Shown: one piece after another, positions 1-64,000 of the stretch | Position numbering within the stretch: position 1 is the first letter of the stretch | How the letters are laid out: each line of letters starts with the position of its first letter | Virus record (IMG/VR): IMGVR_UViG_3300009788_000087 | Reading direction: 5' to 3' (one strand) | Source of the DNA: a virus | DNA: 64,000 bases | Made by a program: the position numbers and the translations under genes | Notes under the pieces: generated by a model | What the model was told of the DNA's origin: nothing | Seen by the model: the letters and a program-made list of their open reading frames with translations, nothing else | The model's database searches: none

Positions 1-945
1 AAGTAAAGACTCAAGGTTTTTATTATCAGAACTTTTTGTTTCCATTTCAGGATCACGCGTCGCAAAAACTGCAGATCCTGAAGAACTAACAAGACCCGTG
101 CGTAATCCAGTGAATTCATCGATTTTTGTCGTTAGTGAGAGTGAGTTCTCAATTCCATTCTGATCAAACCTGAGACTCTCGTATGCTCCCTCTTTTGCGA
201 AGTTCTTATTTCTCGTTCGCATCGTGACACCCTGTATCTCAGCAGCACCATGTCTATTAAGACGGACGCGGTGTGGTCGTGTAGATTCAGGAGACTTCTT
301 CTTTGCTCTAAAGATGCGAAAAGCTTTTACTTTCTCTTCACGAATAAGTTTGTTAGGTAACGTGAATTTAACCTGTGTAGAATACCTGTCAACCAATCCA
401 CGATCACTGAAGACTATTTGCACAAAGTCAATATCTGGAACTGCTTTATTTATGCGTGGTGATATAATTGGTTTATCTTCGATTGAAGATACAGTACCAC
501 GCTTGATGAGGCTGCTGACAGCAGACTCAACCATCACTCTTGCATCACTACTATTGATTGTTTCAAGACCAATAGCAGTAACGACTGAGTCAATAAAACT
601 ATTCTGTATTGCCTGCAAATCTGACTTTGCATACTTCGTGCCTTGAAATCCTCGCTTATCATCTCCAGTATCAGTTTCGATTGACTCACGTATAGTTTGA
701 TCAAGTTCACCGAGTGTTTGTCTTGCTGCGGCGGCGGCTTTTTCAACAGCTCTTGCTACAACATTCATACCAGATGCCGCTTCAACAAGGTGATCAGAGT
801 TCGATTTAGACTTTACAAAGACATCATCTTGACGATCTAAAGGCTGCTTGCCAAAGAACTTTCGTGTCTGCGTTCCTTTGCCAAGCGGCAGTTTAAATCT
901 GCTGCTAATAGCTTGCTGGTCAGATCTACTATTAGAACCAGCCAT
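1..945 (-). CDS. hypothetical (probably virion) protein, runs off the left edge
   Basis: ATG at 945 directly follows the TAA of the upstream gene, with an AAGGAGAGG RBS. Frame MAGSNSRSDQQAISSRFK... stays open to base 1. Not in the ORF track because it is truncated. Confidence 0.7.
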   Translation of the reverse strand, partial: MAGSNSRSDQQAISSRFKLPLGKGTQTRKFFGKQPLDRQDDVFVKSKSNSDHLVEAASGMNVVARAVEKAAAAARQTLGELDQTIRESIETDTGDDKRGFQGTKYAKSDLQAIQNSFIDSVVTAIGLETINSSDARVMVESAVSSLIKRGTVSSIEDKPIISPRINKAVPDIDFVQIVFSDRGLVDRYSTQVKFTLPNKLIREEKVKAFRIFRAKKKSPESTRPHRVRLNRHGAAEIQGVTMRTRNKNFAKEGAYESLRFDQNGIENSLSLTTKIDEFTGLRTGLVSSSGSAVFATRDPEMETKSSDNKNLESLL

Positions 946-1671
946 TTATCTCCTCTCCTTCGAGAATCCAATAGATCTTGTAAGTGACTCAATCTTGTCA
1001 GAATCAGACTTTCTCAAGTTTTTAGTCTCTTCATCTTTGAAAAGTCTCATATCACAATTGTATGAAAGAACACCTTTCTTGTCACGCTTTGGAACAACTT
1101 CTGTTAAACCATTTGAAGCACTAACAAATACACGGACGAGGTTTCCCTCATGTGATGCTTTATCGAAATAGTCTTCAATTCTCTTACTGAACTCTAATCT
1201 TGAGCTATTAAATTTCTTGAACCCACGATCGAATGGACCACTCTTTGTGATGACATTACCAGACTGATCTAACGTCACATAGATATCCTGAAGTCTCTGC
1301 TGCTTCATCCCTATTGAGCCAGACGTTAGTTCAGGACTCGTTGATATTCGTGGCAGAATCTTCTGACCCTGTGGCATAGTGAATAACATGTTTTTTATGT
1401 TCGTCTGATCCCGAGCTTCACTATTCATACCTTTTTGAAGTCCAAAAACAGCTTCTCGTACAAGTGTCGCTTCAATTTGCTCACCTTTTGACGCTGTTAA
1501 CTGAGTGTTTGTTATGCTTCCACTAGTGCTGACATATGGATCATAGTCCACTTCATCATCAGAGAACGCATAATATGAGAACTCTAGTTCATTTTTCGAA
1601 TATAGCTCACGACCATAGTCAGTGAGAACCATGTCTATTACACGTGTGTTCTTATCGAGAAAACCAGCCAT
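946..1671 (-). CDS. virion structural protein
   Basis: The N-terminus MAGFLDKNTRVIDMVLTDYGRE...AFSDDEVDY resembles a motif I recall from structural proteins of large uncultured phages; structural-module context. Confidence 0.65.
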   Translation of the reverse strand: MAGFLDKNTRVIDMVLTDYGRELYSKNELEFSYYAFSDDEVDYDPYVSTSGSITNTQLTASKGEQIEATLVREAVFGLQKGMNSEARDQTNIKNMLFTMPQGQKILPRISTSPELTSGSIGMKQQRLQDIYVTLDQSGNVITKSGPFDRGFKKFNSSRLEFSKRIEDYFDKASHEGNLVRVFVSASNGLTEVVPKRDKKGVLSYNCDMRLFKDEETKNLRKSDSDKIESLTRSIGFSKERR

Positions 1672-1682
1672 CTGTCAGATAA

Positions 1683-3581
1683 CTATAAAGATCCTGTAGT
1701 TGCCGCCGCAATGATATCACGAGATTGTGTTGTTAATCCCTTGTTGGCGATGATAGACCTGAGAGTCAATGCTCTTGACACGAGTGGTTTTGGTGCTACA
1801 GCATCATTTAGGATTCTAAGATTTTCTGATGGGTCAGTTTGTATGTCAAATGTTGGCTCTTCTCCTGATCCACTAGAAATTGGAATAAATGGTGTATCAT
1901 ATTCATTAATGAGAAACCAAGTTGTATCACTACCTGTCAATCTAGTAGAAAGTGAGCCAGTCAACCTTGAAAAGACTGCAAAATCACTAAGGTTTGATGC
2001 TGTGTTTGATGTTATCCCTACAGTTAGACCCGGTGATCTTGATGTTAGCTCATCATCATAGAAAATTGTAGATGTTCTACCTACAATAACATCTGGATTC
2101 ACATGTTTTGGTCGATCTTCTCCAGGGCTCAAGGATCCACTGACTATTAGTGCTCTTCGCTTTGTTGCGAAAGTATCTGCATTTCTTACACTAAAGAGAT
2201 GTTGTGACATTCTTCCTATACTTGGATCTTTATTTTTCTTGTAGGTTATCTCTAATCTTGCTTGTCTAAAATAACCCCTGACAAATGTTGTGTCACCTGT
2301 TCCTACTTCATCTGCATATATTCTTAGTGTCCAAACGCCATTAATCTCTGTGTTACGTAAACCTGGTCTTCTACCAATAATAAGTGGTGGCTCATGAGCT
2401 AACCCTGTTAAGGGCCATTCTTGAAGAAGAGGGTCTAATATTGGAAGATATGGTCTTATTGTTTCTGGGCCAAAATTTGATCCAGTTGTTGGCCATTCAT
2501 TTGATCCAGTAACACCACCCGCAGCTGTGAGCCAACCGGCTGGAGGAGATCCCGCTGCAGCTTCTGATCCAGTTACGATTCCAGCATCACTTATCCATGA
2601 TATTGAACTTCCAGTGGCATATGCAACACCGGTTACAGCTTGCGCAGGAGAGCCTCTACCAAGTAAATGCTCATCTGCTACCTCAGAACCTGATGCAAAA
2701 TATACTGTTACATCACAGGGATTTCTTTGATTTGATGAATCCCAGAAAATCGTTCTCATATTGACATCGGAATTCCAAACTCTTCTTTGCCCAGCAAGTC
2801 CAAACCCGACATTCGATGTTCCACCAATCCATAGTAAAAACTGATTAGTAAAACGTGATGGGCTAAATTGATCGGAAGCTTCGATATCATTTCCTGCAGG
2901 CCAACCATCAAAACCATTTACATTTGGAGATTCCAGTGTCACCCAAAGATTACCCAAGCGATGGTCTTTTTCAGATGGAACACCTATTCTCGTTGTTAAA
3001 CACTCAAACCAAATTTTAATATCAACCAAATTCCCATAATCAGAAACTTCAATTGGAATTGATAATGCTGGTACTAGCGCATTTCCGCTATTTTTATACT
3101 CTGTACCTTTCACAGCGTCTGTTGTTCCAAGATCTTCAGATCCTGATATTTTGTATGTTGTTGTAACAGTAGATGTCTTGCTATAGAATTCTGATCCACT
3201 TGCTGACACTGCGGTCGACTCAAGCGCTAAAGAACGACTGAGGAATACGTTACGACTGTTTTCTATCGATGCTGTTACTTCATTTATCACAAACGCTTGG
3301 TTACGTCCAGTGTGTGTCTGTACCCACGACGGTGGAGTAGAGAAGTCGCTACCCACTCCATCGATAATTTCATGGCCAAGCTCAGTACGCAGTGCTTCGC
3401 CTTTCAGCCACTTGTTATATCTATTTCGCTCAGTTATTCGACGTGCGTTAATGCTACCTTCAACTTCAAGTGAAGATGTACTAGGTGCTCGTGGAGCATG
3501 TGTGATTATCGATGTGGCACCTCGTGCATTGATACCAACTGAACCACCGGAAATCTTGATTGTGGTATTCTCGTCACTCAT
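1683..3581 (-). CDS. virion protein with a split proprotein-convertase P-domain-like fold
   Basis: IEVSDYGNLVDIKIW...LGNLWVTLESP and INGVWTLRIYAD match the two ends of a P-domain; 12 [ST]GS motifs. Confidence 0.55.
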   Translation of the reverse strand: MSDENTTIKISGGSVGINARGATSIITHAPRAPSTSSLEVEGSINARRITERNRYNKWLKGEALRTELGHEIIDGVGSDFSTPPSWVQTHTGRNQAFVINEVTASIENSRNVFLSRSLALESTAVSASGSEFYSKTSTVTTTYKISGSEDLGTTDAVKGTEYKNSGNALVPALSIPIEVSDYGNLVDIKIWFECLTTRIGVPSEKDHRLGNLWVTLESPNVNGFDGWPAGNDIEASDQFSPSRFTNQFLLWIGGTSNVGFGLAGQRRVWNSDVNMRTIFWDSSNQRNPCDVTVYFASGSEVADEHLLGRGSPAQAVTGVAYATGSSISWISDAGIVTGSEAAAGSPPAGWLTAAGGVTGSNEWPTTGSNFGPETIRPYLPILDPLLQEWPLTGLAHEPPLIIGRRPGLRNTEINGVWTLRIYADEVGTGDTTFVRGYFRQARLEITYKKNKDPSIGRMSQHLFSVRNADTFATKRRALIVSGSLSPGEDRPKHVNPDVIVGRTSTIFYDDELTSRSPGLTVGITSNTASNLSDFAVFSRLTGSLSTRLTGSDTTWFLINEYDTPFIPISSGSGEEPTFDIQTDPSENLRILNDAVAPKPLVSRALTLRSIIANKGLTTQSRDIIAAATTGSL

Positions 3582-3883
3582 TCGAACTTTAGTACCCTTG
3601 TCGCCTTGGGTGTATCTCCTGTTGTATCAACGTTTGCTGTTCGTCCCAGTTTAATAACACCTGACTCTATCAATATAATTGCTGCTTCCTTGCCCGTAAC
3701 ACTACCTCCGAGCATAACAGCACCTCTTCTTGGAGGAGGGAAGAGAATATCTTTTGTTGGTTCAGGTGGTGTAATTAGCTCTACATCGAAACCAACACCA
3801 CCAAATGGTTCATCTAGACCGCCGAACCCACCGTCACCGAATCCAGTACCTTCAATGATGTTTTTTAATATAGGTTTTGCCAT
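3578..3883 (-). CDS. hypothetical protein (Gly/Pro-rich)
   Basis: ATG with a GAGG RBS; stop overlaps the next start (ATGA). Confidence 0.65.
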   Translation of the reverse strand: MAKPILKNIIEGTGFGDGGFGGLDEPFGGVGFDVELITPPEPTKDILFPPPRRGAVMLGGSVTGKEAAIILIESGVIKLGRTANVDTTGDTPKATRVLKFE

Positions 3884-3922
3884 CTATGATTATCCGATTG
3901 TATATTCCTCATTAGCGAGATT

Positions 3923-4324
3923 CTATGATTCAACGTCACCATTGACGAGCAATCGCGTTTCAAGCTTAAGACGCTCATCGACTTGTCGCAACGCTGTGAG
4001 ATCGGATGCAATACCGGTCGTGATCGGTGCGGGGTTGCTCATGTCAGTGCCGGACTGGTCACCGTACTCGTCGCCTGCTACCGCCGATGATGCTAGGCGA
4101 AACCAACGTCGAACGGGTCGTGGATTCGAGAATGGGCCGTCAGCAGGCGTCATTCTGATTCGCTTCGACACGCGTGTAACCTTGCGTCGCTGGACGACCG
4201 GGTCAGCATCGACGTCAGCTAAATTAATCGGGTCGCCGTTCTCGTCAACGTGATACTTGATGACCGTCTCATCGTAACTATCTGTATCTGTGCTCGTGCT
4301 CGTTGTCCAATTTGTCTGTGCCAT
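3923..4324 (-). CDS. hypothetical protein
   Basis: GAAGGA RBS; co-oriented in the structural operon. Confidence 0.65.
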   Translation of the reverse strand: MAQTNWTTSTSTDTDSYDETVIKYHVDENGDPINLADVDADPVVQRRKVTRVSKRIRMTPADGPFSNPRPVRRWFRLASSAVAGDEYGDQSGTDMSNPAPITTGIASDLTALRQVDERLKLETRLLVNGDVES

Positions 4325-4348
4325 AATATTCCTTCGCGAATTATCTTA

Positions 4349-4789
4349 TTATCCAACTATATACTCTTCACCCTCTTCAAATTGTCCATCTAGACCAACT
4401 GAAATAGGTGATTGCCCAGCAAATACAACTGGCGGATGAATACCAACGACAGCATTATCACTACTTCGCCTAATTGGTTTGAAACCAAGCGCTAGAATCG
4501 CATCACGCTGCGCCACTGTCAGGTCTGCTACCAGTTTAATATCAGCACCAAGATGTGCAAGTGCAATTAAAATTTGCTTGGAGCCTGAACCGATGAACCA
4601 GAGTTTTCCTGCGAGTCGACCGATCTTGAAGACGGTCAATGCGTGGCCATCCCAACTCGCTGTGAATATCCCTGGCCCGGTCTTGACGAAGTACTCGCGG
4701 ACGCCTTCACCAATATCCGGCACCGTGCGTGTTCCGTGCTCATCGGTGATCTCGATTAGCTCGACGCCTATGACTACGGGGCGGCTCAT
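4349..4789 (-). CDS. hypothetical protein, possible tail-fibre accessory/chaperone
   Basis: Start moved to MSRPVV (ATGA overlap with the upstream stop); lies directly after a fibre-like gene. Confidence 0.55.
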   Translation of the reverse strand: MSRPVVIGVELIEITDEHGTRTVPDIGEGVREYFVKTGPGIFTASWDGHALTVFKIGRLAGKLWFIGSGSKQILIALAHLGADIKLVADLTVAQRDAILALGFKPIRRSSDNAVVGIHPPVVFAGQSPISVGLDGQFEEGEEYIVG

Positions 4790-6774
4790 GGTACATCCTT
4801 TCTCGGTTTGTTCCAAATGCGGATGCGTGCAATGGTCCCATTCAAGTATTGAGCCCCACCAGTGACGAAACCAAGACGTATTTTATCTGCGTTATTACCG
4901 GCAGTCCATGTAACCGCAGCTCCTGCCGTTCGTACACCGTTGACATGAATGTCCCAGTTTTCCCCGGCGTGTTCGTCTAGTTCGTCCACTGAATCCCAGC
5001 GATAGCGAACCGTGTGTCCAAGGTGGTGCGATGTCGCTGGTGAGGTGACTGTCTTGGTCACCTTGATTACAGCGCTACTATCCCAATGGACAAAATTCGG
5101 TCTATCGTTAACACCGGACGTTCCCTGATATTTCAGGACTAACCTATCGTTGAGCGGATTTCCAATCATCCAGACGTACCCGTCGGAGGCATCATTATCT
5201 AAAGATGCGGCACTAATCGATTCTACTTCGCCGGCCACAGGATTGTGATACGTGTTACCGCCCGCATTGAGCAAGACCACGTCCGTTTTTATTCGTGTTG
5301 CACTCGCACCCGTTGGTGTTGGTATGTATGTCGTTGCCCCTTCATTTAAGTTGCCTCCAACATTTATCTCGAGCTGCCAGCCCCACTCAGCGATCTTGGA
5401 ACCGTCGTCAACCTTGAGCCGGAACTCAATAGAGACGCAGCCGGCCGGCGTCGTGAACGTCGTCTCGTTCCGGCGCACCTTATCATCAACGTTGAAGTCG
5501 AGCGCCAATGCGGCGGAACCAATCACAGCTGTGTTTGTTACGTCAAAGATCTCGACATCACCGAACGCATTGACGCCAGTATCGCCGCGGCCTGCAAACA
5601 AGCTCCATGCGTAATCGGTCTCTGCGAGAACCGTGATTGTCTGCTTACGACCCTCGACTCCACCCGCTGCGGCAATCGTGTTCATTGTCTGTGTACCGTC
5701 AGGCGCCTCGTTGGCATTGGCGACACTGGTCGGCGTTCCTATGTCAACATAGTCAGTGCCGGTCGCAGCCTCTTCACTTCCTTTGCATAGATTTGTTGCA
5801 GCATCTTCGACAAATATTCCGAGCTTGCTTGCGTGTGTGTGGACGCTATTATATCCGCTCGCGAACTGGCCCGGGCCGTACTTGCCCACGCGGTCGCCGT
5901 AGGACGAGTCATCGCCTACGATCGGGCACGCCAAGCTCGCGCGGGTGTACGTGTCGAGCTCGGGGGTCGTGTTCTGTGTGGCATGCGTCCAGAAGGCGTC
6001 GAGGTCGCTCTGGCCGAGGCCCTCGGCGTCGGCGCCCTCGAAGATCGCGCAATAGGCGATATCTACCTTAGCCCCCTGCGTTCTGGATGCTCCCAAGGAG
6101 AACCCGACCGTTGACGTAAGGTCTATCGTTCCCGCAATTGTCCCCGAGTCGCTGCCCTGGTCAGTGAAGAGTTTTACGTCTCCAGTGTTGCGGTCAATCA
6201 TTGTGAGCGCGGCGTGCCAAGCATCATCCTGGTAATCGTAGGCCGCGTCTTGAACTGCGCCGGATACGGTGCCGGAATCTTCCCCGGACCAACCCCAAGT
6301 AATGCGACCACCAGTCTGTGTCGTTATCCAGTAGCCATGCGGCGGTGTCGTTTGTCGCTTGCCAAATAGGTAAAGAGTCGTAGATGATGGGTGGAGACGG
6401 AATACGAGTAGCACAGCGATTGACGTAGTAGGAGCGTCGAACGGCGTTGCGCTCGCTGCTAGGAACTTCTGGTTTGTCGCATCATCGAAGGCTACACACT
6501 TCTTGTTGTAAGTATTTGTGCCGTCGTAGAACCCGACAGATGTTCGTCCCTGGTGGGGGGAGGTGGTCGGCACCAATGCGGTACTCGCAACCTCCCCGAT
6601 AAGGTTTCCAGACGTCTCATCACAGAGCCAGATCTCGCTAGCAGTTCGCCCTGGGATCACACTCCCCGCCTGGTCCGGGAATGCCTGCTGAGCCGGCTCG
6701 CGGAAGTCTAGGTCTAGTAGCAGTTCGATGAACGCGCCCCTAAAAAATGCAACCGGTTTAACAACTGGACTCAT
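4786..6774 (-). CDS. putative tail fibre/receptor-binding protein with concanavalin-A/LamG-like and carbohydrate-binding-like domains
   Basis: Beta-rich; DDAWHAALTMIDR and YLNGTIARIRIWN are LamG-type segments; AATNLCKGSE...WGWQLE resembles a CBM-like module; GC-rich. Confidence 0.6.
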   Translation of the reverse strand: MSPVVKPVAFFRGAFIELLLDLDFREPAQQAFPDQAGSVIPGRTASEIWLCDETSGNLIGEVASTALVPTTSPHQGRTSVGFYDGTNTYNKKCVAFDDATNQKFLAASATPFDAPTTSIAVLLVFRLHPSSTTLYLFGKRQTTPPHGYWITTQTGGRITWGWSGEDSGTVSGAVQDAAYDYQDDAWHAALTMIDRNTGDVKLFTDQGSDSGTIAGTIDLTSTVGFSLGASRTQGAKVDIAYCAIFEGADAEGLGQSDLDAFWTHATQNTTPELDTYTRASLACPIVGDDSSYGDRVGKYGPGQFASGYNSVHTHASKLGIFVEDAATNLCKGSEEAATGTDYVDIGTPTSVANANEAPDGTQTMNTIAAAGGVEGRKQTITVLAETDYAWSLFAGRGDTGVNAFGDVEIFDVTNTAVIGSAALALDFNVDDKVRRNETTFTTPAGCVSIEFRLKVDDGSKIAEWGWQLEINVGGNLNEGATTYIPTPTGASATRIKTDVVLLNAGGNTYHNPVAGEVESISAASLDNDASDGYVWMIGNPLNDRLVLKYQGTSGVNDRPNFVHWDSSAVIKVTKTVTSPATSHHLGHTVRYRWDSVDELDEHAGENWDIHVNGVRTAGAAVTWTAGNNADKIRLGFVTGGAQYLNGTIARIRIWNKPRKDVP

Positions 6775-6775
6775 C

Positions 6776-9481
6776 TTAACTCATATCCTGCACAAATGAT
6801 CCAAGGAAACTAGTGCCATCCCAGAGACCACTGACAATATCTATAGAACCTGAAGTCAGAGCAAGAACCGGCGCTACTCCACTCGGCCACTTGAATACTG
6901 AATCATATGTCACCGCAAAGTCTGGTGTTGTGGCGTGCTGGGTTACTTTCATTAGTACCGTCATTCCTGCTTCCATCGATGTTGGTGCTTGTATCTGTAC
7001 ATCATCACTAAGTACTAAATCCCACACTGTTCCGTGCGTTACTGCATCCGGTGTCACACTACCGCTTGTTGCAAGCACGCCAAATGACGCTGATAGTTTG
7101 TTGCCGTCGATCTCATCTGCACCACCAAGTTCGAGCTGTGTCGAAACATCGATGTATGTACCAGCCACGCTTATATCACCAATGACACTCACGTCACCTG
7201 CTGAATCCACAGAGAAGCGATCGACAAAACCAGCGCTGTTTATGTTGCTGAACAAGTGCCATGCGCCGGTCGGATTTGCTGCGCCTTGCACTGGAATGAT
7301 CTGCTGTGCGAATTGGACCTCTTGGCTTGAGGCAGTTACATTAGTCTTCCAGCCTTGACCTTCAAGCATGAACATCGGGCTGTACTGCTGTGCACCGGCG
7401 GTGGCGGCTGTGTCATTCGTGCAGCTCAACCCGACATCGGCATCCGTCGAAGAAGCCGCGACATTGTCAGGGCCTATTCCTTCGATTTTAAACCCGCTTG
7501 CGAGCACGTCGTCCCTCAGTGATATCGCTGATGACGTATAGCGCATCTTCTCGATACCGCCTGCGATAATCGAGACTGCGCCAGCGACGACGGCGCCGAT
7601 GCCTCCAGTTGTGTCGGAGCGGTCCGGGCAGAGAGTGGGGTTATTAAACGCCGGCGCCTCATTGAGCATCGCCGGGCCGTTGGCGTCCTTCGTAAAGAAG
7701 TTGGCGCCGTAGACATCACCCCAGTGTCGCGATGTAGTTCCTAGGTCTAGACCGGTCACATCGATATTTGGCCTCATGCTTGAACTGTCTACAAAGACCT
7801 CAGCGTTGCCACCAACAGCGAAGGTTATTTGCGTAAAACCGTTGACAGATGTATTACCGCCAGCCTCTGCCCTGACAGCATAGTGTGTAAGATCTTCTCT
7901 TTGATCGAAGTGGCTAAAATATGCGGTATCTGTCGCAGGTGAGGAAAATGCTGCACGCCCGAAGACGAAAGTCGAATCCGTGTTCGGTGCTGCGTTGATA
8001 ACTCTCGGGTCTGTAATGGTTACGTTTGTGTCACCAGTCGGTGCTGCATCAATGAACAGTGTGGACGCCACAGCAATCGTGTCGCCACCGCCGTCGTCAC
8101 TTGTGTACGTCGGTGCAAGGATACGTACTGCTGTTTGATCAGTGGTAACATCCACGAAGTTGATCGACGGTGACAGGTCGAACAGCGCGCTGGTCGCGTC
8201 CGCATCTGCGAGATTCGTGTGTGGTGCTCCAGTGATTTTGAATGCATTAGGCGTTCCGCTGGTTCTCGTCGCCTGAAGAATACCTACGCTAGCCAGATTC
8301 GAAAACGTTGCAGTGGCGGAGATGTTGCCAAACGTCAGTCTTGGTAAGCCAGCCACTACACAATAGAGGTTGTTCGCTGCGCTCGACAGTCCGGTGGTCA
8401 GGTTCGCCCTGTCCGGGATGATAGTCGGATTGATCGTCGATGCCGCCTCGTTGAGGATTGCCGGGCCGTTGGCGTCGGCCGCCTGGATTGAACCACCGAA
8501 TGTGAGATCAGTGCCATCAAATATAAGATTCGCATTTTCAGCAACTTGGTTGCTTCCATCTTCATATACTACACGATTTGCTGTACCACCATTGATCGGC
8601 GCTCCAATAGAAAACCCACTTGCACCACCCGGTCTAGAATCTGCCGTTCCATCGAAGTGAATGTAATAACCCTCAGATCCACTATCAATGATTGTTCCAA
8701 TTTTACGATCTACAACATCGAGGAATGGACTAATGATACCGTCTGATCGAGCAAATACATCATCACCGATCTTTGCATCTAATGATGAAGTTAGCGGTCC
8801 GAATAGACCTGTATGACGTGCAATAAAGAAACTGCCAGAAGCTGGATCTCCTGGAATCCCTGCTGTCGAGCCAGACACCACAATGTCAGAGCCTGTAATT
8901 GACGTGCCCTCCACCACGTAGAGACTGCTCTGGAAGCTCCCAGTCGCTTCACCTGACACTTTAGCGAATTCGAGTAAGCGCTCCTCACCAGGCAACCCAG
9001 GTTGGACTCGAAGCGAACCAGACGGCCTGATGAGATCACCTCTCTGGAGAGCTTCCTGTGCAAGACCGACAACAAACTGGCCCTCACCGAGCATGTCATT
9101 GACTACAGATGTTAATTCCTGCTGAGCTCGAGCCCAACCAAAGCTACCTGATCTCTCTGTCTTCTCACCTGCAGCAGGAGAACTAAGGTTTGACTTCTGG
9201 TGCCTAAATGCTATGATTGCTGAACTTGTGAGAGAGACATCTGCGTCGACAATATTGAGAACAAGATAATTGCCTTCCTTACTTCCGGTCAGAGTTGTAC
9301 TGAATGCTACCGGATCAGTAAATCCATCATAACTGCCTGATGGTTGGCTACCTGTAGCTGCAACCCATAAGATAGTTGACTCACCGCCATCACCATCGTT
9401 ATCGAGAGTTACTGCAGAACCTATGACAGCTTCATAGTATGAACCTGTGATACCATTTATGACAATTTGTGATTGCGCCAT
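6776..9481 (-). CDS. putative tail fibre / long virion protein
   Basis: 901 aa, Gly/Ser/Thr/Ala-rich, with an internal repeat (DANGPAxLNEA...NPTxxPDR) and a C-terminal domain typical of fibre tips. Confidence 0.65.
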   Translation of the reverse strand: MAQSQIVINGITGSYYEAVIGSAVTLDNDGDGGESTILWVAATGSQPSGSYDGFTDPVAFSTTLTGSKEGNYLVLNIVDADVSLTSSAIIAFRHQKSNLSSPAAGEKTERSGSFGWARAQQELTSVVNDMLGEGQFVVGLAQEALQRGDLIRPSGSLRVQPGLPGEERLLEFAKVSGEATGSFQSSLYVVEGTSITGSDIVVSGSTAGIPGDPASGSFFIARHTGLFGPLTSSLDAKIGDDVFARSDGIISPFLDVVDRKIGTIIDSGSEGYYIHFDGTADSRPGGASGFSIGAPINGGTANRVVYEDGSNQVAENANLIFDGTDLTFGGSIQAADANGPAILNEAASTINPTIIPDRANLTTGLSSAANNLYCVVAGLPRLTFGNISATATFSNLASVGILQATRTSGTPNAFKITGAPHTNLADADATSALFDLSPSINFVDVTTDQTAVRILAPTYTSDDGGGDTIAVASTLFIDAAPTGDTNVTITDPRVINAAPNTDSTFVFGRAAFSSPATDTAYFSHFDQREDLTHYAVRAEAGGNTSVNGFTQITFAVGGNAEVFVDSSSMRPNIDVTGLDLGTTSRHWGDVYGANFFTKDANGPAMLNEAPAFNNPTLCPDRSDTTGGIGAVVAGAVSIIAGGIEKMRYTSSAISLRDDVLASGFKIEGIGPDNVAASSTDADVGLSCTNDTAATAGAQQYSPMFMLEGQGWKTNVTASSQEVQFAQQIIPVQGAANPTGAWHLFSNINSAGFVDRFSVDSAGDVSVIGDISVAGTYIDVSTQLELGGADEIDGNKLSASFGVLATSGSVTPDAVTHGTVWDLVLSDDVQIQAPTSMEAGMTVLMKVTQHATTPDFAVTYDSVFKWPSGVAPVLALTSGSIDIVSGLWDGTSFLGSFVQDMS

Positions 9482-9517
9482 TCTGATTAATTACCTTAAA
9501 ACAAAGAACATGTACAG

Positions 9518-9685
9518 TTATTCTCCAGTGAATGGAAAAACCTCAATGCCAAACTCGTTTTTATTTCTCTCAAGATCATTTTTTATGCTATCGGGCACAC
9601 CTGTAGATGTAGACTTTATTGATCCAGATACAAATGTACTCGGAGCGTCAGTCTGAGAAGGAAATCTTCCACCAGGTCTAGACAT
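9518..9685 (-). CDS. small hypothetical protein
   Basis: MSRPGGRFPSQTD...; fills the gap in the operon. Confidence 0.5.
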   Translation of the reverse strand: MSRPGGRFPSQTDAPSTFVSGSIKSTSTGVPDSIKNDLERNKNEFGIEVFPFTGE

Positions 9686-9689
9686 TATA

Positions 9690-12600
9690 CTATGAACCGC
9701 CACCGATCAAAAGCGGGAATTTCTTACCTGACTTATCTTTGTTTCTTCCGAATCTCGTCCAGACTTCAATCCTACCCTCAGGAACAAATTGTGTTTCTTG
9801 GTTTTTCCTTCTCTCATATGTCACTTTTGGACGTTCTAGCATGTGGCTCTCTACCACGAACTCATCGCCGATGAAATATGCACGAGCGGGAATTAGTTTC
9901 TTCACCATCTCGATAAATGTTCGATCGAAGAATTCAAGCATATCTGCAAAAATAGTGAAGTTCAAACGACCTTGCAGACGCTTGAAGTAATTGTCTCGAA
10001 GTATTCGAATATCATCATAATGAATTCGATACTTGTTTGCCGGGAATCCGATTGCTTGGTTTAATTCGTCGAGTGATACAAGCATCTGAACGATATCTTC
10101 ATTTAATGCATCGATCATATTGAACTCTAGACTGACGATCTTCAAGTCATTAACGAAATCGGATCTTTTTAGTGTCGTTGTATTGAATGTACGAACTTTA
10201 TCTTCATTCCATCCAAAGTCTAGTGATGCGATATAGTGGTATCTATTCAAAAACTTCTTGTAACTTTGTTGATCTGAAGCAAATAATAGACCATTAAGAA
10301 AACCTAAAGGATCTGGTATTGCAAGATTTTCGATATCTGAGATAAGAGTACCGACACTTTCATCTCCGCCATTAAGCCTTAGGTGAATCTTAAGATCACT
10401 AAGGTTTTCGTTAATGTCGTTAACGCCATAGCTTTGAAAGTTTATAGCATGATCATCAAGCTCATCTTTCGTTAAAACTCGATCCCAATATCTAATTTCT
10501 TGAGCCCAAAACTGACTCTGTGTAGTTTTACCAAGTGATGAACCGACACCATGTGTATCCGAACCGATGCCGCCGACTGTAATACTATTCCATTTTCCAA
10601 CAAATATCTGACCACTTTCAACACTACCAGAACTTCCCACGGCAGATAAATCTATATCTCCACTTTCATCAATATGGCGTACTTCGATCGATATTGATGA
10701 ACTCAATTGATTTTTAATAATAGCAACGTTGTACCACTCGTTGTTAAATATCCCTATGCTATCTGTCTTTATATTAAGACTAAGTGAATCAGAAGAAGAA
10801 AGAGCAAGAGTTCCTGTATGCGATCCAACACTATCTTTATGGTACCACAACCCCATACCTGTTGCTGCAGTGAAATCGCCTGTAGACATTAAAAAACCCT
10901 CTGTGAGAGTTGCTTGAATATCTGTCGAGGAAGTTAAAGGAAATCTAAATCTACCTTCTAGAGTAAAACTACCTGTGCCTTGAAATGATCCTGCCCCTAG
11001 TGGAAACCTAGCTTCAACACGACTAAGAACCGATCCTGACCCGAACCCAAGAGCATATACTGATTTATCTGCCGTTATTCGTTTAGTTTGAATGCTCACT
11101 TCTGGCTGGTGACTATACTCCTTTAATCTTACGAAATTTTCATTGACACCATATGCTCTTAGAAGAGACTTAACACTCTCACGTGTACCTTTCGTTTTAT
11201 ATAAGTGCATGAGGTTAATGAGTGTCCTTCGCCAGAACTCATTTTTAATCTCAAATAATTTCTTATCAAGATCCTCATTCGACTGAACATTCTTGAGCAC
11301 AGATCTTCCGATCAGATATTGGAATGCATCAGTATTCAAGAAGTTGCCAGTAAACTCCCAACCAAAGAATTTCGCAACAACGTCAAGTAATGCGTCAGGT
11401 GTTTGATCGAAATCGCTGTAGTTAACTTTTAGAACATTGATAAACTGATCGATGTTAGACTTGATTATATCGTAATGACGAGCTGCGATGAGGACGAAGT
11501 TCTTAAGAACATCTGTCTGACCCTGTTGCAGCTCTTCAAGTTTAAAGAAATTCTCAGGCAACATGTCGGTAATTTTATTGCTGTTCTGTCTGTCGTAAGC
11601 ACTTCCAGATGCCTGCTGCACAGCGATATATTCTGATATATCCGAAGTATTGAGGTTTAGAATTAGATCTGGATCCTCTCTAACCAAAAATGTGCCGCTG
11701 TGTCTTAGTGCACTGTGATAGTTTTGAATACGACCATTTAATCCATGACCTGAATAGTCGAGAGCAATCTTGTTGTCTTCATTTTCGAATGCTGATCCCG
11801 TTGTGTTGAATCTATACAACGCATTGAGGTTCTTCTGTGCGAATTGTTTTACATTGAATGATGAGCTAATCTCCTGTATAGTTCGTGCCTTATTCCAGAT
11901 CTTTACGTCATCTATAGATCCTGTAAACCATACATTTAATCCAGCCGTAACGGCCGGTAGTTCTAATGTACCAGAACCAATGTAGAGATTCTCAGCAGGA
12001 ATGTCAAGGGCCTCATGTATATTAATTGAAGCAGACTGGGCTATGACTGGAAATTCTGTTTGACTGCCTGTTAAAATCGCAATTGAACCAGTAAACGATG
12101 ATCGATTAAAGATACCTGCAACATATTGAATAGTACTAGGAGCAAATGGTGTTGAAACTGAATCTGCAACAGAACCTGACCTTACCATGAATGTTATGTT
12201 TGAGCCAGTCAGGAACAGAGAGTAACCGTAGCGTTCCGTCGATGATGAGCCGCTCATCTTTTGGATAAGCATCTGGAAATCGTCTGTGCCCGTTAGAGCA
12301 ACAGACGGTTCATACCACATCTCAACAGTCAGCGAACCGGTTCCAGGACTCAGCAGACCATTTTTTGCCTTGCCGTTCTCACTGCCAATGTCTTCAATGG
12401 CGACGTATGACTTAGCAATCGTTGGATCGATCCTTAAGTGACCAACAGACTTCGGCCAAGCTTTAACTACATGTTGTTGATATTGGTCTAAGTCATTTTC
12501 GAATCTCTCAATGTTTTCACATGTCCCGTCAAAAGGATATTCATTGAGTATCTTCTCACCAGTAATATTGAAATAATCAAGTGCTGAGTTGAAGAATACA

Positions 12601-12785
12601 AAGTTGTCAAAATCAGAATAGTCGATCTTTAGACGCGTCGTTTCAAGGTTAGAAATACGTTCAAGAATTAATCCTTGCTCTTCCTCATTACTAGAAATTG
12701 TTTCAAGAGTATGCGGATCGGTGGCTACAAGTCCGGACTCAATTTTTAACTGATCTCTAAAGAGATCAAATAGATCATTCGCCAC
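9690..12785 (-). CDS. baseplate wedge-like protein with two LamG-like domains
   Basis: SLTVEMWY...FTGSIDDVKIWNKART and FTLEGRF...QEIRYWDRVLT are LamG motifs; LHLYKTKGTRESVKSLLRAYG is a baseplate gp7/gpI-type motif; GAGGTG RBS before the GTG at 12785. Confidence 0.65.
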   Translation of the reverse strand: MANDLFDLFRDQLKIESGLVATDPHTLETISSNEEEQGLILERISNLETTRLKIDYSDFDNFVFFNSALDYFNITGEKILNEYPFDGTCENIERFENDLDQYQQHVVKAWPKSVGHLRIDPTIAKSYVAIEDIGSENGKAKNGLLSPGTGSLTVEMWYEPSVALTGTDDFQMLIQKMSGSSSTERYGYSLFLTGSNITFMVRSGSVADSVSTPFAPSTIQYVAGIFNRSSFTGSIAILTGSQTEFPVIAQSASINIHEALDIPAENLYIGSGTLELPAVTAGLNVWFTGSIDDVKIWNKARTIQEISSSFNVKQFAQKNLNALYRFNTTGSAFENEDNKIALDYSGHGLNGRIQNYHSALRHSGTFLVREDPDLILNLNTSDISEYIAVQQASGSAYDRQNSNKITDMLPENFFKLEELQQGQTDVLKNFVLIAARHYDIIKSNIDQFINVLKVNYSDFDQTPDALLDVVAKFFGWEFTGNFLNTDAFQYLIGRSVLKNVQSNEDLDKKLFEIKNEFWRRTLINLMHLYKTKGTRESVKSLLRAYGVNENFVRLKEYSHQPEVSIQTKRITADKSVYALGFGSGSVLSRVEARFPLGAGSFQGTGSFTLEGRFRFPLTSSTDIQATLTEGFLMSTGDFTAATGMGLWYHKDSVGSHTGTLALSSSDSLSLNIKTDSIGIFNNEWYNVAIIKNQLSSSISIEVRHIDESGDIDLSAVGSSGSVESGQIFVGKWNSITVGGIGSDTHGVGSSLGKTTQSQFWAQEIRYWDRVLTKDELDDHAINFQSYGVNDINENLSDLKIHLRLNGGDESVGTLISDIENLAIPDPLGFLNGLLFASDQQSYKKFLNRYHYIASLDFGWNEDKVRTFNTTTLKRSDFVNDLKIVSLEFNMIDALNEDIVQMLVSLDELNQAIGFPANKYRIHYDDIRILRDNYFKRLQGRLNFTIFADMLEFFDRTFIEMVKKLIPARAYFIGDEFVVESHMLERPKVTYERRKNQETQFVPEGRIEVWTRFGRNKDKSGKKFPLLIGGGS

Positions 12786-12933
12786 TTCCACTCACCTCAC
12801 AGAATTCAATAAACTCATCCACGAGCTCATCATACTCTTTTTCAGACAATTCATTACATTCTAAGCAGTATGTTTCACAGCTTCCTCGAAGCTCATCTTC
12901 ATATTCTCTTCTTGTCTTGTATTTGAACTCCAC
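12775..12933 (-). CDS. small acidic hypothetical protein (52 aa)
   Basis: GTG overlaps the upstream TAG; MEFKYKTRREYEDELRGSCETYCLEC...; not in the ORF track. Confidence 0.5.
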   Translation of the reverse strand: MEFKYKTRREYEDELRGSCETYCLECNELSEKEYDELVDEFIEFCEVSGSGE

Positions 12934-14309
12934 TATATGACCCTAAACCTAAAGTCTTGATTGACTTTTTGTAGTTGTCCATCAATCTCAAAGAAAAACA
13001 CGAGATTATACACTTCTCTCTGTGATAGACTGCTCATAAAGAATTTGAAGTAGTTTCCATTCTTATCATATGACAATCTAGTAGTTTCTAATGTTCCTGT
13101 GCCAAGAGGAATTACATTTTTCTCAGTAAGTGCATTGTCAACACGATAATATCCCTTTGTGATGACAGTGTTGCCCATTTTAAGAGATCCTGTTAGTACA
13201 ACTGCAGGATTATAGGATCTTGTACGAACAAAGAGATTAAAGCGAATATCTTCATTTAACTCATACTCTTTTTTAAGATTCTTTACACTAACGACATGCT
13301 GTTCTTGCTTGTTTTCCTCGAATGGACCATCTTTAAATGGTGTAAACGTACCAGTTAAATATGATACGCTTGACGAGTGCCAAACATCATTAAATCTTGA
13401 ACCAGAATATGATGCAGACGTAAATGTGAATGATGCACTGTATATTCCTGTCAATCCAGTGTGAGATCCAGATATTTGTTGGATAAATGAACCGCTTGGG
13501 TCTTGGATTGTTACTGTTAAGACTTCACCGGATGTCCCGATTCCAGCAATATTTGCTAAAGTTCCTTTTGATTTATTGTAGAGGAATAACGTGTTTGAAG
13601 CATCGAAAGCAAGATTATCCCTATCATCCTTTAGTGAATCATCCCATCTCATTTCAATGGATGGTCTTTTATCTAAGAAATTTGTTTCACGACCATGAAA
13701 TTTCTTTCTAAAGTAATTGATACTATCAGTTTCTTCTGCATCTGTGAGCTTGAGTAAGAAACCATTATTTGGAAGACCACCAGTTAACCAAGCACCTACA
13801 ATATTTGTTACATCAACCTCTATATCTTCATTCCCTGTTACAAACGATGCAGTATTAATCGAAGTCGTAAGGAAATCACTTCCAGTTGTTGTCCAAAGAA
13901 TTGCTCGTGTCGCTTTATCCCAGTTTGCCTCTCCTTTATCGAGATATTCTTCATGGTCAATACCAACACCCTCTGTCCAGGATTGTGACAAAGGTATAAT
14001 GTCAAGATCAAAGCTTGTTGGAACCGTATCAACGTGGATCGCGTTAGTCATCCTAAGCACGTACGTAGAACCGGTTGATGGAGCTCTACCAGACGCTGTG
14101 AGTGCAGCTATTCCAGATAAATCAAACTGAAGTAGTGTCCTTGCAAGACTAGCCGTCGCGGTTACTGTCAAAGATCCAGAAATTCCTCTCTTCTTGAAGA
14201 TCTCAAGTATCTCAGATGCACCGAAGTTTGATCCAGTCATCTGTACAGCATTTTTCTGCACATTCGTAATAAATGTGTCTTTCTCAGGGTATATTCTGAA
14301 GATCGCCAT
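12933..14309 (-). CDS. virion structural protein (DNRLRE-like beta-sandwich)
   Basis: MAIFRIYPEKDTFI...ARTLLQFDLS...NNGFLLK; 8 [ST]GS motifs. Confidence 0.6.
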   Translation of the reverse strand: MAIFRIYPEKDTFITNVQKNAVQMTGSNFGASEILEIFKKRGISGSLTVTATASLARTLLQFDLSGIAALTASGRAPSTGSTYVLRMTNAIHVDTVPTSFDLDIIPLSQSWTEGVGIDHEEYLDKGEANWDKATRAILWTTTGSDFLTTSINTASFVTGNEDIEVDVTNIVGAWLTGGLPNNGFLLKLTDAEETDSINYFRKKFHGRETNFLDKRPSIEMRWDDSLKDDRDNLAFDASNTLFLYNKSKGTLANIAGIGTSGEVLTVTIQDPSGSFIQQISGSHTGLTGIYSASFTFTSASYSGSRFNDVWHSSSVSYLTGTFTPFKDGPFEENKQEQHVVSVKNLKKEYELNEDIRFNLFVRTRSYNPAVVLTGSLKMGNTVITKGYYRVDNALTEKNVIPLGTGTLETTRLSYDKNGNYFKFFMSSLSQREVYNLVFFFEIDGQLQKVNQDFRFRVI

Positions 14310-16129
14310 TATTTTGCCACACCGGAAATATCTTTATTCGGGTATTTGATCTCAAAGATCGCATTATCTGGACAGTAAACAATGTTATTATTTGTTTGTG
14401 ATTGGACGTCAAACCTCGACTGCGAAAAGCCAAAACCATCTACTGTACCAAACACATTCCTGAATTTTAACTCATAAACTGAAATCACGCCCAGCACGCT
14501 CTGTAATTCAGCAGATAGATCAGACAAGACAATTGGTTGACCAATCTGCTGTCTATCAATATCGAAGTAATCCTTGCTTACAGACAAGCACTTGGCTAAA
14601 ACCTCTGATCTATTGAACTTTGGTGCTACAACAATACCAAAATCAAACTTCAAGTTTATGATATCACCGTCGAGGATATTAACACCATCAGTAATCATCC
14701 TAAACTGTGATACATATCTCATGATATTTTTCTTGAGACCTTGAGATGCGACATCAAGCTGTCCATTTTGGTCTTTTGTTAGAATATGCATATCAAGTGC
14801 GAGTGAATTAGCGTTATTTCGCTTAACAAAGACCTTATCAGGCTTCCCGAATTTCTCAGGAAGCGTCATAATCCTCGCAATAAAGTCCTCTTTAGTCACA
14901 ACGCGATTTTGCGTTGCAAAAAACGCGCCCGCGTTAGCTTTTACTTCACTAATTGTTTCAATTGAACTGCCGCCGTCGGTTTTTGTTAGGTTAATACATT
15001 CAATCGAGTTGTTAACCGCTGATTTCTTGGCTGTGTCAAGGTTTGTTGAGCTGAAAGTGAGTGTTGCATTTTCAACATTCTTTATTGCGCCTGCTGCTAC
15101 ATTTGTTTCACTGCCGCCGCCGACTCTATACCGGACAGTGACAGTCACGTTGAATGGGCTAAGCCCCAAACTACGCGTTTTTAGGAAATTCTGTGGATCT
15201 AGAGGGAATGTTGTAAACGTTTTGCGGCCTGCAAGTGGAAGTGCAAGGTCAGCGAGGTTTGGAATGAGCTCATCATCGAAATTAATGCCGTCACCGGAAC
15301 CAAATATCAATGATGTCTTACGTGTCTCTGGATTTCTATCAGTTATGAAGCGTCTCGGAACAGTAAGCAGCTTAAGTGTGTACGGTACCTCACTGCTATC
15401 TGTGCCTGTATTCGTGTCACTGTCAAATACTGTATCCTGCGCAAGGAAATCAACCTCTGTCCATTCATTTCCATCACTATCAGTAACTGAAATTACTTCT
15501 AGTACGTCCTGTTCAGATAATTCAATTGTTTTAAATTGCTCGAAGTCACCAAGTATGAATGCGTCTGACTTTGTTTCACCCGCAATGACCTCAACAGACT
15601 TTCTAAGCGCAAAATGTGTTGGAAGACCGGTATTGCTGTCAAATTGCGAACCCGTGACTTCACGACCATCTGAAGCACTGAACACAATATCTTCAAGCGA
15701 CTCGTATGGCTGACCATTGTTACTGCTGGCGCGGGCGCCTTTGACTAGTCGTGGAGAGAAAACGTCATCAGGGATAATTTCACCTTTTGTATTCGATGTC
15801 GATGGCACTTCAACCATGAAATGCAATTGTCCGCGGGCAGCGCGCGGACCTTTTGGTTTATAACCTAGGCTTTTTGCAAATGAAACGACATTCTTTTCTT
15901 GTCTAGCAGACTCTTGTTTAAGCTCATTAAATGATTGATCTAAGTAGAATGATAGCACATCACCGATATATGCATTGAGCTCAAGTAGTACCATACCTGG
16001 AGATGATTCGTTGAAGTCTTGAAACACTCCGCTATGGTGTGCTTGTGTGAACTTAATAAGATCACGCTTGAAACCATCAAAGTCTTTATTCAAGAACTTA
16101 ATCGTCTTATCTTTGAGAAACTCAGCCAT
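14309..16129 (-). CDS. baseplate wedge subunit (T4 gp6 / baseplate J-like)
   Basis: NKDFDGFKRDLIKF...DFNESSPGMVLLELNAYIGDVLSFYLD; YRVGGG; QNRVVTKEDF. Confidence 0.85.
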   Translation of the reverse strand: MAEFLKDKTIKFLNKDFDGFKRDLIKFTQAHHSGVFQDFNESSPGMVLLELNAYIGDVLSFYLDQSFNELKQESARQEKNVVSFAKSLGYKPKGPRAARGQLHFMVEVPSTSNTKGEIIPDDVFSPRLVKGARASSNNGQPYESLEDIVFSASDGREVTGSQFDSNTGLPTHFALRKSVEVIAGETKSDAFILGDFEQFKTIELSEQDVLEVISVTDSDGNEWTEVDFLAQDTVFDSDTNTGTDSSEVPYTLKLLTVPRRFITDRNPETRKTSLIFGSGDGINFDDELIPNLADLALPLAGRKTFTTFPLDPQNFLKTRSLGLSPFNVTVTVRYRVGGGSETNVAAGAIKNVENATLTFSSTNLDTAKKSAVNNSIECINLTKTDGGSSIETISEVKANAGAFFATQNRVVTKEDFIARIMTLPEKFGKPDKVFVKRNNANSLALDMHILTKDQNGQLDVASQGLKKNIMRYVSQFRMITDGVNILDGDIINLKFDFGIVVAPKFNRSEVLAKCLSVSKDYFDIDRQQIGQPIVLSDLSAELQSVLGVISVYELKFRNVFGTVDGFGFSQSRFDVQSQTNNNIVYCPDNAIFEIKYPNKDISGVAK

Positions 16130-16144
16130 CTACATTAGTCTCCA

Positions 16145-16540
16145 CTACGTCGTAACTATGAATGTCGAACGACCCTGAAGGTCTGGTTTGCTCGTTAGCC
16201 TGTATGCCATGACTACGCCGATCCCGTTCTCTGGTATTTCAGGTAGGTCATCTGAAAATAGTACATTGAGCTCATTTAATTCAACAAATGGAAGCCAAAG
16301 TGCCATCTGATTGTTGATTCGATCTGCGATTTGTCCCCTGAGTTCATTGCTATTCTTTTGCTGGAAGATGAACTCACGGAGATTGCATCCGAAATTGAAA
16401 TGCATTACACGCTCGCCCCAGTTTGTTATAAGGATTGAGCGTATATCGTTCTCAACAGCTTCAAGCTCGGTCTCCGTTACTTGGAAATGACCAAGCGAGC
16501 CAGTCGTGACGTTGAATGGTACAGTAAATCCGATCGACAT
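16145..16540 (-). CDS. baseplate protein, GPW/gp25 family
   Basis: IRSILITNWGERVMHFNFGCNLREFIF; 131 aa. Confidence 0.85.
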   Translation of the reverse strand: MSIGFTVPFNVTTGSLGHFQVTETELEAVENDIRSILITNWGERVMHFNFGCNLREFIFQQKNSNELRGQIADRINNQMALWLPFVELNELNVLFSDDLPEIPENGIGVVMAYRLTSKPDLQGRSTFIVTT

Positions 16541-16584
16541 TCTACCGTAAGTAGGATGTCAGAACGGTATTTTAAGATGGCGCT

Positions 16585-17058
16585 TTAAGCTAGTTTAACT
16601 ATTGCTGTAATTCCAGTAGATATGTTAGTAGTTGTTACCACAATTGTGGTCGTGTATCTATGGAGAGCGGCTGCCAGTTCACGTGCGGCGCGAGCTTTAT
16701 CTTCCATATTTCGAATGATACCCGCAGCTATACCCAACTGAACAGCTGCACCTATAGCGGATGTCGTGATACCGGTGAATCCAGGACCTGCCCATACTGC
16801 AGGCGTCCAGTATGATATCATAGCTAGCTCAAGGCTAGCGAAAAACTGTCCAAACCCTACTGAGGCAAGCTGTGACTCAATGGTCACTTTAACTAGTCCT
16901 GAGGGCGTCGTCAGTCCTGCGACTGCTCCTTGAGCATAGTCATGGTATACCTTTGCCCATCGTCGAGCGGCATCTAGCTTCGACGCTGGTGGATTGTTCT
17001 GTAGTGCTGTAAATCCATCGACCAGCTTCTGCTTGATGAGTGGCACACTACTTACCAT
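16585..17058 (-). CDS. hypothetical protein (baseplate region)
   Basis: Operon position between the spike and gp25-like genes. Confidence 0.65.
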   Translation of the reverse strand: MVSSVPLIKQKLVDGFTALQNNPPASKLDAARRWAKVYHDYAQGAVAGLTTPSGLVKVTIESQLASVGFGQFFASLELAMISYWTPAVWAGPGFTGITTSAIGAAVQLGIAAGIIRNMEDKARAARELAAALHRYTTTIVVTTTNISTGITAIVKLA

Positions 17059-17695
17059 CCACTTTTACAAATGTTGATAGATGAGCATTCGATATGATAT
17101 TCGGTATCGATGATGGTACAGGATTACTCGAAGGTCCTGTTGGTGTTAGATGAATATGACCCTTGAAGTCCTGAGTGAATGTCTTTCCACGTATCACAGC
17201 TTCTGCAACTTTCTCTATCGCTTTGTTGCTGAGATATATCTGTGGACCTTCGAGGATTATCTTTCCATCTTTCACAATGATGTGTGAATCACCCACGACA
17301 ATGCGAAAATCCTTTCGTGCAACGAATCTGATAGAATCAGACTTTATTATTGCTGCAGGAGTTTCATTTGCGTTCGTGCCAGCTTCTCTACTTGGCAAGT
17401 CTTCGATTTGCAGGTTCTTATCGACATCTGTTTTCATGGACACGTAGATATATGACATGTCTGTGTCAAAATTTGGATTAACGCTAGATCTACCAGCAAT
17501 CAAGTGCCACGAACCTGCACTCTTGCCCTCACCAGGAGCATTTATATGCCCATGACCTGAATCAAGAGGAGCTTCTCCGGGCGCTGCTCTATCGGCGCCA
17601 CAAATCATTGTGACATTATTTGACCCTTCAATAACTCTATCACCGTATCGTCTTATGAATCCTGGAACTTCTTCTTTAACAATATCATATGACAT
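17048..17695 (-). CDS. baseplate central spike-like protein
   Basis: Beta-repeat stretch and a C-terminal FKGHIHLTPTGPS HxH spike-tip motif. Confidence 0.65.
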   Translation of the reverse strand: MSYDIVKEEVPGFIRRYGDRVIEGSNNVTMICGADRAAPGEAPLDSGHGHINAPGEGKSAGSWHLIAGRSSVNPNFDTDMSYIYVSMKTDVDKNLQIEDLPSREAGTNANETPAAIIKSDSIRFVARKDFRIVVGDSHIIVKDGKIILEGPQIYLSNKAIEKVAEAVIRGKTFTQDFKGHIHLTPTGPSSNPVPSSIPNIISNAHLSTFVKVDGK

Positions 17696-17697
17696 GT

Positions 17698-18321
17698 CTA
17701 AGAGTCTCCAAAAAGAACTGTGAGAGCAGCGCTTACGACTCTTTCACCTGCATCACGATCTGTCGTAAGCGCTGTATTGTCTTCCGCTAATTCTGCAGAA
17801 TCATCATAAAGAGATGTAAGACGAGCTGTTTCACTCGCTTCAAATGAATCCTGACCGCGAAAATAATTTACATTCTGGTGACCTGGGACTTTGCCAAACC
17901 ACAATCCATGCTGAAAGTCTGTATCTTCGAAGGTCACATAGACGTGCTCGCCTGGTTTGATTGGCATTGCGTCATGATCAGGGAACATTGGCCAAAATAC
18001 TCGAAGTGAGTCATCATCGTCATACTGATCTAATCCAGCAGTGATGATGCGTGCCTTGATACTATTGCGCGGATTCAACGGGCCAACATTCGCTGGTACT
18101 TCAAATTCTCGTTTGTCTATGACATGCGCTAGTCCACCCTCACCCTCTGGATTTTCTAACAGTCCACCTTCTACATCGATTGCTATAACGACGGCGCGCC
18201 ACCAAACTTGTACATTTTCATCTTTATCCCACAGCTCACCACGTACACTTTTATTGATGAGTTCTGAGAGAAAGACCTCTGGTCTTCGGAATTTCTCAAT
18301 CGTTTGGAATTTTTTAGCCAT
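17698..18321 (-). CDS. baseplate hub/spike N-terminal OB-fold-like protein
   Basis: WRAVVIAID...SIKARII...MPIKPGEHVYVTF...GLWFGKV resembles a gp5 OB fold. Confidence 0.55.
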   Translation of the reverse strand: MAKKFQTIEKFRRPEVFLSELINKSVRGELWDKDENVQVWWRAVVIAIDVEGGLLENPEGEGGLAHVIDKREFEVPANVGPLNPRNSIKARIITAGLDQYDDDDSLRVFWPMFPDHDAMPIKPGEHVYVTFEDTDFQHGLWFGKVPGHQNVNYFRGQDSFEASETARLTSLYDDSAELAEDNTALTTDRDAGERVVSAALTVLFGDS

Positions 18322-18330
18322 CTAAGATAT

Positions 18331-18534
18331 CTAGTCTCCACCTCTCTTTTCTAGTTCATCTGTGATGATTCGAACCTCTTCTCGTAAACGACCAATCTTC
18401 TCGAGAAGAGGACCAGCTTCTTTAAGCTTATCGTCCAGACTAATCAACAATGCTGCTACACGAGCTTTAAGGTCATCAACATCACATACAGAAAGATCAG
18501 GCATCTGCTGTTCTCCCCAGTGGTTTTGCTTCAA
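18331..18534 (-). CDS. small coiled-coil hypothetical protein
   Basis: ORF track; tightly packed with neighbours. Confidence 0.55.
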   Translation of the reverse strand: MKQNHWGEQQMPDLSVCDVDDLKARVAALLISLDDKLKEAGPLLEKIGRLREEVRIITDELEKRGGD

Positions 18535-18814
18535 TTACGTCAAATAGACTATCTTTGTCGTCTTTCGTAAGATTTTTATTATCTGTAGTTTCTGGCTTCT
18601 CAAGCTTCTGCTTAAGCTTTGCAAGCTCCACTACCTGGCCAGTCTGCTTAGTGAGAGAATCAACGATCTTCACAAGATTATCACTGATAGCCTGACGTAC
18701 GAATGGATCAGCTGCACCTTGTTCATTGAGCTCATCATAGAGTGTTTCTAGACGCTTTCTATCAGCTGTAATATTCTCTAGCGCCTTCAGTATATAGTCT
18801 TCTGATTGCTTCAC
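18497..18814 (-). CDS. hypothetical coiled-coil protein
   Basis: ORF track; directly downstream of the sigma-like gene. Confidence 0.65.
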   Translation of the reverse strand: MKQSEDYILKALENITADRKRLETLYDELNEQGAADPFVRQAISDNLVKIVDSLTKQTGQVVELAKLKQKLEKPETTDNKNLTKDDKDSLFDVIEAKPLGRTADA

Positions 18815-18819
18815 AATCT

Positions 18820-19491
18820 TTAATATCCCTCAGTAAAATACTTTGACTTCCACTTTGCATAAAGCTCACGCATCTTCTTAAGATTCATTGCGACTTGCTT
18901 CTCGTTCAGTCCAGTCATTTCCCTTAAATAAAGATACACTGCTTTCTTGTTATAAATAGTGACTAGTTCTGGATTACTCATGAGAAAGATCACGGCTTCT
19001 AAAACTTTTCTCTCATTCTTCTTGACAAGCTTTGAACGCCAGAAGTCAAGCTCAGTAAAGAGACTCTTCCAGAATTCCTGCTCAAGAACGTCATCTTCAT
19101 GTGGAGAATATGTCATCGAGGGATTGTCACGTATTGAATCACTATCGACTCCCACGTGCAATTCGCGCTCAATCCTGTTCTTCTTCGCTCTTTCTCTCGT
19201 CTTTTGGATAAACCAGTTCTTTGCTACGACGTTAAAATAAGAGAATCCTTTCGTCCCTTTTTCAGGATCAAACTTCGGTAACATCTCATACAAGTTTGCT
19301 AAGCAATCCTGCTTAAGAGTTTCGACATCATCGATTGTAAAAAATTTGTACACAAAGATAAGATTCTCGATCAGTTTCTCAAATGCAGGTCGAATGCCTT
19401 CATTGAATAGAGCATGTTTATTTTCTGAATCTTCAGTCTTAAGAAATTTCTTAATGTACTCGTCAGTTTCTTTTGTAAAATATTGTGGCAT
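18820..19491 (-). CDS. phage RNA polymerase sigma-factor-like protein (candidate late sigma)
   Basis: Region-2-like LPKFDPEKGTKGFSYFNVVAKNWFI plus a C-terminal HTH (YLREMTGLNEKQVAMNLKKM). Confidence 0.7.
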   Translation of the reverse strand: MPQYFTKETDEYIKKFLKTEDSENKHALFNEGIRPAFEKLIENLIFVYKFFTIDDVETLKQDCLANLYEMLPKFDPEKGTKGFSYFNVVAKNWFIQKTRERAKKNRIERELHVGVDSDSIRDNPSMTYSPHEDDVLEQEFWKSLFTELDFWRSKLVKKNERKVLEAVIFLMSNPELVTIYNKKAVYLYLREMTGLNEKQVAMNLKKMRELYAKWKSKYFTEGY

Positions 19492-19494
19492 AAT

Positions 19495-19830
19495 CTAATC
19501 TACAACAATTGGTCTTTCTACTTCAGTTATTTCTTTCGGGGCAAGAGCGCGTCCAACTCTAACACCATTGAATACTTGTGCGTAGTAATCAAATCGTCCC
19601 TTCATCAAAGTCATATTTCGATTCAAGTGCATGATATCTGGTGAATTTGAAAAGGTCGATTTAGCAAGAAGTGATTCAAAATATTCATTGAAAAGGTCGA
19701 TATCGTCCATGACATTTTCAAACAATTCATCAAACTGTATCGTGCGCTTGATGAAGCGCTTAGTAATAAAATACGAAATAACGTTCCCCAATGCTGACAC
19801 GATAAATAAAATTGTTATAACTGCAGTCAT
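19495..19830 (-). CDS. hypothetical membrane-anchored protein
   Basis: N-terminal hydrophobic helix; ATGA overlap with the upstream gene. Confidence 0.6.
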   Translation of the reverse strand: MTAVITILFIVSALGNVISYFITKRFIKRTIQFDELFENVMDDIDLFNEYFESLLAKSTFSNSPDIMHLNRNMTLMKGRFDYYAQVFNGVRVGRALAPKEITEVERPIVVD

Positions 19831-20021
19831 TTCGTTCCTTTGGAATACCCATCTTTGGCCCAACAAGATCCCTTGAGTGCAAAATTAGACTTCGAAATAA
19901 TTGGATCCATCTCTATGTTGCAGTTTTCTTCACAACACATCGGTTGGTTCTTTTTGTCTAAATTCTGTTGAATCTCAACAATTATCTTGCATTTCGAGCA
20001 TTTATAGGCATATATCGGCAT
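19827..20021 (-). CDS. FmdB-family zinc-ribbon protein
   Basis: MPIYAYKCSKC...C...IISKSNFALKGSCWAKDGY. Confidence 0.85.
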   Translation of the reverse strand: MPIYAYKCSKCKIIVEIQQNLDKKNQPMCCEENCNIEMDPIISKSNFALKGSCWAKDGYSKGTK

Positions 20022-20024
20022 TAT

Positions 20025-20216
20025 CTAACACAGTTCCTCGCCGTCGCCAACAACTCTTCCTTTTCTCTTAAGATAATCTAAGTTTAAATGAAGGACTTCG
20101 TCATTGTCCACTGATAACTCAATATCTCTAAGTGAATCGGATATGTCTGTCTGCGCAAACAAACCACCCTGTACGATAGAAACGATCTCGATAAGAACAT
20201 CTGGTCCTAATTTCAT
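20025..20216 (-). CDS. hypothetical protein
   Basis: GGAG RBS, downstream of a sigma70-like promoter. Confidence 0.6.
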   Translation of the reverse strand: MKLGPDVLIEIVSIVQGGLFAQTDISDSLRDIELSVDNDEVLHLNLDYLKRKGRVVGDGEELC

Positions 20217-20236
20217 TGTGTATTCTCCATTACTCA

Positions 20237-20265
20237 ATTATACCATTGGCAAAACCATAAGTAAA
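20237..20265 (-). promoter_or_regulatory. sigma70-like promoter
   Basis: TTTACT-17 nt-TATAAT. Confidence 0.65.
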
Positions 20266-20287
20266 CCCTACCGATGGCTTATAAGAC

Positions 20288-20749
20288 TTATCTTCCTTTA
20301 CCGGTCCATCGGGCTCGAGTGCCTCTTATATCGTAGTGCACGAATCGACCAGGATAGTGTCCCACTCCACCCTCTTTTATCTTTCCTTCATCGATAAGTA
20401 GCAAAATTAACTCATGGAGTTTAGCCGTAGAACAAAGAGACTTTAAGTCTGCAGCTTTAGCAACCATGTGTTTGGAATTTTTCACTCCACCTATAGCTGC
20501 GTTGTGTTCAGGCGTTCTATACCCTGAAAAGACTTTGATAGAAGTACCGACATGGTCACGAATTACTTGAAGATTCTTAGCAAGCTCTTTGACATTGTCG
20601 ACAAACTGAAGTGGGACTTGAGTCTTTCTGTCATCATTTGTCACAAACTCTCCCAACTTGAAGTTTTCTGTTAGTTGTGTATCTGGAGTGAGTGGTCTTC
20701 TCTTACCAAACTTTTTTATTACTCTTGCAAGTTCCTCGAAAAATCCCAT
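20288..20749 (-). CDS. peptidase M15A family (D-Ala-D-Ala carboxypeptidase-like; possible endolysin)
   Basis: LTENFKLGEF...SGYRTPEHNAAIGGVKNSKHMVAKAAD...FVHYDIRG. Confidence 0.85.
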   Translation of the reverse strand: MGFFEELARVIKKFGKRRPLTPDTQLTENFKLGEFVTNDDRKTQVPLQFVDNVKELAKNLQVIRDHVGTSIKVFSGYRTPEHNAAIGGVKNSKHMVAKAADLKSLCSTAKLHELILLLIDEGKIKEGGVGHYPGRFVHYDIRGTRARWTGKGR

Positions 20750-21621
20750 CTTGAAATCCTCGTTGTACCAAACTTCTCTACTGCTAATGTGGCACACTCA
20801 TTCGCATATCTAACTGCGCCTCTAATATCTTGTGGATCTCTAACAATCCCTAACGCAAATGCTGCAGTATGTGTATCACCACAACCAGTGACATCTACAA
20901 CATGTTTTGCTTCTTTTGTCGAAAAACGTTCAGTATGAACCATGTACGATTTATCATCGCTTTTTGAGCTCTCACACTGGTGAAGCTGAGCTCCCTTTTC
21001 TCCAAGTGTCACAATGACAAAGTCAAACAATCGTTCAACGGCCGTGTAGTCTTTATTCGAAACCTGAAGAGAGTATTCGTGTTCATTCACGTTTAAGAAC
21101 TTTGCTCCCTCAAATATTCTCAGGTCTTTTCGCTTCGAATCAACAACGACGGGAATACCAGAATCTAGAATCTTTTTTGTGACACTTTCTGTTACTGTCC
21201 CCTTGTCATAGTCAGATATGACAATCAGGTCATAGTGCTGACTGAGCTCAAAACACTCTTCAAAATGTTCTCTATATGCTCGATCAAACTTCTTTTTGTT
21301 ATCTACACGACACACTATCTTATCATCACAGACGTATCTATGTTTTTCTAAACTATCTCCCCAGACCATCCACCCGTTAAGATCATTATCTGACATGAGA
21401 TCAGCATCTAGAGCTCTCATTATTCCATTTAGATCTACAGAAATACTATCTCCAGCAAGTGCTTTGATATTTGCTGCTACATTTGCAGCTCCACCTAATC
21501 TACGCTCTTTCACACCAGTTTTATCAAAAACAGGGATATCTGCTTCCTGCGCCATGCGAGAAGTCGTAACGTGTGTGTAGCAATCTATGACTATGTCACC
21601 AACTACTAGGATTCTACTCAT
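20719..21621 (-). CDS. rfaE: PfkB-family heptose-7-phosphate kinase (HldE/RfaE domain I-like)
   Basis: ILVVGDIVIDCY, LGGAANVAANI, ISDYDKG, VDVTGCGDT. Confidence 0.85.
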   Translation of the reverse strand: MSRILVVGDIVIDCYTHVTTSRMAQEADIPVFDKTGVKERRLGGAANVAANIKALAGDSISVDLNGIMRALDADLMSDNDLNGWMVWGDSLEKHRYVCDDKIVCRVDNKKKFDRAYREHFEECFELSQHYDLIVISDYDKGTVTESVTKKILDSGIPVVVDSKRKDLRIFEGAKFLNVNEHEYSLQVSNKDYTAVERLFDFVIVTLGEKGAQLHQCESSKSDDKSYMVHTERFSTKEAKHVVDVTGCGDTHTAAFALGIVRDPQDIRGAVRYANECATLAVEKFGTTRISRWDFSRNLQE

Positions 21622-22034
21622 AGTTTCCTTATCTTCTCTATAGTCTTCGACGTTGATATATCGACACAGTACGATTTAGGCACTATTTCAATACGTGCAA
21701 TATCAGATCCCACAACATCTTTATTCAGGTATTCAGGGCCTTTAACGATGATGTCTGGGTTTAGCTTCTTTATTAAATCGTAGGGTGTTTCCTCATCAAA
21801 TATCATGACACGATCGACATACTTAAGCGCCAAGAGCATATCACGTCGCATCCACTGAGAGATTATTGGGCGATCGTTGCCCTTGATCTTCCTAATGCTG
21901 ACATCACTATTCAATCCAACTACCACAGAACCTAAGCGACCGCCCGTCAGATCTCTTGCGTATCTCAACGTTCCTACATGACCAGCATGCAGAAGATCGA
22001 AACAACCATTCGTGAATACGATATTACTTATCAT
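21618..22034 (-). CDS. heptose-1-phosphate nucleotidyltransferase (HldE/RfaE domain II-like)
   Basis: VFTNGCFDLLHAGHV, VGLNSDVSIRKIKG, PDIIVKG. Confidence 0.9.
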   Translation of the reverse strand: MISNIVFTNGCFDLLHAGHVGTLRYARDLTGGRLGSVVVGLNSDVSIRKIKGNDRPIISQWMRRDMLLALKYVDRVMIFDEETPYDLIKKLNPDIIVKGPEYLNKDVVGSDIARIEIVPKSYCVDISTSKTIEKIRKL

Positions 22035-22371
22035 TAAAATTTATGAACTCTGCAGGATGCATAGCTTTATCGTCGACATAAAAATCTGCTGACGGCTTGC
22101 CAAACAAGAGTCGATCATGACAGACTCTGTTGTCTTTCAACCATTTCTCTGTCATCTCACGATATATTGTCTCAATCATTATGACATCTCCATCACACGA
22201 TTCCATGCCACGAGCAGTGAAGATCGTTACATGCCAGCCGTTCGTCCAAAGACGGTTGACTTCCTCTATAACCTCAAGATTTGGTAGTGCTAGATGATAT
22301 GTTCCCGAACTCTCCTGAGTACACAGGGTCCCGTCCAGATCCATCACTATCTTCTTCGTAGTCTTCGACAA
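22024..22371 (-). CDS. HAD phosphatase (capsule-biosynthesis phosphatase type)
   Basis: MDLDGTLC, IFTARGM, LLFGKPSADFYVDDKA. Confidence 0.85.
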   Translation of the reverse strand: MSKTTKKIVMDLDGTLCTQESSGTYHLALPNLEVIEEVNRLWTNGWHVTIFTARGMESCDGDVIMIETIYREMTEKWLKDNRVCHDRLLFGKPSADFYVDDKAMHPAEFINFNDK

Positions 22372-23272
22372 CTGCTCTTCCTTTCATCTCAAGCCAATCC
22401 TTCTTCTCTCTAAGCTCAAGATTCCGCTCGATGACTGCACTAAATAGTTTCTCACCAGTCCCGAACTCTGCTGCGACACTTCTAAGGCTATTAATGTCTT
22501 TTGGAAAACAGTGACCTCCCGCGCCGAGCTGTCCATCATGTCCTGGAACTTGTAAATGACTGCGTGCAATACGTGGATCTAAACAAGTGAGAAGCATTAC
22601 TTCCTCGTAATCAACGTCGAGATGTCTACAGACTTGAAAAATCTCGTTTGCAATGAGAACCTTTGTCATTAGTAGTGTATTCGTAAAGAGCTTCACCATC
22701 TCTAATGTCGTTGGATCATCTGCCATCCCCAAGACTGCTTTGTTCTGCAGTTTCTTTTGGAAGAATCTTACGACGATAGTCGTATCTTCGTCATCACCAC
22801 CAAATAGAACACGTGATGTATTTTCTAGATCTGCAAAGCTATTCTTCTCAGTAAGAAACTCAGGAGAAAAAACAACACGAAGCCCAGTCTGTTGCATTTT
22901 CTTTGTGAACCCAGGAGTCACTGTGCTCTTGATCACGATGACGAATTCACTCGTATCACGATCAATGCTCTTGGCAACTATTCTAATATCACTGAGAGCG
23001 CTTTCGACGATGCTAGTGTGACAGCTGCCATCTTTGTTCATTGGCGTTGGAACTGCAAGAAAGACCACATTTGACTCACGAACAACGTCTTCAAGTGTGT
23101 CAAGCTTGTATGTATCATGAACTTTCTTAAACTTATCATAGACAACGGTACGACACTGATCATTGAAGAAATTTTCAATTGCTTGACCAACGTAACCAAA
23201 TCCAACGATGCCGACTGTCATATCAGCAACGTTAAAGTTATCCAAGAAATCGGGTGTATTAATGCTTGTCAT
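22274..23272 (-). CDS. ugd: UDP-glucose/GDP-mannose 6-dehydrogenase family (short form)
   Basis: GIVGFGYVG, FLAVPTP, IKSTVTPG, FSPEFL, GGHCFPKD. Confidence 0.85.
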   Translation of the reverse strand: MTSINTPDFLDNFNVADMTVGIVGFGYVGQAIENFFNDQCRTVVYDKFKKVHDTYKLDTLEDVVRESNVVFLAVPTPMNKDGSCHTSIVESALSDIRIVAKSIDRDTSEFVIVIKSTVTPGFTKKMQQTGLRVVFSPEFLTEKNSFADLENTSRVLFGGDDEDTTIVVRFFQKKLQNKAVLGMADDPTTLEMVKLFTNTLLMTKVLIANEIFQVCRHLDVDYEEVMLLTCLDPRIARSHLQVPGHDGQLGAGGHCFPKDINSLRSVAAEFGTGEKLFSAVIERNLELREKKDWLEMKGRAVVEDYEEDSDGSGRDPVYSGEFGNISSSTTKS

Positions 23273-24290
23273 TTATCATACCTTCGAATAGCTTATTGAA
23301 GCGTTTTGCTTGTACTTCCCAGTTTTCACTCACTGCGTAAGTCCTAGCATTATCTGATATCAAAGCGAATGCTGTCGAATCTTCTGTATATTCGATGATC
23401 GTATCTATCCAGCTGTTGACAGGGGATACGATGCCATAGACACCGCATGTAATCAAGTCTGATGGTGTTCCCATGTTTGGCGGATACAGCACTATACATC
23501 CTGCCGCCATTGCTTGCCTGTGAGCTCTTGAAGAGGGTTCCTTAAATGTCGAAGTATACGGCAGAAAACTACACTTATTGAATAATCCCCATAACTCAGG
23601 ACCATTGTCAAGATTCTTATGAAATTCCAATGCAGGATGATCTATGATGACTCCGCCATTCGTGTAGTCAGGCCAACAAATATGTAGCTTGAAGCGTTTA
23701 TCGCGCTGAAAAAGCTTCAGTGTAAGCTCTATTGCACCCTGCAAGCCTCTCCCGATATCAGAAGCCCACAGAAGCGCTCGAGGGTCTTTTTCACAGGGGT
23801 GATATGTCTCTGTATCAACACCAAGCGTGACACCAGGGAGGAGCTGGGGAGCTCTCGTAAGGCGTGAGAGCTCACTTGCCAAATTATTCTCATGCCACTT
23901 AGGAAAACAGAGAATACCATCAAGCTTGCCTTCTTCTGTAGCTTTCTCGACAGTCTTCAACCAACCAAGACCGTATGTGTGGTCCTGACTATTGATTACG
24001 TTTACAGCTTCTGATTTATAACAAGTATCAATCCATTTTCTCCAGTGGACAACAACATCATAATCTCTTTCCTTAAAGATATCATACAGGATTACCTCTA
24101 AGCATGATAATCCTCCGTCACGAGTTGTCTGTGGACCCCACTCAAAATCTGTTACAATATCAACTTCATTCTTACCAAATAGAGAATAGTAGTAAGGAAG
24201 CTCAAGATGACATTTAATAAACTGAAAAACATAATCACGTTTAGCGAGATCTTCCCAATTCCTCTCAATTCCTACAAAAGCTATTCTCAC
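23259..24290 (-). CDS. glycosyltransferase, GT4-like
   Basis: LWASDIGRGL...FKEPSSRAHRQAMAAGC, EX7E-like region. Confidence 0.7.
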   Translation of the reverse strand: MRIAFVGIERNWEDLAKRDYVFQFIKCHLELPYYYSLFGKNEVDIVTDFEWGPQTTRDGGLSCLEVILYDIFKERDYDVVVHWRKWIDTCYKSEAVNVINSQDHTYGLGWLKTVEKATEEGKLDGILCFPKWHENNLASELSRLTRAPQLLPGVTLGVDTETYHPCEKDPRALLWASDIGRGLQGAIELTLKLFQRDKRFKLHICWPDYTNGGVIIDHPALEFHKNLDNGPELWGLFNKCSFLPYTSTFKEPSSRAHRQAMAAGCIVLYPPNMGTPSDLITCGVYGIVSPVNSWIDTIIEYTEDSTAFALISDNARTYAVSENWEVQAKRFNKLFEGMINDKH

Positions 24291-25288
24291 TTATATTCAC
24301 CATCTATGTAAAAAGACTTATACCACTCAACAGTTCTCTTAAGACCCTCATCAAGATCTATTTGAGGCTTCCATGCATGTATCGTTAAAAGCTTACTAGC
24401 ATCGATGTACTGTCTTTGAATTTCCTTAAACAATGGATCACGCCGGCTTACAAATGGTTTCTTCTTTGAACCCATAAGCTCTGATATCTTGGCAGCTAAA
24501 TCATAGATTTTCACTGGGCCTGTTCCACCGATGTTATAAGCTTCACCCTGAGGCGCTTTGATTGGTTTAAGTGCACAATATCCTGTCCCTAACTTAAGAT
24601 AAGCTTCAACTACGTCATCAATGTAGATAAACTCACGCTCCATGCTTTCAATATCTGAATAAAGCATTGGGCCTTTTCCATCAAGAATTAGCTTGATTGT
24701 ATTTGGAACGATTCGTGATAAGCTCATGTCACCCGGACCGTAGACATTACTGCACCTCGTTACGCAGATTGGCATATCATAGTTATGCGCGTAAGATCTA
24801 GCAATCATATCCATACATGCTTTAGAGGTATCGTATGTATTCTTTGGTTGTAGAGCAAAATCTTCAGTATATGGAAGTTCCTCATGATCTCCATATGCTT
24901 TATCTGAGGAAGCAACTACAATGCTCTTACATCTACCAACATTGCGTGCAGCTTCAAGAACATTCACAGTTCCCATTACATTAATACGATACGTTGACAT
25001 TGGATCTTTTGAAGATGATCTAACAATGGCAAATGCTGCAAAGTGAAAGATTACATCAATCTCCTGAAGTGAGATTATCTCACTTAATGTCGTGTAATCG
25101 CAGATATCTCCCGTGAAGAGCTTGCAGTTTCCGTGGTACAAAATATCAGCTGCATGGCTAATTTCCTTAACTAAACCTGAAACATTAGCTCCCTCGAGAA
25201 GAAGTCTTCTGGCAAGAGCTGTGCCAATGAAACCATTGATGCCAGTGATTAATACGTTTTTGTTCTTCCAGCCCATATTTAGCCCCAA
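24287..25288 (-). CDS. NAD-dependent nucleotide-sugar epimerase/dehydratase
   Basis: ITGINGFIG, INVMGTVNVLEA, YDTSK (YxxxK), NVYGPGD. Confidence 0.9.
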   Translation of the reverse strand: MGLNMGWKNKNVLITGINGFIGTALARRLLLEGANVSGLVKEISHAADILYHGNCKLFTGDICDYTTLSEIISLQEIDVIFHFAAFAIVRSSSKDPMSTYRINVMGTVNVLEAARNVGRCKSIVVASSDKAYGDHEELPYTEDFALQPKNTYDTSKACMDMIARSYAHNYDMPICVTRCSNVYGPGDMSLSRIVPNTIKLILDGKGPMLYSDIESMEREFIYIDDVVEAYLKLGTGYCALKPIKAPQGEAYNIGGTGPVKIYDLAAKISELMGSKKKPFVSRRDPLFKEIQRQYIDASKLLTIHAWKPQIDLDEGLKRTVEWYKSFYIDGEYK

Positions 25289-25857
25289 GCATCTTCAGAT
25301 TTAAAAGCTCTTACTTTAAAGTTCCAATTCTGAAAATACGTCTCACCATTCTCATTTTTATCTAGAAATTCGATATCACTGAATCCTATTCGTTTGAGCT
25401 TATGCTCTAAAAGAGACTTTGTAAACGCTGTGTAGTGCCAGTTACCCTCATAATCCTGCCCGCCATAGAGTCTATTCATAGCAGCTTGAGCTATATCATT
25501 GAAAGGCGTGTTGCATTTTGCACATTTTTTATCTTCTGAATACATCTTGTTTGCGCATACGTTGCAAAGACAATCGTCTTTCATTGCAGCCATAGCACAG
25601 TGATCAAAGTCAGGAACTTGAATTTCAACAAATCCACCAGTTTTTAATGTAAACCAAATTTCCTGAAGGATCGTGTCTGTTAGTCGATAAGAAAAATGTT
25701 CGAGAACATCAAGCATCAAGATCTCTTCTGCATCTCTCCACGGCCACGGAAACACTGTCAAGTCAACCTTAACTACATCACGACAACTTAATGTCAGCAG
25801 ATCAGCGTTTATATAGCCTTCCCGTACATCAGAACCGCATCCTAAATTTAATCGCAT
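25279..25857 (-). CDS. class I SAM-dependent methyltransferase
   Basis: LNLGCG...DVLEHF...LKTGG; extra CxxC pairs. Confidence 0.8.
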   Translation of the reverse strand: MRLNLGCGSDVREGYINADLLTLSCRDVVKVDLTVFPWPWRDAEEILMLDVLEHFSYRLTDTILQEIWFTLKTGGFVEIQVPDFDHCAMAAMKDDCLCNVCANKMYSEDKKCAKCNTPFNDIAQAAMNRLYGGQDYEGNWHYTAFTKSLLEHKLKRIGFSDIEFLDKNENGETYFQNWNFKVRAFKSEDAWG

Positions 25858-26771
25858 TCTCTCACTTCTTCGATGAACTGAACGATCTCACGTGCTCTGT
25901 GTTGTGGAGTGTGTCCTTCCATTAGTTCTTGTAACAATGCTTTCCCTTGTTGTTCGTTGATTGGACCATCATACCACCCATCAAGCAAAAGATTTAAATC
26001 TTCAAGAAGCTCTTCTTCTGAATTGAAAGTACAAAACTGTTCTGGCCCATCTCCATCATTATCAAGAAGTGAATTGGAAAGAAGACATGAACCTGCGAAC
26101 CCTGCTTCAAAGTGTCTACATTGGTAGCCATAACCCCAACCAAAATCTTGTCCTACATCTGTAGCATGATTCAACACGATTTTTGATCTATTATAGATAG
26201 CATTAATTATTTCTGGATCAAAAATGCTTAAAGCAACCACGTTATGACCAGCTGCAGTTAGAAGTCTAATCATCTTATTTCGACTTTCGTGCATCACTGG
26301 ATTCGAAAGACTTCCAATAAAACAAAAATCAATATCATGCAGAAGACCGAGCGGTCTATAGAGATCCGGATCTGCAGTCAGAAGTAATTTTTTGGCTTTC
26401 TTATAACCGATCTCGTTCGCTACACGAGCACCTTCCTTATCAAACGTGAATGCATAATCACAAAACTCCCGCATGTGTTCCATCATTCCACGGATGCCAG
26501 GTGCACGGATATCATCTGGTTGATATTCAATTACAGTTTGACCAAAAGTTTTCATATCACGAAGAACAACATGCGAATATTCTCCTTGATCTTTGAATAC
26601 AATAGTTGCATCAGCATCATTACGTAGCGTTTGAGATTCTTTTTGTGAAGGATCCCATGTAAACACTGAAACACCGATCTGCTCAAGTCCTTTCTTGAAT
26701 GCAATCTCAGTGCCAAATGGAGCATTCCTAACGAAAGCACCTATCATGTTAATCTTCATTTTGGATCCCAT
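25848..26771 (-). CDS. CgeB-like glycosyltransferase
   Basis: DFCFIGS...YNRSKIVLN...RHFEAGFAGSCLLS. Confidence 0.75.
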   Translation of the reverse strand: MGSKMKINMIGAFVRNAPFGTEIAFKKGLEQIGVSVFTWDPSQKESQTLRNDADATIVFKDQGEYSHVVLRDMKTFGQTVIEYQPDDIRAPGIRGMMEHMREFCDYAFTFDKEGARVANEIGYKKAKKLLLTADPDLYRPLGLLHDIDFCFIGSLSNPVMHESRNKMIRLLTAAGHNVVALSIFDPEIINAIYNRSKIVLNHATDVGQDFGWGYGYQCRHFEAGFAGSCLLSNSLLDNDGDGPEQFCTFNSEEELLEDLNLLLDGWYDGPINEQQGKALLQELMEGHTPQHRAREIVQFIEEVRECD

Positions 26772-26995
26772 CCAAAGTGTTCGCGAACTTGGTTTCTTAA
26801 ATCTTCTGGTAGAGACTCTAATCTAATATAGTGTATAATGTCTAAATCGAATGTTGGAATATCTGCTTCATATGAATGTCTATACATTACAAACAAGCTG
26901 TTTTCTACTTTAGAAATATCTTCTTGATTAGCTACCTTTTCTAAAGTCGTACCACTAGGTTTTGATCTGTCGGCTTTATCTTCAAAATATTTCAT
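26756..26995 (-). CDS. hypothetical protein
   Basis: ORF track; translationally coupled. Confidence 0.55.
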   Translation of the reverse strand: MKYFEDKADRSKPSGTTLEKVANQEDISKVENSLFVMYRHSYEADIPTFDLDIIHYIRLESLPEDLRNQVREHFGWDPK

Positions 26996-27366
26996 CTTGA
27001 TCCTAACTCGACTCTATAAGAATCTTCTTCTTCATGTTTCGTGCTAAACTCAATCAACGTCGAATCCATCAATGCGATAATTTGGTGTTGTTGCCCACGT
27101 GGTATTCTAACACTATCTCCTACATGAAGATTTATGACATAGTCTTCTGCGTTTGAAGGATCTCTAAAGCGAATATTAACACGTCCTGAACTCAAGTACA
27201 TCGTTTCGAGTTTCTTCATGTGATAATGCATTGAGCCTTTTTTATCTTTCTGTAGAACAAGTATTTTTCCACAGTAGTCATCAAGATTTTCGACCCATTT
27301 TTCATATCCCCAAGTGCGATTTGCACGATATGTGTCATCCCATGTAACTTTTTCTACTTTTGCCAT
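26992..27366 (-). CDS. cupin (sugar isomerase/epimerase-like)
   Basis: WGYEKW...SMHYHMKKLET...QQHQI, cupin metal motifs. Confidence 0.8.
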   Translation of the reverse strand: MAKVEKVTWDDTYRANRTWGYEKWVENLDDYCGKILVLQKDKKGSMHYHMKKLETMYLSSGRVNIRFRDPSNAEDYVINLHVGDSVRIPRGQQHQIIALMDSTLIEFSTKHEEEDSYRVELGSR

Positions 27367-27373
27367 CGTGTGA

Positions 27374-28861
27374 TCACTTTAATTTCTTAATAACAACTTC
27401 TATTGAATATTCTGAATCCAACGGTGCATGTCCATCTGGCATTTTTGGAACGCCATGATAGCCAGCATCACACGTGTTTATATAAATGATCTCATAAGAG
27501 CCTTCTTCAAGTATTTCGTCAACAAGTTGTCTAAAACCTAATGTATCTGGTAGTTCATGTTCATTCGGTAAAAAGAAAACCTTGTGGTCATGATTAAACT
27601 TAGAAGGCAGTGTTTTTTGCTGTTCATACAAATCCCTGTGGGGCATGAGTATTGAAAGATAACCATCTTTCTTTAAGATTCTAAACCAATTCTTTAGACA
27701 AAGAATAGGACTAGTGGTATGTTCTATACAGTGACTAGAATGAACATAGTCATATGTTTCATCTTCGACACCTTCCATTAAAGTTGCATCCCCATGTCCA
27801 AGAAGAATATCCCATTTTTCAGAGTCAGGCAAGATGGGATCTGGTCCGCATCCTATATCAATCCCTTTACCTTTACAATACAAATCAAAGAAATTGCTCT
27901 TTTCTCTTCTAGTTTTAGCTTTACTTGTTTCACCCAATGCAATATATCTCTCAATATAACCCTTAAAGTTTTTTACATGTGAAAACATCTCTTGTACTGA
28001 AAGACCTTCGGCACTATCTTTTGTTATAGTACAACTACAACTGTGACTGTTCCATGGATGAGATTTTACAGCTGAATATTCTATAAAATTTGCCACGATA
28101 CATGGAATATCCATCGATGCGGCTACATGCGTTATACCAGTGTCATTTCCAATATATAATCCACAAGTACTTAACTTCTTAAAAGCATTATCTAAAGTTG
28201 TAATATCAGGTTTAAATCTATTATTCGATACTAATCTTTGAATTGGTCCGAGTGATAAACCCCAATCTAACGTATTTCCTGTTGACCATATAGTAAGATC
28301 TTTATTACCATTATCATCCAATAAAAGTGTTATTAGCTCTGCAAACTTTTCGTTGCCCCAATGTTTCTTCTTCCAAAAACCCGCAGCATCTTTCTTATAT
28401 CCTACGCCAATATAAATATCGAAATTATTACTATCTACATCACCATAAAAAGAACAATCTGGAACTTTATCTTTATATCCAAGTTCACGAGCATTATCCA
28501 TCTGATACTCTATTTCATGTTTCTTCCATGAAATAAATCCAGTAGTAGATGGATCAGGTCTTGTTCTACTGTCCATGACCCTATATGCTCTGTAATGTTC
28601 TTGATTTCTCCATCTTCCATCGAATGGTATAGACATTATGGCTACATCATAGACATAATCCCTAGAGACGTTGATGTTGATACTGTCTATGATGCCATTT
28701 TTAAGCAAATATTTAAAAATATCATAAGCACCAAAATCATCAGGCGTATCACCTATCATTACATCGAGACGTTCAGGTTTTAATGAGCGAAGTGCCTTGA
28801 GCATTGGAATACACATGACAGCATTTCCCAACCCGAATGTTTTACCTACGAGTATCTTCAT
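27374..28861 (-). CDS. GT9 (heptosyltransferase-like) fused to a SAM methyltransferase
   Basis: GLGNAVMCIPMLKAL and YIGNDTGITHVAASM (GT9), then GIDIGCG...SSHCIEH (MTase). Confidence 0.85.
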   Translation of the reverse strand: MKILVGKTFGLGNAVMCIPMLKALRSLKPERLDVMIGDTPDDFGAYDIFKYLLKNGIIDSININVSRDYVYDVAIMSIPFDGRWRNQEHYRAYRVMDSRTRPDPSTTGFISWKKHEIEYQMDNARELGYKDKVPDCSFYGDVDSNNFDIYIGVGYKKDAAGFWKKKHWGNEKFAELITLLLDDNGNKDLTIWSTGNTLDWGLSLGPIQRLVSNNRFKPDITTLDNAFKKLSTCGLYIGNDTGITHVAASMDIPCIVANFIEYSAVKSHPWNSHSCSCTITKDSAEGLSVQEMFSHVKNFKGYIERYIALGETSKAKTRREKSNFFDLYCKGKGIDIGCGPDPILPDSEKWDILLGHGDATLMEGVEDETYDYVHSSHCIEHTTSPILCLKNWFRILKKDGYLSILMPHRDLYEQQKTLPSKFNHDHKVFFLPNEHELPDTLGFRQLVDEILEEGSYEIIYINTCDAGYHGVPKMPDGHAPLDSEYSIEVVIKKLK

Positions 28862-29481
28862 TATTCTTTAACAATATAATGATTGTCATTATTAATTCTA
28901 AGATATTCTATACCTGCATGTTTGACAAAGTCATTAAGGGCACGAAGTGCACCTCGGCATGATGGTGAATTTGTATCATCAAAAAGAATTATACCACCTG
29001 AATTCATTCTATCGTAGAAAAACTCACAGCATGATAATACACTATCATATACATCACAATCAACATGGATAAATGAAAATTTCTTACTTATATCTAAGTT
29101 ATTAAATGTACTAGGAAATTCACCAGCATGATAGTCTATCTTATCGTTATGATCTTGGAGATGAGACTTAACATCTGTAAGGTCTACAGTAGAAAAATCT
29201 CCAACTTTATGAGAATCACTTTTATCTAAAGAAGAATATGGTATGCCGGTAAAAGTGTCAAACAAATGTATTCTCTTATTTGACTCTACAGATTCAAGAA
29301 ATTCACAAATAAAATATGCAGAACCACCTCTGTATACTCCACATTCTGCAACGTCACCTTCAATTGACGTCACATCATTTAACAATTGAAGCATACTTGA
29401 AATTTTTCCTATTGGAATAAGAGATCTAGAAAGAGCTCCAGGTTTCTTTCTCTTTGCAATAAATTTAATATAATCAACCAT
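28861..29481 (-). CDS. TylF/MycF-family O-methyltransferase
   Basis: EGDVAECGVYRGGS, LFDTFTG, FIHVDCDVYDS, GGIILFDD. Confidence 0.9.
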   Translation of the reverse strand: MVDYIKFIAKRKKPGALSRSLIPIGKISSMLQLLNDVTSIEGDVAECGVYRGGSAYFICEFLESVESNKRIHLFDTFTGIPYSSLDKSDSHKVGDFSTVDLTDVKSHLQDHNDKIDYHAGEFPSTFNNLDISKKFSFIHVDCDVYDSVLSCCEFFYDRMNSGGIILFDDTNSPSCRGALRALNDFVKHAGIEYLRINNDNHYIVKE

Positions 29482-30514
29482 TGTTTAAAACCTCGAATAT
29501 GTAGTTCATCCTAGCGTCGATGGTGTGCGATTCCATACATCCATAATGGTCAAGGCAGGCGACATCTTCACAATATCCATTATCGTCAAGACGTTGCTGA
29601 ATGAGTTTGTCCAGTTCTTCCAACGACTCAAAACAAAACCCCATCGCTGGAGCCATAGCAAGGTCAGTAGCAAGCGTTCTCATTGACACCATAAGTGATC
29701 CAACATATGGAATCTCGTAGTATCGAAGAGCCCTTCCATTTGTTGATGCTCCGGGCAAATTAAGACATATTTTGCTTTGGGCGATGAGACGAAACATCTC
29801 ATCATGTCGTACAAAAGCATCATACATGTCCGGTCGTTCTTCAAATACAATACAGTTGTTGAGATGTCCCCACTTCTTCTTTACATGGTCTATCACCACT
29901 TTCCGCGCTGGGTTGCTATTATAGCCGATGAAACAAATGTCATATTTCTTGTCTGCTAAATACTTATCTCTGTTCTCCACATCCCACAAGTGATCGAAAT
30001 TACATGAGAGGTTTGTAAGGTATGTATTCTCTAACTCGTCATACTCAGACTTCCAATCATCTACAAACATTGTTGTATTGGGACCAAAACTAGCTAAAAC
30101 TCCTCTAGGCAATCCTCTAAAGCTATCATGTCCTGCTATTACAACCGTTCTTACAACTCCTGAATACAGAGCAAAGAGCTCATGCCAATACACTGCCGAC
30201 TCATTTGTCTCATCTAAGAAAACAGCGTCTACATTGTGCGAAAAGATCTCTGTTATTATTTCAGAACGTGACCATTCTTTCATGTCTCCACAACCCTCTA
30301 CATAACATAGAGATCTGCGTTCGGCTCCGTAGTCCTGTTCGTCATGCCCAATGAGCTCTGGCTTTCCTTCACGATGCTTAGCTCTTGGTGGCCAATCGAT
30401 TACATTCTCCTTACCAAACCTCCTGACAAGACCGGCAAAAATGAGATCCATGGAGAAATCACTTCCCTCACGAGGAGAAATTATAATGTGTTTTTTCACC
30501 TTATAGCTACTCAA
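29474..30514 (-). CDS. CgeB-like glycosyltransferase
   Basis: KKYDICFIG...IAQSKICLN...RYYEIP. Confidence 0.75.
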   Translation of the reverse strand: MSSYKVKKHIIISPREGSDFSMDLIFAGLVRRFGKENVIDWPPRAKHREGKPELIGHDEQDYGAERRSLCYVEGCGDMKEWSRSEIITEIFSHNVDAVFLDETNESAVYWHELFALYSGVVRTVVIAGHDSFRGLPRGVLASFGPNTTMFVDDWKSEYDELENTYLTNLSCNFDHLWDVENRDKYLADKKYDICFIGYNSNPARKVVIDHVKKKWGHLNNCIVFEERPDMYDAFVRHDEMFRLIAQSKICLNLPGASTNGRALRYYEIPYVGSLMVSMRTLATDLAMAPAMGFCFESLEELDKLIQQRLDDNGYCEDVACLDHYGCMESHTIDARMNYIFEVLNNG

Positions 30515-32042
30515 TCACAGGTAATAGATTAGGCATTTTGGAAACTCGTTTGTTTTGAGATACTCTAAGGATACTTGAAGGTAATGAACCTTGACCCATT
30601 GAATGATCAAAACATATTGATTCAGTAGATTGATTAAATGGAATTTCAAGTTTATTCCTAACGTAACGTTCAAGGTCATCTCTTGCAGTTACAAGGTCAT
30701 TTGAAAATATATAATCTGTATATACATATGCTTGGTAGCCGCCGTCTAGATTAGGATCGCCTTTGTAGTAGTCAGCGGTCTCGTTGTAGTTCAGTTCGAT
30801 AGCATGAAGTCTATCGCCTGTCTTCTCATATGTATAAGTCCATATTCCAGGTTTTGTCTCTACTGCTTCATCATAGTAAGGGCAGCCAGGATATGTCGTG
30901 ATAATCGTACAGTCAAAGTCATCTGGTTCCATGTCTAGAAGCCACTGTTTTGTCTCTTCAATTGTCTCATATGATTCGCCTGGATGACCAATTGACATGA
31001 GAGCCTTGACTTTCAATCCATACTTCTTTGCTATCTCAACAGCACGAGTATTATCATCACGAGTTGCTCTTTTATTGATGTTTTCAAGTATTTGTGGGGA
31101 ACCAGATTCAAAACCAGTGAGTAATTGTCTAAATCCAGCTCTGTACATTGACTTAGCTTGTTCTTCAGTAAGAAGCTCTGCTTTAGCAAATCCCCTTAAT
31201 CTAAATTCGATGCCAAGACGATCCTGAAGATTGGAGATCTCATTCATTAGCTCCACCATCTTCTTATTTACGTTTAGCTCATCATCATAGAACATGAATC
31301 CCGTATAGCCATATTGCTCATGAAGAAATGTCATCTCATCAATAATACTCTGAATCGAGCGCATTCGAATTCGTCTAAGCATTGGAGATTCTCTACCTCC
31401 ACAAAACCCACACTGAAATGGGCAACCAAGTTGAGCGATTAGGCTCGTTGCGCTAAATCCTTCGATCATATATTTGTATGTGTCTAAATCTATTAGATGT
31501 CTAGCTGGTGGCGGCAGCTCACCTAATCTCTTATTCGTAAGAAAGAGAGGGCTTTTTGGATCATCCCCGTCAACCAACCCTTTGCTTTTACCACATAGAT
31601 CCAAAGCTTCAAAAATCGCATCTTCACCATCTCCTGCAACAATTATGTCAAACATCCACGTTAAGTCACTGAATGCTCGATGTGCTCGTCCATTCGTACG
31701 TGACTTTTCTTCCTTCTTTCTTGCAGCATTTATCAACGTCGGATGGGGACCTCCAATAATGACAGCAGCGTCCGGCCTTTCCACCCTTAGAGTATCTACA
31801 AGCTTCGCAGTCGCAGGCATCTGTGGGGTAGTCGACGTAAATCCCCATATAGTAGCTTTTGAATCCTTTGCATGTATAGTCAGAACTTCCAGATAGTTTT
31901 CTATCCCACTCAAGTCCAATACTTCCACTGGCCATCCACGTTCCTCCAATGATGCTGCAACTTTGAGAATGCCAAGTGATGGAAACACTCTTTCGTCAAG
32001 AAGAAAGAGAGAAGGAGGTATGACTAAACAGATAGTTTCCAT
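30507..32042 (-). CDS. B12-binding-domain radical SAM enzyme (class B methyltransferase-like)
   Basis: PSLGILKVAA, IIGGPHPT, GCPFQCGFC (CX3CX2C), GFESGS. Confidence 0.9.
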   Translation of the reverse strand: METICLVIPPSLFLLDERVFPSLGILKVAASLEERGWPVEVLDLSGIENYLEVLTIHAKDSKATIWGFTSTTPQMPATAKLVDTLRVERPDAAVIIGGPHPTLINAARKKEEKSRTNGRAHRAFSDLTWMFDIIVAGDGEDAIFEALDLCGKSKGLVDGDDPKSPLFLTNKRLGELPPPARHLIDLDTYKYMIEGFSATSLIAQLGCPFQCGFCGGRESPMLRRIRMRSIQSIIDEMTFLHEQYGYTGFMFYDDELNVNKKMVELMNEISNLQDRLGIEFRLRGFAKAELLTEEQAKSMYRAGFRQLLTGFESGSPQILENINKRATRDDNTRAVEIAKKYGLKVKALMSIGHPGESYETIEETKQWLLDMEPDDFDCTIITTYPGCPYYDEAVETKPGIWTYTYEKTGDRLHAIELNYNETADYYKGDPNLDGGYQAYVYTDYIFSNDLVTARDDLERYVRNKLEIPFNQSTESICFDHSMGQGSLPSSILRVSQNKRVSKMPNLLPVIE

Positions 32043-32695
32043 TAAAAAAGATTCTTGAGTCGATCCAGATAGTTTCTAAGATTATCAAGCCCTATGTTGT
32101 GTTCCCATGTCCAATGTAGAGCAAGATGTATGTCTTTCTTCGATGCATTCTCAAGCAGATATTCAACAGAACCTCGTTCCATCAGCTCATCAGATCTACC
32201 ATATTCTAATGGCGGCTCAGAATGAATGTAGTTCATCCCTTGTATTGTGATATAGCGCTTGATCTCATCATCTGTCTCAGGACCACCGTATATATTTTCG
32301 AACCCTAGACGAGACAATGCAAGAACTGTGTCTGCATTGACTGTGTTATGTGGTGGAATATAGTCTACCACTCTTGCGCCTGTAGAGCTCTCAAAGACAT
32401 CTTTCATGCGGTGTAAGGAGTTCTCTATATCTTGATATGTGTGGTCTCTGAATTCGTCTGGGTGGCTCTCGTTATGGACCACACCGTGCATGGCGATGGT
32501 GATATGGTCCTGCTCTGCAAGCCATTGTAGATCTCTGGGAGTTGTATATCCTGGGATTACACCCAAGACATATGAAATGTCACGATTCCAGAAGATGTCA
32601 TTAAAACGCTTGAAGTTCTCAAGATTGTGCTTAAAGAACTCTTCTGGTTTCGTTCCAGGAAAATCATCAACTCTGACTCGAAGACTCATATCCAA
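32042..32695 (-). CDS. polysaccharide deacetylase-like protein
   Basis: LRVDD, AMHGVVH, YIPPHN. Confidence 0.75.
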   Translation of the reverse strand: MDMSLRVRVDDFPGTKPEEFFKHNLENFKRFNDIFWNRDISYVLGVIPGYTTPRDLQWLAEQDHITIAMHGVVHNESHPDEFRDHTYQDIENSLHRMKDVFESSTGARVVDYIPPHNTVNADTVLALSRLGFENIYGGPETDDEIKRYITIQGMNYIHSEPPLEYGRSDELMERGSVEYLLENASKKDIHLALHWTWEHNIGLDNLRNYLDRLKNLF

Positions 32696-33719
32696 ACTCC
32701 CTATTCAAATAGGCTCTCCAGTGTGCATGGAAATTATACACTTGATAGGTTTTTGCAACATAACGTGGAGAATTAGAATGTGGAAAATCTTTTAAACCTT
32801 CCAATGCTAACTTTACATACTCCAATGTCATCTCTTTACTTCTACAGATTCTTGGCATTATATAACCAACGTCATATCTTGCTGGCCAAAAGGGATGATC
32901 ATGATCTCGTTTACTTAGCTCATAGAATAATCCAACATTATATGTCACCACTGGGACATCACATGCCAACGTTTCTAATGCAAAATATGAATTTCCTTCA
33001 TATGCTGACGGGATGACGACGAGATCTGCCATTGCTAAAACTTTATGCTTATCTTCTTGATCAAGATGACCGGATGCTTCATCAAGAGATAAAATGACAG
33101 CATCTAAATTCTCTTTAAGATATTCAATATGTTCCCATCCTTTGTTTTTATTCCCACGATCATTTATACCATGTATAATGAATGGTTTTCCTAAATAGTG
33201 TGGTTCATCTGATGGAGTATATTTCTCAAGATCAATAGCATTATTGATTACTTCAGACTCGAATCCCCACTGGATCTGCATCTGGTGCTGGATGAACTGA
33301 GATACAGCGACGAGCTTTCCGCCTCGTTTTAAATGTCCCTTCCTGTATCCCACTTGCATCGCGTGATTAAGAGGGAAGTCAGGTTTCTTGCCAGCGTCGG
33401 CCTCTTCTTTTATGAGATGCGACCAGATACCATGGCACACTGAGATAACATTTGGGAAATCCTCGAGGCCCTGGCCCCAGAATCCATCTACGATGAAGAT
33501 GTCATCTTTGTCTACTTTACCAAACTTCCTAAGCCAGGCATTCAAGACAGCCGCTCGATCCCACTCAGCCATCGGCTCATTGAATTTGCTAAGTGGGCAG
33601 TCCTGCCAGCAATAGTGTTTTGTCTCAGGAAAACAACTAGCAAAATCTCGACACCATCGTGGAACACCACCAGGAGAATCTAATGAAGTAAATGAAATTG
33701 TAACTAATCTACCAGTCAT
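32667..33719 (-). CDS. glycosyltransferase GT4
   Basis: GGVPRW, VINNAIDL, PSAYEGNSYFALETLACDVPVV. Confidence 0.85.
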   Translation of the reverse strand: MTGRLVTISFTSLDSPGGVPRWCRDFASCFPETKHYCWQDCPLSKFNEPMAEWDRAAVLNAWLRKFGKVDKDDIFIVDGFWGQGLEDFPNVISVCHGIWSHLIKEEADAGKKPDFPLNHAMQVGYRKGHLKRGGKLVAVSQFIQHQMQIQWGFESEVINNAIDLEKYTPSDEPHYLGKPFIIHGINDRGNKNKGWEHIEYLKENLDAVILSLDEASGHLDQEDKHKVLAMADLVVIPSAYEGNSYFALETLACDVPVVTYNVGLFYELSKRDHDHPFWPARYDVGYIMPRICRSKEMTLEYVKLALEGLKDFPHSNSPRYVAKTYQVYNFHAHWRAYLNREFGYESSSQS

Positions 33720-34509
33720 TAATGTCCTTAATCACAGCTTTGCTTTTGGTTATGTCGTTCCATCGGATGGCACGCTTATCTTCATTAGACTCTGGCATTT
33801 CACGATCTAACCACGTTGATTGATCGTATCCCATATGTTTTACGAGACCAGGTAGAACTAAACACGTTTTTCCTGACTTGCACACGGAATTCTCATGGTT
33901 TCGTATAAAATGCCAGTCGACACCCGATCCCATCCCGTCGTTCGGTTTAGCGCGCTTTCTACCTGTCTCAGGATCAAATGCAGGAATTGGAAACATACTC
34001 ATCCAATAATCACGTCGACCAAATACTTGTGCTGCACGAATCCAATCTTTCGTGATGAGTTTTGTTCCTTGAAATTCTCCCACTACCTCTTTCATCTCAT
34101 GTTCTATACATTCTACACCAGATGCAAAACCGAGATTCTTTTGTCGCTCGAACAATAAGAAGAACTTTGCTAGCGTCTCGAGCCAACCGGGAGAGTATAG
34201 CAGATCGTCCTGACAGTAGCAAACAAATTCGGTCACTTCGTTACAATCAGCAGGATCAGGTGAAGATTCGTAATATTTATTCAACGCATCAATGTGAGCA
34301 AGAGCCTGATTTATCGACGGACCAAGACCAAGATTATCTGCGTGCCACAATATATGATCACAGTCTTTAACAAAGTCTGGTATATCATATCCATCACAAA
34401 TAACCGTTAAACGATATAACGATGGATCTGTGTTTTCCATAAAAGATGAGTAAGATCTTTCAAAAAGATCATCTCTATTTTTATAAGTTATGAATATGTC
34501 AGTCAGCAA
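33709..34509 (-). CDS. glycosyltransferase GT2-like
   Basis: IFITYKNR, QDD (DxD) motif, HMGYD. Confidence 0.7.
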   Translation of the reverse strand: MLTDIFITYKNRDDLFERSYSSFMENTDPSLYRLTVICDGYDIPDFVKDCDHILWHADNLGLGPSINQALAHIDALNKYYESSPDPADCNEVTEFVCYCQDDLLYSPGWLETLAKFFLLFERQKNLGFASGVECIEHEMKEVVGEFQGTKLITKDWIRAAQVFGRRDYWMSMFPIPAFDPETGRKRAKPNDGMGSGVDWHFIRNHENSVCKSGKTCLVLPGLVKHMGYDQSTWLDREMPESNEDKRAIRWNDITKSKAVIKDINDW

Positions 34510-37500
34510 GCCAATCTCCCATCACGGTCGGATTTGTACGATCCAACCTGAACGTTTTAGCAACGTCGTGTTCCCCACCCTGAGTTTTAAGAGCTTCAGC
34601 AACTCTCTGTATGTTTTCTTTATCATTCTCATCCTTTACATCAGGAAATCTATCTTCTGGCTCCTGCTCGCGGTAGAGATTAGACCACATAGCATCCCAT
34701 GTTTGTTTAAAGTTCTTAATCTTTCTTGGAATATTCGCCCATGAATAATGATAGACACACGGCAATTCACTGAATGCTTTGTTCATTAGTTCACCGTATC
34801 TAGCAGGATCCTGTTGTCTTACTTGATCGATCTCGTTCGTATAAAATCCCTTGTGGGGAATATATTCATTCGTCATGATGTCGATATATTCGCAACCGTC
34901 AGATTGGCCACGCTTCGCATAGACCTTACCAGTCTTCTCATCAATCAATCTTGCGTGTTTAGTGATACCATGAGTAATCCTAAAGTCATTTCTTGAGAAT
35001 CGCCATTTCCATGAGTGGCGGTCTGTTCGAACACAATCTGGCTCACCCCATAGTTCAATAACTGGAAGATGAAGTAAGTTTACATCTTTCGGGAATCTCT
35101 TTGAAAGCTTTCTAATCTTATCGTAATCTTCCTCATGGACAACTTCATCTACATCTTGCTGCCAGAGGAAATCTCCAGTGCACATAGCACGACCATATGC
35201 TTTCTGCATGCCGTCCATGCCTGGCTCATCCCAATCCCACTTACGCTCAATGACTTTAATCCGTTTGTCTCCGATGGCATTTATTTTCTCTACTGTCCCA
35301 TCGTCTGAACCACCATCAACGACGATTACCTCATCACAGAATCCAAGCATCGACTTGATTGACTCTACGAATGGATACTCTCCGCCTTCTGCATTATAGA
35401 CATGTGTGTATCCTGAGATCTTTGGATTATATTCTTCATAGTTTTTAAGAAAATTCTTTTGATCTCTATCTGGATAGAGAAGTCTTAACGTTGAGCGAAA
35501 AACATTTTCTGGCATTATCTCGTTGATACAAGGATAGTCTTTGTCAACTTCACACTGATATTTATAGCATGCTTTGTCACATGTATAGCGACTTGATGTC
35601 TCTAGAAGAACACTTTTACACGATTTTTTTCCAAACTCTACAAATCCATTGTCTGATACGTCAATTAATGAAACTACTGGACCTGTTGATGTTGGATATG
35701 AACTACCGAAGAGCGCTACGTGATCGACACTGAGACCTGCCGCCATGTGCATCGTGACGCTATCGATGCCGAGAACGAGTTTTGACTTGCTAATCACATG
35801 TGCGAGTTGATTAAAGTTCTCTGTTTTCCCTCTAAAATCAGTGCAGCCTGCATACAATGGATCGTCTTTCAGTCCTACTTGAACAATCTGTGTTTCATCA
35901 CCTAGCTCTCTAATAAGATTATTGATGATCTCCTGCCAGTGCAGATAGTTCCGTGCTTCCCACTGTCCCTCACCGGAACCAGGATTGAAGACAATATAGT
36001 TTTCTGGAGTAGAAATCTCCTCTGTCTTAATGAAATAATCACCGAGCTCTACATTACACTGATTTGCAATTTCATTTGCAAGCAGACGACCTTTTCCACC
36101 ATGTACCCAGTTTGAGAATGTCATCTGGACAGCAAGGTTCGGCGTATAAACCTCATCAAATACTTGCTCAAGCAATGGAACATTATTCATCCAGTCCTGA
36201 TGCTGCAAGACTTTGTGTATATCAGTGTTATCTTTCAGAATTGATGTATACTCTTGGCTTGTCGCAAAGAAAATCTTATGCTCTGGGAATTTCTTCTTCA
36301 GCGAATTAACAACTGCAGTTGAAATGTATACATCACCGGCAGATATTGGCATTGTATAAAGAAGTTTCAAGCCAGAATCTTCTTTATCGAAACTCGACTT
36401 AAGTGTGCTAATGACTTCGTTTACAGATGTTGGATTCACTTGGCGATGCATATGTGAAACGCGTGTGATGTCATTAACGAGCTGAGACATCACTTTACCT
36501 TCAGTGAAGTTCTCATGTACATGCTTTGCGAGACTTTCTGCCCACTCTTTTGGTTTGTCATAGCTATCAACTACTTTTCGTAGCTTAAACTTGACATCTT
36601 CTTCCTTAACTGATGCCCATTGCGTTCCCTTTTCAATTACACCCTTCCATACTGCAGAATCTGGAACAGGTGTCAGATCGAAGTCAAGTTTTACGAATGA
36701 CGTCTTTACATCAGGAATATTAAGAAAATCAAGATGTCCTGACCAATTTGTAGCAATTACTGGTAGACCACAAGCTGCAGCTTCAAGTAGTGGCAGTCCG
36801 TACCCTTCGCCGTGTGTCAGACTAACGAAAGCTTTAACTTTCGGGTTCTTGTAGAGTAGTGCCATCTCTTCATCTGAGAGACGACCGTGTATCAATTCGA
36901 TACGCGGATATTTCCCACAATCAGTTGATTTCTTAATCTGTTCAATTAGATATTTTGTATTTCTAAAATCTGCAAGCGAATTATTAACAATCGCTGTTTT
37001 CATTACAAGACCGACATCTTTACGGTCTTTGAATGCTTCACAAAACCACTTAATGAGATTTGACGTATTCTTTCTTTCTTCGTCAAATTTCCCACTTATA
37101 CCGAGCCCAACGAAAAGAAAATTGAAATCACATTCGAAATCGTTGAACGACTCATTGACTTCATCTGTATTAAAATACTTGGGATTGAATCCCTCGTGTG
37201 CAAGAAATGCCGGCTTATTCAAGCTAAGCGTATTTCCTGCTTGATCTTGAAATCCCGTCTGTTCAAAGACCTGCTTCGAATGCATTGATGGAACGAATAA
37301 GGCATCCACCATCTCATTTGCTTTAACGATCCATTCAGGAGAACATGCGTTCACTTCGATACCTGCAGTGATACCGATATTGCACTTAGCTAGCTTTTCA
37401 AATTCATTCGGAATCGTAACCTGAACTGACAGATCATATTCAACTCCGCCTTTTTCGTGCTCACTGCCAAATTTTGAAGCAAGCTCATAGATTTTATCGA

Positions 37501-37663
37501 AGAAGAGAGAACCGTCATGGATCATCGACGTATTACCCCAACTTATAGCTTTTACGCTGATATCATAGACACCACTGGCAACCAGCGCTTTTAGAATCTG
37601 CCTAGCATGGACACCATATCCGGATGCTGTTGTAACTGGTCCTTTAAAGAGGAGTTTCTTCAT
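34499..37663 (-). CDS. three-domain glycosyltransferase (GT4 + GT9 + GT2)
   Basis: SGYGVHAR...HGEGYGLPLLEAAACG; SAGDVY...GIDSVTMHMAAG; EVIVVDGGSDDGT...QQDVDE. Confidence 0.85.
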   Translation of the reverse strand: MKKLLFKGPVTTASGYGVHARQILKALVASGVYDISVKAISWGNTSMIHDGSLFFDKIYELASKFGSEHEKGGVEYDLSVQVTIPNEFEKLAKCNIGITAGIEVNACSPEWIVKANEMVDALFVPSMHSKQVFEQTGFQDQAGNTLSLNKPAFLAHEGFNPKYFNTDEVNESFNDFECDFNFLFVGLGISGKFDEERKNTSNLIKWFCEAFKDRKDVGLVMKTAIVNNSLADFRNTKYLIEQIKKSTDCGKYPRIELIHGRLSDEEMALLYKNPKVKAFVSLTHGEGYGLPLLEAAACGLPVIATNWSGHLDFLNIPDVKTSFVKLDFDLTPVPDSAVWKGVIEKGTQWASVKEEDVKFKLRKVVDSYDKPKEWAESLAKHVHENFTEGKVMSQLVNDITRVSHMHRQVNPTSVNEVISTLKSSFDKEDSGLKLLYTMPISAGDVYISTAVVNSLKKKFPEHKIFFATSQEYTSILKDNTDIHKVLQHQDWMNNVPLLEQVFDEVYTPNLAVQMTFSNWVHGGKGRLLANEIANQCNVELGDYFIKTEEISTPENYIVFNPGSGEGQWEARNYLHWQEIINNLIRELGDETQIVQVGLKDDPLYAGCTDFRGKTENFNQLAHVISKSKLVLGIDSVTMHMAAGLSVDHVALFGSSYPTSTGPVVSLIDVSDNGFVEFGKKSCKSVLLETSSRYTCDKACYKYQCEVDKDYPCINEIMPENVFRSTLRLLYPDRDQKNFLKNYEEYNPKISGYTHVYNAEGGEYPFVESIKSMLGFCDEVIVVDGGSDDGTVEKINAIGDKRIKVIERKWDWDEPGMDGMQKAYGRAMCTGDFLWQQDVDEVVHEEDYDKIRKLSKRFPKDVNLLHLPVIELWGEPDCVRTDRHSWKWRFSRNDFRITHGITKHARLIDEKTGKVYAKRGQSDGCEYIDIMTNEYIPHKGFYTNEIDQVRQQDPARYGELMNKAFSELPCVYHYSWANIPRKIKNFKQTWDAMWSNLYREQEPEDRFPDVKDENDKENIQRVAEALKTQGGEHDVAKTFRLDRTNPTVMGDWLAD

Positions 37664-37666
37664 TTC

Positions 37667-38671
37667 TCATACTCCAACGATTATCGCTGTCCTTTTTTGA
37701 AATTCGTGTGTGATAGCAAGACCTTCTTCAAGAGAAATAGTTGGTTGCCATCCAAGAAGGTTTTTTGCTTTCTCTACTGCCGCTAATGTTATTTGAGCCT
37801 CACCTAGTCGTGGAGGCAGATATTTTAAATCTACGTCACCGACAGTATCACCATGTTTTACTCTAGCACACAAGTAAGCAACTTCATTAATGCTATGGTT
37901 TACACCCGTGCCGATGTTGATCACACCAGTAACATCTCTGTTCATCCCTGCAAGGATATTTGCCTCTACGACATCTGTTACAAACGTAAAATCTCTACGT
38001 TGTTCGCCATTACCAACAACTGTTAATGGTTTCCCATGTCGAAGTTGTCTCATGAAGATAGCAATAACAGTAGCGTAATCACCTTCTTCTTGGTGTTTTG
38101 GACCATACACGTTGAAATACCTGAGTGACACAGTGGAGAGACCATATAGATCATTGTAGAGCTTCATAAGCTCCTCGCCGACCTTCTTACTAAGAGAGTA
38201 AGGATTCAGACAATCTGTCTCATATTCTTCCATTAACGGTGGTTCGTTAATCTTTCCATATGCAGAAGAGCTAGCAGAGTATACAACTCTTTTTACGCCA
38301 GCATCTCTACATGCCTCAAGCACATTTGCAGTACCAGTAATATTCTGTTCAAATGCAAGAAGTGGATCAGTGATAGAAGGTTGAATTCGACTCATCGCAG
38401 CTAAATGAAACACCCAATCTTTGTGGTCTACAACACGTCTCACAATATTGTAATCACGTATATCACCATTCACAATTTCAAGATTTGGATGTTTGACTAG
38501 ATTCTCACGTTTACCCTCTGAGAAATTATCAAGTACTGTAACCTCAAAGCCCTGAGCTAAAAGCTTATCAACGAGATTTGATCCAATAAAACCTGCTCCA
38601 CCTAAAACTGCAACTGCCATTTTGTCACACTGCTTTCTTTTAATATCTTTCCATCTATGCACGCCACTCAT
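37667..38671 (-). CDS. NAD-dependent epimerase (UDP-glucose 4-epimerase-like)
   Basis: GGAGFIGS, SASSSAYG, YSLSK, RYFNVYGP, RDFTFV. Confidence 0.9.
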   Translation of the reverse strand: MSGVHRWKDIKRKQCDKMAVAVLGGAGFIGSNLVDKLLAQGFEVTVLDNFSEGKRENLVKHPNLEIVNGDIRDYNIVRRVVDHKDWVFHLAAMSRIQPSITDPLLAFEQNITGTANVLEACRDAGVKRVVYSASSSAYGKINEPPLMEEYETDCLNPYSLSKKVGEELMKLYNDLYGLSTVSLRYFNVYGPKHQEEGDYATVIAIFMRQLRHGKPLTVVGNGEQRRDFTFVTDVVEANILAGMNRDVTGVINIGTGVNHSINEVAYLCARVKHGDTVGDVDLKYLPPRLGEAQITLAAVEKAKNLLGWQPTISLEEGLAITHEFQKRTAIIVGV

Positions 38672-39996
38672 ATCACCGCTCTTCGCATACTGACGGGCTC
38701 AAAATCATCAAAGGCCATCTCAATTAGCGTATCCCATTTGTCAGTCATCTGCTGTAAGCCAAATGTTTGCAAAGCCCACTCTCGTGCTTCTGCGCCAATC
38801 TCACGTCGGCGAGCATCTCCCATTTCATAAAGCTTCATTAGTGCCTTTACGATATCATCGTGGCAAGCACGATCGTCATAAATGTATGGGATTACCTGTG
38901 AACCTGTGCAACTTCTTGATGCTGTAAAAACAGGAACTCCCCACCATCGTGCAGTTTTACTAACCCATGCTTTCTTAGCACCAGCAGTTAGTTTATCTTG
39001 GTCACTGAAGTCTTTGATCTTATCGTACCAATCACCCATCTGGTACTGAAGACCACCTGTCATGTGAACAATCATTGGTGTACCTGTGTAGAGAGACTCA
39101 AGCGCCGATAAACCAAATCCCTCATTTGACGCAATGTTAATCACGATATCTGCAGAGTTATAATACATGTTCATCGCTTCAGATTGGACACGTTTGTCTG
39201 AAATTATGAGACAATCTTCAACATCATATTTCCTGGCGACTGCCATGATGTTCTGTCCTTCTTCATCTGTTGGAGATGTATGCATTAGCAGTGACGTGTT
39301 ATCTCTCCCTATTTTCTTTGCAAATTTAGCAAAAGTTGCGATAACATCGCCTGTCTGTTTACGGCGAGCATTGCGGTTATTCCACATCACGATAAACTTC
39401 TTATCCTTGTGTGGTCCGTAAGTTTCTTGCTTAAATTTCTTTACGTCTTCTCTTGGAAGTGGTTTAAAGAGCTCTGCTGGTAGAGAGTGAGGTACATACC
39501 CAAACTTTCTCTCAGGATATTTTAAGTCCTGAAGGAGACCGTAAGTCTTTAGAGATATGCAACCGATCATGTCTGTTGAATCGTAGTAGATTTCATTGAA
39601 ATCAGGGGATGGGTCATTATCCCAAACATGCCAATACAACAGAGGACAAACTGATCTAATCTCGTCTTCCATCTCCCAAACCCACACAAAGAATCTAGGA
39701 TCTGTGACAAGTAAGACAGCATCTGGTTTTTCCTGACGAAGGAAGTTCCTGAGTAGATCTTTGTTTCCATGACCATCGACTGGATAGATTATCCAATTCT
39801 TGTCACCGAATTCTTCAGGGTTAACATGTTGAATTCGTTTATCTGGGTGTTGGATTGCTCCACCCATGCAGACAAATTTATACTTCCCAGTCTTTAACAA
39901 ACCCTCGATGAGGTACTTCGTCTGAATCCCCACTCCAGAAGGCACGAGAGGATGATCTGATAGCACTAGAATTTTTTTTCGATTTGTATCGGGCAT
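38668..39996 (-). CDS. glycosyltransferase GT4
   Basis: PSGVGIQT, NRNARRK, NEGFGLSALESL. Confidence 0.85.
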   Translation of the reverse strand: MPDTNRKKILVLSDHPLVPSGVGIQTKYLIEGLLKTGKYKFVCMGGAIQHPDKRIQHVNPEEFGDKNWIIYPVDGHGNKDLLRNFLRQEKPDAVLLVTDPRFFVWVWEMEDEIRSVCPLLYWHVWDNDPSPDFNEIYYDSTDMIGCISLKTYGLLQDLKYPERKFGYVPHSLPAELFKPLPREDVKKFKQETYGPHKDKKFIVMWNNRNARRKQTGDVIATFAKFAKKIGRDNTSLLMHTSPTDEEGQNIMAVARKYDVEDCLIISDKRVQSEAMNMYYNSADIVINIASNEGFGLSALESLYTGTPMIVHMTGGLQYQMGDWYDKIKDFSDQDKLTAGAKKAWVSKTARWWGVPVFTASRSCTGSQVIPYIYDDRACHDDIVKALMKLYEMGDARRREIGAEAREWALQTFGLQQMTDKWDTLIEMAFDDFEPVSMRRAVI

Positions 39997-40016
39997 CTTA
40001 CACTAGATAAGATTTC

Positions 40017-40853
40017 CTAATCATCTAGACACAAGTCTGTCTGGTAATAAGCACAACGATCACCGTATCTATTGATACAAACCTCACGATTCTTCTTGTA
40101 GTCATTCGACTGCATTCCAGTAATCGCGCTGTTGAGATTACTGACAGCTCTCATGACAGTCTTTGGTCCTGCACTGATTGAAAAGAACTCTGTAGTCTGC
40201 TCTGGATTCTTAGCAACACGCTTAAGCAAAGCGAATGCTGTCTTTACATTTCTTGGATCAAGATTGAATCTCTTCGAAAAGAAATGTTTATAAAGTCTAA
40301 TCTGAGATGCTAAATGCTCGTCTTGTCTCTTAGCACGAGGCCAACCCCAACTACAGGTTTTATAATCTATGATGTAAACGATTGACTTTCCTTTCTTATC
40401 TTTCGTCTTAATCACAAGATCGATAAAACCCTTGAATTTTATCTCAACGTCATCTGTTCTTGAGATCTTCTCCATCAAGGGGTACTCAACGAAGAGAACT
40501 TGTGCTTCTTCGATCTCACCACAATGATGGAGATTCTCAATTATTCTTCGACCAGCAACTACCCACTCATCAATTTCTTTGTCTGTTAGGGGCTTCTTGT
40601 CTTTGTCTCGTATTTCGATATATCTTGATCTAAACTTACTTTCAAAAAGATCGCAAGAATCTGACAGGTTTAGATTTTTTTCTACTTCAGGATGCTTGAA
40701 TTTCTCCAGTGCATCATGTACTGCTTTACCAAATTCAAGATTAACGCCGTATATCTGCGATCTACGCTCTTCACGATAATCGCGCATCCAGCGCCATTGA
40801 CATTCCTTCCATAGGCCCCACTCACTGAAACTAATGTGTGGACGAACTCCCAC
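40017..40853 (-). CDS. PD-(D/E)XK nuclease, Cas4/AddB-like
   Basis: HISFS...EC, FGKAVH, KGFIDLV, IIDYKT, QIRLY, C-terminal Cys cluster. Confidence 0.8.
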   Translation of the reverse strand: MGVRPHISFSEWGLWKECQWRWMRDYREERRSQIYGVNLEFGKAVHDALEKFKHPEVEKNLNLSDSCDLFESKFRSRYIEIRDKDKKPLTDKEIDEWVVAGRRIIENLHHCGEIEEAQVLFVEYPLMEKISRTDDVEIKFKGFIDLVIKTKDKKGKSIVYIIDYKTCSWGWPRAKRQDEHLASQIRLYKHFFSKRFNLDPRNVKTAFALLKRVAKNPEQTTEFFSISAGPKTVMRAVSNLNSAITGMQSNDYKKNREVCINRYGDRCAYYQTDLCLDD

Positions 40854-41173
40854 TACGCGCCACTTCGATCAATAGCAATTACTGTTGCGTCGTCAATGAC
40901 ATAGCGCTTTTTGATCTGTTCTATCATCTCTTTAGCTGCTGCAACTAGCTTAATCTTGTGTTTCTTACCATCAAGAACAACATAGTCACAACTAAGATCA
41001 ACTGAGTGGTGTTTTGCTTTCAATACTTGAACTTCAGCCTTAAGCGCTCTAACTTCAGCTTCAAGCACTTTTTCATAATCTGTCTTTCGTTCAACTTGAT
41101 GTGTTGTTTCATGTCCTGTTCTTCGCTCAGTTTGATTCTCTGTTTCTACTTTTGTTTTCGTCTTTTTTGCCAT
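40853..41173 (-). CDS. hypothetical protein
   Basis: ORF track; coupled to neighbours. Confidence 0.6.
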   Translation of the reverse strand: MAKKTKTKVETENQTERRTGHETTHQVERKTDYEKVLEAEVRALKAEVQVLKAKHHSVDLSCDYVVLDGKKHKIKLVAAAKEMIEQIKKRYVIDDATVIAIDRSGA

Positions 41174-41934
41174 TTTTCATATTCCCTTAAACACATGTCA
41201 TCTTTTACAAGACATTTCTTTAACTTACCCTTTTTAGCGAGTTTTCTATAATAATCAGAGTTCACCATTACATAGTTTTCATCTCTTTGCTCGAGAAGAA
41301 TTTTGTAGATATACATCACGCTCAGCCAGTGTCTTTTACTATTCCAGTTGTAGTGTCGCATCCACCAATGAGACTTTAAAATATTTATAAGTCGTATCTG
41401 ATCGTTTTGAGTTTGATACTTATCAGGGACTAGGGCAACAGACCTACAATCCCTACAAACCCTACAGTCTTTTAAAAGATCTAGTATATTAAATATAAAG
41501 AGATTAGATCTAGAGAGTTTATTACTACAGTCTATAAAAGAATGCAAGAATCTATCATCTCCATGTTTCTTCAGACAAGCTTTTTTCCAAAAAGACATTT
41601 CTTTAAACCCAGCATAAATGTTCCCTTTAATCGTTCTTAAATACTTACGACGCTTAGGATCACAGAGTCGTCTTCTCCATTTCATGTGGATTTGGTCTAG
41701 ATCACGACAGTTAAACTGCATCAAACCAATATCGACTGAGCCGTTCTTATTCGTATGCAGTTTTCTTGGCTTGAAATTAGTTTCATGTCTCATGATAGCG
41801 ACACCAATAAGTGGATCGATATCACGCCTCTCAGACTCAATGCAGATAGGTTCTGCGTACTTCTCAGCCTTATCCTCACTCCATGTAGGATTGAGAGCCA
41901 TAAGAGCAGTAAGTACGACTTCGAGACAACTCAT
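41146..41934 (-). CDS. lytic transglycosylase (SLT)-like secreted protein with insertion
   Basis: Signal-like N-terminus; AIMRHETNF (catalytic E), DIGLMQFN, C-terminal HYN. Confidence 0.65.
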   Translation of the reverse strand: MSCLEVVLTALMALNPTWSEDKAEKYAEPICIESERRDIDPLIGVAIMRHETNFKPRKLHTNKNGSVDIGLMQFNCRDLDQIHMKWRRRLCDPKRRKYLRTIKGNIYAGFKEMSFWKKACLKKHGDDRFLHSFIDCSNKLSRSNLFIFNILDLLKDCRVCRDCRSVALVPDKYQTQNDQIRLINILKSHWWMRHYNWNSKRHWLSVMYIYKILLEQRDENYVMVNSDYYRKLAKKGKLKKCLVKDDMCLREYEKWQKRRKQK

Positions 41935-41986
41935 TGAAGATCCTTAAATAGGGTTTCATTGAATAGTGAATGCAATGTAAATAGTG

Positions 41987-42538
41987 TCATCTACTTGATC
42001 GTTTTCCATGATTATCTGGAGCATCATATCCGCGCTTTTTCATGATCTCCGCCACTTCATCCATTGAAACAGGACAAAAAGTATTGCTATCTACTCCGAC
42101 ATCTAACCTCTTGATATCCTTAAAACCAAGTGTTCCGTGACTGTGGCCATGAAGATGCCATGATCCATGGTGAGACTTATTCCAGACTTCAAAAGCATAG
42201 TGGCTCAAGACAATCTTCACTTTATCTGGACCCCGCAATTCATGGTAATCCTTGATCCATTCAAAGTGCTTTTGAGCTTCTAGACTCTTGAGCACTTTAT
42301 CGTGGTTACCTCGAATCAATCTAATTGTCCCATTCAGTTGATTGACAATCCGTGCTAGGTCTTTTCGACCACCAAAGACAAAATCACCTAGATGGTAGAC
42401 TGTATCTCCTGGTTTTACATGTAAATTCCAACGCGTAATAAATGCACGTTCCATGTGTTCTATGGAATCAAAAGGCCGATCACAGAACTTAATGATGTTC
42501 TTGTGACCGTAGTGTGTATCTGATGTAAAGTGTATCAT
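41987..42538 (-). CDS. calcineurin-like metallophosphoesterase
   Basis: SDTHYGH, HLGD, GNHD, HGHSH, DVGVD. Confidence 0.9.
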   Translation of the reverse strand: MIHFTSDTHYGHKNIIKFCDRPFDSIEHMERAFITRWNLHVKPGDTVYHLGDFVFGGRKDLARIVNQLNGTIRLIRGNHDKVLKSLEAQKHFEWIKDYHELRGPDKVKIVLSHYAFEVWNKSHHGSWHLHGHSHGTLGFKDIKRLDVGVDSNTFCPVSMDEVAEIMKKRGYDAPDNHGKRSSR

Positions 42539-42539
42539 G

Positions 42540-42746
42540 TCATTTTGGATGAGTACATATACGTATCCCTATTTTTATGGTAGCTACTATCGCAACTATA
42601 CCCAATATCAATACTAATCCACCCCAAAGTGGAGCAGTTACCCACCACCAAGACCAATCGATATGATCTGTTAGTTTAAGCACTAGAAAAATGATAAATA
42701 CAACAGTACCTAAACTTACGCCACCTGAACTTGTTGATTCTGCCAT
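42540..42746 (-). CDS. small two-TM membrane protein
   Basis: LVLKLTDHIDWSWWWVTAPLW, a common phage membrane family. Confidence 0.75.
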   Translation of the reverse strand: MAESTSSGGVSLGTVVFIIFLVLKLTDHIDWSWWWVTAPLWGGLVLILGIVAIVATIKIGIRICTHPK

Positions 42747-42770
42747 TTCCTTTCCTTTCTTTTCTTAAGT

Positions 42771-42845
42771 TGGAGAGCAATCCCGGGATCGAACCGGGGC
42801 ATCTGAGGGTTGCAACCTCAAGCCTTTCCGCTTGGCTAATCGCTC
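42771..42845 (-). tRNA. trnC: tRNA-Cys(GCA)
   Basis: Cloverleaf, loop TTGCAAC, U73, CCA encoded. Confidence 0.9.
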
Positions 42846-42849
42846 GTAG

Positions 42850-42925
42850 AGGGCCGTGTGAGAATCGAACTCACCTATCACGGATTAACAGTCCGCCGCA
42901 ATCAAACCAGACATGCCAACGACCC
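42850..42925 (-). tRNA. trnN: tRNA-Asn(GTT), copy 1
   Basis: Loop CTGTTAA, T-loop TTCGATT; U73, no CCA. Confidence 0.8.
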
Positions 42926-42934
42926 TAAAATTTG

Positions 42935-43009
42935 CTCCAGGAGAAGGAGTCGAACCTTCAAGTCAAGCGCTTAACAGGCGCCCGGCATTACCAATTTGCC
43001 TACCCTGGA
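42935..43009 (-). tRNA. trnN: tRNA-Asn(GTT), copy 2
   Basis: Loop CTGTTAA, G73. Confidence 0.9.
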
Positions 43010-43010
43010 A

Positions 43011-43085
43011 TGGAGCTCCTACGCAGAATCGAACTGCGAGTTTGGCATTACGAAAGCCATGTGTTACCATTAACACCATAAGAGC
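43011..43085 (-). tRNA. trnT: tRNA-Thr(CGT)
   Basis: Loop TTCGTAA, CCA encoded. Confidence 0.85.
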
Positions 43086-43126
43086 AATTATATCATATCT
43101 AGTGTGTTAGTACACTAAATAAAGAG

Positions 43127-43210
43127 AGGAAGATGAGTGAGTCGAACACTCTTCACCTTTCAGCGGCCTGGGATTAGCAATCCCGCACATTACCGTTCTG
43201 TCAATCTTCC
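43127..43210 (-). tRNA. trnS: tRNA-Ser(GCT)
   Basis: Loop TTGCTAA, long variable arm; U73. Confidence 0.85.
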
Positions 43211-43214
43211 ATAG

Positions 43215-43289
43215 ATGCGGCCCAGGGACTTGCGCCCTGTAAGTTTCACAAGGTTATGAGCCTCGCAGCGTCTGTTTGCACTAGCCGCA
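43215..43289 (-). tRNA. trnM: tRNA-Met(CAT), initiator-like, non-canonical T-loop
   Basis: CGAGG-CTCATAA-CCTTG arm; T-loop CGCAAGT. Confidence 0.65.
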
Positions 43290-43294
43290 ATAAA

Positions 43295-43516
43295 TTACCA
43301 TCCAAATATATCGTGATCCAAGTAATCAAGTTCTTCATCAATATCTGGATAATCTCCAATTATATCACAAACTTGCTTGTTATATTCTTTAACTGTCATT
43401 GTTCTTTTACACTTTGGATATATTGAACATCCGTAGAAAGAATTTAAATTCTTTCTGTTGTGTCTCAGGACAACTCCATTTCCACATTTCTGACACTTTA
43501 CTTCTTCAATCTTCAA
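43295..43516 (-). CDS. topoisomerase C4 zinc-finger-like small protein
   Basis: CQKCG...FYGCSIYPKC. Confidence 0.8.
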   Translation of the reverse strand: MKIEEVKCQKCGNGVVLRHNRKNLNSFYGCSIYPKCKRTMTVKEYNKQVCDIIGDYPDIDEELDYLDHDIFGW

Positions 43517-44208
43517 TATCTCTCAATCAACTTTCTTGTATGTTCAGGTCCTTTTACTTGGTGGACATGATGTTGTATACTCCCTTTCATCTTTATAGCA
43601 AGTGGATAATCATTTCCACCCTTGCCACACTTATCTCCGAAGAAATGAACTTCGCCAAACAGATCATCTAATATCTGTGACTTATCTTTTCCAATCGGAT
43701 GAACGTCAATGCTAATTTCACCACCGACTGAGGCATCAAGCGTGTATCTGTGAATTCTCTTTATGACTTTGCACCAGTGTTCACGCTCTTTATTGGTAGC
43801 GTCCCAAGCTACGTAGTCTTCACGTTGTTTCGTCGTTGCATTTCTTCCAACCGTTGAGACATTTACCATCCCTGTTCGAACTTCAACGTGGTTTCCGTGT
43901 CTTTCAGGATATTTTGATTTATTGACAATGTCATTGAATAAAGCCATCATGGAGTCAGATGCTTCCCATTTATTCTCGTAAACAAGTTTTCCTTGAGTCC
44001 AGACTTCATTACCGCATGTTTGATGAACTGCGGTCACACCTTCCCAGATTTTTTGACCAACTTGACTTATCGTCTTGTCTTTATCACTTCCGGTTAGAAG
44101 ATAAACTTGTTTGTCTTTCATCCATTCAAGGAAAAATTCCTTAAACTCTTTTGACATCTTGCTCCGCGGAGGAGTGAGAGTGCCATCTACATCAAATACA
44201 AAATTCAT
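43513..44208 (-). CDS. phosphomannomutase, HAD-IIB (eukaryotic PMM-like)
   Basis: FDVDGTLT, TGSD, EVRTGMVN, GGEISIDV, DKSQ, FFGDKCGKGGNDYP. Confidence 0.85.
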   Translation of the reverse strand: MNFVFDVDGTLTPPRSKMSKEFKEFFLEWMKDKQVYLLTGSDKDKTISQVGQKIWEGVTAVHQTCGNEVWTQGKLVYENKWEASDSMMALFNDIVNKSKYPERHGNHVEVRTGMVNVSTVGRNATTKQREDYVAWDATNKEREHWCKVIKRIHRYTLDASVGGEISIDVHPIGKDKSQILDDLFGEVHFFGDKCGKGGNDYPLAIKMKGSIQHHVHQVKGPEHTRKLIERY

Positions 44209-44444
44209 GGTTTGACTTTAAGTATGTGTTTCCCATTCAGATGAACTGCCCAGTAGTATGGCACTGAAAAACAAGATCCAGAAACTATACGATAGAATGA
44301 CTTTAATTCGATCCACTTCTCTGCAGCTTTTCGTTTATTCTTGAAATAATGAATTCCACCGAATACACATTCTGGGATTTTATCAACTGGTGCTCCAATC
44401 TTATTCCAAAGATCACAGTCACAATCACATGTAATCACTGACAT
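44205..44444 (-). CDS. hypothetical protein
   Basis: ORF track; ATGA coupling. Confidence 0.6.
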   Translation of the reverse strand: MSVITCDCDCDLWNKIGAPVDKIPECVFGGIHYFKNKRKAAEKWIELKSFYRIVSGSCFSVPYYWAVHLNGKHILKVKP

Positions 44445-44445
44445 T

Positions 44446-44519
44446 TGGAGCCTAGAGAGAGAATCGAACTCTCATATTCGCTATACCACAACGATATTCT
44501 ACCATTGAATCATCCAGGC
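44446..44519 (-). tRNA. trnT: tRNA-Thr(GGT)
   Basis: Loop GTGGTAT (G32/U38), CCA encoded. Confidence 0.85.
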
Positions 44520-44716
44520 ATTTCATAGTCATCGTACCACACATGCTCCATCGGTGTAACATTGTACAGATTATTCCATGAGATAAATTCTAAAACTTTT
44601 TCTTTGGATTCGAAGACCAGTAATCGATCGCTCATGAAACTTACAAGCTTGAGTTCTTCATGACATCTTCCGATGCCAAGGTGACAAAATTTATGTTCAG
44701 CTATCCAACCTACCAT
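44510..44716 (-). CDS. hypothetical protein
   Basis: Lies between two tRNA-Thr genes; its last codons overlap the tRNA 5' end. Confidence 0.5.
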   Translation of the reverse strand: MVGWIAEHKFCHLGIGRCHEELKLVSFMSDRLLVFESKEKVLEFISWNNLYNVTPMEHVWYDDYEMPG

Positions 44717-44717
44717 T

Positions 44718-44791
44718 TGGAGCCCTCACCCAGAATCGAACTGAGATATATGGTTTACAAAACCATGGTTCTGCCATTGAACTATAAGGGC
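44718..44791 (-). tRNA. trnT: tRNA-Thr(TGT)
   Basis: Loop TTTGTAA, CCA encoded. Confidence 0.9.
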
Positions 44792-44885
44792 AATTCAGAG
44801 TCCCTCTCGACTCTCGGGGTGTAACCCCATGGGTGTCTCACTTGAGTGTCTCTGAGTGGAGCTGGTGGGACGAGAGAGGATGCTA
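44792..44885. repeat. GC-rich CTC/GAG element, copy 1
   Basis: Shares CCAGCTCCACTC-N53-CTCTGAATT with 63636-63726, in inverted orientation. Confidence 0.5.
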
Positions 44886-44895
44886 GAGTGTATAT

Positions 44896-44969
44896 TGGAG
44901 CGCCTGGTGGGAATCGAACCCACATCGCCAGGGTGGAAACCTAGAATTCTGCCTTTATACCACAAGCGC
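44896..44969 (-). tRNA. trnG: tRNA-Gly(TCC)
   Basis: Loop TTTCCAC, U73, CCA. Confidence 0.9.
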
Positions 44970-44975
44970 TTAGTT

Positions 44976-45060
44976 GAGACATGGTTGTGGTTACTTCGTC
45001 TAGCTCTTTGTTCTGGCATCGCTAGATCCCACGCTACGCCGCCAAAGCTCGCCATGTCTC
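44976..45060 (-). ncRNA. end-paired structured RNA, family X copy 1
   Basis: GAGACATGG/CCATGTCTC terminal stem; AGCTAG-N3-AAGT-N4-ACAAC motif. Confidence 0.5.
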
Positions 45061-45133
45061 GGTGCGGACATAGGGAATCGAACCCTAATCTCAACGTTGG
45101 CAACGTCGAATAATACCACTATACCATATCCGC
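45061..45133 (-). tRNA. trnG: tRNA-Gly(GCC)
   Basis: Loop TTGCCAA; A73. Confidence 0.9.
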
Positions 45134-45184
45134 ATTAGTCCGAGTTTTTTATATTTGGCAGAACCCGAAGAGAACAAAACTGCC

Positions 45185-45259
45185 GGTCGGGGAGAGCGGA
45201 TTCGAACCGCTGACCTCTCGTGTCCAAGACGAGTTGTCTGACCACTGACTTACACCCCG
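45185..45259 (-). tRNA. trnP: tRNA-Pro(TGG)
   Basis: C1-G72, loop CTTGGAC. Confidence 0.9.
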
Positions 45260-45318
45260 TAGTGGGGAGATTGTTCTTTTATATAGCGTCGGAACCTCCC
45301 GAACAACGCTAAGCTAAG

Positions 45319-45528
45319 CTAAACTCCCATTAAGATAGAAACTGCTACTTCATCCCTTGGAAAGATATTTGATCTCAACACAGCGACTCTTTCCACAAAA
45401 TCGCTGGCAAAAGGTATATCAACTTTGCATAAGTTGTCGTCATCTGGGCCAGTCACAATTTTAACATCGTAAGTCTCTCCACAGACGATAGCTTCAGCGT
45501 TACATTCAAATACTTCAATGCTACTCAT
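45319..45528 (-). CDS. hypothetical protein
   Basis: GAGG RBS; ORF track. Confidence 0.6.
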   Translation of the reverse strand: MSSIEVFECNAEAIVCGETYDVKIVTGPDDDNLCKVDIPFASDFVERVAVLRSNIFPRDEVAVSILMGV

Positions 45529-45562
45529 TTGCTTTTCCTCTCAGCTTATGTTATACCAGCGC

Positions 45563-45637
45563 GGTTGGCGAAGTAGGATTTGAACCTACAACCTTTCGGG
45601 TCAGAGCCGACTGCACCGCCAATTGTGCTACTCGCCA
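45563..45637 (-). tRNA. trnQ: tRNA-Gln(CTG)
   Basis: U1-A72, loop CTCTGAC. Confidence 0.9.
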
Positions 45638-46299
45638 TTGTATTGCTTTCTTCCAATCTTCCATCCTTGAGAAAGATAAACCTCTATTTCTTCTTTCATA
45701 ATTCTTTTGGATTGTCTTAATCTTTCATTAAAGATCCATTTTGATCCAAAAGATCCATTCTTGTCGCCCATATGTTTTCCAACTGCAGACTGTCTCATTT
45801 TTTCAATTGTTTCTGGCTCATGTTTCTTACCTAACCAATTTTGATTATTTAAAAGTTTTTTTCTTTGAGCTTCACTTGTTCGACCTTTTTCAAGGTTTTT
45901 AAACATTTTTTCTTTTTGAATAATCCAAACTTGACGATTTGCTTCTCTTGTTTTTCCATTCTTCCATCCCATAGCAGATATTCGACTTGCTTCTTCACTA
46001 TCAAATCCGCTCCCGCCTTTTCTGAGATTCATGCACAGTTTATCGTCGATCAAATCTTCTGTTATGATCTGTATTTCTTGTTTTTTAAGACTTTCTCGAT
46101 CTGAAAAAAATTCTACAATTTCTCGAACATGATTCTCTTTTCCATATTTCTTAATTGAATACCAAAGTCTTTTTCCTGATCCTAGATAACCATCTTCGAG
46201 ATCATCTGTAGAATGCATTCCAATGTAATATCGATTCGTTATAGTACATGTTGTTTTATAAATGTAGTGGTATTTTCGTCTACCTGCTTGCTTTCTCAT
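45628..46299 (-). CDS. GIY-YIG (Seg-like) homing endonuclease
   Basis: YHYIYKT...RYYIGMH...GYLGSG...YGKENH...E...CMN; NUMOD-like KHEPETIEKMRQS; AT-rich. Confidence 0.9.
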   Translation of the reverse strand: MRKQAGRRKYHYIYKTTCTITNRYYIGMHSTDDLEDGYLGSGKRLWYSIKKYGKENHVREIVEFFSDRESLKKQEIQIITEDLIDDKLCMNLRKGGSGFDSEEASRISAMGWKNGKTREANRQVWIIQKEKMFKNLEKGRTSEAQRKKLLNNQNWLGKKHEPETIEKMRQSAVGKHMGDKNGSFGSKWIFNERLRQSKRIMKEEIEVYLSQGWKIGRKQYNGE

Positions 46300-46336
46300 G
46301 CATTAAGTATGCAAACATGGTAGATTTTTCTAAAAG

Positions 46337-46409
46337 TGACTCCGGAAGGATTTGAACCCTCGTAAACTTGATTAGGAATCAAGTGCCTGATCCTCTAGAC
46401 TACGGAGCC
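46337..46409 (-). tRNA. trnR: tRNA-Arg(CCT)
   Basis: Loop TTCCTAA. Confidence 0.9.
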
Positions 46410-46411
46410 AT

Positions 46412-46482
46412 TGGCGCCGAACCGGGGAATCAAACCCACGCTAGCAAGGTTTGGAATCTCGCCTAATCTCAGATTGCTCGAC
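46412..46482 (-). tRNA. trnW: tRNA-Trp(CCA) with truncated D-arm
   Basis: Loop TTCCAAA, G73, CCA; D region only AATCTGAGATTAGG. Confidence 0.75.
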
Positions 46483-46953
46483 TTATTTTCTAACGCTGAT
46501 CGCATAAATTCTCTTTTGATCTACCGTTATTGACTTTCTATCGTTCCACCACATATGTATGAGTTTCTTGTCATTCCATACGTGTGTGCCGTTCTCATAT
46601 AAGTTGACTTTGAAATTCGAGGAATCGAAGATAGCAATCCCAGAAGTTCCTAGACTGCCAATTGCGAGAATCCAATGCTCCCAATTCTCTACGGCTAATA
46701 TAACCGGCTGGCCGTTCGCCAGAGTCTCGTGGAGCCACTCTGTTGCTTTCTGCTTATCATCGAAGGAGTGCTGTTTCGGATGGAATCCCCAAGCTCTGAG
46801 AGCTTTCAAGATTCCTACTTCTGACGTTCCATAATCTTGGTGAGTTCCAGCACATGCTCTAATTTCGTGTTCTGCGACTCGCACTCCAAATACTCGGAAA
46901 GTATTTCTTACGACGGCAGCGCCGCAGGACCACTTCTTTTTCTGACGCTTCAC
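46483..46953 (-). CDS. peptidase C39-like cysteine protease
   Basis: QKKKWSCGAA, YGTS, EHWILAIG, IAIFDS. Start moved to the GTG at 46953 because the longer ORF runs through tRNA-Arg. Confidence 0.8.
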   Translation of the reverse strand: MKRQKKKWSCGAAVVRNTFRVFGVRVAEHEIRACAGTHQDYGTSEVGILKALRAWGFHPKQHSFDDKQKATEWLHETLANGQPVILAVENWEHWILAIGSLGTSGIAIFDSSNFKVNLYENGTHVWNDKKLIHMWWNDRKSITVDQKRIYAISVRK

Positions 46954-46967
46954 GATATAAGTATGAG

Positions 46968-47040
46968 TACCATCGAGAGGATTCGAACCCCCATAAACCG
47001 GAGTAGAAATCCGGCGCCTATCCTTTCGAGCCACGATGGC
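46968..47040 (-). tRNA. trnR: tRNA-Arg(TCT)
   Basis: Loop TTTCTAC. Confidence 0.9.
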
Positions 47041-47045
47041 AAAAC

Positions 47046-47336
47046 TTAGAAAGTTTTTGTTAATGCTTGTTCAAGAAGAGCAGGATCAACTTTGATAACT
47101 CGCTCTGGCCGCTGCAGCCCGCGCGCATATCCTAAACCGGTTTTATATGTCTTCGTTGCATATTGGTATTGCTTTTCAAGAGGTCGAACTGACATGTATG
47201 AGCGTTCCCAACGACTATCTTCTCTTAGAACCATCTTTGTAATTTTTGCAATTGTTGCAACTTTTGTAGAATATCCTTTTGCATAAACTACGACATCACC
47301 AATAGTCAAAACATTTCCAAATTGATCTTTAAACAT
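47046..47336 (-). CDS. hypothetical phage protein
   Basis: MFKDQFGNVLTIGDVVVY, an SH3/KOW-like start common in phage; AAGGA RBS. Confidence 0.7.
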   Translation of the reverse strand: MFKDQFGNVLTIGDVVVYAKGYSTKVATIAKITKMVLREDSRWERSYMSVRPLEKQYQYATKTYKTGLGYARGLQRPERVIKVDPALLEQALTKTF

Positions 47337-47355
47337 GATTTTCCTTTCAAAAAAT

Positions 47356-47432
47356 TGGTCCCCCCTCTAGGATTTGAACCTAGATCTCACGGGTTAAGAG
47401 CCCGGTATGTTGCACATTGCCACCAAGGAGGG
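47356..47432 (-). tRNA. trnK: tRNA-Lys(CTT)
   Basis: Loop CTCTTAA, CCA encoded. Confidence 0.85.
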
Positions 47433-47485
47433 ATATCCCGATGAGGATTTTAACCTCTCCTTCCCGTCGGGTCGGGAAAACTAAT

Positions 47486-48508
47486 CTAAGCTTTTACAGT
47501 TTCTACTTTCTTTTTCTCGGCCTTGAATGAAAGACCAAGAACATTACCACCAACGATTTCATAACGAAGACGTGCTTCGTCTTTATACTTCCTTGCCTGA
47601 GCGGTGATGGCGTTTACCAGGTCCCAACGACTCTTGAACGAGAGATCTTCACTAATTGCAGTCATCGTCTTTACAACAAAGGACTTAGGCAATTTCTTTT
47701 GTTTTTCAAGTTCTACGAGCCTGTCGAGAGCATCAGACGCAGTCATGCGATCTGTCTGTGCAGTTCTTACATTTTCATAACACTGCTTTGCATCATCACC
47801 AACTCGATTAGATACTGACTTGATGACAGCTTCATAATCGAAGATTGCGGACTTTTTGTTGTCCATGTAGAAATACGGTCGACCACCATACTGCGCAATC
47901 ATTCCATTCGTGCAGATCTGACGGTAAAGCAAGAGATTGATCTGCTCTTGGACATGTTCAACATCAGAGTTCAACAGATCCATGCCCATCATGATCGGTG
48001 AGCCATCAACTTCAATTCCAGTATCTGGCCAAATGAGGCGAGTGCGGAAGAACGCTGGATGATCACTAACTGACCACGGAGCATGTTCAATCTTTACATC
48101 GTCGTTGAAAATGCGTTTTACATTCTCCAACATAAGAGCATTGGCGCGGAATTTCTTTCCTTCAGCGATAACGCCACGAAGAGTGAACCTACCGTCGACA
48201 GGGTTCTGATGAATAATAGCTTGACCGATTGGATTTTGAAGCTGTTCACCGAACTCCCTGAGCGATTTATTGACAAGTGTTGAAGATGCTGTCCGGATGT
48301 AACCAGCAGGCAGCTTGATAAATCTTGCCAACGAAGTGACGCTAGCTTTCGTGAGAGAGAGACGCTTGTCATCCTCTGTCACAAGCATCCCGTGATCTTC
48401 ACTGTCTGTAAATGTTAGCTTTCCAACATCTACCGCTTGGGTAAAAATATTAGAATCATATTCTTGAAGTTTACTAAGTGCGCCATCGATATTTCCATAC
48501 TTTTGCAT
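47486..48508 (-). CDS. DUF932-like protein
   Basis: GMDLLNSD...LLYRQICTNGMI...RWDLVNAITAQAR. Confidence 0.65.
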   Translation of the reverse strand: MQKYGNIDGALSKLQEYDSNIFTQAVDVGKLTFTDSEDHGMLVTEDDKRLSLTKASVTSLARFIKLPAGYIRTASSTLVNKSLREFGEQLQNPIGQAIIHQNPVDGRFTLRGVIAEGKKFRANALMLENVKRIFNDDVKIEHAPWSVSDHPAFFRTRLIWPDTGIEVDGSPIMMGMDLLNSDVEHVQEQINLLLYRQICTNGMIAQYGGRPYFYMDNKKSAIFDYEAVIKSVSNRVGDDAKQCYENVRTAQTDRMTASDALDRLVELEKQKKLPKSFVVKTMTAISEDLSFKSRWDLVNAITAQARKYKDEARLRYEIVGGNVLGLSFKAEKKKVETVKA

Positions 48509-48541
48509 GTTTTCTCCGTTTCAATTGAGAGTGTGAATTAT

Positions 48542-48570
48542 ATAATACCACTCTCACACTCATATGTAAA
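48542..48570 (-). promoter_or_regulatory. sigma70-like promoter
   Basis: TTTACA-17 nt-TATTAT; spacer resembles the one at 53070-53098. Confidence 0.65.
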
Positions 48571-48585
48571 CAAAAGAAAGATTAG

Positions 48586-48658
48586 TCCCACCCTGTGGAC
48601 TCGAACCACAATCTCTCGGGCTTCAACCGAGCGCATTGACCATCTCTGCAAGAGTGGG
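48586..48658 (-). tRNA. trnF: tRNA-Phe(GAA)
   Basis: Loop TTGAAGC. Confidence 0.9.
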
Positions 48659-48662
48659 AAAT

Positions 48663-48736
48663 TGGTCGCACCGAAGGGATTTGAACCCTCGCCTTCCACA
48701 TTGACAGTGTGGTGCACTACCTTATGCTACGATGCG
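48663..48736 (-). tRNA. trnD: tRNA-Asp(GTC)
   Basis: Loop CTGTCAA; atypical A73; CCA. Confidence 0.85.
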
Positions 48737-48741
48737 AAATT

Positions 48742-48820
48742 TGCCCGTTGTTCGACTTTAGCTAGCTTATCTCACTTTGTAGAGAGCTGCAGTATACTGC
48801 TACTGGGTGACGGACGGGCA
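48742..48820 (-). ncRNA. end-paired structured RNA, family X copy 2
   Basis: TGCCCGT/ACGGGCA terminal stem; AGCTAG-N3-AAGT-N3-ACAAC motif. Confidence 0.5.
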
Positions 48821-48829
48821 CCCACTGTT

Positions 48830-48904
48830 TGGTGACGTGGACGAGAGTCGAACTCGCACAACCAAGATTGAAAGTCTCGGAGACTACCGTTATCCTACCA
48901 CGCC
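48830..48904 (-). tRNA. trnE: tRNA-Glu(TTC)
   Basis: Loop CTTTCAA, CCA. Confidence 0.85.
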
Positions 48905-48909
48905 GAAAT

Positions 48910-48987
48910 TGGTACCCCCGGAAGGATTCGAACCTTCACCGCACAGATTAAAAGTCTGGTATGCTGCACATTAAACACCACGGAGGC
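48910..48987 (-). tRNA. trnK: tRNA-Lys(TTT)
   Basis: Loop CTTTTAA, CCA. Confidence 0.9.
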
Positions 48988-48999
48988 AATAAAAATTAG

Positions 49000-49071
49000 T
49001 AGGCCAGAAGGGAATCGAACCCTAAATCACACGCTTATAAGGCATGCGCTCTACCATTGAGCTACTGGCCT
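49000..49071 (-). tRNA. trnI: tRNA-Ile(TAT)
   Basis: CATGC-CTTATAA-GCGTG; clean cloverleaf. Confidence 0.9.
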
Positions 49072-49081
49072 ATTTACTTTG

Positions 49082-49155
49082 TGGGCCCTCTAGGATTCGA
49101 ACCTAGGATGACTCGGTTATGAGCCGAGAGCTTTAGACCGCTAAGCTAAGGGCCC
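49082..49155 (-). tRNA. trnI: tRNA-Ile2(CAT), lysidine type likely
   Basis: GGGCCCT acceptor and CTCATAA loop resemble ileX-type tRNAs. Confidence 0.75.
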
Positions 49156-49162
49156 TGAGTAT

Positions 49163-49477
49163 CTACAAACAGATTCTTCCGTATGTTGTTCCGATAATTT
49201 CACCGTCTTCTTTATCGAACCCATCACTCCAAGCACTTACATACATCATACCAGGAATGTCATAACAAGCATCGAAATTAAATTCTGGTTCGATCAACTC
49301 ATCTTTATCGCTTCTGACATTATTCCAATACCAGGACTCGATAGTCTGAAGAGCTTCATCCGTGCAGACAAATTCGTGGTGATACAGTGGTGTGCTAAAA
49401 CATAAATTATGCTTATAGTCGATACCATCTTCGAATTCTGCTAGGACTGAATTTTTACTTGAGCTGTGTAGTTTCAT
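49163..49477 (-). CDS. hypothetical protein
   Basis: AAGGA RBS before MKLHSS. Confidence 0.65.
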   Translation of the reverse strand: MKLHSSSKNSVLAEFEDGIDYKHNLCFSTPLYHHEFVCTDEALQTIESWYWNNVRSDKDELIEPEFNFDACYDIPGMMYVSAWSDGFDKEDGEIIGTTYGRICL

Positions 49478-49494
49478 GATATTCCTTTTCATTC

Positions 49495-49577
49495 GGTGGG
49501 AGCCGGTGGAGTTGAACCACCAACAGCCGAAGCGTCTGGTTTACAGCCAGGTGAGCTCGCCAATGCTCAGCACTCCC
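49495..49577 (-). tRNA. trnY: tRNA-Tyr(GTA)
   Basis: Loop CTGTAAA, long variable arm. Confidence 0.9.
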
Positions 49578-49688
49578 TAGATCAGGCCTTCCACCCGTAC
49601 GATCGGCGTTACCGGTATACCGACTCTTGTTTATTCACCTACCGGCGGATCGACTTAATTTAAAGACGCACGACTAACGTCTGACTTT

Positions 49689-50102
49689 CTATAGAGGTGG
49701 AACGCAGGCCTGAGCATCACAGAAGAAGTCTAGACAGACACATTCCCAACCTTCATTAACCCTACAGTCTTCATTAGCAGTACATTTTTGAAAACAAACT
49801 TTTTCACCGGTCGGATTATACCTGAGACAAAGTTCTGTATCTGGACAGGAGTCTACTAGACAATCCAAACCAGCTTCACATTCTTCGCCGTCGGTGGTGA
49901 GCCACGCACATTCATCAGTACAAAAACCACCGGCAACTTCTGTCTCATCCTGAAATTCTGTTACACAGTTTCCAGATACACATTCTTCACTTAGCTCGCA
50001 CGTCACACCATTTTCTACAGGATCAGGTCCACCAGATCCACACGATGAGGTAATGAGACAAATCGCAAAAATTACAATCGTAAACCCGATAAACTTTTTC
50101 AT
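49689..50102 (-). CDS. Cys-rich lipoprotein
   Basis: Lipobox-like ITSSC after a hydrophobic signal; many Cys in the mature part. Confidence 0.8.
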   Translation of the reverse strand: MKKFIGFTIVIFAICLITSSCGSGGPDPVENGVTCELSEECVSGNCVTEFQDETEVAGGFCTDECAWLTTDGEECEAGLDCLVDSCPDTELCLRYNPTGEKVCFQKCTANEDCRVNEGWECVCLDFFCDAQACVPPL

Positions 50103-50177
50103 TCTTGGTCCTTTCGTGACCCTGTTATACTCTCTTATTATATCAAATCAAGAACCAATGTGAAACTAAAAAGGCCC

Positions 50178-50256
50178 ACCATTGTAAAAGTCAAGATCGA
50201 TTTACACCGACCGCTGTATCTGCTTAACGCTAGTGCCCGGTCTCTAATACAATAGT
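50178..50256 (-). ncRNA. end-paired structured RNA directly after tRNA-Leu CCA
   Basis: ACTATTGTA/TACAATGGT stem; GACCG/CGGTC and GGT-GTAA-ATC hairpins. Confidence 0.45.
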
Positions 50257-50257
50257 C

Positions 50258-50333
50258 TGGTACCGCCGAGTGGATTCGAACCACCACTTTACGCGTTCTA
50301 AGCGCGCTCTCTCTGCCGTTGGAGTACGGCGGT
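50258..50333 (-). tRNA. trnL: tRNA-Leu(TAG), short variable loop
   Basis: Loop CTTAGAA, A73, CCA. Confidence 0.9.
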
Positions 50334-50363
50334 ATAGCTGTTGGATTTGTGATCCAACGATGC

Positions 50364-50440
50364 TGGTGCCCCGAGTGAGATTCGAACTCACACTGTCACG
50401 CGTCTCAGGCGTGTCTCTCTTCCAATTGGAGTATCGGGGC
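50364..50440 (-). tRNA. trnL: tRNA-Leu(GAG), short variable loop
   Basis: Loop CTGAGAC, A73, CCA. Confidence 0.9.
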
Positions 50441-50445
50441 AGATA

Positions 50446-50521
50446 ACTGAGATTAAAGGACTCCCTAACCAAGGAGATTATAACTGATCAATCAGACCTA
50501 CTGGTATTCCAGCGTCTCAGT
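50446..50521 (-). ncRNA. four-way-junction structured RNA
   Basis: ACTGAGA/TCTCAGT stem enclosing three hairpins. Confidence 0.45.
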
Positions 50522-50548
50522 CCGGTTTGTTTCTAGAAAACTCCCCGT

Positions 50549-50620
50549 TGGTACCCTCAAGAGGACTCGAACCTCTCCATTCCGGTTCGTAGCCGGAAGT
50601 TCCATCCAGTGGCTGAGGGC
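50549..50620 (-). tRNA. trnR: tRNA-Arg(ACG) with truncated D-arm
   Basis: TCCGG-CTACGAA-CCGGA; D region GCCACTGGATGGAACT; CCA. Confidence 0.8.
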
Positions 50621-50625
50621 AAACA

Positions 50626-50704
50626 TGGGACCGCCAGCAAAGTCCCACTAACAGGATCCCTCGATTCGGAGTCGAGCCTGCTAAGCATCTCCTATACCTG
50701 GCGA
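50626..50704 (-). ncRNA. tRNA-like RNA with a perfect Arg(CCG) anticodon arm and degenerate D/T arms
   Basis: TCGCCAG/CTGGCGG acceptor-like stem; CTCGA-CTCCGAA-TCGAG. Confidence 0.5.
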
Positions 50705-50723
50705 TCAACCAGACTTTGAAGAC

Positions 50724-50796
50724 GGTACCGCCTGAGAGAATCGAACTCCCGCCACAGCCGTGTAAAGACTAGGCCCTGCCATTAGACGAAGGCGGC
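50724..50796 (-). tRNA. trnV: tRNA-Val(TAC)
   Basis: Loop TTTACAC. Confidence 0.9.
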
Positions 50797-50833
50797 AAAT
50801 TATAACATTTCACTTTGCTAGCATATTTATTCT

Positions 50834-51433
50834 ATGCAACGATTTCTTATTACTGGTTGTCCGAGATCTGGAACTAAATTCATTGCTGACCTCTTAAGCA
50901 ACTTAGGAATTAAATGTGGTTGGGAGCAAATCTATAATTATGATATCGCTGCGTGGGGAGAAGGTGTTGTTGGTGAATCTAGCTGGCTTTCTGTCCAACA
51001 CTTTGATGTTCTTCCAGAAGATGTCATTGTGTTGCACCAAGTTCGTTATCCTCCAGAAGTTATCAAATCAATGATGCACTGGACTATATTAGAATCTGGT
51101 AAAGATAAAGCACATGCTTCTCGAACCACAAATAAACCCGAAAGATATGTCATTAGGGGATCAGAAAGAAGACAGCTGATATACGAAAGATTTTGGGTAG
51201 ACATCAACAATATCATTGCTGAACGTGCAGTGTATAGATGGAAAGTTGAAGATATAGATTTCGAAATTTACAACTTGCTTGACATCATCAAAATCAAAGT
51301 GCCAGAAGACAAAATAAAAAAAGAACTTGAATCAATCAATCGAAAAATAAACTCGGGTCATTATAAAGGACCTAAGCAGTTAAAAGATCCGGATGCAATA
51401 AAGCTCGCAGAATCCTATGGCTACAAACTATAA
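50834..51433 (+). CDS. sulfotransferase-family protein
   Basis: ITGCPRSGTKF 5'-PSB motif, GESSW, VLHQVRYP; only convincing plus-strand gene. Confidence 0.8.
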   Translation: MQRFLITGCPRSGTKFIADLLSNLGIKCGWEQIYNYDIAAWGEGVVGESSWLSVQHFDVLPEDVIVLHQVRYPPEVIKSMMHWTILESGKDKAHASRTTNKPERYVIRGSERRQLIYERFWVDINNIIAERAVYRWKVEDIDFEIYNLLDIIKIKVPEDKIKKELESINRKINSGHYKGPKQLKDPDAIKLAESYGYKL

Positions 51434-51436
51434 ACG

Positions 51437-51525
51437 ATGGGCGTCCTAGGCCAGACTAGACGATACCTCCCTACGTATGCATCCGTAAGTTGAAAGGCAG
51501 TAGGATTTGAACCTGCGTTTCCCAT
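51437..51525 (-). ncRNA. circularly permuted, anticodon-less tRNA mimic (unit D)
   Basis: Order: ATGGG / var / T arm / TGCCTTT-hairpin-GGAGGTA / D arm / CCCAT. Confidence 0.75.
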
Positions 51526-51531
51526 AAACTT

Positions 51532-51619
51532 GAGGTGGCTCTGCCGCTGAGCTACAATTCCTCGTCGGTCATGGCCGAACATCATCAGAATTGGTTGGAT
51601 TCGAACCAACGCACACCCC
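51532..51619 (-). ncRNA. circularly permuted, anticodon-less tRNA mimic (unit C)
   Basis: Order: GGGGT / var / T arm GTTGG-TTCGAAT-CCAAC / CAATTCT-hairpin-GGAATTG / D arm / ACCTC. Confidence 0.8.
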
Positions 51620-51621
51620 TT

Positions 51622-51697
51622 TGGTATCCTCAGATGGATTCGAGCCAACATTCTCCACCATGTCACGGTGGCGCTTTTCCGGTTAAGCTATGAGGAC
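51622..51697 (-). tRNA. trnV: tRNA-Val(GAC)
   Basis: Loop GTGACAT (G32/U38), CCA. Confidence 0.85.
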
Positions 51698-51702
51698 AAA
51701 AC

Positions 51703-51833
51703 TGGTGGGGGAGACGGGATTCGAACCCGCATAACCTGAAGCCCTTTAAAAACTTCGCGCCAGTCCAATTGCTGGACTTCTAGGTGTTAACACCACATAT
51801 AAAGCGGCTGCCTATCCAATCGGCTACTCCCCA
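51703..51833 (-). ncRNA. 131-nt tRNA-like RNA with giant branched variable region and encoded CCA
   Basis: Acceptor, D arm, T arm and ACCA all present; about 60 extra nt 3' of a TTTATAT-loop arm. Confidence 0.7.
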
Positions 51834-51839
51834 AAAACT

Positions 51840-51914
51840 TGGTACCTCGTGTCAGAATCGAACTGATCGTCGTGCGGTTATCGGCCGCACACTCTGCCAT
51901 TGAGCTAACGAGGT
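51840..51914 (-). tRNA. trnI: tRNA-Ile(GAT), C33 variant
   Basis: TGCGG-CCGATAA-CCGCA, CCA. Confidence 0.85.
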
Positions 51915-51920
51915 AAAAAG

Positions 51921-52000
51921 TGGACGCGAAGAGAATCGAACTCTTGTCCTAAATTGTTCCATTTGTCGGCTTACAACCTAGTCGAAACCAGCGCGCGCCC
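51921..52000 (-). ncRNA. ssrA: mini-tmRNA (tRNA-like domain only)
   Basis: GGGCGCG...TGGTTTCGAC, G3:U70, P2a stem, GGAC linker, T arm, A73; only a 15-nt loop where the mRNA domain should be. Confidence 0.75.
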
Positions 52001-52081
52001 TAAAACTGCCTGCCGCCACCCTCCGGACTTCCATCACTGATGTCGTGAGTAGCATACCATTGGGACGTACAGACATAAAGA

Positions 52082-52181
52082 AGAAGGTGGGCCGGACTCG
52101 CACCGGCAAGACTTATCCATGGTTACGTCTTTTATACAGAGCTTGCAAATTCTCTGCACGGACTCTAATACCCGCCCCTCC
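52082..52181 (-). ncRNA. Sec/allo-tRNA-like non-canonical cloverleaf
   Basis: Acceptor with bulged A, compact D arm, 7-bp stem with AATTTGCAAG loop, long variable arm, T arm GCCGG-TGCGAGT-CCGGC. Confidence 0.55.
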
Positions 52182-52188
52182 ATAAAAT

Positions 52189-52262
52189 TGGCAGATGTTG
52201 AAGGAATCGAACCCTCACCTACAGACTTGGAAACTGTCGTGCTACCACTACACCAAACAAAT
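52189..52262 (-). tRNA. trnW: tRNA-Trp(CCA), copy 2, two acceptor mismatches (possibly degenerate)
   Basis: Loop TTCCAAG, G73, CCA. Confidence 0.6.
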
Positions 52263-52269
52263 ATAAAGT

Positions 52270-52408
52270 CACCCACGAGAAGCATTACGACGTGTGTAAG
52301 TCTTCAGCTAATCCTCACATTTCGAACCAAAGGAATAGTACAGATCTTACAGCGATACGTATCTTCTATCTGCCACGATGCTGCAATACGCGCTTGCGAT
52401 GCCGTGGG
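52270..52408 (-). ncRNA. approx. 140-nt end-paired structured RNA
   Basis: CCCACG/CGTGGG plus GCAT/ATGC terminal helices; begins right after tRNA-Met CCA. Confidence 0.45.
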
Positions 52409-52482
52409 TGGTGCTGAAGGGTAGAATCGAACTACCATTATACGCATATGAAACGCACGTTTTCCCGTTAAACTACATCAGC
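52409..52482 (-). tRNA. trnM: tRNA-Met(CAT), elongator-type likely
   Basis: Loop TTCATAT, A73, CCA. Confidence 0.8.
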
Positions 52483-52601
52483 AGAAGAGATAGAAGACAA
52501 CCGTCATGCAACATGCTTGCAATCTATCTCAATGAATCAACAAGTTGCAATTGAAGATCCATAACTCATCCTGAATAGCCCAAGGATTTCCAGACGAGTA
52601 G

Positions 52602-52675
52602 TGCCCGCCGCGAGATTCGAACTCGCAACTCTCACTTTTTGAAAGTGATCCCTCTTCCAATTGGGGTAGACGGGC
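52602..52675 (-). tRNA. trnL: tRNA-Leu(CAA), short variable loop
   Basis: TCACT-TTCAAAA-AGTGA. Confidence 0.9.
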
Positions 52676-52785
52676 TAACGACCGCGATTGAACCCGGCCG
52701 ACACGTTTTTGATTCCGATGCAATTAATATTACAGCAGCTAATGATCGTCCGGTTCGAACATACCAGGAACGTGCTCCTGGATTG

Positions 52786-52858
52786 TGCTCCTGAAGAGAT
52801 TCGAACTCTTGCTGGACCGGGCTTAAACCGGATGTCTCTGCCGTTGGACTACAGGAGC
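52786..52858 (-). tRNA. trnL: tRNA-Leu(TAA), short variable loop
   Basis: Loop TTTAAGC. Confidence 0.9.
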
Positions 52859-52859
52859 A

Positions 52860-52936
52860 TGGGGCGGTAAATCGGATTCGAACCGACATTGGCAAAGTTC
52901 ACAACCTTGTGCATTAACCGTTATGCTATTACCGCC
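52860..52936 (-). tRNA. trnH: tRNA-His(GTG)
   Basis: Encoded G-1:C73, loop TTGTGAA, CCA. Confidence 0.92.
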
Positions 52937-53069
52937 ATAAAAGAGAGGGTCATCATTCAACGATGATGCTCTTAAAGGGCCACGTCATTTAGACAACCCT
53001 CTCGTTGTTTTTATTACATTCACTATTCAATTATCAATGAGCACAGCACCTTTGCGCCATTGTGAGAGT

Positions 53070-53098
53070 ATTATACCATCTCACTTTTCATATGTAAA
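53070..53098 (-). promoter_or_regulatory. sigma70-like promoter
   Basis: TTTACA-17 nt-TATAAT. Confidence 0.75.
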
Positions 53099-53110
53099 CT
53101 CTTATTTGCT

Positions 53111-53185
53111 TGGTGGACATGGGGAGAATCGAACTCCCATCGAGCAGCTTGCAAGGCTGACGTAATCCCGTTATACCACACGCCC
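53111..53185 (-). tRNA. trnA: tRNA-Ala(TGC)
   Basis: G3:U70, loop CTTGCAA, CCA. Confidence 0.92.
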
Positions 53186-53187
53186 GT

Positions 53188-53346
53188 TTACTTTTTCTTA
53201 TCGTATTCTTTCTTTGCTTTAGGTTCCCAATTTTTCGGCGGCTCTTTTCCTTGTAGCCAATTACTAGCTTCGCGCATCGCTGAGTTATTCATGTGTCCAG
53301 AAGCTAGTTTTGTTATTAGTTTTCTTGTCCAGTCGTCTTTTTTCAT
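53188..53346 (-). CDS. small basic protein (52 aa)
   Basis: MKKDDWTRKLITKLASGHM...; overlaps the upstream stop; not in the ORF track. Confidence 0.55.
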   Translation of the reverse strand: MKKDDWTRKLITKLASGHMNNSAMREASNWLQGKEPPKNWEPKAKKEYDKKK

Positions 53347-53675
53347 TTATAACCTAGTTTCTTATTCCACTCTTCTAACATTGCTTCTCGCCCTTTCTTA
53401 GGGCAACCACCGAAACCCCAGTCGACATCAAGGACTTTTCCACAATTTCCACATGCTACTTCCATTAATGGATTATTCTGCGGTCGCCAAGATCCATATT
53501 TACTTTTCTGAAAGATCAAGACGTGTTTTCTACCTTCTTTGCCTTTGCACCATTTCTTCTTATTTTTCTTCTTTGCTTTATGTTTTGGCACGTCTTCTAC
53601 TGACTTGTCGTGCCTGTTATCCCTATGTTTGATGCCGCCTGATTTCCAACTAGTATTATCTTCTTTTAAACGCAT
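53343..53675 (-). CDS. Lys-rich hypothetical protein with CxxC
   Basis: ORF track; coupled. Confidence 0.65.
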   Translation of the reverse strand: MRLKEDNTSWKSGGIKHRDNRHDKSVEDVPKHKAKKKNKKKWCKGKEGRKHVLIFQKSKYGSWRPQNNPLMEVACGNCGKVLDVDWGFGGCPKKGREAMLEEWNKKLGYK

Positions 53676-53836
53676 GAAGAATTTCTTTCGTATTCTAAAA
53701 TTTCTTCTTCTATGTCTATTTGTAATTCTCTTTCTACGCTTGCTTTTTCTTCATTTACTCCGTTTGCCTTGTGTGGTTTGCAGAGTAAACAGCCGGCTCG
53801 TCTATTCTTTGGTCTTTTCCGTTTATGGTTTGCCAT
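53666..53836 (-). CDS. small basic protein (56 aa)
   Basis: MANHKRKRPKNRRAGCLLCKPHK; ATG immediately follows tRNA-Ser CCA. Confidence 0.6.
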   Translation of the reverse strand: MANHKRKRPKNRRAGCLLCKPHKANGVNEEKASVERELQIDIEEEILEYERNSSCV

Positions 53837-53920
53837 TGGAGGAGAGTGGAGTAATCGAAACCCGTACCTTTCAGCACCCCAGGGGTTCAAACCCTGTTCG
53901 TCGCCTTGACGGCACTCTCC
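53837..53920 (-). tRNA. trnS: tRNA-Ser(TGA)
   Basis: Loop TTTGAAC, long variable arm, U73, CCA. Confidence 0.85.
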
Positions 53921-53974
53921 AGTTGCCCGCTCTATCGGCGGGCTATATCTTGTGATATTTACTATCACCCCCTT

Positions 53975-54487
53975 CTAACGTGTTTGTGTTTTGCTTCCAA
54001 CATTATATCTACCAATATTTTTATGTTTTACACAGAAGTCCGCAACGTGCATAGCAGCCCATGAATCTGGCTTCGTAAGAACATTAAATCCCTGACCAGT
54101 GACGTAACCAACAAGTTCTTGCAAATACTTTGAAGACTTGTATCGCAACTTTGGATTTACGTCAATGTGGATACAAAGTTCAACATCCTCCGATAAAACT
54201 TCGTTGAGTTCGAATCCAATCTCAATGCTTTTCGATACTTCCGTGAGAAGACGTTCCCTGAGAGATGTGATGCGTGGCACTTTTTCCGTTGTCCACAGGA
54301 CTCTTCCACCTTTTCCAGGCTTCAAGAGGACAACGACTCGCACGAATTCAGTGATAAGCTCGTGCTGCTGTGAGTCACAACCAACGTGGATCAAGCGATT
54401 ACCATCAGCAGTTGACTTCACAACCTCAGCAACATAATCATCAACATGTTTTCCACTCAACGTCTTCCATGTTAGTACGCTTGCCAT
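53975..54487 (-). CDS. RNase H-like YkuK (DUF458) family protein
   Basis: IHVGCDSQ, RERLLTEVSKS, IHIDVN, KPDSWAAMHVAD. Confidence 0.85.
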   Translation of the reverse strand: MASVLTWKTLSGKHVDDYVAEVVKSTADGNRLIHVGCDSQQHELITEFVRVVVLLKPGKGGRVLWTTEKVPRITSLRERLLTEVSKSIEIGFELNEVLSEDVELCIHIDVNPKLRYKSSKYLQELVGYVTGQGFNVLTKPDSWAAMHVADFCVKHKNIGRYNVGSKTQTR

Positions 54488-54506
54488 TTTCTTCCTTTCT
54501 TTCTCC

Positions 54507-54580
54507 TGGTTCGGAAACGAGGGATTGAACCTCGATTAAGCGAGTCAAAGTCGCTTGTCTTACCATTAGACCATTCCCGA
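54507..54580 (-). tRNA. trnQ: tRNA-Gln(TTG)
   Basis: U1-A72, loop CTTTGAC, CCA. Confidence 0.9.
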
Positions 54581-54583
54581 ATG

Positions 54584-54616
54584 AAAAAGGGACCGCCCTT
54601 TCGAGCAGCCCCTTTT
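54584..54616 (-). terminator. intrinsic terminator
   Basis: AAGGGGCTGC-TCGAAAG-GGCGGTCCCTT hairpin followed by a T-run. Confidence 0.7.
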
Positions 54617-54816
54617 AGTGTCTTTCTTTATTGACTACTTCAAGGGGCTATGTTCCTCGGGTTAGTAATCGCTGTATCAACAGACTTCTCCATCCCAAGG
54701 CGTGAAGGCGTTTGATAAAACAAATGCCAACTAGCCAGTAACGATTCTATGCAATGGAGTTTTCTCATGTCTCTAGAGTTATATAGGAGCTCGCCTACGA
54801 AAATTCCCTTTTTAGG

Positions 54817-54927
54817 CTAGCAACTACCGAGGTAGGTCACGACGCCGCCGCCGAGAACCATCCACCAGGAAACCTGGAACCAATAGGGAGTCTTCTTCTT
54901 AAATTCCGACCAATATTTCTTGACCAT
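54817..54927 (-). CDS. small membrane peptide (36 aa)
   Basis: AGGAGA RBS; MVKKYWSEFKKKTPYWFQVSWWMVLGGGVVTYLGSC. Confidence 0.55.
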   Translation of the reverse strand: MVKKYWSEFKKKTPYWFQVSWWMVLGGGVVTYLGSC

Positions 54928-54976
54928 ATTTTAGTGTCTCCTATCGGGGCGAAATGCCCGTCTCAGTATATAGGCA

Positions 54977-55267
54977 CTAACTTTTCTTCTTATACTTCTT
55001 CGCTTTTGATCGTTTCTTTGGAGTCTCCTCAGTCTTCTTCTGTGGCTTCTCCTGCTTGATTGGATTATATAACCGGAGCTCAAAATATTCTCTCTTGTTG
55101 CTTCTCCGTGGCCCTCGCCGTACGATTTTCACCTTGGAGGGAGCAGGATTGAGAATTTCAGCGTCATTTACTGCTATTTTAGCTTCTCTAAAAGTCCCAA
55201 AACGATGTTTTTCATAGCAGATCAAGCGCTGCATGCTCTCCGGTTTCACTTTTTCATTTTCCACCAT
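54977..55267 (-). CDS. basic hypothetical protein
   Basis: ATG about 7 nt after a -10 box (leaderless-like). Confidence 0.65.
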   Translation of the reverse strand: MVENEKVKPESMQRLICYEKHRFGTFREAKIAVNDAEILNPAPSKVKIVRRGPRRSNKREYFELRLYNPIKQEKPQKKTEETPKKRSKAKKYKKKS

Positions 55268-55273
55268 GATTCC

Positions 55274-55302
55274 ATTTTACTCCATTGAAGCTCAATTGTA
55301 AA
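55274..55302 (-). promoter_or_regulatory. sigma70-like promoter
   Basis: TTTACA-17 nt-TAAAAT. Confidence 0.7.
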
Positions 55303-55304
55303 AC

Positions 55305-55343
55305 AAAAAAAGACCCAAGGAGAATAGCCTTCTCCCCGGGTCG
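55305..55343 (-). terminator. intrinsic terminator closing the permuted-RNA transcript
   Basis: GACCCGGGGAGAA-GGCTA-TTCTCCTTGGGTC followed by a T-run. Confidence 0.85.
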
Positions 55344-55367
55344 TTGTCTATTGACTATGAATCAATA

Positions 55368-55558
55368 ATTGTTGCGACTTATGTTGATCAACACGTTTAA
55401 TCTTCGTCTTTAGATCTAAGAACCTGCGAGTTACCATTACTCCACCTCGTCGCTCAATTCACTGATTATTTCAATGAACTCAGCGACAAGGGCTGGATAC
55501 GAACCAGCATTTCAGGTGAATTTGTACGAAGAGTTAGAGATGACCTACCACAACGATA
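55368..55558 (-). ncRNA. YrlA-like (Y RNA) permuted tRNA mimic (unit B)
   Basis: ACCTG / AAAT / T arm / approx. 20-bp closed acceptor hairpin / D arm / CAGGT, extended by a long terminal helix. Confidence 0.75.
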
Positions 55559-55561
55559 TTA

Positions 55562-55793
55562 AACTTTTGAGGAATAGTCTAAGTTTTACTTATCACTTTT
55601 AATGGACATAGAGAGTTAATCTCTACGCGTCTACCAATTTCGCCACCCGATATAAACGGAGCAGTGAGATATCCACGACTTAACGTATTCATCTTTGCTC
55701 CTAACCAGTATATCTACTGGTTTAGTTATCGGGGCAGGCATCGAACCTACACGTCCCTAAAATGATCAATGAACTTTAGTCTAAATCTCAGCT
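55562..55793 (-). ncRNA. circularly permuted tRNA-Leu(UAA)-like RNA opened in the variable arm (unit A)
   Basis: T arm, CCCGATA+A73, 74-nt insert, TATCGGG, Leu-type D arm, TAGAG-ATTAACT-CTCTA; TGTCC pairs with the upstream GGACG. Confidence 0.75.
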
Positions 55794-55806
55794 TACCTCA
55801 AACCTC

Positions 55807-56541
55807 CTAGCTACCAAACAGGTAGTCAAAAACTCGTTTACCGACCGTTGCCTTTGGAGCATTGGTGCTATTTGCTTCTTCACGTGCAAACTTCGCTGCC
55901 TTAAGCAGAGTTTCAATACGACGAAGGAACGTTTTCTTCCGTGAAGAGAGAATCGCGCCGGACTGCTTCACTGTATCCCAGTGACCGACCGTAACATCTC
56001 TAGTGATGAGCTGTGTCTGAGCTGGATGTTCTGGCGTTGCATCGTACATGACAATCGGCTCTTGGACCTTTGCCGTCGAACGTGTTGTCACTGCGGCAGT
56101 CTTGAATAGACTCGCAGCATCATCATGATTCCACTCCTCATCCGTGGAGAGAGTTGGCAGCGACTCAACGAATGTCCTAATGTCAATCAACTGCTTCTCA
56201 AGGAAAAGCAAATACGTTGCTGGAACCTTTTCCAAAAGAACAGCACCGTCTACAACAACATCAGCTTTTGCTGCAGTGTTGGCAAAATCCTTCTGAGCGG
56301 TGACATCAAACAATTCACTAAGCGACTCAGACGCCGCATCGAGAACTTCATCAACACGCGCTTGGACATGCTTGATCTCGTTAGGGCGTTCTTCACCTTC
56401 CTCATTACTCTTTCGCCACGATTTAGCAAAACCGTTAAAAAGATCACTCTTTTGAGCGACCTTGTACAACCTTGTGAGCTCCGACTTTGCTCGAGTCTTC
56501 ACACCCTTCTCAATAGCGATTACTTGATTTAGTTTTGGCAT
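55807..56541 (-). CDS. conserved coiled-coil hypothetical protein (phage/actinobacterial family)
   Basis: MPKLNQVIAIEKGVK...VPATYLLFLEK...HPAQ...AKFAREEAN; I recognise the family but know no function. Confidence 0.85.
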   Translation of the reverse strand: MPKLNQVIAIEKGVKTRAKSELTRLYKVAQKSDLFNGFAKSWRKSNEEGEERPNEIKHVQARVDEVLDAASESLSELFDVTAQKDFANTAAKADVVVDGAVLLEKVPATYLLFLEKQLIDIRTFVESLPTLSTDEEWNHDDAASLFKTAAVTTRSTAKVQEPIVMYDATPEHPAQTQLITRDVTVGHWDTVKQSGAILSSRKKTFLRRIETLLKAAKFAREEANSTNAPKATVGKRVFDYLFGS

Positions 56542-56601
56542 TGAAATTCCTTGTGTTTAAATTTGTGAGTATATTATATCAACTCATTTATCAAAAGGGA
56601 A

Positions 56602-57021
56602 TTAAAAAGAGATATGATATTTCTTGCTTTGACTACGGCATGGAGTGCAACGTGTATTGTACCAAGCATTATCACTAGTAAAACACACATCGATCGTTGT
56701 ACCACAAGTTTGACAGACATAAAAACTCATGCTTTCAGAAAATTCTACATATGTTCTTGCACTAGCTCTTGTTTCATTATCAACTTCTTTATCAAAACCA
56801 TAATAAAAACGAAGACCACCAAATTTTTCTTTAACTTGTGCTACTTGAAACACGTCAGGTTCTTCACATCCTAAACTTTCAAGACGATCGCATAGTTTCC
56901 ATACGACCGTATTCCAACCTCTTGGTAGATTAAAACCACAGTAGACTTTCTTGAACATATTGGGCCAGCGTTTTTGAAAATCTTTAAATTCATATTCAAT
57001 CGCTTTTTCGCTGTATGACAC
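56602..57021 (-). CDS. hypothetical phage protein
   Basis: GWNTVV...QVKEKFGGLRFY...CQTCG...WYNTRCTPC; GGAG RBS before GTG. Confidence 0.75.
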   Translation of the reverse strand: MSYSEKAIEYEFKDFQKRWPNMFKKVYCGFNLPRGWNTVVWKLCDRLESLGCEEPDVFQVAQVKEKFGGLRFYYGFDKEVDNETRASARTYVEFSESMSFYVCQTCGTTIDVCFTSDNAWYNTRCTPCRSQSKKYHISF

Positions 57022-57277
57022 TCTTTTTCTCCAGATAACCATGAGTCCTAAGACCCACGTATGTACCAAAACCTAAACCAAATAGATATGGAACAGTCAA
57101 CCACCTTACTTCATACATTTCGAAGTATCCAAAAAGTGCCGGCGCAGCCATTGCCATGCTTGCTCCAGATGCCATCGAGTATAATTTCTTCGTGACAAAC
57201 AGAATATAGAATACCCAGAGGAAATCTATTAGAAACCCAAAGCAAAAAACTTTTACTATGATAGAAATTTCTTCCAT
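56996..57277 (-). CDS. membrane protein
   Basis: Three hydrophobic segments. Confidence 0.65.
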   Translation of the reverse strand: MEEISIIVKVFCFGFLIDFLWVFYILFVTKKLYSMASGASMAMAAPALFGYFEMYEVRWLTVPYLFGLGFGTYVGLRTHGYLEKKSVIQRKSD

Positions 57278-57723
57278 TTAAGTCCCTTGAATGATTTGCG
57301 ATATATCGACATAGCTTCATTTCGCCATCGTTTCATATCAATTTTCTTAAGCTTGACACCTGCTTTTTCAAGTATCTGCTCGCCGTAGTCGAATGCTTTC
57401 TCCTCTGATATCGTAATCATGCCAACGATCTCTTTAGGCGTCTGAAGACCTGAGTTCATACATTCTTCGAATATCCCTCCTGCTGTATTCATTGCTACAT
57501 AATACTCATCACCACGCTTGGCAAAGTCATGTTGATGACCGAGTTCGTGCGCAAGAATATACAGTGTCTGCGGATCTTTTCGACTCAATCCTTTCCAATC
57601 AAGATGGATTTCATTCATTTGCAGATCATATGCAGCAATGCCAAAACCGCCAACCATTCTGACGAACCTTACTGCCACATCACGATCTTCAGCATACTTC
57701 AGAAGTTTTTCAAAATCACCCAT
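57256..57723 (-). CDS. HExxH metallopeptidase-like (ImmA/IrrE-type)
   Basis: LAHELGH...EEKAFDYG. Confidence 0.7.
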   Translation of the reverse strand: MGDFEKLLKYAEDRDVAVRFVRMVGGFGIAAYDLQMNEIHLDWKGLSRKDPQTLYILAHELGHQHDFAKRGDEYYVAMNTAGGIFEECMNSGLQTPKEIVGMITISEEKAFDYGEQILEKAGVKLKKIDMKRWRNEAMSIYRKSFKGLKWKKFLS

Positions 57724-57728
57724 GTCTC

Positions 57729-57757
57729 ATTATAACACAAGATGAACTATGAATAAA
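57729..57757 (-). promoter_or_regulatory. sigma70-like promoter, extended -10
   Basis: TTTATT-17 nt-TATAAT preceded by TGT; ATG 6 nt downstream. Confidence 0.65.
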
Positions 57758-57762
57758 GGACT

Positions 57763-57963
57763 TTAATCTTCGAAGTCGAAAGGGTCGTAATTTTTTAAGA
57801 AATTGAAAGAAATGGGATTAGCCCAATCAAAGGGATACAGTGGATCTGTGATTTGATCTTTATCGTAATCCCACTCTTCTTCGATTCCATCACACCAGTC
57901 ACATACAACGGATGTAAATAATTCAGTTAGATCTTTTCCACAGTCTTTACATTTCTGTTTCAT
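57763..57963 (-). CDS. small zinc-finger hypothetical protein
   Basis: CKDC...CDWC. Confidence 0.65.
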   Translation of the reverse strand: MKQKCKDCGKDLTELFTSVVCDWCDGIEEEWDYDKDQITDPLYPFDWANPISFNFLKNYDPFDFED

Positions 57964-58157
57964 AGTAGTTGATTGATCGACTCTGAAAATTGATTAGCAT
58001 AATATAGTGTACTAAGCAAAAAGACAATACAACCAATAACTATAGCGACGGAGAGCGTCCAGACCTGCCAGTTAGGTCTTATTCCAAGATCGTGGAGGGA
58101 GAGTTCCAACGGCTCCTCCTGCTCCACCTTGTGGGGTTTCTTTTCCATGGTACTCAT
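57960..58157 (-). CDS. small membrane protein
   Basis: One TM segment; ATGA coupling. Confidence 0.55.
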   Translation of the reverse strand: MSTMEKKPHKVEQEEPLELSLHDLGIRPNWQVWTLSVAIVIGCIVFLLSTLYYANQFSESINQLL

Positions 58158-58335
58158 CTGTTGTTCTTAGAAATTTAATATACGAGTCTAATATCTTATA
58201 TATTCGCACATCGTCAACGGGCGGCCAACCTTTCTGTTTCCATGCATATTCTGAGTAATGTTCGGAGAAGAATGTACCATCTGAATACATCTCTTCAGCT
58301 ATGACAATCAGTTGCTCTTTAGAGAGAGTTGACAT
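58072..58335 (-). CDS. hypothetical protein
   Basis: ATG abuts the upstream TAA. Confidence 0.55.
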   Translation of the reverse strand: MSTLSKEQLIVIAEEMYSDGTFFSEHYSEYAWKQKGWPPVDDVRIYKILDSYIKFLRTTDEYHGKETPQGGAGGAVGTLPPRSWNKT

Positions 58336-58704
58336 TTATTTTCCTGTATCTTTTGCTTGTTTCTCTTCCTCTTCGCGTACTGCTTTCATCCAATGCTCAT
58401 TGAAAACACTGCAATCACACATTTCACAGTCATACCACCTGTGAACTACAAGTGGTTTCTTTGACCTAGTCGTTCCACTATACAATCGTTTTTCTGATGG
58501 ATGTGGACATACTATTCCATACTTCGATAAAACCTTGATATAAGATTTATCCATGTCGTTGTTGAGCTTGAATAAACTGAAGACTTCTGCGACGATTCGA
58601 GCCATATCTTGATATTCAATGTCATCGATATTCATTAGACCACCGATGCCACCTGATTTAAGAAATAACTTAGAATGTCGCTTGAAAGTACTTTCAGACA
58701 TCAA
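58336..58704 (-). CDS. hypothetical protein
   Basis: ORF track; CPH...CEMC. Confidence 0.65.
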   Translation of the reverse strand: MMSESTFKRHSKLFLKSGGIGGLMNIDDIEYQDMARIVAEVFSLFKLNNDMDKSYIKVLSKYGIVCPHPSEKRLYSGTTRSKKPLVVHRWYDCEMCDCSVFNEHWMKAVREEEEKQAKDTGK

Positions 58705-59081
58705 TTCATATCCTCTCCGCTTGATGATCTCTTTGCAGCACCGGGAAGCGCAACAACTTCTATTACATTACATTCACTAATGTTATTTTTTTCTTTTTCT
58801 ATGATCTCATTTAGATCACTTGCCATAACGGATACTAACTGTATTAGCTTAGTGAAAGCGTGATATTCTTCTGCAGAATTTAGAAACTGCTGTCCGGCGA
58901 GCTCTGATCTCGGGTGGTTCTCTTGGATCATGGATTCAGTTAATGCTTTGGCTGCATCACATCTTTTTTTGAGGTGCGCCCTCAATCTATCGATCGCTGC
59001 TTGGAACTTCTCTCCGTTGTCCAGCACTGTTTTGTTGTGTGGTTGTTTGTCTCGTTCTAGGTTTCTTGTTGACTTTGACAT
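58701..59081 (-). CDS. hypothetical protein
   Basis: ORF track. Confidence 0.6.
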   Translation of the reverse strand: MSKSTRNLERDKQPHNKTVLDNGEKFQAAIDRLRAHLKKRCDAAKALTESMIQENHPRSELAGQQFLNSAEEYHAFTKLIQLVSVMASDLNEIIEKEKNNISECNVIEVVALPGAAKRSSSGEDMN

Positions 59082-59496
59082 AGTTCTTCGCCCATTTTAA
59101 GTATGTTTGAAGAACTATGTCGTTAGCATTTTCGATTAGAATTCCTTCACAGAATATCCTGTGACTGTCGGCGGCATACTGGCCTACACCTGGAATATCC
59201 CTAATGGATTTATACGAGCCGTCTCTGAATGAGCGAGAGAGCCTCTGGAGCGTACGTGTGCGCCTATTATAAAGGCCAAGGGGACGTATCAGCTCACGAA
59301 TTTCGTCTGGATCTGCACTAACACAGTCACTTGCTGTCGGCCAGCGTCGAAAGAATTCCCAGATAATTTGCTTGACTTGAACGGCTGTTGTTAGGTTTAA
59401 CATGGAACACGCGACGAAAAGCTTCCACTCATCGCCGCGCAATTGCTCCTGTATCAGAGAGTATGGAGATTGTTTTCTTGGTGTTCTTACATCCAC
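58987..59496 (-). CDS. MBD4-like HhH-GPD DNA glycosylase
   Basis: LIQEQL...EWKLFVACSMLNLT...FFRRWPT...PLGLYNRR...IPGVGQYAADS..IF. Confidence 0.85.
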   Translation of the reverse strand: MDVRTPRKQSPYSLIQEQLRGDEWKLFVACSMLNLTTAVQVKQIIWEFFRRWPTASDCVSADPDEIRELIRPLGLYNRRTRTLQRLSRSFRDGSYKSIRDIPGVGQYAADSHRIFCEGILIENANDIVLQTYLKWAKNYVKVNKKPRTRQTTTQQNSAGQRREVPSSDR

Positions 59497-59798
59497 CAGC
59501 TGCTCACGGCATAACCGACTAGTAGAGCCATACCCGACATGATAAGAATTGCGAGAGAACGTACCATTCCCTGCGCGTAATCATCATTTTTGAATTTATC
59601 ATTCATCTTGAGAGAAAGTGATGTCGTTATTGGTGACATAAATAACGCAATGACGAGTATTAAACCATATGCTTCAACTGCATTAATTGCAGGTACTCCC
59701 AATGCCGGCACAACAAACCAACCCCACATAGTTGATGTTGCTATCGATAGAACGACTGCCGCAAGAATCCCAAGGGGAATATACAATAACCATTTCAT
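59487..59798 (-). CDS. membrane protein
   Basis: Three TM segments; MWGWFVVP motif. Confidence 0.7.
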   Translation of the reverse strand: MKWLLYIPLGILAAVVLSIATSTMWGWFVVPALGVPAINAVEAYGLILVIALFMSPITTSLSLKMNDKFKNDDYAQGMVRSLAILIMSGMALLVGYAVSSWWM

Positions 59799-60280
59799 TC
59801 TTTATCTTCTTTCTTTTTCTCGTTTGTTAATCGTTCGAAAAATGCATCTTCACGTTTATTTGCTCTAACTACTAAACTTTGAAGAGCCAATGCAAATGCA
59901 TCACGTTGATCTGGTGTCATGACTATGCAGGTTCGTTCGCATTTGAGTTTAAAGTATTCTTTGTCATCATGAAATGTTCTTTCTGGCAATGACATTAGAT
60001 TATGCATTGTTATTTCAACATCTCTTGACGGAATCGTTATGCTTAAAACATCAATCTTTAAATGTTCTTCTGGTCGACTTGCAAAATAAACTGCAACCGG
60101 GAGTTCGAATCTTGTACTTACAGTTGGAGTAGAATCGTATATGTGATATCCTCTTGACTCTAAGTCTGCTACGAGTTGAGAATATAAACATTTATGCACA
60201 TAGTGATTTTTAAGATCCCTTGCTCTAACTAACATCCAATCGCCGCCATCTCCTGGCGAAATATCTGTAACTTCGATCAC
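59795..60280 (-). CDS. hypothetical protein
   Basis: ORF track. Confidence 0.65.
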   Translation of the reverse strand: MIEVTDISPGDGGDWMLVRARDLKNHYVHKCLYSQLVADLESRGYHIYDSTPTVSTRFELPVAVYFASRPEEHLKIDVLSITIPSRDVEITMHNLMSLPERTFHDDKEYFKLKCERTCIVMTPDQRDAFALALQSLVVRANKREDAFFERLTNEKKKEDKE

Positions 60281-60285
60281 TCAAT

Positions 60286-60561
60286 CTATCCTCCTTTATA
60301 AATACGCTCTGTTGAAATATCGTCAACGTAATGTGGGATACAATATTCATTATCATCAATGGGTTCGGGTACTGAGAGTAATTCATTGTCGACTGCAGCT
60401 TCTGCTTCAGGATCTTCAATGTGCTCGTCGAGATCCCCTCTCCAAATCCATTTTAACTTATACGATCGAAGATCACGTAATTCTTTATCGACTTCATCAA
60501 GCTTCTCAAGCGCGTCGGTCAATGCTGATCTAATAAATTCAATCCTGCTAAGATTACTCAT
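60286..60561 (-). CDS. hypothetical acidic protein
   Basis: ORF track. Confidence 0.6.
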   Translation of the reverse strand: MSNLSRIEFIRSALTDALEKLDEVDKELRDLRSYKLKWIWRGDLDEHIEDPEAEAAVDNELLSVPEPIDDNEYCIPHYVDDISTERIYKGG

Positions 60562-60564
60562 TTG

Positions 60565-60891
60565 TTATTTTTCTTTGATAACAGCGAAAATTTCAGGTTC
60601 ACGAACAATAAGAAGCTTTTCACCTTCTAACTCTATTTCGATCCCACCGATTTTATCGATAATGACAGTATCGCCAGGTGCTACAGATGTTTCTGCAAAT
60701 CCACCACCAGATAAATACATTCCCGGTCCCACAGCAAGTACTTCAGCCTGCAGTGACTTTTCCTGAGCTCTTGTCGGAAGAAATAATCCACCTGCAGATT
60801 TCTCTTTAATGTCGGCTCGTCTCAGTATGACATAATTGCCAACTGGAATAATTTCATGTTTTTCAAATAGTCTTGTCATATCTAACTCCAT
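60565..60891 (-). CDS. groES: co-chaperonin GroES
   Basis: PVGNYVIL, EKSAGGLFLP, VLAVGPG, VAPGDTVI, LLIVREPEIFAVI. Confidence 0.92.
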   Translation of the reverse strand: MELDMTRLFEKHEIIPVGNYVILRRADIKEKSAGGLFLPTRAQEKSLQAEVLAVGPGMYLSGGGFAETSVAPGDTVIIDKIGGIEIELEGEKLLIVREPEIFAVIKEK

Positions 60892-61262
60892 TACACACCA
60901 GCGTCAGGTGCATCTGCGAGAACATAAAGAGCTGTACACTCATCAGGGAAAATACCACGCATTAGATCATCACATGATGTAGCTAAAAGAGCGGGAAGAC
61001 ATGAGTCATATACAAGATCTGCGTGTGCTGGATTCGTTTTGTAGTGTGCACACGTCTTAAGACCAGCTTCTTGACATGCTACTTCGAATTCAGGTGTATT
61101 ATCTACACACATGGTTGCTCGTTCGCATGTAGCAACAACAATCTCTGCACATAACGCTGTCTCAGACAACGTTCTACATTCTTCAGCAACTTGTGCTTGA
61201 CATGATATTGCAAAAAGCAAGAGCGCCGAAACTACTAGTAACCTTCTCATTCTATTCTCCAT
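60891..61262 (-). CDS. Cys-rich lipoprotein-like protein
   Basis: Signal plus FAISC lipobox-like site; CERATMC; C-terminal PDAG. Confidence 0.7.
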   Translation of the reverse strand: MENRMRRLLVVSALLLFAISCQAQVAEECRTLSETALCAEIVVATCERATMCVDNTPEFEVACQEAGLKTCAHYKTNPAHADLVYDSCLPALLATSCDDLMRGIFPDECTALYVLADAPDAGV

Positions 61263-61283
61263 TCTAAATTAAAAGTGTGAGCC

Positions 61284-61448
61284 TTATTCCAATAAAATTG
61301 ATTTTACATCATCAAGAGACACCATGAATTTCTTGGCAATATCCTCAAGTTCCATCCCTTGATCTAGCATAAGATTGATCGCGCCGTCCCTGACTAACAC
61401 GAGATCGTCATCAATCTCAACAGCATACATCGTATTGTTATTCATCAT
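61284..61448 (-). CDS. small hypothetical protein (54 aa)
   Basis: Read by hand; AAAGA upstream; HTH-like C-terminus. Confidence 0.45.
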   Translation of the reverse strand: MMNNNTMYAVEIDDDLVLVRDGAINLMLDQGMELEDIAKKFMVSLDDVKSILLE

Positions 61449-61713
61449 TCTTTACACCATAAATGCGCGCATCCAGTTGAATGGAGCATTGTTCATTGTC
61501 TACTGAAAAAATTACCTCATCACTGCCATCCCACTTGAATGACAATGAACTAACACATCCAGCTTCAACTTCATCAGCAATTCTTTTCATAATGATTGCA
61601 ATACCACGAGGCACAGAAACTCCCCACCATTTTGTCGTACTATCAATTGGGATTTCATTCACAAGTGTTTGACGTCGTTTACGTTTAGGTTTATTAGAAA
61701 TACAATATTGCAT
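61438..61713 (-). CDS. hypothetical protein
   Basis: ATG just downstream of the promoter at 61726-61754. Confidence 0.55.
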   Translation of the reverse strand: MQYCISNKPKRKRRQTLVNEIPIDSTTKWWGVSVPRGIAIIMKRIADEVEAGCVSSLSFKWDGSDEVIFSVDNEQCSIQLDARIYGVKNDE

Positions 61714-61725
61714 AAAACTGTATCC

Positions 61726-61754
61726 ATTATAACACAAAGAGTATCTAATGAAAA
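61726..61754 (-). promoter_or_regulatory. sigma70-like promoter, extended -10
   Basis: TTTTCA-17 nt-TATAAT; shares TTGTGTTATAAT with the 57729 promoter. Confidence 0.6.
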
Positions 61755-61758
61755 ACTT

Positions 61759-61980
61759 TTATTGATCATCTTTCACGGCTTTTCTAATCTTACTAAGAAT
61801 ATTCTCTAATCTTACGACATCACCTTCTGACGGGATGCCATCACGTGATTGTACTAAACCATCGAGATACATAAGATCAGCAACAATAGACTTATCATAG
61901 AAATTGCTCACCCAGTTTATTTCAGTGTCAGTTAACTCATTAATGAGGAAATTCCATTTTTCTATGTTATCCATATTCAT
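61759..61980 (-). CDS. hypothetical protein
   Basis: GGGGA RBS before MNMDNIEK. Confidence 0.6.
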   Translation of the reverse strand: MNMDNIEKWNFLINELTDTEINWVSNFYDKSIVADLMYLDGLVQSRDGIPSEGDVVRLENILSKIRKAVKDDQ

Positions 61981-61984
61981 TGAG

Positions 61985-62947
61985 TTATCCCCATTTATGC
62001 TTAAACTGATAGGGTTCCAATTCGTAATAATCCTTTTTGTACTCAGGATTTGACCAACGATTATTTTCATCTAAAGAAACTGTAGATGAAATTATCTCTA
62101 AAGGAACATGTGTATCATCACATTCATGACCAAGTTCAGCGACGGCATCGACAATGTCGCCGTCTGCCATTGTAAACCCGCGGTCTACATACTTCTTAAT
62201 ACGACGCATCATAGATACTGGAAAAATTGTATTAGAGATAACAATTTGTCTTTTTCGTAAGAGGTCTAAACCATCTTTGTGGTATGCACATTGTATTTTA
62301 GAATCGTCTGTGTTTGCCCATATGGCAGATTTAACATGAAGCATATCGAATGACTCGAGGACATCATATACTGATTCATACCAGACCATTTTGATAACTT
62401 GAACAGTCTTTGTCTGTGTACACTTGGGTCCTGGTTTTGCTTCGATGAATTTTATTCTTGAAGGATCAGCTTTACATTCCTTTATGTGTTCAGGATCAAC
62501 AATGAAATTCATCGATTCTAACTTTGTTAAAGTACCTAGAAATGAATTGTAACTACCGCAAAAGATATCGATATCTTTTGCTTTTCCATATTCACCTAAT
62601 AGTGATGATGCAACGGCACCACCAGCAATCCACACAGTTGGGTTCTTCAATGCTATAGCAAGATCTCTAAGTTCATGTCTAATTTCACCAGCGCCGACGA
62701 GATGTCCATTGTTACCTATTAATGAACCATAAACCGTTACTTCATTTTTAATGTAGTCATCTACAGGATGTATACAAGTTTTGTAGAATAGTCTTCGTTC
62801 TGGCGGATCAAGATATTCGGTTTGCTTAGTTTCTACTGTGGGATTTGTATTACCGAGTACAATATTACCTCCAGTAGAAAATGCTTGTGTTGGAAAGACA
62901 ATAGGGTTAAATATTGACGATTTCTTTACTCGACCAAAACTAGCCAT
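61985..62947 (-). CDS. nucleotidyltransferase (poly(A) polymerase/CCA-adding head-like)
   Basis: WIAGGAV...KDIDIF, FDMLH, RIKKYVDRGF. Confidence 0.7.
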   Translation of the reverse strand: MASFGRVKKSSIFNPIVFPTQAFSTGGNIVLGNTNPTVETKQTEYLDPPERRLFYKTCIHPVDDYIKNEVTVYGSLIGNNGHLVGAGEIRHELRDLAIALKNPTVWIAGGAVASSLLGEYGKAKDIDIFCGSYNSFLGTLTKLESMNFIVDPEHIKECKADPSRIKFIEAKPGPKCTQTKTVQVIKMVWYESVYDVLESFDMLHVKSAIWANTDDSKIQCAYHKDGLDLLRKRQIVISNTIFPVSMMRRIKKYVDRGFTMADGDIVDAVAELGHECDDTHVPLEIISSTVSLDENNRWSNPEYKKDYYELEPYQFKHKWG

Positions 62948-63159
62948 CCCAACGCTCCTTATTGTTGTTCTAGCACACTCTTACATGAGTTGAGTGTGTG
63001 ATCTATCAGAAACAAACTAACTTTCTGATACGGGCATCTTTGTGTGTTTTTCTATTCCATGTAAACTGCTGATATTCAATCGCGGTAGATCCTGGTATTT
63101 TATTTCGGAGAGTTATTAGGTCGACATCTTCAGATAGTTGTTCAACCTTATGTACTCCA

Positions 63160-63357
63160 TCACCATCCACCGGCATTTCTGTGTTCAGGGCTTGCGTAAA
63201 TTGTTAGAAATTTTCCACAATCTGGGCATTCGCCTTGGTATCGTGGGAATTTCAATTGAATATCATGAGCACTCATTTCACGTGCTTCATTGAGATCAAA
63301 ATCAGGTGGCCGCATCCTAGAATGTGTACAGTTTTCTACAGTTGGTTGATTTGCCAT
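63160..63357 (-). CDS. small hypothetical protein
   Basis: ECPDCG...YAS.EH..AGGW. Confidence 0.6.
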   Translation of the reverse strand: MANQPTVENCTHSRMRPPDFDLNEAREMSAHDIQLKFPRYQGECPDCGKFLTIYASPEHRNAGGW

Positions 63358-63370
63358 AACTTATCTATGC

Positions 63371-63478
63371 CTACAGTTTATCGATGAGTCTATATCCGAG
63401 ATAAAATAAACCGATCCAGAAAGTGATCATTGCTAAACCTACGAATATAAACCAACCCTTGAAGAATTTATCGTCCAT
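63371..63478 (-). CDS. small membrane peptide (35 aa)
   Basis: Read by hand: MDDKFFKGWFIFVGLAMITFWIGLFYLGYRLIDKL. Confidence 0.5.
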   Translation of the reverse strand: MDDKFFKGWFIFVGLAMITFWIGLFYLGYRLIDKL

Positions 63479-63635
63479 CGTTTATAGCATCCTTAATGAT
63501 ATCACTTAAGATCCAAGCAGCAACACTAAAGTTCATTGCTGGTATGTAAGCGCTTACATCACCTAATGCACACAGAGTACCAGCAAAAATATTCACACCA
63601 AATAAAAATCGATTCAACAAGTCGGTCTCCTTTCA

Positions 63636-63726
63636 CGCCTCACTAGAGCTCTCCAGCTCCACTCTAAGGCCTCGGGGTTGGCTCCGTATGGAGTATTGCC
63701 CACTGTGTCTCATGCGTCTCTGAATT
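63636..63726. repeat. GC-rich CTC/GAG element, copy 2
   Basis: CCAGCTCCACTC-N53-CTCTGAATT on the plus strand. Confidence 0.5.
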
Positions 63727-63889
63727 AATCTTGTGTGTAATTACTAAGAAAGAAGTAATAGAGACAAAAGTTGAACGCACAGAGCGCGATCAGTGCTATA
63801 AAGAATGTAGCACCAGCTGGTTTTATGAAATGCCCGATGACACCACCAGAAGCTGCGCACCAAAACAAATATGAAAGACGTATAAGCAT
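63725..63889 (-). CDS. small membrane protein (54 aa)
   Basis: Read by hand; AAAGGA RBS; two hydrophobic segments. Confidence 0.5.
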   Translation of the reverse strand: MLIRLSYLFWCAASGGVIGHFIKPAGATFFIALIALCAFNFCLYYFFLSNYTQD

Positions 63890-64000
63890 AGTTTTCCTTT
63901 CGAGTTAACCTAGACTATCGAAGACATCATCATCGTCTGACTCAACTGGATCTTCATCACAGAATGAGTCAAACATATCATCAATGAGTTCACGGAGATG

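What the first reader, a model, noticed from the sequence alone, without database searches (positions are those of the whole stretch)
42771..55793. Main candidate system: a full tRNA array laced with a diverse set of tRNA mimics
Seen: besides 37 tRNAs there are four circularly permuted cloverleaves, a TLD-only tmRNA, a 131-nt CCA-tailed tRNA, a Sec/allo-like cloverleaf, an Arg(CCG) arm mimic and at least five end-paired RNAs. Most abut tRNA ends, so tRNA processing would release them. Known: hosts use tRNA-cleaving defences and toxins (PrrC, RloC, VapC, PARIS, retron effectors), and bacterial YrlA RNAs are permuted tRNA mimics. Inference: a co-transcribed RNA counter-defence kit (decoys or inhibitors for tRNA nucleases, synthetases, SmpB, Ro60). 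I know of no description of this combination.
Basis: partly seen in the sequence, partly recalled or inferred. Interest (0 to 1): 0.92.

Follow-up and report, generated by a model that had tools for sequence, protein, structure and literature searches.

The report
Phage tRNA island with tRNA mimics
An uncultured T4-like phage carries about 35 tRNA genes mixed with several real tRNA look-alike RNAs, chiefly a tag-less mini-tmRNA and a two-headed back-to-front tRNA mimic that always travels with one unknown protein.

Summary
ARAGORN and Rfam support 34 tRNAs, with 3 more under relaxed settings, covering all 20 amino acids. Rfam also finds an 83-nt tmRNA made only of the tRNA-like domain (64 bits). 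A 128-131-nt tRNA-Ile(UAU)-like gene carries a 57-nt insert in its variable region.

Downstream of a DUF7873 gene lie two circularly permuted tRNA-like domains (units A and B). A covariance model of unit B finds the same RNA beside DUF7873 in about 50 IMG/VR loci, 57 further metagenome loci and six cultured phages. In the 57 non-seed loci 98% of cells pair, with 353 double-sided changes. No Ro60 gene accompanies it.

Two minimal permuted cloverleaves (C and D) are structurally convincing but have no relatives to test. The Sec-like cloverleaf, the Arg(CCG) arm and the "end-paired RNAs" are unsupported.

The region has several promoter-like sites and a strong terminator, so it is not one operon. 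Counter-defence is untested. TLD-only tmRNA is already published (mycobacteriophage DS6A).

This scan has seen the DUF7873 double mimic before in at least 104 other genomes and mini-tmRNAs in at least 30. I found no paper describing the DUF7873 RNA.

The parts
42771..54580 (-). tRNA gene array: 34 well-supported tRNAs plus 3 weak calls, all 20 amino acids. It is interrupted by small ORFs, a PMM-like gene, a C39-like peptidase, an RNaseH-like gene and a homing endonuclease.
   Evidence: ARAGORN; Rfam; Pfam and PADLOC
55807..56541 (-). DUF7873 protein gene (244 aa), the conserved partner of the RNA that follows it.
   Evidence: Pfam PF25283, E 8.9e-94. AF2 model pLDDT 91.7: helical bundle plus beta-sheet, with no PDB fold match. 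It is the only conserved gene in the neighbourhood.
55562..55806 (-). Unit A: a tRNA-Leu(UAA)-derived domain permuted through the variable arm. Order: T arm, acceptor 3' strand, 74-nt insert, acceptor 5' strand, Leu-type D arm, intact anticodon arm. A long outer helix encloses it.
   Evidence: Fold; T arm at 55734-55750; family alignment A3 shows covariation in the T, acceptor and D stems.
55372..55578 (-). Unit B: a YrlA-like permuted class-I tRNA-like domain with a 21-bp closed acceptor hairpin, extended stems S and P0, and the conserved loops ATCGAC-like / TTAAACG.
   Evidence: Model R1 114.7 bits; covariation.
55312..55342 (-). Intrinsic terminator closing the DUF7873 + A + B unit.
   Evidence: 13-bp stem followed by a T run.
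51918..52000 (-). TLD-only (tag-less) mini-tmRNA.
   Evidence: Rfam RF00023 64.1 bits; G3:U70, A73, P2a helix.
51703..51833 (-). 131-nt tRNA-Ile(UAU)-like gene with a 57-nt insert in the variable region and an encoded CCA.
   Evidence: Rfam tRNA 36.5 bits with alignment.
51532..51619 (-). Unit C: minimal permuted cloverleaf with no anticodon loop, starting 2 nt after tRNA-Val.
   Evidence: Descriptor hits; R1 partial 32.3 bits; Rfam YrlA 24.1 bits, sub-threshold.
51437..51525 (-). Unit D: a second, weaker minimal permuted cloverleaf with a T-stem mismatch and three G-U pairs in the acceptor.
   Evidence: Relaxed descriptor only; direct reading.
52082..52181 (-). Sec/allo-like cloverleaf candidate (G55 T loop, 10-nt anticodon loop). 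Unsupported.
   Evidence: Relaxed ARAGORN only; no Infernal hit.
53070..53098 (-). Promoter-like site, 11 of 12 with an extended -10. Similar sites lie at 50137-50164, 48542-48570 and 55274-55302.
   Evidence: shared flanking motif.
45628..46299 (-). Homing endonuclease gene inside the array.
   Evidence: PADLOC HEase, E 9e-23.

Best explanation
The region is a mosaic tRNA-gene island of an uncultured, roughly 196-kb T4-like phage. It is transcribed from several promoters. Besides a full tRNA set it carries at least two independent, mobile classes of tRNA-derived RNA genes.

(1) A tag-less mini-tmRNA. It most likely binds SmpB, and once CCA is added AlaRS, and so damps host trans-translation, as reported for the DS6A-type molecule.

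(2) A roughly 450-nt RNA encoded right after the DUF7873 gene. It folds into two back-to-front tRNA-like domains: a Leu-type domain A and a class-I-type domain B. Each has its acceptor stem closed or followed by N-CCA. Domain B's anticodon stem is extended into helices with two conserved internal loops. I infer that DUF7873 binds these loops to form a Ro60-independent particle that presents tRNA elbows and acceptor ends to host tRNA-handling enzymes.

Units C and D and the insert-bearing tRNA-Ile are lineage-specific offshoots of the same raw material, and whether they function is open.

Shown: the genes, their structures, their conservation and the gene-RNA linkage. Inferred: protein-RNA binding, processing at the acceptor loops, and any effect on the host.
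For: - Array and odd tRNAs.
- Mini-tmRNA: 64.1 bits with identity elements. A second example lies 150 nt from a DUF7873 RNA in L002. Precedent and inhibition of tmRNA are reported in PMC4131195 and PMC11915505.
- DUF7873 RNA distribution: full-length R1 hits in about 50 of 55 IMG/VR loci, 57 non-seed metagenome loci and Racecar, Ziko, FBKp24, phiRSL1, D505 and RHph_TM16.
- DUF7873 RNA structure: 98% of cells paired, 23 of 24 pairs with double-sided changes, 0 of 500 shuffles as high.
- Unit A: T, acceptor and D stems covary.
- N-CCA after the acceptor 3' strand: ACCA in 15 of 50 unit A, TCCA or GCCA in 18 of 50 unit B.
- DUF7873 is the only conserved neighbour.
- No TROVE gene in complete carrier genomes.
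- Terminator and promoter-like sites.
Against: - There is no transcript, binding or processing datum.
- The DUF7873 fold matches nothing known, so RNA binding rests on gene-RNA linkage alone.
- In the window, unit B's acceptor is a 21-bp continuous hairpin without CCA, so acceptor-loop processing cannot be universal.
- The mini-tmRNA lacks an encoded CCA.
- Promoter-like matches overall are no more frequent than in shuffles (24 against 25.6). Only the top four, which share a motif, are persuasive.
- C, D and the long tRNA are singletons and could be decaying copies.
Confidence: 0.6

Rival explanations
1. All the mimics form one co-transcribed RNA counter-defence kit whose members act as decoys or inhibitors of tRNA nucleases, synthetases, SmpB and Ro60.
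For: - The mimics cluster in the tRNA array and abut tRNA ends.
- Unit B displays an anticodon-like YU-NAR-R motif that a nuclease could recognise.
- Titration of SmpB by a TLD-only molecule is published.
Against: - A terminator and several promoter-like sites split the region.
- The modules occur separately in other phages. Only 30 of 56 DUF7873 loci have any tRNA nearby.
- Most A and B units lack an anticodon loop proper.
- DUF7873 and the other array proteins tested (7 in all) have no PADLOC hit apart from a homing endonuclease.
- No Ro60 context.
- Half of the listed members are unverified.
Confidence: 0.12
2. Apart from the mini-tmRNA and the DUF7873 RNA, the odd elements are recombination scars and decaying tRNA pseudogenes. 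This covers C, D, the Sec-like cloverleaf, the 73-nt CCA-tailed element at 46410-46482, the long tRNA and the gap hairpins. They would arise from homing-endonuclease-driven shuffling of the array.
For: - A homing endonuclease gene lies in the array.
- No homologues exist for any of these elements.
- Unit D has a T-stem mismatch and three wobble pairs.
- The Sec-like element has a G55 T loop and no Infernal hit.
- Canonical tRNA-Ile(UAU) and tRNA-Leu(UAA) genes already exist in the array.
Against: - Unit C keeps all four helices, a canonical T loop and a GG D loop.
- C and D stand in tandem directly after a tRNA, which is about 1e-3 by chance given the 0.4 per 14.5 kb background.
- The long tRNA still passes the Rfam threshold and keeps its CCA.
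Confidence: 0.3
3. Units A-D are true circularly permuted tRNA genes. The flanking helix is cut, the ends are ligated by host RtcB or a phage RNA ligase, and the acceptor loop is opened by RNase P and 3' trimming. The product is a working or recoding tRNA, and DUF7873 is the processing factor.
For: - The gene order is that of permuted tRNA genes (PMC3978253).
- N-CCA follows the acceptor 3' strand in a third to a half of the units.
- The window's unit A and L040:5661-5749 keep whole Leu anticodon arms.
- Unit B ends its anticodon stem with a U33-NNN-R37-like motif at the canonical 37/38 break.
Against: - No bacterial or phage enzyme for this cut is known.
- The conserved internal loops and long helices look like protein-binding sites of a stable RNA.
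- Many acceptor hairpins are long and closed, with no CCA.
- Canonical Leu tRNAs are already present.
- The anticodon register is ambiguous.
Confidence: 0.08

Closest known systems
YrlA-class bacterial and phage Y RNAs bound by Ro60/Rsr (Rfam RF02553; Chen et al. 2014, PMC4201824)
   Same: The order T arm, closed acceptor-like stem, D arm. The ends emerge from an extended anticodon-side helix. In M. smegmatis the 7-bp acceptor is cut by RNase P and receives CCA. Such RNAs occur in phages.
   Different: - Scores stay far below the Rfam cut-off: 24-33 bits against 69.
- The partner gene is DUF7873, not Ro60, and no TROVE gene is nearby.
- Two tRNA-like heads sit on one roughly 400-450-nt RNA.
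- The conserved loops are ATCGAC/TTAAACG instead of GNCGAAN0-1G.
TLD-only (CDS-less) tmRNA of mycobacteriophage DS6A (tmRNA Website; PMC4131195, PMC11915505)
   Same: A phage-encoded RNA of about 80 nt with only the tmRNA tRNA-like domain: G3:U70, D-loop analogue, P2a and T arm.
   Different: The host lineage differs, no CCA is encoded, and the gene is embedded as a unit of a tRNA array.
Circularly permuted tRNA genes of Cyanidioschyzon merolae and relatives (PMC3978253)
   Same: The 3' half (T arm, acceptor 3' strand) lies upstream of the 5' half (acceptor 5' strand, D arm). Flanks pair next to the break.
   Different: No BHB motif or splicing endonuclease is known here. Most units lack an anticodon loop. 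The flanks carry conserved loops and a dedicated protein gene.
Large tRNA arrays of jumbo and T4-like phages (for example XacN1, PMC5852040)
   Same: Dozens of tRNAs covering all amino acids, interspersed with small ORFs and homing endonucleases.
   Different: Published annotations list tRNAs and sometimes full-length tmRNA, but not the permuted mimics. In FBKp24 part of the mimic is annotated 'tRNA-Sup-TTA'.

Membership tests
YrlA / Y RNA-like (RF02553) | T arm, then closed acceptor-like stem, then D arm, with the ends in an extended helix. | tested here: met
   Units A-C by folding and descriptor. Unit B covariation.
YrlA / Y RNA-like (RF02553) | Reaches the Rfam gathering score of 69 bits. 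| tested here: not met
   Window: only 24.1 bits at 51509-51634, and nothing at units A or B at E<=1. Relatives: 32.9, 30.2 and 23.3 bits.
YrlA / Y RNA-like (RF02553) | Encoded next to a Ro60/TROVE gene. | tested here: not met
   No TROVE in the complete Racecar genome or the GodonK-like genome. None among the window's ten large ORFs. DUF7873 is the only conserved neighbour.
YrlA / Y RNA-like (RF02553) | Ro60-binding motif GNCGAAN0-1G on the 5' strand. | tested here: inconclusive
   The conserved motif at the equivalent place is (A/G)ATCGA(C/A)C opposite TTAAACG. It is similar but not the same.
tmRNA, TLD-only form (RF00023; DS6A type) | tmRNA model score above the cut-off, with the mRNA-like domain and pseudoknots absent. 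| tested here: met
   64.1 bits against 47. Model positions 1-374 are spanned with 304 positions replaced by 13 nt.
tmRNA, TLD-only form (RF00023; DS6A type) | AlaRS identity G3:U70 with A73, and the SmpB-side P2a helix. | tested here: met
   Direct reading and the Infernal alignment.
tmRNA, TLD-only form (RF00023; DS6A type) | Binds SmpB and inhibits trans-translation. | not testable with these tools
   Only literature precedent is available.
tRNA (RF00005), long tRNA | Cloverleaf above the gathering score. | tested here: met
   36.5 bits against 29; UAU anticodon; 57-nt variable-region insert; CCA.
tRNA-Sec / allo-tRNA (RF01852) | Model match or an 8/5- or 9/4-type fold. | tested here: not met
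   No clan CL00001 hit at 52082-52181 at E<=1. Only a relaxed ARAGORN 'tRNA-Ala(agc)' call of 96 nt.
Permuted tRNA genes (C. merolae type) | The 3' half lies upstream of the 5' half. | tested here: met
Permuted tRNA genes (C. merolae type) | Circular intermediate and a mature tRNA product. | not testable with these tools
DUF7873 (PF25283) | Full-length Pfam match. | tested here: met
   E 8.9e-94, profile positions 1-242 of 244.

The most novel reading that the evidence does not exclude
The DUF7873-linked domains, and the minimal units C and D, are circularly permuted tRNA genes. The phage would cut and re-ligate them at the opened anticodon or variable loop and open them at the N-CCA acceptor loop. 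These would be the first permuted tRNA genes outside eukaryotes and archaea, with DUF7873 as a new processing factor and possibly recoding tRNAs as products.
Probability: 0.08. Interest if true: 0.9.

Novelty: new variant of a known kind. Interest (0 to 1): 0.62.

Why it matters
Phage tRNA arrays are usually annotated as lists of tRNAs. This one shows that the same islands carry other tRNA-derived RNA genes.

One of them, the DUF7873-linked two-headed mimic, is widespread. It turned up in more than 100 loci here, from phages of actinobacteria, proteobacteria and cyanobacteria. It is absent from Rfam and from the papers I could search. It has cultured carriers (Racecar, Ziko, GodonK, FBKp24, phiRSL1), so it can be tested directly.

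It would be a Ro60-independent tRNA-mimic particle. Finding its host target could reveal a new way for phages to manipulate translation or tRNA metabolism.

The mini-tmRNA adds to evidence that blocking trans-translation is a common phage strategy.

Tried and rejected
- Close relatives for covariation of C, D, the long tRNA and the gap RNAs: none found. Megablast against phages gave nothing. Two array proteins had no relatives in IMG/VR. The nearest DUF7873 in metagenomes is 68% identical on a 1.1-kb contig.
No whole genome is held.
- DUF7873 function:
  - No PDB sequence match.
  - Foldseek E>0.01.
  - VIA-align Z<=7.6, helical-bundle noise.
  - The Atlas returned only DUF7873 clusters.
  - No longer fused forms beyond one 457-aa protein.
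  - No PADLOC hit and no paper.
- Stop-codon read-through of DUF7873 into the (K/R)-L codon-like hexamer boxes upstream of unit A: rejected. The boxes are in frame with the gene in only about a third of loci, they are often preceded by stops, and similar boxes lie on the 3' flank. I read them as quasi-palindromic RRRYYY hexamers that zip into the outer helix. CTCA-to-TGAG compensation is seen in L007 and L013.
- tmRNA-like tag ORF in the DUF7873 RNA: no consistent stop, so rejected.
- attP-type tRNA fragment: rejected, because the acceptor 5' strand and D arm follow and the stems covary.
- 'Leucine anticodon' in unit B: the motif is real, but the register is ambiguous and Met-, Arg-, Phe- and Val-like exceptions exist.
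- Census of TLD-only tmRNAs by DNA pattern: not feasible at useful specificity.


Full report
**Context.** The window is phage DNA with almost every gene on the minus strand: a baseplate wedge protein, many glycosyltransferases and a radical-SAM enzyme. Earlier notes of this scan describe the genome as an uncultured T4-like phage of about 196 kb. No whole genome is held. Nothing similar at the DNA level exists in 50,697 phage records.

**The array.**
- ARAGORN finds 32 tRNAs at 42771-54580.
- Rfam adds a tRNA-Tyr (33.5 bits) and a 128-nt tRNA (36.5 bits).
- Relaxed ARAGORN adds three weaker genes. All 20 amino acids are covered.
- Genes between the tRNAs include a PMM-like hydrolase, a C39-like peptidase, an RNaseH-like protein and a homing endonuclease.
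- About twenty gaps of 50-540 nt remain.

**Mini-tmRNA.**
- Positions 51918-52000 score 64.1 bits with the tmRNA model (cut-off 47). The alignment spans the whole model, with 304 positions replaced by 13 nt.
- The acceptor stem GGGCGCG/CGCGUCC has G3:U70. A73 follows, the UGGUUUCGAC D-analogue and the P2a helix are present, and no CCA is encoded.
- A second such gene lies in locus L002, about 150 nt from a DUF7873 RNA.
- This kind is published. Mycobacteriophage DS6A carries a 'TLD only' tmRNA, and such a molecule inhibits endogenous tmRNA, perhaps by titrating SmpB (PMC4131195, PMC11915505).
- The scan has seen it in at least 30 other genomes.

**Long tRNA.** The Infernal alignment of 51706-51833 shows a normal acceptor, D arm and T arm. 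The anticodon loop is UUUAUAU (UAU, Ile), a 57-nt insert sits in the variable region, and CCA follows. A canonical tRNA-Ile(UAU) also exists.

**The DUF7873 RNA (units A and B).**
- The 244-aa gene at 55807-56541 is a full-length DUF7873 (E 8.9e-94).
- The 495 nt that follow end in a 13-bp terminator. They fold into two domains.
- Unit A runs T arm, acceptor 3' strand, 74-nt insert, acceptor 5' strand, Leu-type D arm, intact UAA anticodon arm. A variable-arm stem (UGUCC/GGACG) continues into a long outer helix.
- Unit B runs T arm, a 21-bp closed acceptor hairpin, a class-I D arm and a 5-bp anticodon-type stem. That stem is extended by helices S and P0.

**Relatives of the DUF7873 RNA.**
- Nearly all show two orphan T arms about 150 nt apart just after the gene, then a TTAAAYG motif.
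- An alignment of 34 unit-B sequences gave 24 covarying pairs.
- The covariance model built from it (R1) found full-length matches in about 50 of 55 IMG/VR loci, including non-seed ones at 82-105 bits.
- It also found 57 metagenome loci at 55-144 bits and the cultured phages Racecar, Ziko, FBKp24, phiRSL1, D505 and RHph_TM16.
- On the 57 independent sequences 98% of cells pair, 23 of 24 pairs show double-sided changes (353 cells), and no shuffle or slid register comes close. The alignment is fitted to the model, so this leans towards the structure.
- Unit A's T, acceptor and D stems covary in 31 sequences.
- No other protein is conserved nearby. tRNAs lie within 10 kb in 30 of 56 loci.

**Relation to YrlA.**
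- The architecture is that of YrlA (PMC4201824). Rfam YrlA scores only 24-33 bits against a cut-off of 69.
- Complete carrier genomes lack a TROVE gene, as do the window's large ORFs.
- The DUF7873 model is confident (pLDDT 91.7) but matches no solved fold.

**Features noted in the family.**
- The unit A D arm is the 3-bp class-II (Leu) type. N73 is mostly A, and ACCA follows the acceptor in 15 of 50 units.
- Unit B has U or G at position 73, with TCCA or GCCA in 18 of 50.
- A conserved motif (A)CU-NAG-A or YU-YAA-A follows unit B's anticodon-type stem. With U33 it reads mostly as Leu anticodons, but the register is ambiguous and exceptions occur.
- Hexamer boxes flank unit A. They look codon-like but are not in frame with the gene more often than chance.

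**Units C and D.** Positions 51437-51619 hold two 88-89-nt units directly after tRNA-Val. Each has an anticodon-stem 3' strand, T arm, acceptor hairpin, D arm and anticodon-stem 5' strand. The descriptor's background is 0.4 per 14.5 kb. C passes the strict form, and D only the relaxed one. No relatives are available, so function cannot be judged.

**Unsupported items.**
- The Sec-like cloverleaf has no Infernal support.
- The Arg(CCG) arm is a lone hairpin.
- The gap RNAs have no homologues and weak z-scores.

**Transcription.** Besides the terminator at 55342-55312, promoter-like sites with extended -10 elements and a shared flanking motif lie at 55302, 53098, 50164 and 48570. The island is therefore several units.

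**Verdict.** The 'single counter-defence kit' reading is not supported as stated. The best-supported reading is a mosaic island combining tRNAs, a known-type mini-tmRNA and the DUF7873 two-headed tRNA mimic. This scan has already met that mimic in at least 104 other genomes. I could not find it in print.

Noticed in passing
L002:10834-11159: In this IMG/VR phage the DUF7873 gene is followed by a single permuted unit (TCCA after the acceptor), then tRNA-Lys, then a TLD-only tmRNA with encoded CCA (62.9 bits). L050 likewise has one unit followed by tRNA-Lys.
   Followed up: partly
L040:5661-5749; L013:19072-19142: Stand-alone permuted tRNA-like units lie several kb from the DUF7873 gene. The L040 unit keeps a Leu(UAG) anticodon arm and a GNRA-closed acceptor, like the window's unit A.
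   Followed up: partly
L059:2518-2597 (Klebsiella phage vB_KpM_FBKp24): The record annotates part of the DUF7873-linked RNA as 'tRNA-OTHER / tRNA-Sup-TTA', with a promoter between the gene and the RNA. ARAGORN likewise calls the window's unit A 'tRNA-Stop(tta)'. Suppressor tRNA calls in phage records may be these mimics.
   Followed up: partly
window 55770-55800 and the flanks of unit A in most loci: Hexamer-periodic boxes such as AAGCUG AAGUUG AGACUG translate as (K/R)-(L/F) repeats on both flanks of unit A. They have no start codon and no fixed frame relative to DUF7873. I read them as RRRYYY quasi-palindromes forming the outer helix.
   Followed up: partly
window 50797-51433: This 637-nt stretch has no long minus-strand ORF. 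The only long ORF (199 aa) is on the plus strand, against the orientation of nearly every other long ORF in the window, and has only a marginal PHROG hit (E 0.005).
   Followed up: partly
window 46410-46482 (-): A 73-nt element with a 7-bp end-pairing, a GGGUUUGAUUCCC T-like arm and a 3' GCCA tail. No Infernal tRNA hit, so it may be a degenerate tRNA.
   Followed up: no
window 53070-53098, 48542-48570, about 50800-50830 (-): A repeated promoter context, GTTTACATATGA...GTGAGA...TATAAT, recurs inside the array and probably marks a phage promoter class.
   Followed up: no
L114:4154-4338, L118:9587-9771, L086:9743-9920, L133:3595-3780: In a few metagenome loci the unit-B RNA lies upstream of the DUF7873 gene or on the opposite strand. 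Adjacency is conserved, but order is not.
   Followed up: no

Follow-up and report, generated by a model that had tools for sequence, protein, structure and literature searches.

Two adjacent units in the tRNA array of a large phage, here called C and D, are, on the pairing of their predicted helices, tRNA bodies that are circularly permuted and lack an anticodon; their topology is that of YrlA RNAs without the Ro60 stem. We regard the two units as probable free tRNA-body mimics, that is, non-coding RNAs that would be released from a tRNA precursor. By models built on sequences of other phages, their module types are also those of the heads found in a two-headed RNA associated with DUF7873 genes.

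Both units were analysed within the window, by which we mean the whole 64-kb stretch of viral DNA under study. An array of 32 tRNAs called by ARAGORN occupies its minus strand at 42.8–54.6 kb. The protein encoded next to unit D is present on a 196-kb contig, which indicates a large phage genome as the source of the window. No close relatives of the window were found in INPHARED or IMG/VR.

Anatomy of units C and D

The first-pass annotation had described two units of 88–89 nt, 6 nt apart and starting 2 nt past the CCA of a tRNA-Val, and these coordinates were confirmed. The parts run in the following order, with positions numbered along the window.

51532..51619, minus strand: unit C, 88-nt permuted tRNA body (coordinates checked)
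51619–51615, minus strand: unit C anticodon-stem 3′ strand, GGGGU
51614–51611, minus strand: unit C variable loop, GUGC
51610–51594, minus strand: unit C T arm, GUUGG-UUCGAAU-CCAAC
51593–51587, minus strand: unit C acceptor 3′ strand, CAAUUCU
51586–51562, minus strand: unit C linker hairpin, 25 nt
51561–51555, minus strand: unit C acceptor 5′ strand, GGAAUUG, followed by U8 and A9
51552–51538, minus strand: unit C D arm, GCUC-AGCGGCA-GAGC, followed by C26
51536–51532, minus strand: unit C anticodon-stem 5′ strand, ACCUC
51526..51531, minus strand: spacer AAGUUU, 6 nt, between units C and D (read from the sequence)
51437..51525, minus strand: unit D, 89-nt permuted tRNA body with a tRNA-Glu-like core (coordinates checked)
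51525–51521, minus strand: unit D anticodon-stem 3′ strand, AUGGG, followed by the variable loop AAAC
51516–51500, minus strand: unit D T arm, GCAGG-UUCAAAU-CCUAC, with a C50–A64 mismatch
51499–51493, minus strand: unit D acceptor 3′ strand, UGCCUUU
51492–51471, minus strand: unit D linker hairpin, 22 nt
51470–51464, minus strand: unit D acceptor 5′ strand, GGAGGUA, followed by UC
51461–51443, minus strand: unit D D arm, tRNA-Glu-like, followed by G
51441–51437, minus strand: unit D anticodon-stem 5′ strand, CCCAU

This order of parts, and the four paired helices claimed for each unit, also stood. All 21 helix pairs are intact in unit C and 20 of 21 in unit D, where the sole mismatch is the one in the T stem (C50–A64). 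Both units share a UUCRAAU T loop, a 4-nt variable loop, a 5-bp T stem, and a 7-bp acceptor helix. By reading of the sequence, the nucleotides of the tertiary contacts are complete in both (U8, A14, G15/C48, G18–G19, A21, G53–C61, and T54–A58). The core of unit D combines U11–A24, U13–G22, A46, the absence of residue 47, and the 4-nt variable loop AAAC, a set that we take to be of tRNA-Glu type by the identity elements of Escherichia coli tRNA-Glu.

Compared with a canonical decoding tRNA, units C and D have no contiguous cloverleaf, no 7-nt anticodon loop, and no free acceptor end. A hairpin closes the acceptor end of both, and no CCA follows either acceptor 3′ strand. The linker hairpin of unit D can stack onto the acceptor helix with a 3–4-nt bulge, while in unit C the 7-bp acceptor helix is plain and an internal loop precedes the linker hairpin. 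In unit C, the linker region at 51562–51593 (minus strand) reads CAAUUCU-GAU-GA-U...C-GA-GGAAUUG, so that a UGAUGA word faces GA by the acceptor helix, as it would in a kink-turn (a three-nucleotide bulge plus tandem G–A pairs). This arrangement is absent from related modules and may be due to chance.

At the other end, the closing stubs that correspond to the anticodon stem are 5–6 bp long. They cannot lengthen, because they are flanked by a tRNA 2 nt upstream, the sister unit at a distance of 6 nt, and an opposite-strand coding sequence 3 nt downstream. The earlier statement that ligation of the ends gives no U33-type loop agrees with the flanks: inspection of AA...AAGUUU around unit C and AAGUUU...CGUUUAU around unit D revealed no U33-type 7-nt loop from the joined ends.

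Tests of the permuted cloverleaf

The units had been expected to be missed or miscalled by tRNA finders, and this is what we observed. In native order, neither ARAGORN nor the Rfam tRNA model called unit C or unit D as a tRNA, and Rfam gave only one chimeric call of 18.8 bits, made of the 5′ half of C and the 3′ half of D. We rejected this combination as a tRNA in normal order, as its acceptor strands are unpaired and ARAGORN does not accept it. After permutation in silico, a step that the first-pass annotation had proposed, ARAGORN called both units as tRNAs with any of five dummy anticodon loops. Chimeric halves failed in the same procedure, and none of 400 shuffled-half constructs passed.

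The permuted module architecture is real and common in phages. A scanner that combined a T arm, a sealed acceptor, and a closing stem with validation by ARAGORN found 116 sites not overlapping normal tRNAs in 1.76 Mb of phage loci, versus none in the reversed sequences. A stricter version gave 200 validated candidates versus 0. Among the permuted sites in the fetched loci, unit C alone lies less than 15 nt from a tRNA.

Folding energies were less distinctive. The permuted cloverleaf of unit C is within 0.4 kcal/mol of the minimum-energy fold, and the energies of the two units did not differ significantly from those of shuffled sequences (z = −1.1 and −0.2). Weak folding z-scores are usual for tRNAs. 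As a gauge of handle strength, flank-duplex energy distinguished poorly between real and mismatched flanks. A pairing of −16 kcal/mol between the D arm of unit C and sequence 3′ of unit D fell at about the 10th percentile of the mismatched-flank control, and we treated it as chance.

Identity to the tRNAs of the window does not exceed 60% for either unit, which indicates that the units are not recent rearrangements of local tRNA genes. Generic models from the MAFFT alignments A1 and A2 were dropped, since differences in variable-loop and D-loop length shift the helices out of register. A third alignment (A3) was 97.8% paired, with double changes at 16 of 21 pairs, but its sequences had been chosen for pairing, so this count is circular and provides no evidence for units C and D.

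Locus and operon context

Units C and D lie on the same strand as the array tRNAs, at the end of a run that probably starts at a strong promoter-like site.

51622..51697, minus strand: tRNA-Val(GAC), called by ARAGORN and by the Rfam tRNA model (55.3 bits), with an encoded CCA ending at 51622
53070..53098, minus strand: sigma-70-type promoter-like site (TTTACA, 17 nt, TATAAT, with TG), a consensus match only, with 11 of 12 matches in a consensus scan

Judged by this consensus match, the site is likely the start of an operon that ends in units C and D. Downstream of it are tRNAs for His, Leu, Leu, Met, Trp, Ile, and Val, and then units C and D as the last elements. Only the AA spacer at 51621–51620 separates the CCA of tRNA-Val from unit C, and 3′ processing of this tRNA would therefore set the 5′ end of unit C. 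Functional tRNAs of the array are separated by gaps of 1–11 nt. Two short open reading frames here (51421–51666, minus strand, and 51535–51693, plus strand) were rejected as genes, as they overlap tRNA-Val.

The run from tRNA-His to tRNA-Val is interspersed with odd tRNA-like elements (51918–52000 and 51706–51833). The 83-nt element at 51918–52000 (minus strand) matches the Rfam tmRNA model with 64.1 bits, with a 304-nt body replaced by 13 nt; only the tRNA-like domain is present, with G3–U70 and no tag reading frame. Directly upstream of tRNA-Val, at 51706–51833 (minus strand), is a 128-nt tRNA that Rfam detected at 36.5 bits and ARAGORN missed. Its variable region is enlarged by a 58-nt insertion, its anticodon is UAU, and its CCA is encoded.

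On the other side, unit D is convergent with the reading frame at 50834–51433 (plus strand, 199 aa), the sole plus-strand reading frame within the minus-strand array, whose stop codon is 3 nt from unit D. Its product matched no Pfam family and had only five distant homologues, mostly on contigs of 1–2 kb; one of these (L002) is in an unrelated bacterial context. Minus-strand transcripts running past unit D would be antisense to this reading frame. No intrinsic terminator was found on the minus strand at the end of the operon.

Relationship to the DUF7873-associated two-headed RNA

The window also carries a DUF7873 gene at 55807–56541 (Pfam DUF7873, E = 9e-94), and directly 3′ of it is an RNA with two permuted tRNA-like heads.

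55340–55810, minus strand: RNA that carries a handle and two permuted tRNA-like heads, immediately 3′ of the DUF7873 gene
55421..55518, minus strand: Glu-like second head, a paralogue of unit D (59.3 bits with model R1), with a fold that has long closing helices

Using the DUF7873 protein of the window, we fetched 60 loci (L070–L129), and nearly all had one or two permuted cloverleaves right after the gene. Across these DUF7873-anchored loci, 89 of 98 sites were within 700 nt 3′ of the DUF7873 homologue. The heads are held in long flanking helices. In many of them (L070–L129, at about 10770–11160; alignment A2), the linker starts with NCCA and ends with CAUG or CGUG immediately ahead of the acceptor 5′ strand, which gives the impression of an encoded RNase P site and CCA end. 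In the two-headed RNA of the window, a GACGAAG word at 55402–55408 fits the pattern of the Rsr motif, a pattern that occurs at near chance frequency in the window.

Units C and D are, as classified by sequence models, of the same module types as the heads of this RNA. The earlier proposal of a model search was followed with two models, both of which recovered a unit. Model R1 was built on ten Glu-like modules of other phages, with the window sequence excluded. In the window, it found unit D with 43.1 bits (E = 4e-11) and the second head at 55421–55518 with 59.3 bits (E = 4e-16), and its next hits, at 25 bits or less, were tRNA–tRNA junctions with broken pairs. The score of unit D is inside the 42–88-bit range of second heads in the 60 DUF7873 loci. 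Model R2, built on five GUAGCUCA...GGCAGAGC-type modules of other phages, ranked unit C first in the window, at 35.9 bits and with every pair intact. With R2, tRNA–tRNA junctions in other loci scored up to about 40 bits, and the case for unit C therefore rests on its intact pairing and the absence of an overlapping tRNA, not on an E-value.

Loop patterns derived from units C and D retrieved dozens of IMG/VR loci. About half of those with paired acceptor strands were just 3′ of a DUF7873 homologue, with 10 of 22 sites within 700 nt. The likeness to the DUF7873 heads thus covers the module types (Glu-like for unit D and GUAGCUCA...GGCAGAGC for unit C), the arrangement of two in tandem, and, in unit D, the hairpin-extended acceptor helix. 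There are also clear differences. Units C and D lie 4.2 kb downstream of the DUF7873 gene with seven tRNA genes between, whereas DUF7873 heads come directly after the gene; they have no long flanking helices or repeat tracks, and they do not carry the NCCA-like linker of many DUF7873 heads.

Extra permuted modules were found 7–10 kb downstream of DUF7873 in several other phages, as tandem pairs in L084 (19071–19289), L088/L089 (19094–19347), and L119 (20484–20723) and as a single module in L128 (17507–17571). Long closing helices are present in every case. DUF7873 phages thus repeatedly carry a second copy of the mimic RNA.

An orthologue of the C–D tandem itself was found in none of INPHARED, IMG/VR, and a scan of JGI metagenomes. 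A blastn search with 51300–52300 against INPHARED gave only tRNA-Trp matches, and no IMG/VR loci were related through the reading frame at 50834–51433, the RNaseH-like reading frame, or the 340-aa reading frame of the array. The exact T-arm/acceptor word of unit C had no hits in IMG/VR. A tandem-specific pattern gave 54 hits in the metagenome scan, all of them ordinary tRNA/tRNA-Glu neighbours or chance. The sole other copy of the tandem was in L001 (Logan SRR5210996), which at 99.99% identity is uninformative. In a 324-kb viral contig (L132), the scans also turned up a nested cloverleaf between tRNA-Ser and tRNA-Glu: a tRNA-like sequence at 6410–6600 (minus strand) that ends in ACCA and whose anticodon loop is apparently replaced by a complete permuted module.

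Comparison with YrlA, permuted tRNAs, and tmRNA

YrlA RNAs (Rfam RF02553) are known from Salmonella, Mycobacterium smegmatis, and Ro60-encoding phages (Chen et al. 2014, PMC4201824; Wang et al. 2018, 10.1101/312249). Their module has a tRNA-like fold with a closed acceptor and no CCA, and it is modified by the tRNA enzymes TruB and DusA (PMC4201824; 10.1101/312249). The conserved elbow has been proposed to bind a tRNA-binding effector, as yet unidentified (10.1101/312249; PMC4201824). In M. smegmatis, YrlA has a 7-bp acceptor stem and is cut by RNase P and given CCA in vivo (PMC4201824). The long terminal stem of YrlA carries a GNCGAAN0-1G motif near the 5′ end that binds Rsr/Ro60, and YrlA is encoded within about 4 kb of the Ro60/TROVE gene on the same strand (PMC4201824).

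Units C and D share with YrlA the T arm, the loop-closed acceptor stem, the D arm, ends in the anticodon stem, and the tertiary-contact nucleotides, and like YrlA they have neither a free CCA nor an anticodon loop. The 7-bp acceptor stem of unit C is that of M. smegmatis YrlA. In contrast to YrlA, the two units have no long terminal stem and are arranged in tandem, flush behind a tRNA inside a tRNA operon. The Rfam YrlA model aligned to unit C over the T arm, closed acceptor, and D arm with 24.1 bits (E = 0.015 in a 1-kb search), well below its gathering threshold of 69 bits, and unit D had no Rfam match at E up to 10. Neither form of GNCGAAN0-1G occurs on either strand of 51400–51700. Together with the 5–6-bp closing stems, the missing motif upholds the original reading of a YrlA-type permutation without a Ro60 stem. 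We found no TROVE/Ro60 protein among 38 reading frames of the window scanned with Pfam (all 24 of at least 250 aa and 14 shorter ones near the array), a scan whose scope, the 64-kb window, is about one third of a genome of at least 196 kb.

The order of 3′ half, linker, and 5′ half is also that of the permuted tRNA genes of Cyanidioschyzon merolae and of two-piece (permuted) tmRNA genes. In permuted tRNA genes of the Cyanidioschyzon type, joining the ends restores a normal loop, usually the anticodon loop, and a bulge-helix-bulge motif serves processing. The joined ends of units C and D, in contrast, contain no anticodon loop or bulge-helix-bulge motif, as joining the flanks gives AAGUUU+AA for C and CGUUUAU...+AAGUUU for D. 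Two-piece or TLD-only tmRNAs are marked by the G3–U70 alanine identity, a replacement of the D loop, and an encoded or added CCA. Both units differ from tmRNA in having A3–U70, a full D arm, and no tag reading frame, and the Rfam tmRNA and permuted-tmRNA models had no hits on the units, their hits being elsewhere (51918–52000 and 51651–51730).

Proposed function and alternative explanations

As free tRNA-body mimics, units C and D would be transcribed as the last two elements of the tRNA operon and freed on processing of the flanking tRNA. They would fold into the L-shape of tRNA, with an elbow, an acceptor helix, and a stub of the anticodon stem, and would occupy in trans a factor that reads the tRNA elbow/body or acceptor helix and does not need the anticodon. 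Candidate host factors are a tRNA-processing or tRNA-modifying enzyme and a tRNA-directed defence protein; alternatively, the factor could be the phage's own partner of tRNA mimics. We infer the transcription, release, fold, and above all the target by analogy to YrlA. Since they have no anticodon loop, the units would not decode and would offer no site for anticodon-loop nucleases, and elbow/acceptor mimicry immune to such nucleases is compatible with their anatomy.

RNase P, which cuts M. smegmatis YrlA, may also nick unit C, whose plain 7-bp acceptor with an internal loop makes it a plausible substrate. An RNase P cut is less likely in unit D, because its acceptor can be prolonged by the stacked linker hairpin, in the manner of Glu-like DUF7873 heads with their long sealed acceptors. 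One difficulty for release from the precursor is the 2-nt junction: exonucleolytic 3′ trimming of tRNA-Val must halt at unit C or destroy it.

The most serious rival, which we consider unlikely, is that units C and D are detached extra heads of the DUF7873 RNA system, with the same putative partner, for which they would be extra ligands or competitors, and with no host target. The retrieval of unit D by a model of Glu-like second heads, its paralogy with the second head of the window, and the mostly DUF7873-adjacent modules retrieved from IMG/VR by patterns from C and D all fit this explanation, as do the extra copies 7–10 kb downstream in L084, L088/L089, L119, and L128. However, those copies keep long closing helices that C and D do not have, the NCCA-type linker of many DUF7873 heads is absent from C and D, and DUF7873 as the binder of its adjacent RNA is itself putative. 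Next in weight are two further explanations. One is that the units are non-functional relics, duplicated DUF7873 heads or rearranged tRNA genes that lost the handle and survive by chance. This is decidedly unlikely in our view: the tandem lacks orthologues in the databases searched and is the sole flush, handle-less case among the fetched loci, as a relic might be, but nearly all pairs and every tertiary-contact nucleotide have been kept, two different module types adjoin, neither unit is close to any local tRNA, and the 2-nt and 6-nt gaps resemble the packing of functional tRNAs. The other, which we find quite improbable, is a 3′-end cap or processing scaffold that would block 3′-to-5′ exonucleases, give RNase P sites, and shield the upstream tRNAs, with no role in trans. 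The terminal position before a convergent reading frame, the lack of a detected terminator on the minus strand, and the protective role of the tRNA fold suggested by Chen et al. (PMC4201824) point in this direction. Against it, a simple hairpin would suffice, and two distinct modules, an amino-acid-specific core (Glu-like in unit D), and relatives that serve as dedicated RNA heads exceed what a cap needs.

Two explanations that draw on known permuted RNAs have less to recommend them. It is very improbable that units C and D are YrlA-family Y RNAs bound by Ro60/Rsr through a cryptic or very short docking site, with Ro60 encoded elsewhere in the phage or host. The YrlA topology and the sub-threshold match of unit C to the Rfam model are in its favour, and the DNA inspected covers 64 kb, whereas the contig spans at least 196 kb; but 51400–51700 contains no GNCGAAN0-1G, the closing stems measure 5–6 bp and are boxed in by tRNA-Val, the sister unit, and a convergent reading frame, no TROVE domain was present among the 38 reading frames scanned, and unit D had no Rfam match. 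We see next to no chance that the units are true permuted tRNA genes, circularised and re-opened to decoding tRNAs as in Cyanidioschyzon. The upstream 3′ half, the linker, and the downstream 5′ half follow that plan, whereas the joined ends give neither a 7-nt loop with U33 nor a bulge-helix-bulge, no CCA follows either acceptor 3′ strand, and no RNA ligase was found among the window proteins scanned (38 reading frames, Pfam).

Extending the favoured reading of free tRNA-body mimics, handle-less permuted tRNA bodies could form a distinct, Ro60-independent class of phage small RNAs, excised from tRNA precursors. Such RNAs might soak up a tRNA-directed immune nuclease or sensor of the host, or might act on the DUF7873 particle as exchangeable free heads with amino-acid-specific cores, as in the Glu-like unit D. 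We advance this extension tentatively and think it rather unlikely to hold.

Novelty and significance

Permuted tRNA-like modules are already published as part of YrlA. Our literature search found no paper on handle-less versions as independent genes in phage tRNA operons, none describing a two-headed RNA 3′ of DUF7873 genes, and none linking handle-less permuted modules to DUF7873 heads. New here are the model-based kinship of units C and D to the DUF7873 RNA heads and their flush placement behind a tRNA.

No effector that reads the tRNA-like module of YrlA has yet been identified (10.1101/312249). A YrlA-like module without the Ro60 handle in a phage tRNA operon argues for a job of the module's own, and unit C offers a minimal, 88-nt bait in the search for its partner. 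Neither tRNA finders nor Rfam detect such genes, and phage tRNA arrays are under-annotated as a result. The kinship between free modules and the heads of the widespread DUF7873 RNAs suggests a single toolkit of tRNA-body mimics that phages use in several formats.

Follow-up and report, generated by a model that had tools for sequence, protein, structure and literature searches.

A 131-nt glutamine-type tRNA gene with a UAU anticodon and a 56-nt variable-loop insert in a phage tRNA array

A CCA-ended tRNA-type gene of 131 nt was found on the minus strand of a 64,000-nt stretch of phage DNA (IMG/VR record IMGVR_UViG_3300009788_000087, here called the window), at positions 51703-51833. The gene has the body of a glutamine tRNA, the anticodon UAU and a self-pairing insert of 56 nt in its variable loop. 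Our tentative reading, at somewhat below an even chance, is that its product is shaped like a tRNA, is matured but not spliced and has an extra arm, and that it is possibly a spare decoder of AUA. The insert itself would most simply be a tolerated passenger.

A complete cloverleaf with an enlarged variable region

The 131-nt gene matched the Rfam tRNA model RF00005 with 36.5 bits (cut-off 29) and with model positions 1-71 all aligned, and the alignment placed the extra 58 nt as a single insertion in the variable region. The acceptor was 7 bp long, the anticodon stem 5 bp with a 7-nt loop, and the T stem 5 bp, as is standard for a cloverleaf. The conserved U8, A14, G18-G19, U33, UUCGAAU T loop, A58, G53-C61 and the encoded CCA were all present. 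The only acceptor mismatch was U1·C72, and the remaining stems all paired. The unconstrained minimum-energy fold of the 131 nt was a cloverleaf with a long extra hairpin, and the partition function gave the four cloverleaf helices probabilities of 0.64-0.96. An 8/4 acceptor/T fold was rejected, the gene having the 7/5 arrangement. ARAGORN gave no call for the gene; it misses it, and genes of this kind stay unannotated. The initial annotation had described an acceptor with a U1·C72 mismatch, a UAU anticodon arm, a T arm and a terminal ACCA, and each of these elements was recovered on the minus strand where it had been placed. The parts of the gene are as follows.

51703..51833, minus strand: whole 131-nt tRNA-type gene; RF00005 36.5 bits, minimum-energy cloverleaf, identical in Logan contig L056
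51827..51833, minus strand: acceptor 5' strand UGGGGAG, pairing with CUCCCCC at 51707-51713, U1·C72 mismatched
51810..51824, minus strand: D arm GCC-GAUUGGAUA-GGC, a tRNA-Gln signature together with the acceptor 5' strand; preceded by U8-A9
51792..51808, minus strand: anticodon arm GCCGC-UUUAUAU-GUGGU, stem probability 0.64-0.80
51799-51801, minus strand: anticodon UAU
51732..51787, minus strand: variable-loop insert of 56 nt between direct GUUA repeats
51762..51778, minus strand: insert hairpin 1, AGUCCA-GCAAU-UGGACU, six perfect pairs, pair probability 0.54-0.66, present in the centroid fold
51738..51756, minus strand: insert hairpin 2, GAAGUUU-UUAAA-GGGCUUC, pair probability 0.56-0.64
51714..51730, minus strand: T arm GCGGG-UUCGAAU-CCCGU, probability 0.85-0.96
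51706, minus strand: discriminator A73
51703-51705, minus strand: encoded CCA

A glutamine-type body with a phage-type acceptor end

The first 24 nt of the gene, with six D-loop positions left free, give the motif TGGGGAGTAGCC....GG..AGGC. When one genome per bacterial species was searched with this motif, at least 120 stretches were returned. Among the matches listed, the motif stretch belonged to a tRNA-Gln (UUG or CUG) in 114 of the 114 bacterial matches that were typed with ARAGORN. A Gln-like D arm had been pointed out in the initial annotation, and the genome motif search bore this out and extended the likeness to the whole 5' acceptor strand. The top bacterial match among the matches listed was a tRNA-Gln(UUG) of Geothrix, about 76% identical when the insert was removed, and other Acidobacteriota were likewise among the top matches. 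Some of the T-stem differences between the gene and tRNA-Gln(UUG) of Acidobacteriota preserve pairing. A comparison of the anticodon loops (UUUAUAU in the gene, UUUUGAU in tRNA-Gln(UUG)) showed that U32, U33, U34, A37 and U38 are equal and that positions 35 and 36 alone differ. The glutamine signature and a loop that differs only at these two positions therefore make this a Gln-type tRNA with an AUA-reading anticodon, and, judged from its body, the gene is a descendant of a glutamine tRNA.

In addition to UGGGGAG, U8-A9 and GCC....GG..AGGC followed by A26, the gene shares with tRNA-Gln(UUG/CUG) the five loop positions named above and the 3' acceptor strand CUCCCC. Position 73 was G in 83 and A, as in the gene, in 22 of 105 bacterial Gln-type tRNAs among the matches listed. 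It differs from tRNA-Gln in having UAU and not YUG, which carries U35 and G36, and in the 56-nt insert in the variable loop. A further difference is that the weak pair U1-A72 is replaced by U1·C72, a mismatch that, among the matches listed, occurs in phage copies only. Position 72 was A in all 105 bacterial Gln-type tRNAs among the matches listed, none of which had a 1:72 mismatch, while such a mismatch was present in 5 of the 16 Gln-type phage tRNAs in IMG/VR that share this 5' motif. The U1·C72 mismatch therefore recurs among phage Gln-type tRNAs and does not point to decay. The binding of EF-Tu may be weaker when 1:72 is mismatched, as in the initiator tRNA. One of the phage tRNAs, an amber suppressor (CUA) of the Gln type, has an acceptor stem (UGGGGAG/CUCCCCC) identical to that of the 131-nt gene:

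locus L316, 3277-3300, minus strand: motif of the CUA Gln-type tRNA

Another locus (L307) carries a Gln-type body with the asparagine anticodon GUU.

Decoding of AUA and amino-acid identity

Among the marks of an AUA-reading tRNA-Ile, the gene has UAU, A37 and A73. Its D arm and acceptor differ from those of the phage's own tRNA-Ile(GAU) and tRNA-Ile(UAU), and its best similarity scores within the window were low, at 19, with Pro and Ile(UAU) tied. The E. coli GlnRS depends strongly on U35 and G36; the gene has A35 and U36 and hence does not carry these GlnRS-type elements. The E. coli IleRS uses the anticodon loop, A73, C29-G41, 4:69 and 12:23, of which the first three are present in the gene and the last two differ. 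With a Gln-type body and a UAU anticodon, the gene therefore holds the full identity set for no synthetase. The initial annotation had called the RNA chargeable, and on this mixed identity charging would be less straightforward than it supposed.

AUA accounted for 26% of the isoleucine codons in the genes of the window. At 26 AUA sites with aligned homologues, the aligned residue was V, I, L or M in 81% and never Q, a profile equal to that of AUU sites. As far as these homologues indicate, AUA was shown to be a hydrophobic residue in this phage, and a recoding of AUA to glutamine was rejected because the AUA sites align with hydrophobic residues and never with Q. Since AUA is not glutamine, the 131-nt tRNA, if active in translation, must carry isoleucine or do harm. 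A canonical tRNA with the same anticodon is encoded nearby, and as a reader of AUA the 131-nt gene is therefore redundant:

48999..49071, minus strand: canonical 73-nt tRNA(UAU) with an Ile-type body, 2.7 kb from the 131-nt gene

Different registers for the anticodon were considered and rejected. An ochre-suppressor register (UUA) leaves the shifted stem unpaired. If insert hairpin 2 were the real anticodon arm (UAA), its stem would have 6 bp and 53 nt would have to be inserted at position 26, and it is the first hairpin that the Rfam alignment uses.

Structure of the 56-nt insert

The GUUA direct repeat that flanks the insert lies at 51788-51791 and 51732-51735. The insert starts with ACACCUAGAAG and ends with CUUCAGGUUA, which form an inverted repeat with one bulge. 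Read as ACCU(A)GAAG and CUUCAGGU, the two ends make an imperfect 8-nt inverted repeat with one bulge, a length that, like the 4 nt of GUUA, could be due to chance. When the insert was removed in silico, 75 nt remained, with GUUAU as a 5-nt variable loop, and their fold, at -27.2 kcal/mol, was a perfect cloverleaf of class I. The isolated 60-nt region folded at -16.3 kcal/mol (z -2.41), a value equalled by 7 of 200 shuffles. In the whole gene, the distance from the anticodon stem to the T arm was 58-61 nt; the gene thus has a variable arm of more than 10 nt that forms a stem-loop, as class II tRNAs do, with the z of -2.41 given above.

Two arrangements of the insert were found. In the two-hairpin form, which made up about 65% of the ensemble, hairpins 1 and 2 stand separately and about 13 nt, mostly unpaired, loosely link the insert to the core. 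Alternatively, the 3' strand of hairpin 2 pairs with GAAGUCC and closes the whole insert. The initial annotation had proposed a branched variable region of about 60 nt closed by CCT(A)GAAG/CTTCAGG. Such a closed form, ACCU(A)GAAGUCC/GGGCUUCAGGU, is indeed the minimum-energy fold, but it accounted for only about 33% of the ensemble, so that the proposal holds in part.

No second copy of the insert was found in the window or in 55 related loci, and the insert hairpin pattern had no match in IMG/VR. The insert matched no family, intron or ribozyme in Rfam at E up to 1, and a ribozyme in the insert was rejected for lack of an Rfam match. A bulge-helix-bulge intron was also rejected after inspection of the fold, in which the sole bulge, A53, lies on the wrong strand of a 4-bp helix. 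The view that the insert is too short for a self-splicing intron, already taken in the initial annotation, agrees with its length of 56 nt, far under the size of group I and group II introns, and with the lack of a match to an intron or ribozyme family.

The tRNA array and the reality of the gene

The gene lies in an array on the minus strand that holds 32 tRNAs called by ARAGORN, the 131-nt gene and a tRNA-Tyr(GUA) seen by Rfam alone. Two canonical tRNA-Gln genes belong to the same array. The closest neighbours and the nearest promoter-like site are listed here.

53070..53098, minus strand: promoter-like TTTACA-17-TATAAT with an upstream TG, a consensus match, nearest upstream for this part of the array
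51840..51914, minus strand: upstream neighbour tRNA-Ile(GAU), ending 6 nt ahead of the 131-nt gene
51622..51697, minus strand: downstream neighbour tRNA-Val(GAC), starting 5 nt past the encoded CCA
49497-49577, minus strand: tRNA-Tyr(GUA), Rfam only

The spacers of 6 and 5 nt are similar to those of the neighbouring genes, which suggests that the 131-nt gene shares the transcription and processing of the array. Promoter-like sites were no more numerous than in shuffled sequence. No terminator-like site was reported by the scan between the promoter-like site at 53070-53098 and the 131-nt gene.

An independently assembled Logan contig (L056, run SRR5210996) contained the identical 131 nt and showed 1 mismatch to the window in 8513 nt, and four contigs in the Logan index carry the gene that neighbours the 131-nt gene. 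The identity in an independent contig makes an artefact of one assembler unlikely, and the gene thereby passed the check for an assembly artefact that the initial annotation had named as a way in which its reading could fail. The size of the phage is about 196 kb, taken from the longest contig recorded with proteins of the window, and it encodes a baseplate wedge protein. Pfam scans of 30 proteins named no RNA ligase or splicing endonuclease among those tested.

Searches for related genes

Related loci were collected through the neighbouring DUF7873 gene (55807-56541), which gave 55 IMG/VR loci with 33-61% identity and Logan relatives with up to 67%. The closest syntenic relatives were three Logan contigs (L057-L059) with a DUF7873 protein 67% identical and with the local order kept: tRNA-Gln, an RNase H-like gene, Ala, His, further tRNAs, Met, a reduced tmRNA and Ile(GAU). 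A counterpart of the 131-nt gene is absent from these three contigs, where unrelated elements come after Ile(GAU).

A blastn search of INPHARED phages with 601 nt returned no homologue, and none came from IMG/VR when it was searched for exact copies of the anticodon arm, D arm and insert hairpin and, with a degenerate pattern, for a Gln body with UAU. In the JGI metagenomes, no gene was found with the same anticodon and T arms and a variable region of 3-33 nt, a range that includes the empty-site form. When a UAU loop followed by a T loop 40-70 nt on was sought in the same metagenomes, there were 0 cloverleafs among the 120 matches listed, and none of the 120 matches listed was a UAU tRNA with a variable region of 36-66 nt. 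About 1.2 Mb of related phage DNA, in which ARAGORN called about 515 tRNAs, was screened with blastn and with a custom cloverleaf scan, and no further single tRNA as large as this one came up. When a covariance model built on the 131 nt was run over 1.19 Mb, the highest-scoring sequences apart from the gene were tRNAs of ordinary or long-armed type, 76-94 nt in length, with 43-45 bits, compared to 173 bits for the gene itself. At the top were a long-armed tRNA-Cys (44.7 bits), a tRNA-Gln(UUG) (43.6 bits) and, in third place, a 92-nt tRNA(UAU) in locus L031 (43.2 bits). An Rfam tRNA search of five whole IMG/VR relatives gave no tRNA longer than 91 nt among the matches listed.

Within the collections searched, the 131-nt gene is by these comparisons a singleton. 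As no homologue turned up, neither the insert nor the gene has support from conservation or covariation. The initial annotation had made its reading depend on conservation of the insert, and this test was not passed, as no homologue was present in the collections searched and the closest syntenic relatives were without the gene. Within a limited coverage of the literature, we found no description of an insert this large in a variable region or of a Gln-type body with UAU.

The array contains other tRNA-like RNAs. An RNA of 83-85 nt matches the Rfam tmRNA family with 60-64 bits in the tRNA-like domain only; it has G3·U70, and 13 nt replace about 300. It lies beside tRNA genes in three related phage contigs and is therefore conserved, unlike the 131-nt tRNA:

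window 51918-52000, minus strand: reduced tmRNA
L002 11075-11159: reduced tmRNA
L057 15614-15696: reduced tmRNA
L058 15695-15777: reduced tmRNA

A tRNA-like unit at 51439-51556 (minus strand), taken to be circularly permuted in the initial annotation, aligned at 71% with the syntenic 16111-16228 of L057.

Extra variable arms in related phages and in known systems

In full length, the roughly 515 tRNAs of the related phages reached 94 nt at most, and the variable regions measured in the cloverleaf scan 23 nt. Twelve tRNAs with an anticodon other than Leu, Ser or Tyr reached 83-94 nt through an extra variable hairpin, and four of the twelve had UAU. The extra hairpins on UAU tRNAs were found in loci L007, L031 and L040. 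In L031 and L040, the variable hairpin GCGU-CUGAUAA-GCGC of a 92-nt tRNA(UAU) copies the anticodon loop of Ile(GAU), and L007 has CUGACAA at the place of this hairpin loop. Three tRNAs of the syntenic relative L057 each carry an extra variable hairpin of 10-15 nt and measure 84-85 nt in total. Such hairpins outside class II are therefore recurrent in these phages, and an extra arm on the 131-nt gene is the less surprising.

L031 17997-18088: 92-nt tRNA(UAU)
L040 15963-16054: 92-nt tRNA(UAU)
L007 6342-6429: tRNA(UAU) with CUGACAA in the variable hairpin
L057 19932-20016: tRNA-Lys(CUU)
L057 20020-20103: tRNA-Lys(UUU)
L057 20496-20579: tRNA-Asp(GUC)

The 131-nt gene resembles the five-arm tRNA-Ile(UAU/GAU) of L031 and L040 in having a UAU arm and an enlarged variable region within a phage tRNA array. 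In contrast to these, its insert is about 2.5 times longer, its acceptor is of the Gln type and its insert contains no GAU. The lack of a GAU-type loop in the insert places the 131-nt gene outside the five-arm tRNA-Ile design.

The allo-tRNAs, in which UAU is among the predominant anticodons and the acceptor/T stems are 8/4 or 9/3 (Mukai et al. 2016, PMC5389517), likewise combine a long variable arm with a non-Ser, non-Leu anticodon; the 131-nt gene differs from them by its 7/5 stems. According to Mukai 2020 (PMC7590224), engineered tRNAs with aptamers grafted onto the variable arm remain active in translation, and the variable arm has also been given a 'pseudo-anticodon'. Such tagged tRNAs share with the 131-nt gene a foreign hairpin on the variable arm, but they are designed and use an allo-tRNA chassis, whereas the 131-nt gene is natural and no partner protein was found for it.

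Class II tRNAs (Leu, Ser, bacterial Tyr and Sec) also have an extra helical element between the anticodon stem and the T arm. In these it is a single short stem, whereas the 131-nt gene has 58-61 nt folded as two hairpins or as one long irregular one, and it has neither the anticodon nor the body of a Leu, Ser, Tyr or Sec tRNA, being of the Gln type with UAU. Rickettsia palindromic elements are short palindromic insertions in stable RNA genes and occur in multiple copies. Like them, the insert of the 131-nt gene is short and pairs with itself, is bordered by a short repeat and lies at an exposed surface position of a structured RNA; it differs in being single-copy in the window and in the related loci.

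All four tRNA-Leu genes of the window, at 74-77 nt, lack a long variable arm, which is unusual for a bacterial-type tRNA-Leu; the related loci mix short and long forms.

50258-50333, minus strand: tRNA-Leu
50364-50440, minus strand: tRNA-Leu
52601-52675, minus strand: tRNA-Leu
52785-52858, minus strand: tRNA-Leu

Possible origin and function

On the reading that we tentatively favour, a tRNA gene descended from tRNA-Gln would have changed twice, by gaining a UAU anticodon and by receiving a 56-nt self-pairing insert in a variable loop of five bases. The 131-nt gene would be transcribed together with the neighbouring tRNAs of the array, RNase P would cut the 5' end, and trimming back from the next tRNA would leave the encoded CCA. 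The 131-nt RNA would remain unspliced and adopt the normal L-shaped tRNA fold, with the insert projecting from the variable pocket at the site of the class II extra arm. If charged, it could serve on the ribosome as a second reader of AUA, a codon heavily used by the phage, and would then have to carry isoleucine. As far as the sequence can tell, the intact core, the encoded CCA, the tight fit to the array, the phage-typical acceptor and the self-closing insert favour full-length production and maturation. The mixed identity, the redundancy and the lack of a relative would in turn count against a spare reader of AUA.

An unlikely but still quite plausible alternative is that a redundant Gln-derived gene was hit by a small palindromic insertion, that its product is inactive or nearly so, and that it persists because the event is recent and the sequence short. 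The GUUA repeat flanks exactly 56 nt with inverted ends, and their removal restores a perfect 75-nt tRNA, as expected for such an event; moreover, neither the nearest syntenic relatives nor any collection searched has the gene. The presence of a canonical tRNA(UAU) and two canonical tRNA-Gln genes in the array, and a mixed Gln/Ile identity with no obvious charging enzyme, also fit a disabled gene. However, the insert is single-copy in the 64 kb and absent from the approximately 1.2 Mb of relatives and so gives no sign of a mobile family, the 4-nt repeat is possible by chance, and no empty-site allele appeared in the scan of JGI metagenomes. The core is also undecayed, with only 1:72 unpaired, a mismatch typical of phage Gln-type tRNAs. 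The same exact removal of the insert, to a perfect class I tRNA, would be achieved by excision of an intron that joined GUGGUGUUA to UGCGGG and left a 75-nt tRNA. This is very improbable, since 56 nt is far below the size of group I and II introns, no intron or ribozyme was matched at E up to 1, no bulge-helix-bulge was visible by inspection, and neither an RNA ligase nor a splicing endonuclease was named among the 30 proteins scanned with Pfam. Splicing at the variable loop is not known to us from bacteria or phages. That the 131 nt are an assembly artefact or a chimera is hardly credible given the SRR5210996 contig, which was assembled independently, has the identical 131 nt and differs at 1 base in 8513 nt, and given the four contigs with the neighbour gene.

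It is rather unlikely that the RNA is a tRNA look-alike inactive in translation, in which a Gln-type shell secures cleavage by RNase P, the CCA end and stability, or else attracts a host factor specific for tRNA-Gln, and the insert does the work, either as a handle for a protein or an RNA or as a decoy for a defence nuclease that cuts tRNAs. Other tRNA-like RNAs in the array, namely the reduced tmRNA and the permuted tRNA-like unit, are kept by relatives and lend this some weight, and so does the Gln-type acceptor end retained with an anticodon unfit for glutamine. The mostly unpaired 13-nt linker of the two-hairpin form could pair with a target. Host defences cut tRNAs, including the variable loop of tRNA-Tyr according to one study (PMC13096335), and phage tRNAs counter such tRNA-cutting defences (PMC10264068, PMC11555353). 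Several points speak against a look-alike: neither a partner nor a target nor a conserved motif emerged, the insert matched no Rfam family, the gene is a singleton, and its anticodon arm is ordinary, with a 5-bp stem, 7-nt loop, U33 and A37, features that would be superfluous in a decoy. More improbable is a natural tRNA scaffold, in which a Gln-type shell was retargeted to an anticodon for AUA and a functional 56-nt module recruits a charging enzyme or another protein, in the manner of engineered pseudo-anticodon and aptamer arms, or works as a decoy for a tRNA-cutting host nuclease; this would fit the other tRNA mimics of the same array.

If the tentatively favoured reading holds and the RNA is both stable and charged, the variable pocket tolerates natural additions far larger than a class II arm, and a tRNA can keep the frame of one amino acid while it reads the codon of another. 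Both points, if true, would matter for tRNA identity and for the construction of orthogonal or tagged tRNAs. A decoy or scaffold would add evidence for phage tRNA arrays in conflict with host defences that target tRNAs, and a functional scaffold would represent a new way for phages to build tRNA-based effectors. A disabled gene would be an ordinary by-product of the fast turnover of phage tRNA arrays.

Other features of the window and related loci

Many related loci showed weak matches of 140-155 nt to a tRNA-based model at a recurring place, on the downstream side of the DUF7873 gene and about 150-300 nt from it. The stretch 55393-55504 of the window aligned at 70% with 10954-11067 of L057. 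This suggests that a conserved tRNA-like RNA, called YrlA-like in the initial annotation, may follow the DUF7873 gene. Pistol ribozyme matches with 39-58 bits (cut-off 34.5) were found in related contigs near DUF7873 and tRNA genes.

window ~55390-55800, minus strand: weak tRNA-model matches past the DUF7873 gene
L013 10914-11067 and L062 10658-10813: examples of the same in related loci
L060 922-986 and 4705-4768: Pistol ribozyme matches
L061 1996-2060 and 9080-9165: Pistol ribozyme matches

The sole sizeable plus-strand gene within the tRNA array (50834-51433) encodes a protein of 199 aa with an N-terminal GCPRSGT motif, which we take to be sulfotransferase-like; the protein had no Pfam match and distant homologues only. 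A long run of sugar-metabolism genes occupies about 20700-44200 on the minus strand of the window. It contains several glycosyltransferases, two NAD-dependent epimerase/dehydratases, a UDP-glucose/GDP-mannose dehydrogenase and a phosphomannomutase, and also a TylF-type methyltransferase, a PfkB kinase and a polysaccharide deacetylase.

Follow-up and report, generated by a model that had tools for sequence, protein, structure and literature searches.

An 80-nt element on the minus strand of the phage DNA analysed here (64,000 nt, hereafter the window) is a tmRNA homologue reduced to the tRNA-like domain (TLD) alone. This mini-tmRNA form is widespread and common in uncultivated phages, and its conserved features point to charging with alanine being under selection, a property that a pure protein sponge would not need. 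The element is a real gene; that it works as a charged, tag-less competitor of host trans-translation is the reading favoured here, at even odds.

Identity and anatomy of the mini-tmRNA

When 4227 Rfam families were compared with the window, the tmRNA model RF00023 matched the element over its full span (52000..51918, minus strand) with 64.1 bits against a gathering score of 47 (E 1e-22), and the same match was obtained in a repeat scan with an E of 1.4e-24. The clan comparison, for which the best overlapping clan member is listed, kept RF00023 and not the mitochondrial tmRNA model. The identification as a TLD-only tmRNA, made in a preliminary description from the letters alone, was right in every detail. 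The coordinates given there were exactly those of the predicted mature RNA before CCA addition when the segments were checked, and all the TLD hallmarks and the 15-nt loop were found at their places in the RF00023 alignment and by letter check (Table 1).

Table 1. Segments of the predicted mini-tmRNA and features of its surroundings in the window
Feature	Position	Strand	Basis or remark
Predicted mature mini-tmRNA, 80 nt	51921..52000	-	RF00023 64.1 bits; R1 covariance model 68.1 bits; G1 = 52000, discriminator A = 51921
Acceptor 5' strand GGGCGCG	51994..52000	-	Pairs with 51922-51928; segment letters checked
Acceptor 3' strand CGCGUCC	51922-51928	-	Yields G3.U70 with the 5' strand
Linker CG between acceptor 5' strand and D-loop analogue		-	
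D-loop analogue CUGGUUUCGAC	51981..51991	-	Aligned to tmRNA consensus cuGGaUUCGAC; D stem absent
Helix P2a UAGGUUGU / ACAAUUUA	51980-51973 / 51957-51950	-	8 pairs, 2 of them G.U
15-nt loop AAGCCGACAAAUGGA closing P2a	51972-51958	-	In place of pseudoknots and tag reading frame
GGAC motif	51949-51946	-	Aligned to RF00023 consensus
T arm AAGAG/UUCGAUU/CUCUU	51945-51929	-	RF00023 alignment; letter check
Co-directional tRNA array holding the mini-tmRNA, 32 ARAGORN tRNA genes	42771..54580	-	ARAGORN
tRNA-Ile(GAU), 6 nt downstream of the mini-tmRNA	51840..51914	-	ARAGORN; Rfam tRNA 50.7 bits
tRNA-Trp, 188 nt upstream of the mini-tmRNA	52189..52262	-	ARAGORN; Rfam tRNA 47.3 bits
DUF7873 gene, upstream edge of the array	55807..56541	-	Pfam PF25283, E 8.9e-94
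Sigma-70-like promoter match TTTACA-17 nt-TATAAT, with TG	53070..53098	-	Consensus match only

The TLD features found in the mini-tmRNA were a 7-bp acceptor, G3.U70, A73, a D-loop analogue without a D stem, GGAC, a UUCGA-type T loop and a helix P2a that replaces the anticodon arm. At the 3' end the discriminator A (51921) is followed by CUUUUU, and CCA is not encoded. The mRNA-like domain with its resume codon, tag frame and stop is absent, just 15 nt separating the P2a strands. In the RF00023 match, 13 nt stand in for the 304 central positions of the model, which leaves no room for the pseudoknots PK1-PK4, and these are absent as well. Within its 15-nt loop the window has a 2-bp stub (CC/GG) where the family has a short P2b hairpin.

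Both the Rfam tmRNA models and ARAGORN had been proposed as checks. The former gave the positive result described above, whereas ARAGORN at default settings called no tmRNA, tag or tRNA at 51921-52000 of the window. The 'permuted tmRNA' calls made by ARAGORN under relaxed settings were mutually inconsistent and had odd tags, and were regarded as noise. A two-piece (permuted) tmRNA (RF01849-51, RF04321) was rejected, since the order of the segments is standard and contiguous and Rfam gave no support for a separate coding piece nearby; the sole RF04321 match in 51500-52400 reached 19.9 bits (cut-off 47) at 51651-51730, away from the mini-tmRNA. Identity as a tRNA-Ala was rejected on the missing default tRNA call and on the Rfam clan comparison, which keeps the tmRNA model over tRNA. 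The true tRNA-Ala(UGC) at 53111-53185 scored just 28.5 bits with the covariance model R1.

Folded alone, the mini-tmRNA was thermodynamically unremarkable (z -1.58), and its minimum-energy fold did not contain the T arm. Since thermodynamic folding alone was not informative, the structural case is carried by covariation. An exact-word search of viral contigs with the window RNA gave no match. BLAST against cultured phage genomes found no relative of the region, and with the RNA itself it returned T-arm-sized pieces only.

Spread of the family and conservation of its fold

Members of the family were searched for with a degenerate pattern that allowed only 20-50 nt from the D-loop analogue to GGAC. 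The viral collection contained 13 pattern loci, 11 of which passed the Rfam tmRNA cut-off as full-span matches of 79-85 nt, and at least 120 pattern loci, in fact more than 120, were found in metagenomes. Bacterial and archaeal genomes, represented by one per species, contained 17 pattern loci, just one of them strong with R1. This lone strong match of that collection (L208, 4791-4892; 67 bits, 102 nt) comes from a Pseudescherichia MAG, where the contig of 54 kb that carries it may belong to a phage or prophage.

Among the matches listed, a filter on acceptor and T-stem pairing left 59 distinct sequences of 68-82 nt. The covariance model R1 was accompanied by an alignment of 60 distinct members (68-85 nt), the window RNA and that of the related locus L015 included; many of these are close kin, and clustering by P2-region similarity (80%) gives 32 clusters. 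Standard pairs occupied 93.2% of the alignment cells, whereas shuffles reached 68.8% and slid partners no more than 62.6%. Changes on both sides were seen in 18 of the 22 pairs, and the covariation score was 0.646, slid partners not exceeding 0.164. Helix P2a, which was not part of any filter, was 90.5% paired across the 60 members and all seven of its pairs covaried. Because the pattern fixes the D-loop analogue, GGAC and the T loop and the filter acts on acceptor and T pairing, conservation in these parts is partly built in; in the T stem, 4 of 5 pairs covaried.

Neither G3.U70 nor the discriminator A was demanded by the search pattern or the filter. G3.U70 was nevertheless present in 60/60 members, with acceptor pairs 4-7 covarying freely, and of the 59 sequences found by the pattern 55 had A as discriminator. 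That G3.U70 is invariant and A73 nearly so, while acceptor pairs 4-7 vary, argues that charging is probably under selection.

The interior of the members follows a common plan of P2a, an A-rich bulge, a 2-4-bp hairpin and 1-2 bases, to which the window conforms. At the junction of P2a and the loop (about 51971-51974 in the window), the last P2a base and the next two form UAA, UAG or UGA in 39/60 members, and in other members, e.g. the window (GUAA), the triplet is shifted by one base. It may reflect a structural U-A closing pair plus the A-rich bulge, or it may be a signal. In three complete viral genomes bearing the mini form, no other tmRNA homologue exceeded the cut-off. The complete viral genome L007 (40.6 kb) also has a Pistol self-cleaving ribozyme (706-767; 51.4 bits, cut-off 34.5) about 200 nt upstream of its mini-tmRNA (971-1053), and the ribozyme may serve to process this transcript.

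A phage RNA of this kind was already on record. 'Mycobacterium phage DS6A (TLD only)' was listed by Hudson, Lau & Williams in 2014 (PMC4131195), with tmID 11587 at the tmRNA Website, and the 2025 tmRNA database paper terms the DS6A RNA CDS-less (PMC11915505). The preliminary description had named the TLD-only forms of jakobid mitochondria as known but was incomplete in leaving out DS6A. Since R1 finds both the DS6A RNA (JN698994 28478-28560, 56.5 bits) and the window RNA (68.1 bits), the latter is, on this sequence comparison, a new member of a kind already published but little studied. Both are phage-borne and about 80 nt long, with a G3.U70 acceptor, P2a, a T arm, an A-rich bulge plus short hairpin and no tag frame, and the interior of the DS6A RNA is nearly identical to those of two metagenomic members (L011 and L122). 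With 60.6 kb, however, the mycobacteriophage DS6A is much smaller than the window phage, and the two differ in phage type and host. The DS6A gene is unannotated and lies between the protein-coding gp33 and gp34, and the 2 kb viewed there contain no annotated RNA gene, unlike the window gene inside its array of 32 tRNAs. The GGAC and CUGGUUUCGAC of the window correspond to GGCAC and UGGUGGUCGAC in DS6A, and the missing CCA of the window is a further difference.

According to the passage on DS6A in PMC4131195, which cites Mao et al. 2009, the strong inhibition of tmRNA by a DS6A-like molecule does not depend on its being chargeable and perhaps comes about by SmpB titration. The corresponding remark in PMC11915505, citing the same work, is that such a molecule inhibits endogenous tmRNA in E. 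coli. The two roles suggested in the preliminary description, an SmpB sponge or rescue of ribosomes without a tag, agree with what PMC4131195 says of the DS6A molecule in that passage.

Reduced tmRNAs without a tag frame have also been described from jakobid and oomycete mitochondria and as plastid forms of about 65 bp (PMC3590771, PMC11915505). Like the window RNA they have a TLD and no tag frame and are thought to act with SmpB, but they occur in organelles and have as partner an SmpB that is encoded in the nucleus and targeted to the organelle, and some of the mitochondrial ones are two-piece. The bacterial one-piece tmRNA (SsrA, RF00023) and the full-length tmRNAs of related phages share the TLD of the window RNA (acceptor with G3.U70, A73, D-loop analogue, GAC/GGAC, T arm and the start of helix 2). 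In contrast to them, the window RNA has no pseudoknot, resume codon, tag frame or stop codon. No description of a wide phage spread of TLD-only tmRNA was found in the literature.

The tRNA array and related phages

The source of the window is a tailed phage, and baseplate wedge and tail-fibre proteins are encoded. A sugar-modification cluster occupies 27374-37663 and 43513-44208 (minus strand). Its products include a glycosyltransferase of 1054 aa, methyltransferases of the TylF and other types and a protein resembling polysaccharide deacetylases; within the tRNA array lies a gene similar to that of phosphomannomutase. CCA is encoded in 18 of the 32 array tRNAs and absent in the other 14, so that its absence from the mini-tmRNA is not a sign of decay. 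A transcript including the mini-tmRNA might start at the promoter match, a good one that lies on its strand about 1.07 kb upstream. Sigma-70-like sites numbered 8 in the region against a shuffle mean of 8.5, the counts of both promoters and terminators not being above those of shuffles.

Several other unusual elements were observed close by. A tRNA-like gene of 128-131 nt with a CCA end lies at 51703-51833 (minus strand; Rfam tRNA 36.5 bits) and has 58 nt inserted into its variable region as well as the anticodon loop UUUAUAU. ARAGORN called it only when relaxed, as a tRNA-Tyr(AUA) with an intron, and the 32 standard calls include no tRNA-Tyr. At 51492-51634 (minus strand) there was a weak match to YrlA (Y RNA-like; 24.1 bits vs a cut-off of 69), in which the T arm precedes the D arm, a circularly permuted tRNA-like order; relaxed ARAGORN instead gave a tRNA-Gln with a 59-nt intron. 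The 188-nt gap between tRNA-Trp and the mini-tmRNA (52001-52188, minus strand) had no Rfam match at E up to 1. Its fold energy was not unusual (z -0.73), and relaxed ARAGORN placed a 96-nt 'tRNA-Ala(AGC)' with a T-arm-like hairpin at 52083-52178.

With DUF7873 as a marker, 55 related viral loci were collected. Six of them (L026, L037, L041, L044, L053 and L060) have a full-length tmRNA within 10 kb, with the tags ANNVVSLFGNVVANDNGTAEPLPLAA, ANDFALAA, AKNDFALAA and ANDNAYATPALAAA (...ALAA/LAA ends). These full-length tmRNAs lie beside DUF7873 in co-directional arrays that reach 37 tRNAs per 20-kb locus, the same setting as in the window. Among the 55 loci, L015 was the sole one with a mini form (85 nt, 62.9 bits), which follows a tRNA-Lys at a distance of 0.35 kb downstream of DUF7873. 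A tree of DUF7873 joined the window to L014 (support 98/92) and then to L015 (88/88), and the phages with full-length tmRNAs were placed on more distant branches.

At 60% identity, the mini forms of the window and L015 are separated by 9 compensatory double changes, and the acceptor, P2a and T pairs are all standard in both, indicating that the short form was maintained through substantial divergence. The preliminary description had considered that relatives might carry a full tmRNA of which this was a fresh deletion. Full-length tmRNAs do occur in the more distant relatives, but the diverged, intact mini form of L015 and the recurrence of the form in many phage lineages show that it is not a fresh deletion. 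The mini form can thus fill the slot of the tRNA array in which related phages keep a full-length tmRNA. Most simply, it was derived from a full-length gene resident in the array; the window and L015 phages may instead have acquired it independently.

Searches for SmpB (PF01668) were negative in eight viral contigs that are related or bear a mini form; they covered five DUF7873 relatives (three at least 95% complete) and five other contigs with a mini form (three complete). SmpB was not found either among 30 ORFs of the window (109-340 aa, Pfam), which is part of a phage genome, or in the 392-kb contig holding L026, the only contig searched of the six with a full-length tmRNA. Genes for RF-1/ArfB-type proteins (PF00472) and peptidyl-tRNA hydrolase (PF01195) were not found in five mini-bearing contigs. 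With no SmpB in the sequences examined, SmpB and AlaRS of the host must presumably serve the mini-tmRNA; as no release-factor or hydrolase genes were found either, host EF-Tu and release/recycling factors would also have to do so.

Possible modes of action

The requirements for alanylation, EF-Tu binding and SmpB binding are established for tmRNA, and the mini-tmRNA sequence appears to hold everything needed for all three. We infer its processing, charging, SmpB binding, ribosome entry and benefit to the phage. The mini-tmRNA would be co-transcribed with the neighbouring tRNAs and excised by host tRNA-processing enzymes, with RNase P cutting at G1, 3' trimming and CCA addition. Host alanyl-tRNA synthetase would add alanine by way of G3.U70 and A73, and host SmpB would bind the RNA. 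Together with SmpB and EF-Tu, the Ala-RNA would compete with the full-length tmRNA of the host for entry into ribosomes that have stalled where a broken mRNA ends, and take over the nascent chain. As resume codon, tag frame and stop are lacking, no degradation tag would be added and host factors would have to resolve the complex, possibly ArfB or ArfA, drop-off with peptidyl-tRNA hydrolase, or a further round of tmRNA. As a net effect, ssrA tagging and the decay coupled to it would be diverted or blocked during infection.

That the mini-tmRNA acts in this way, as a charged, SmpB-dependent, tag-less competitor of host trans-translation entering stalled ribosomes, is the reading we favour as the likeliest, at even odds. 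It may be objected that with no stop codon the RNA alone cannot finish the rescue, and the inhibition in E. coli without chargeability, as related in the DS6A passage of PMC4131195, suggests that SmpB titration alone may suffice. The latter is what would be expected of a pure SmpB sponge, which would tie up the SmpB of the host, and by way of SmpB perhaps RNase R, so that the host tmRNA is starved of its partner, charging and ribosome entry being irrelevant. Such a sponge, which we consider possible though doubtful, is also in keeping with the absence of phage SmpB from the contigs searched and with the intact SmpB-contacting region (D-loop analogue, GAC/GGAC and start of P2a). The contacts of SmpB on the TLD are known from solved TLD-SmpB structures, and SmpB binds far from G3.U70. 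A sponge would not need G3.U70, yet this pair is invariant and A73 nearly so while the rest of the acceptor stem covaries, and the full acceptor-T helix required by EF-Tu is retained too. The apparent selection on charging therefore favours the charged competitor over the pure sponge.

The mini-tmRNAs might also be more than a sponge: a class that is widespread, encoded almost exclusively by phages and productive in its own right. This could be repeated transfer of alanine, or addition of alanine followed by drop-off, as a tag-free recycling that bypasses host proteolysis; or the conserved U-A-A/UGA/UAG at the junction could be a built-in stop that releases chains with one alanine. We think this improbable; if it were true, mini-tmRNAs would be the smallest natural trans-translation RNAs. 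A decoy or shield is a still slimmer prospect. Here the RNA, as one of several tRNA mimics of the array, would act against a host defence or nuclease that recognises tmRNA- or tRNA-like RNA (RNase R, defence proteins with SmpB-like domains or tRNA-cleaving toxins). The array does contain further odd tRNA-like elements, CoCoNuT defence systems have SmpB-like domains predicted to bind tmRNA (PMC11090510), and fragments of tRNAs and tmRNA, which also bind RNase R, play a part in the anti-CRISPR complex of AcrIIIA1 (PMC11662646). However, no such defence or target was identified for the host of this phage, in other phages the flanks fetched around the mini form contain no tRNA genes called by ARAGORN, and a decoy leaves the strict conservation of alanine identity unexplained. 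Least probable is a decaying, functionless remnant of the full-length tmRNA gene still present in relatives. The full-length tmRNAs in the same kind of slot in more distant relatives and the missing CCA would fit such a remnant, but all four helices are intact, the 60%-identical L015 relative preserves the acceptor, P2a and T pairs by its compensatory changes, and the same architecture recurs in the 32 sequence clusters and in DS6A.

Prior literature held one example, DS6A, and one E. coli experiment. To these the present analysis adds that the form is common in uncultivated phages, that its alanine identity is probably under selection and that it can occupy the array slot of a full-length tmRNA. 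It also adds that ARAGORN, the finder used in two phage tmRNA surveys (PMC7162821, PMC9004378), misses the mini-tmRNA of the window.

The mini-tmRNA is a natural minimal substrate with which to study what the TLD can do on the ribosome without a message. Trans-translation is the main bacterial route of ribosome rescue and protein quality control, and a phage RNA that has the alanine-accepting end of tmRNA but has dropped the tag could redirect or disable it using 80 bases.
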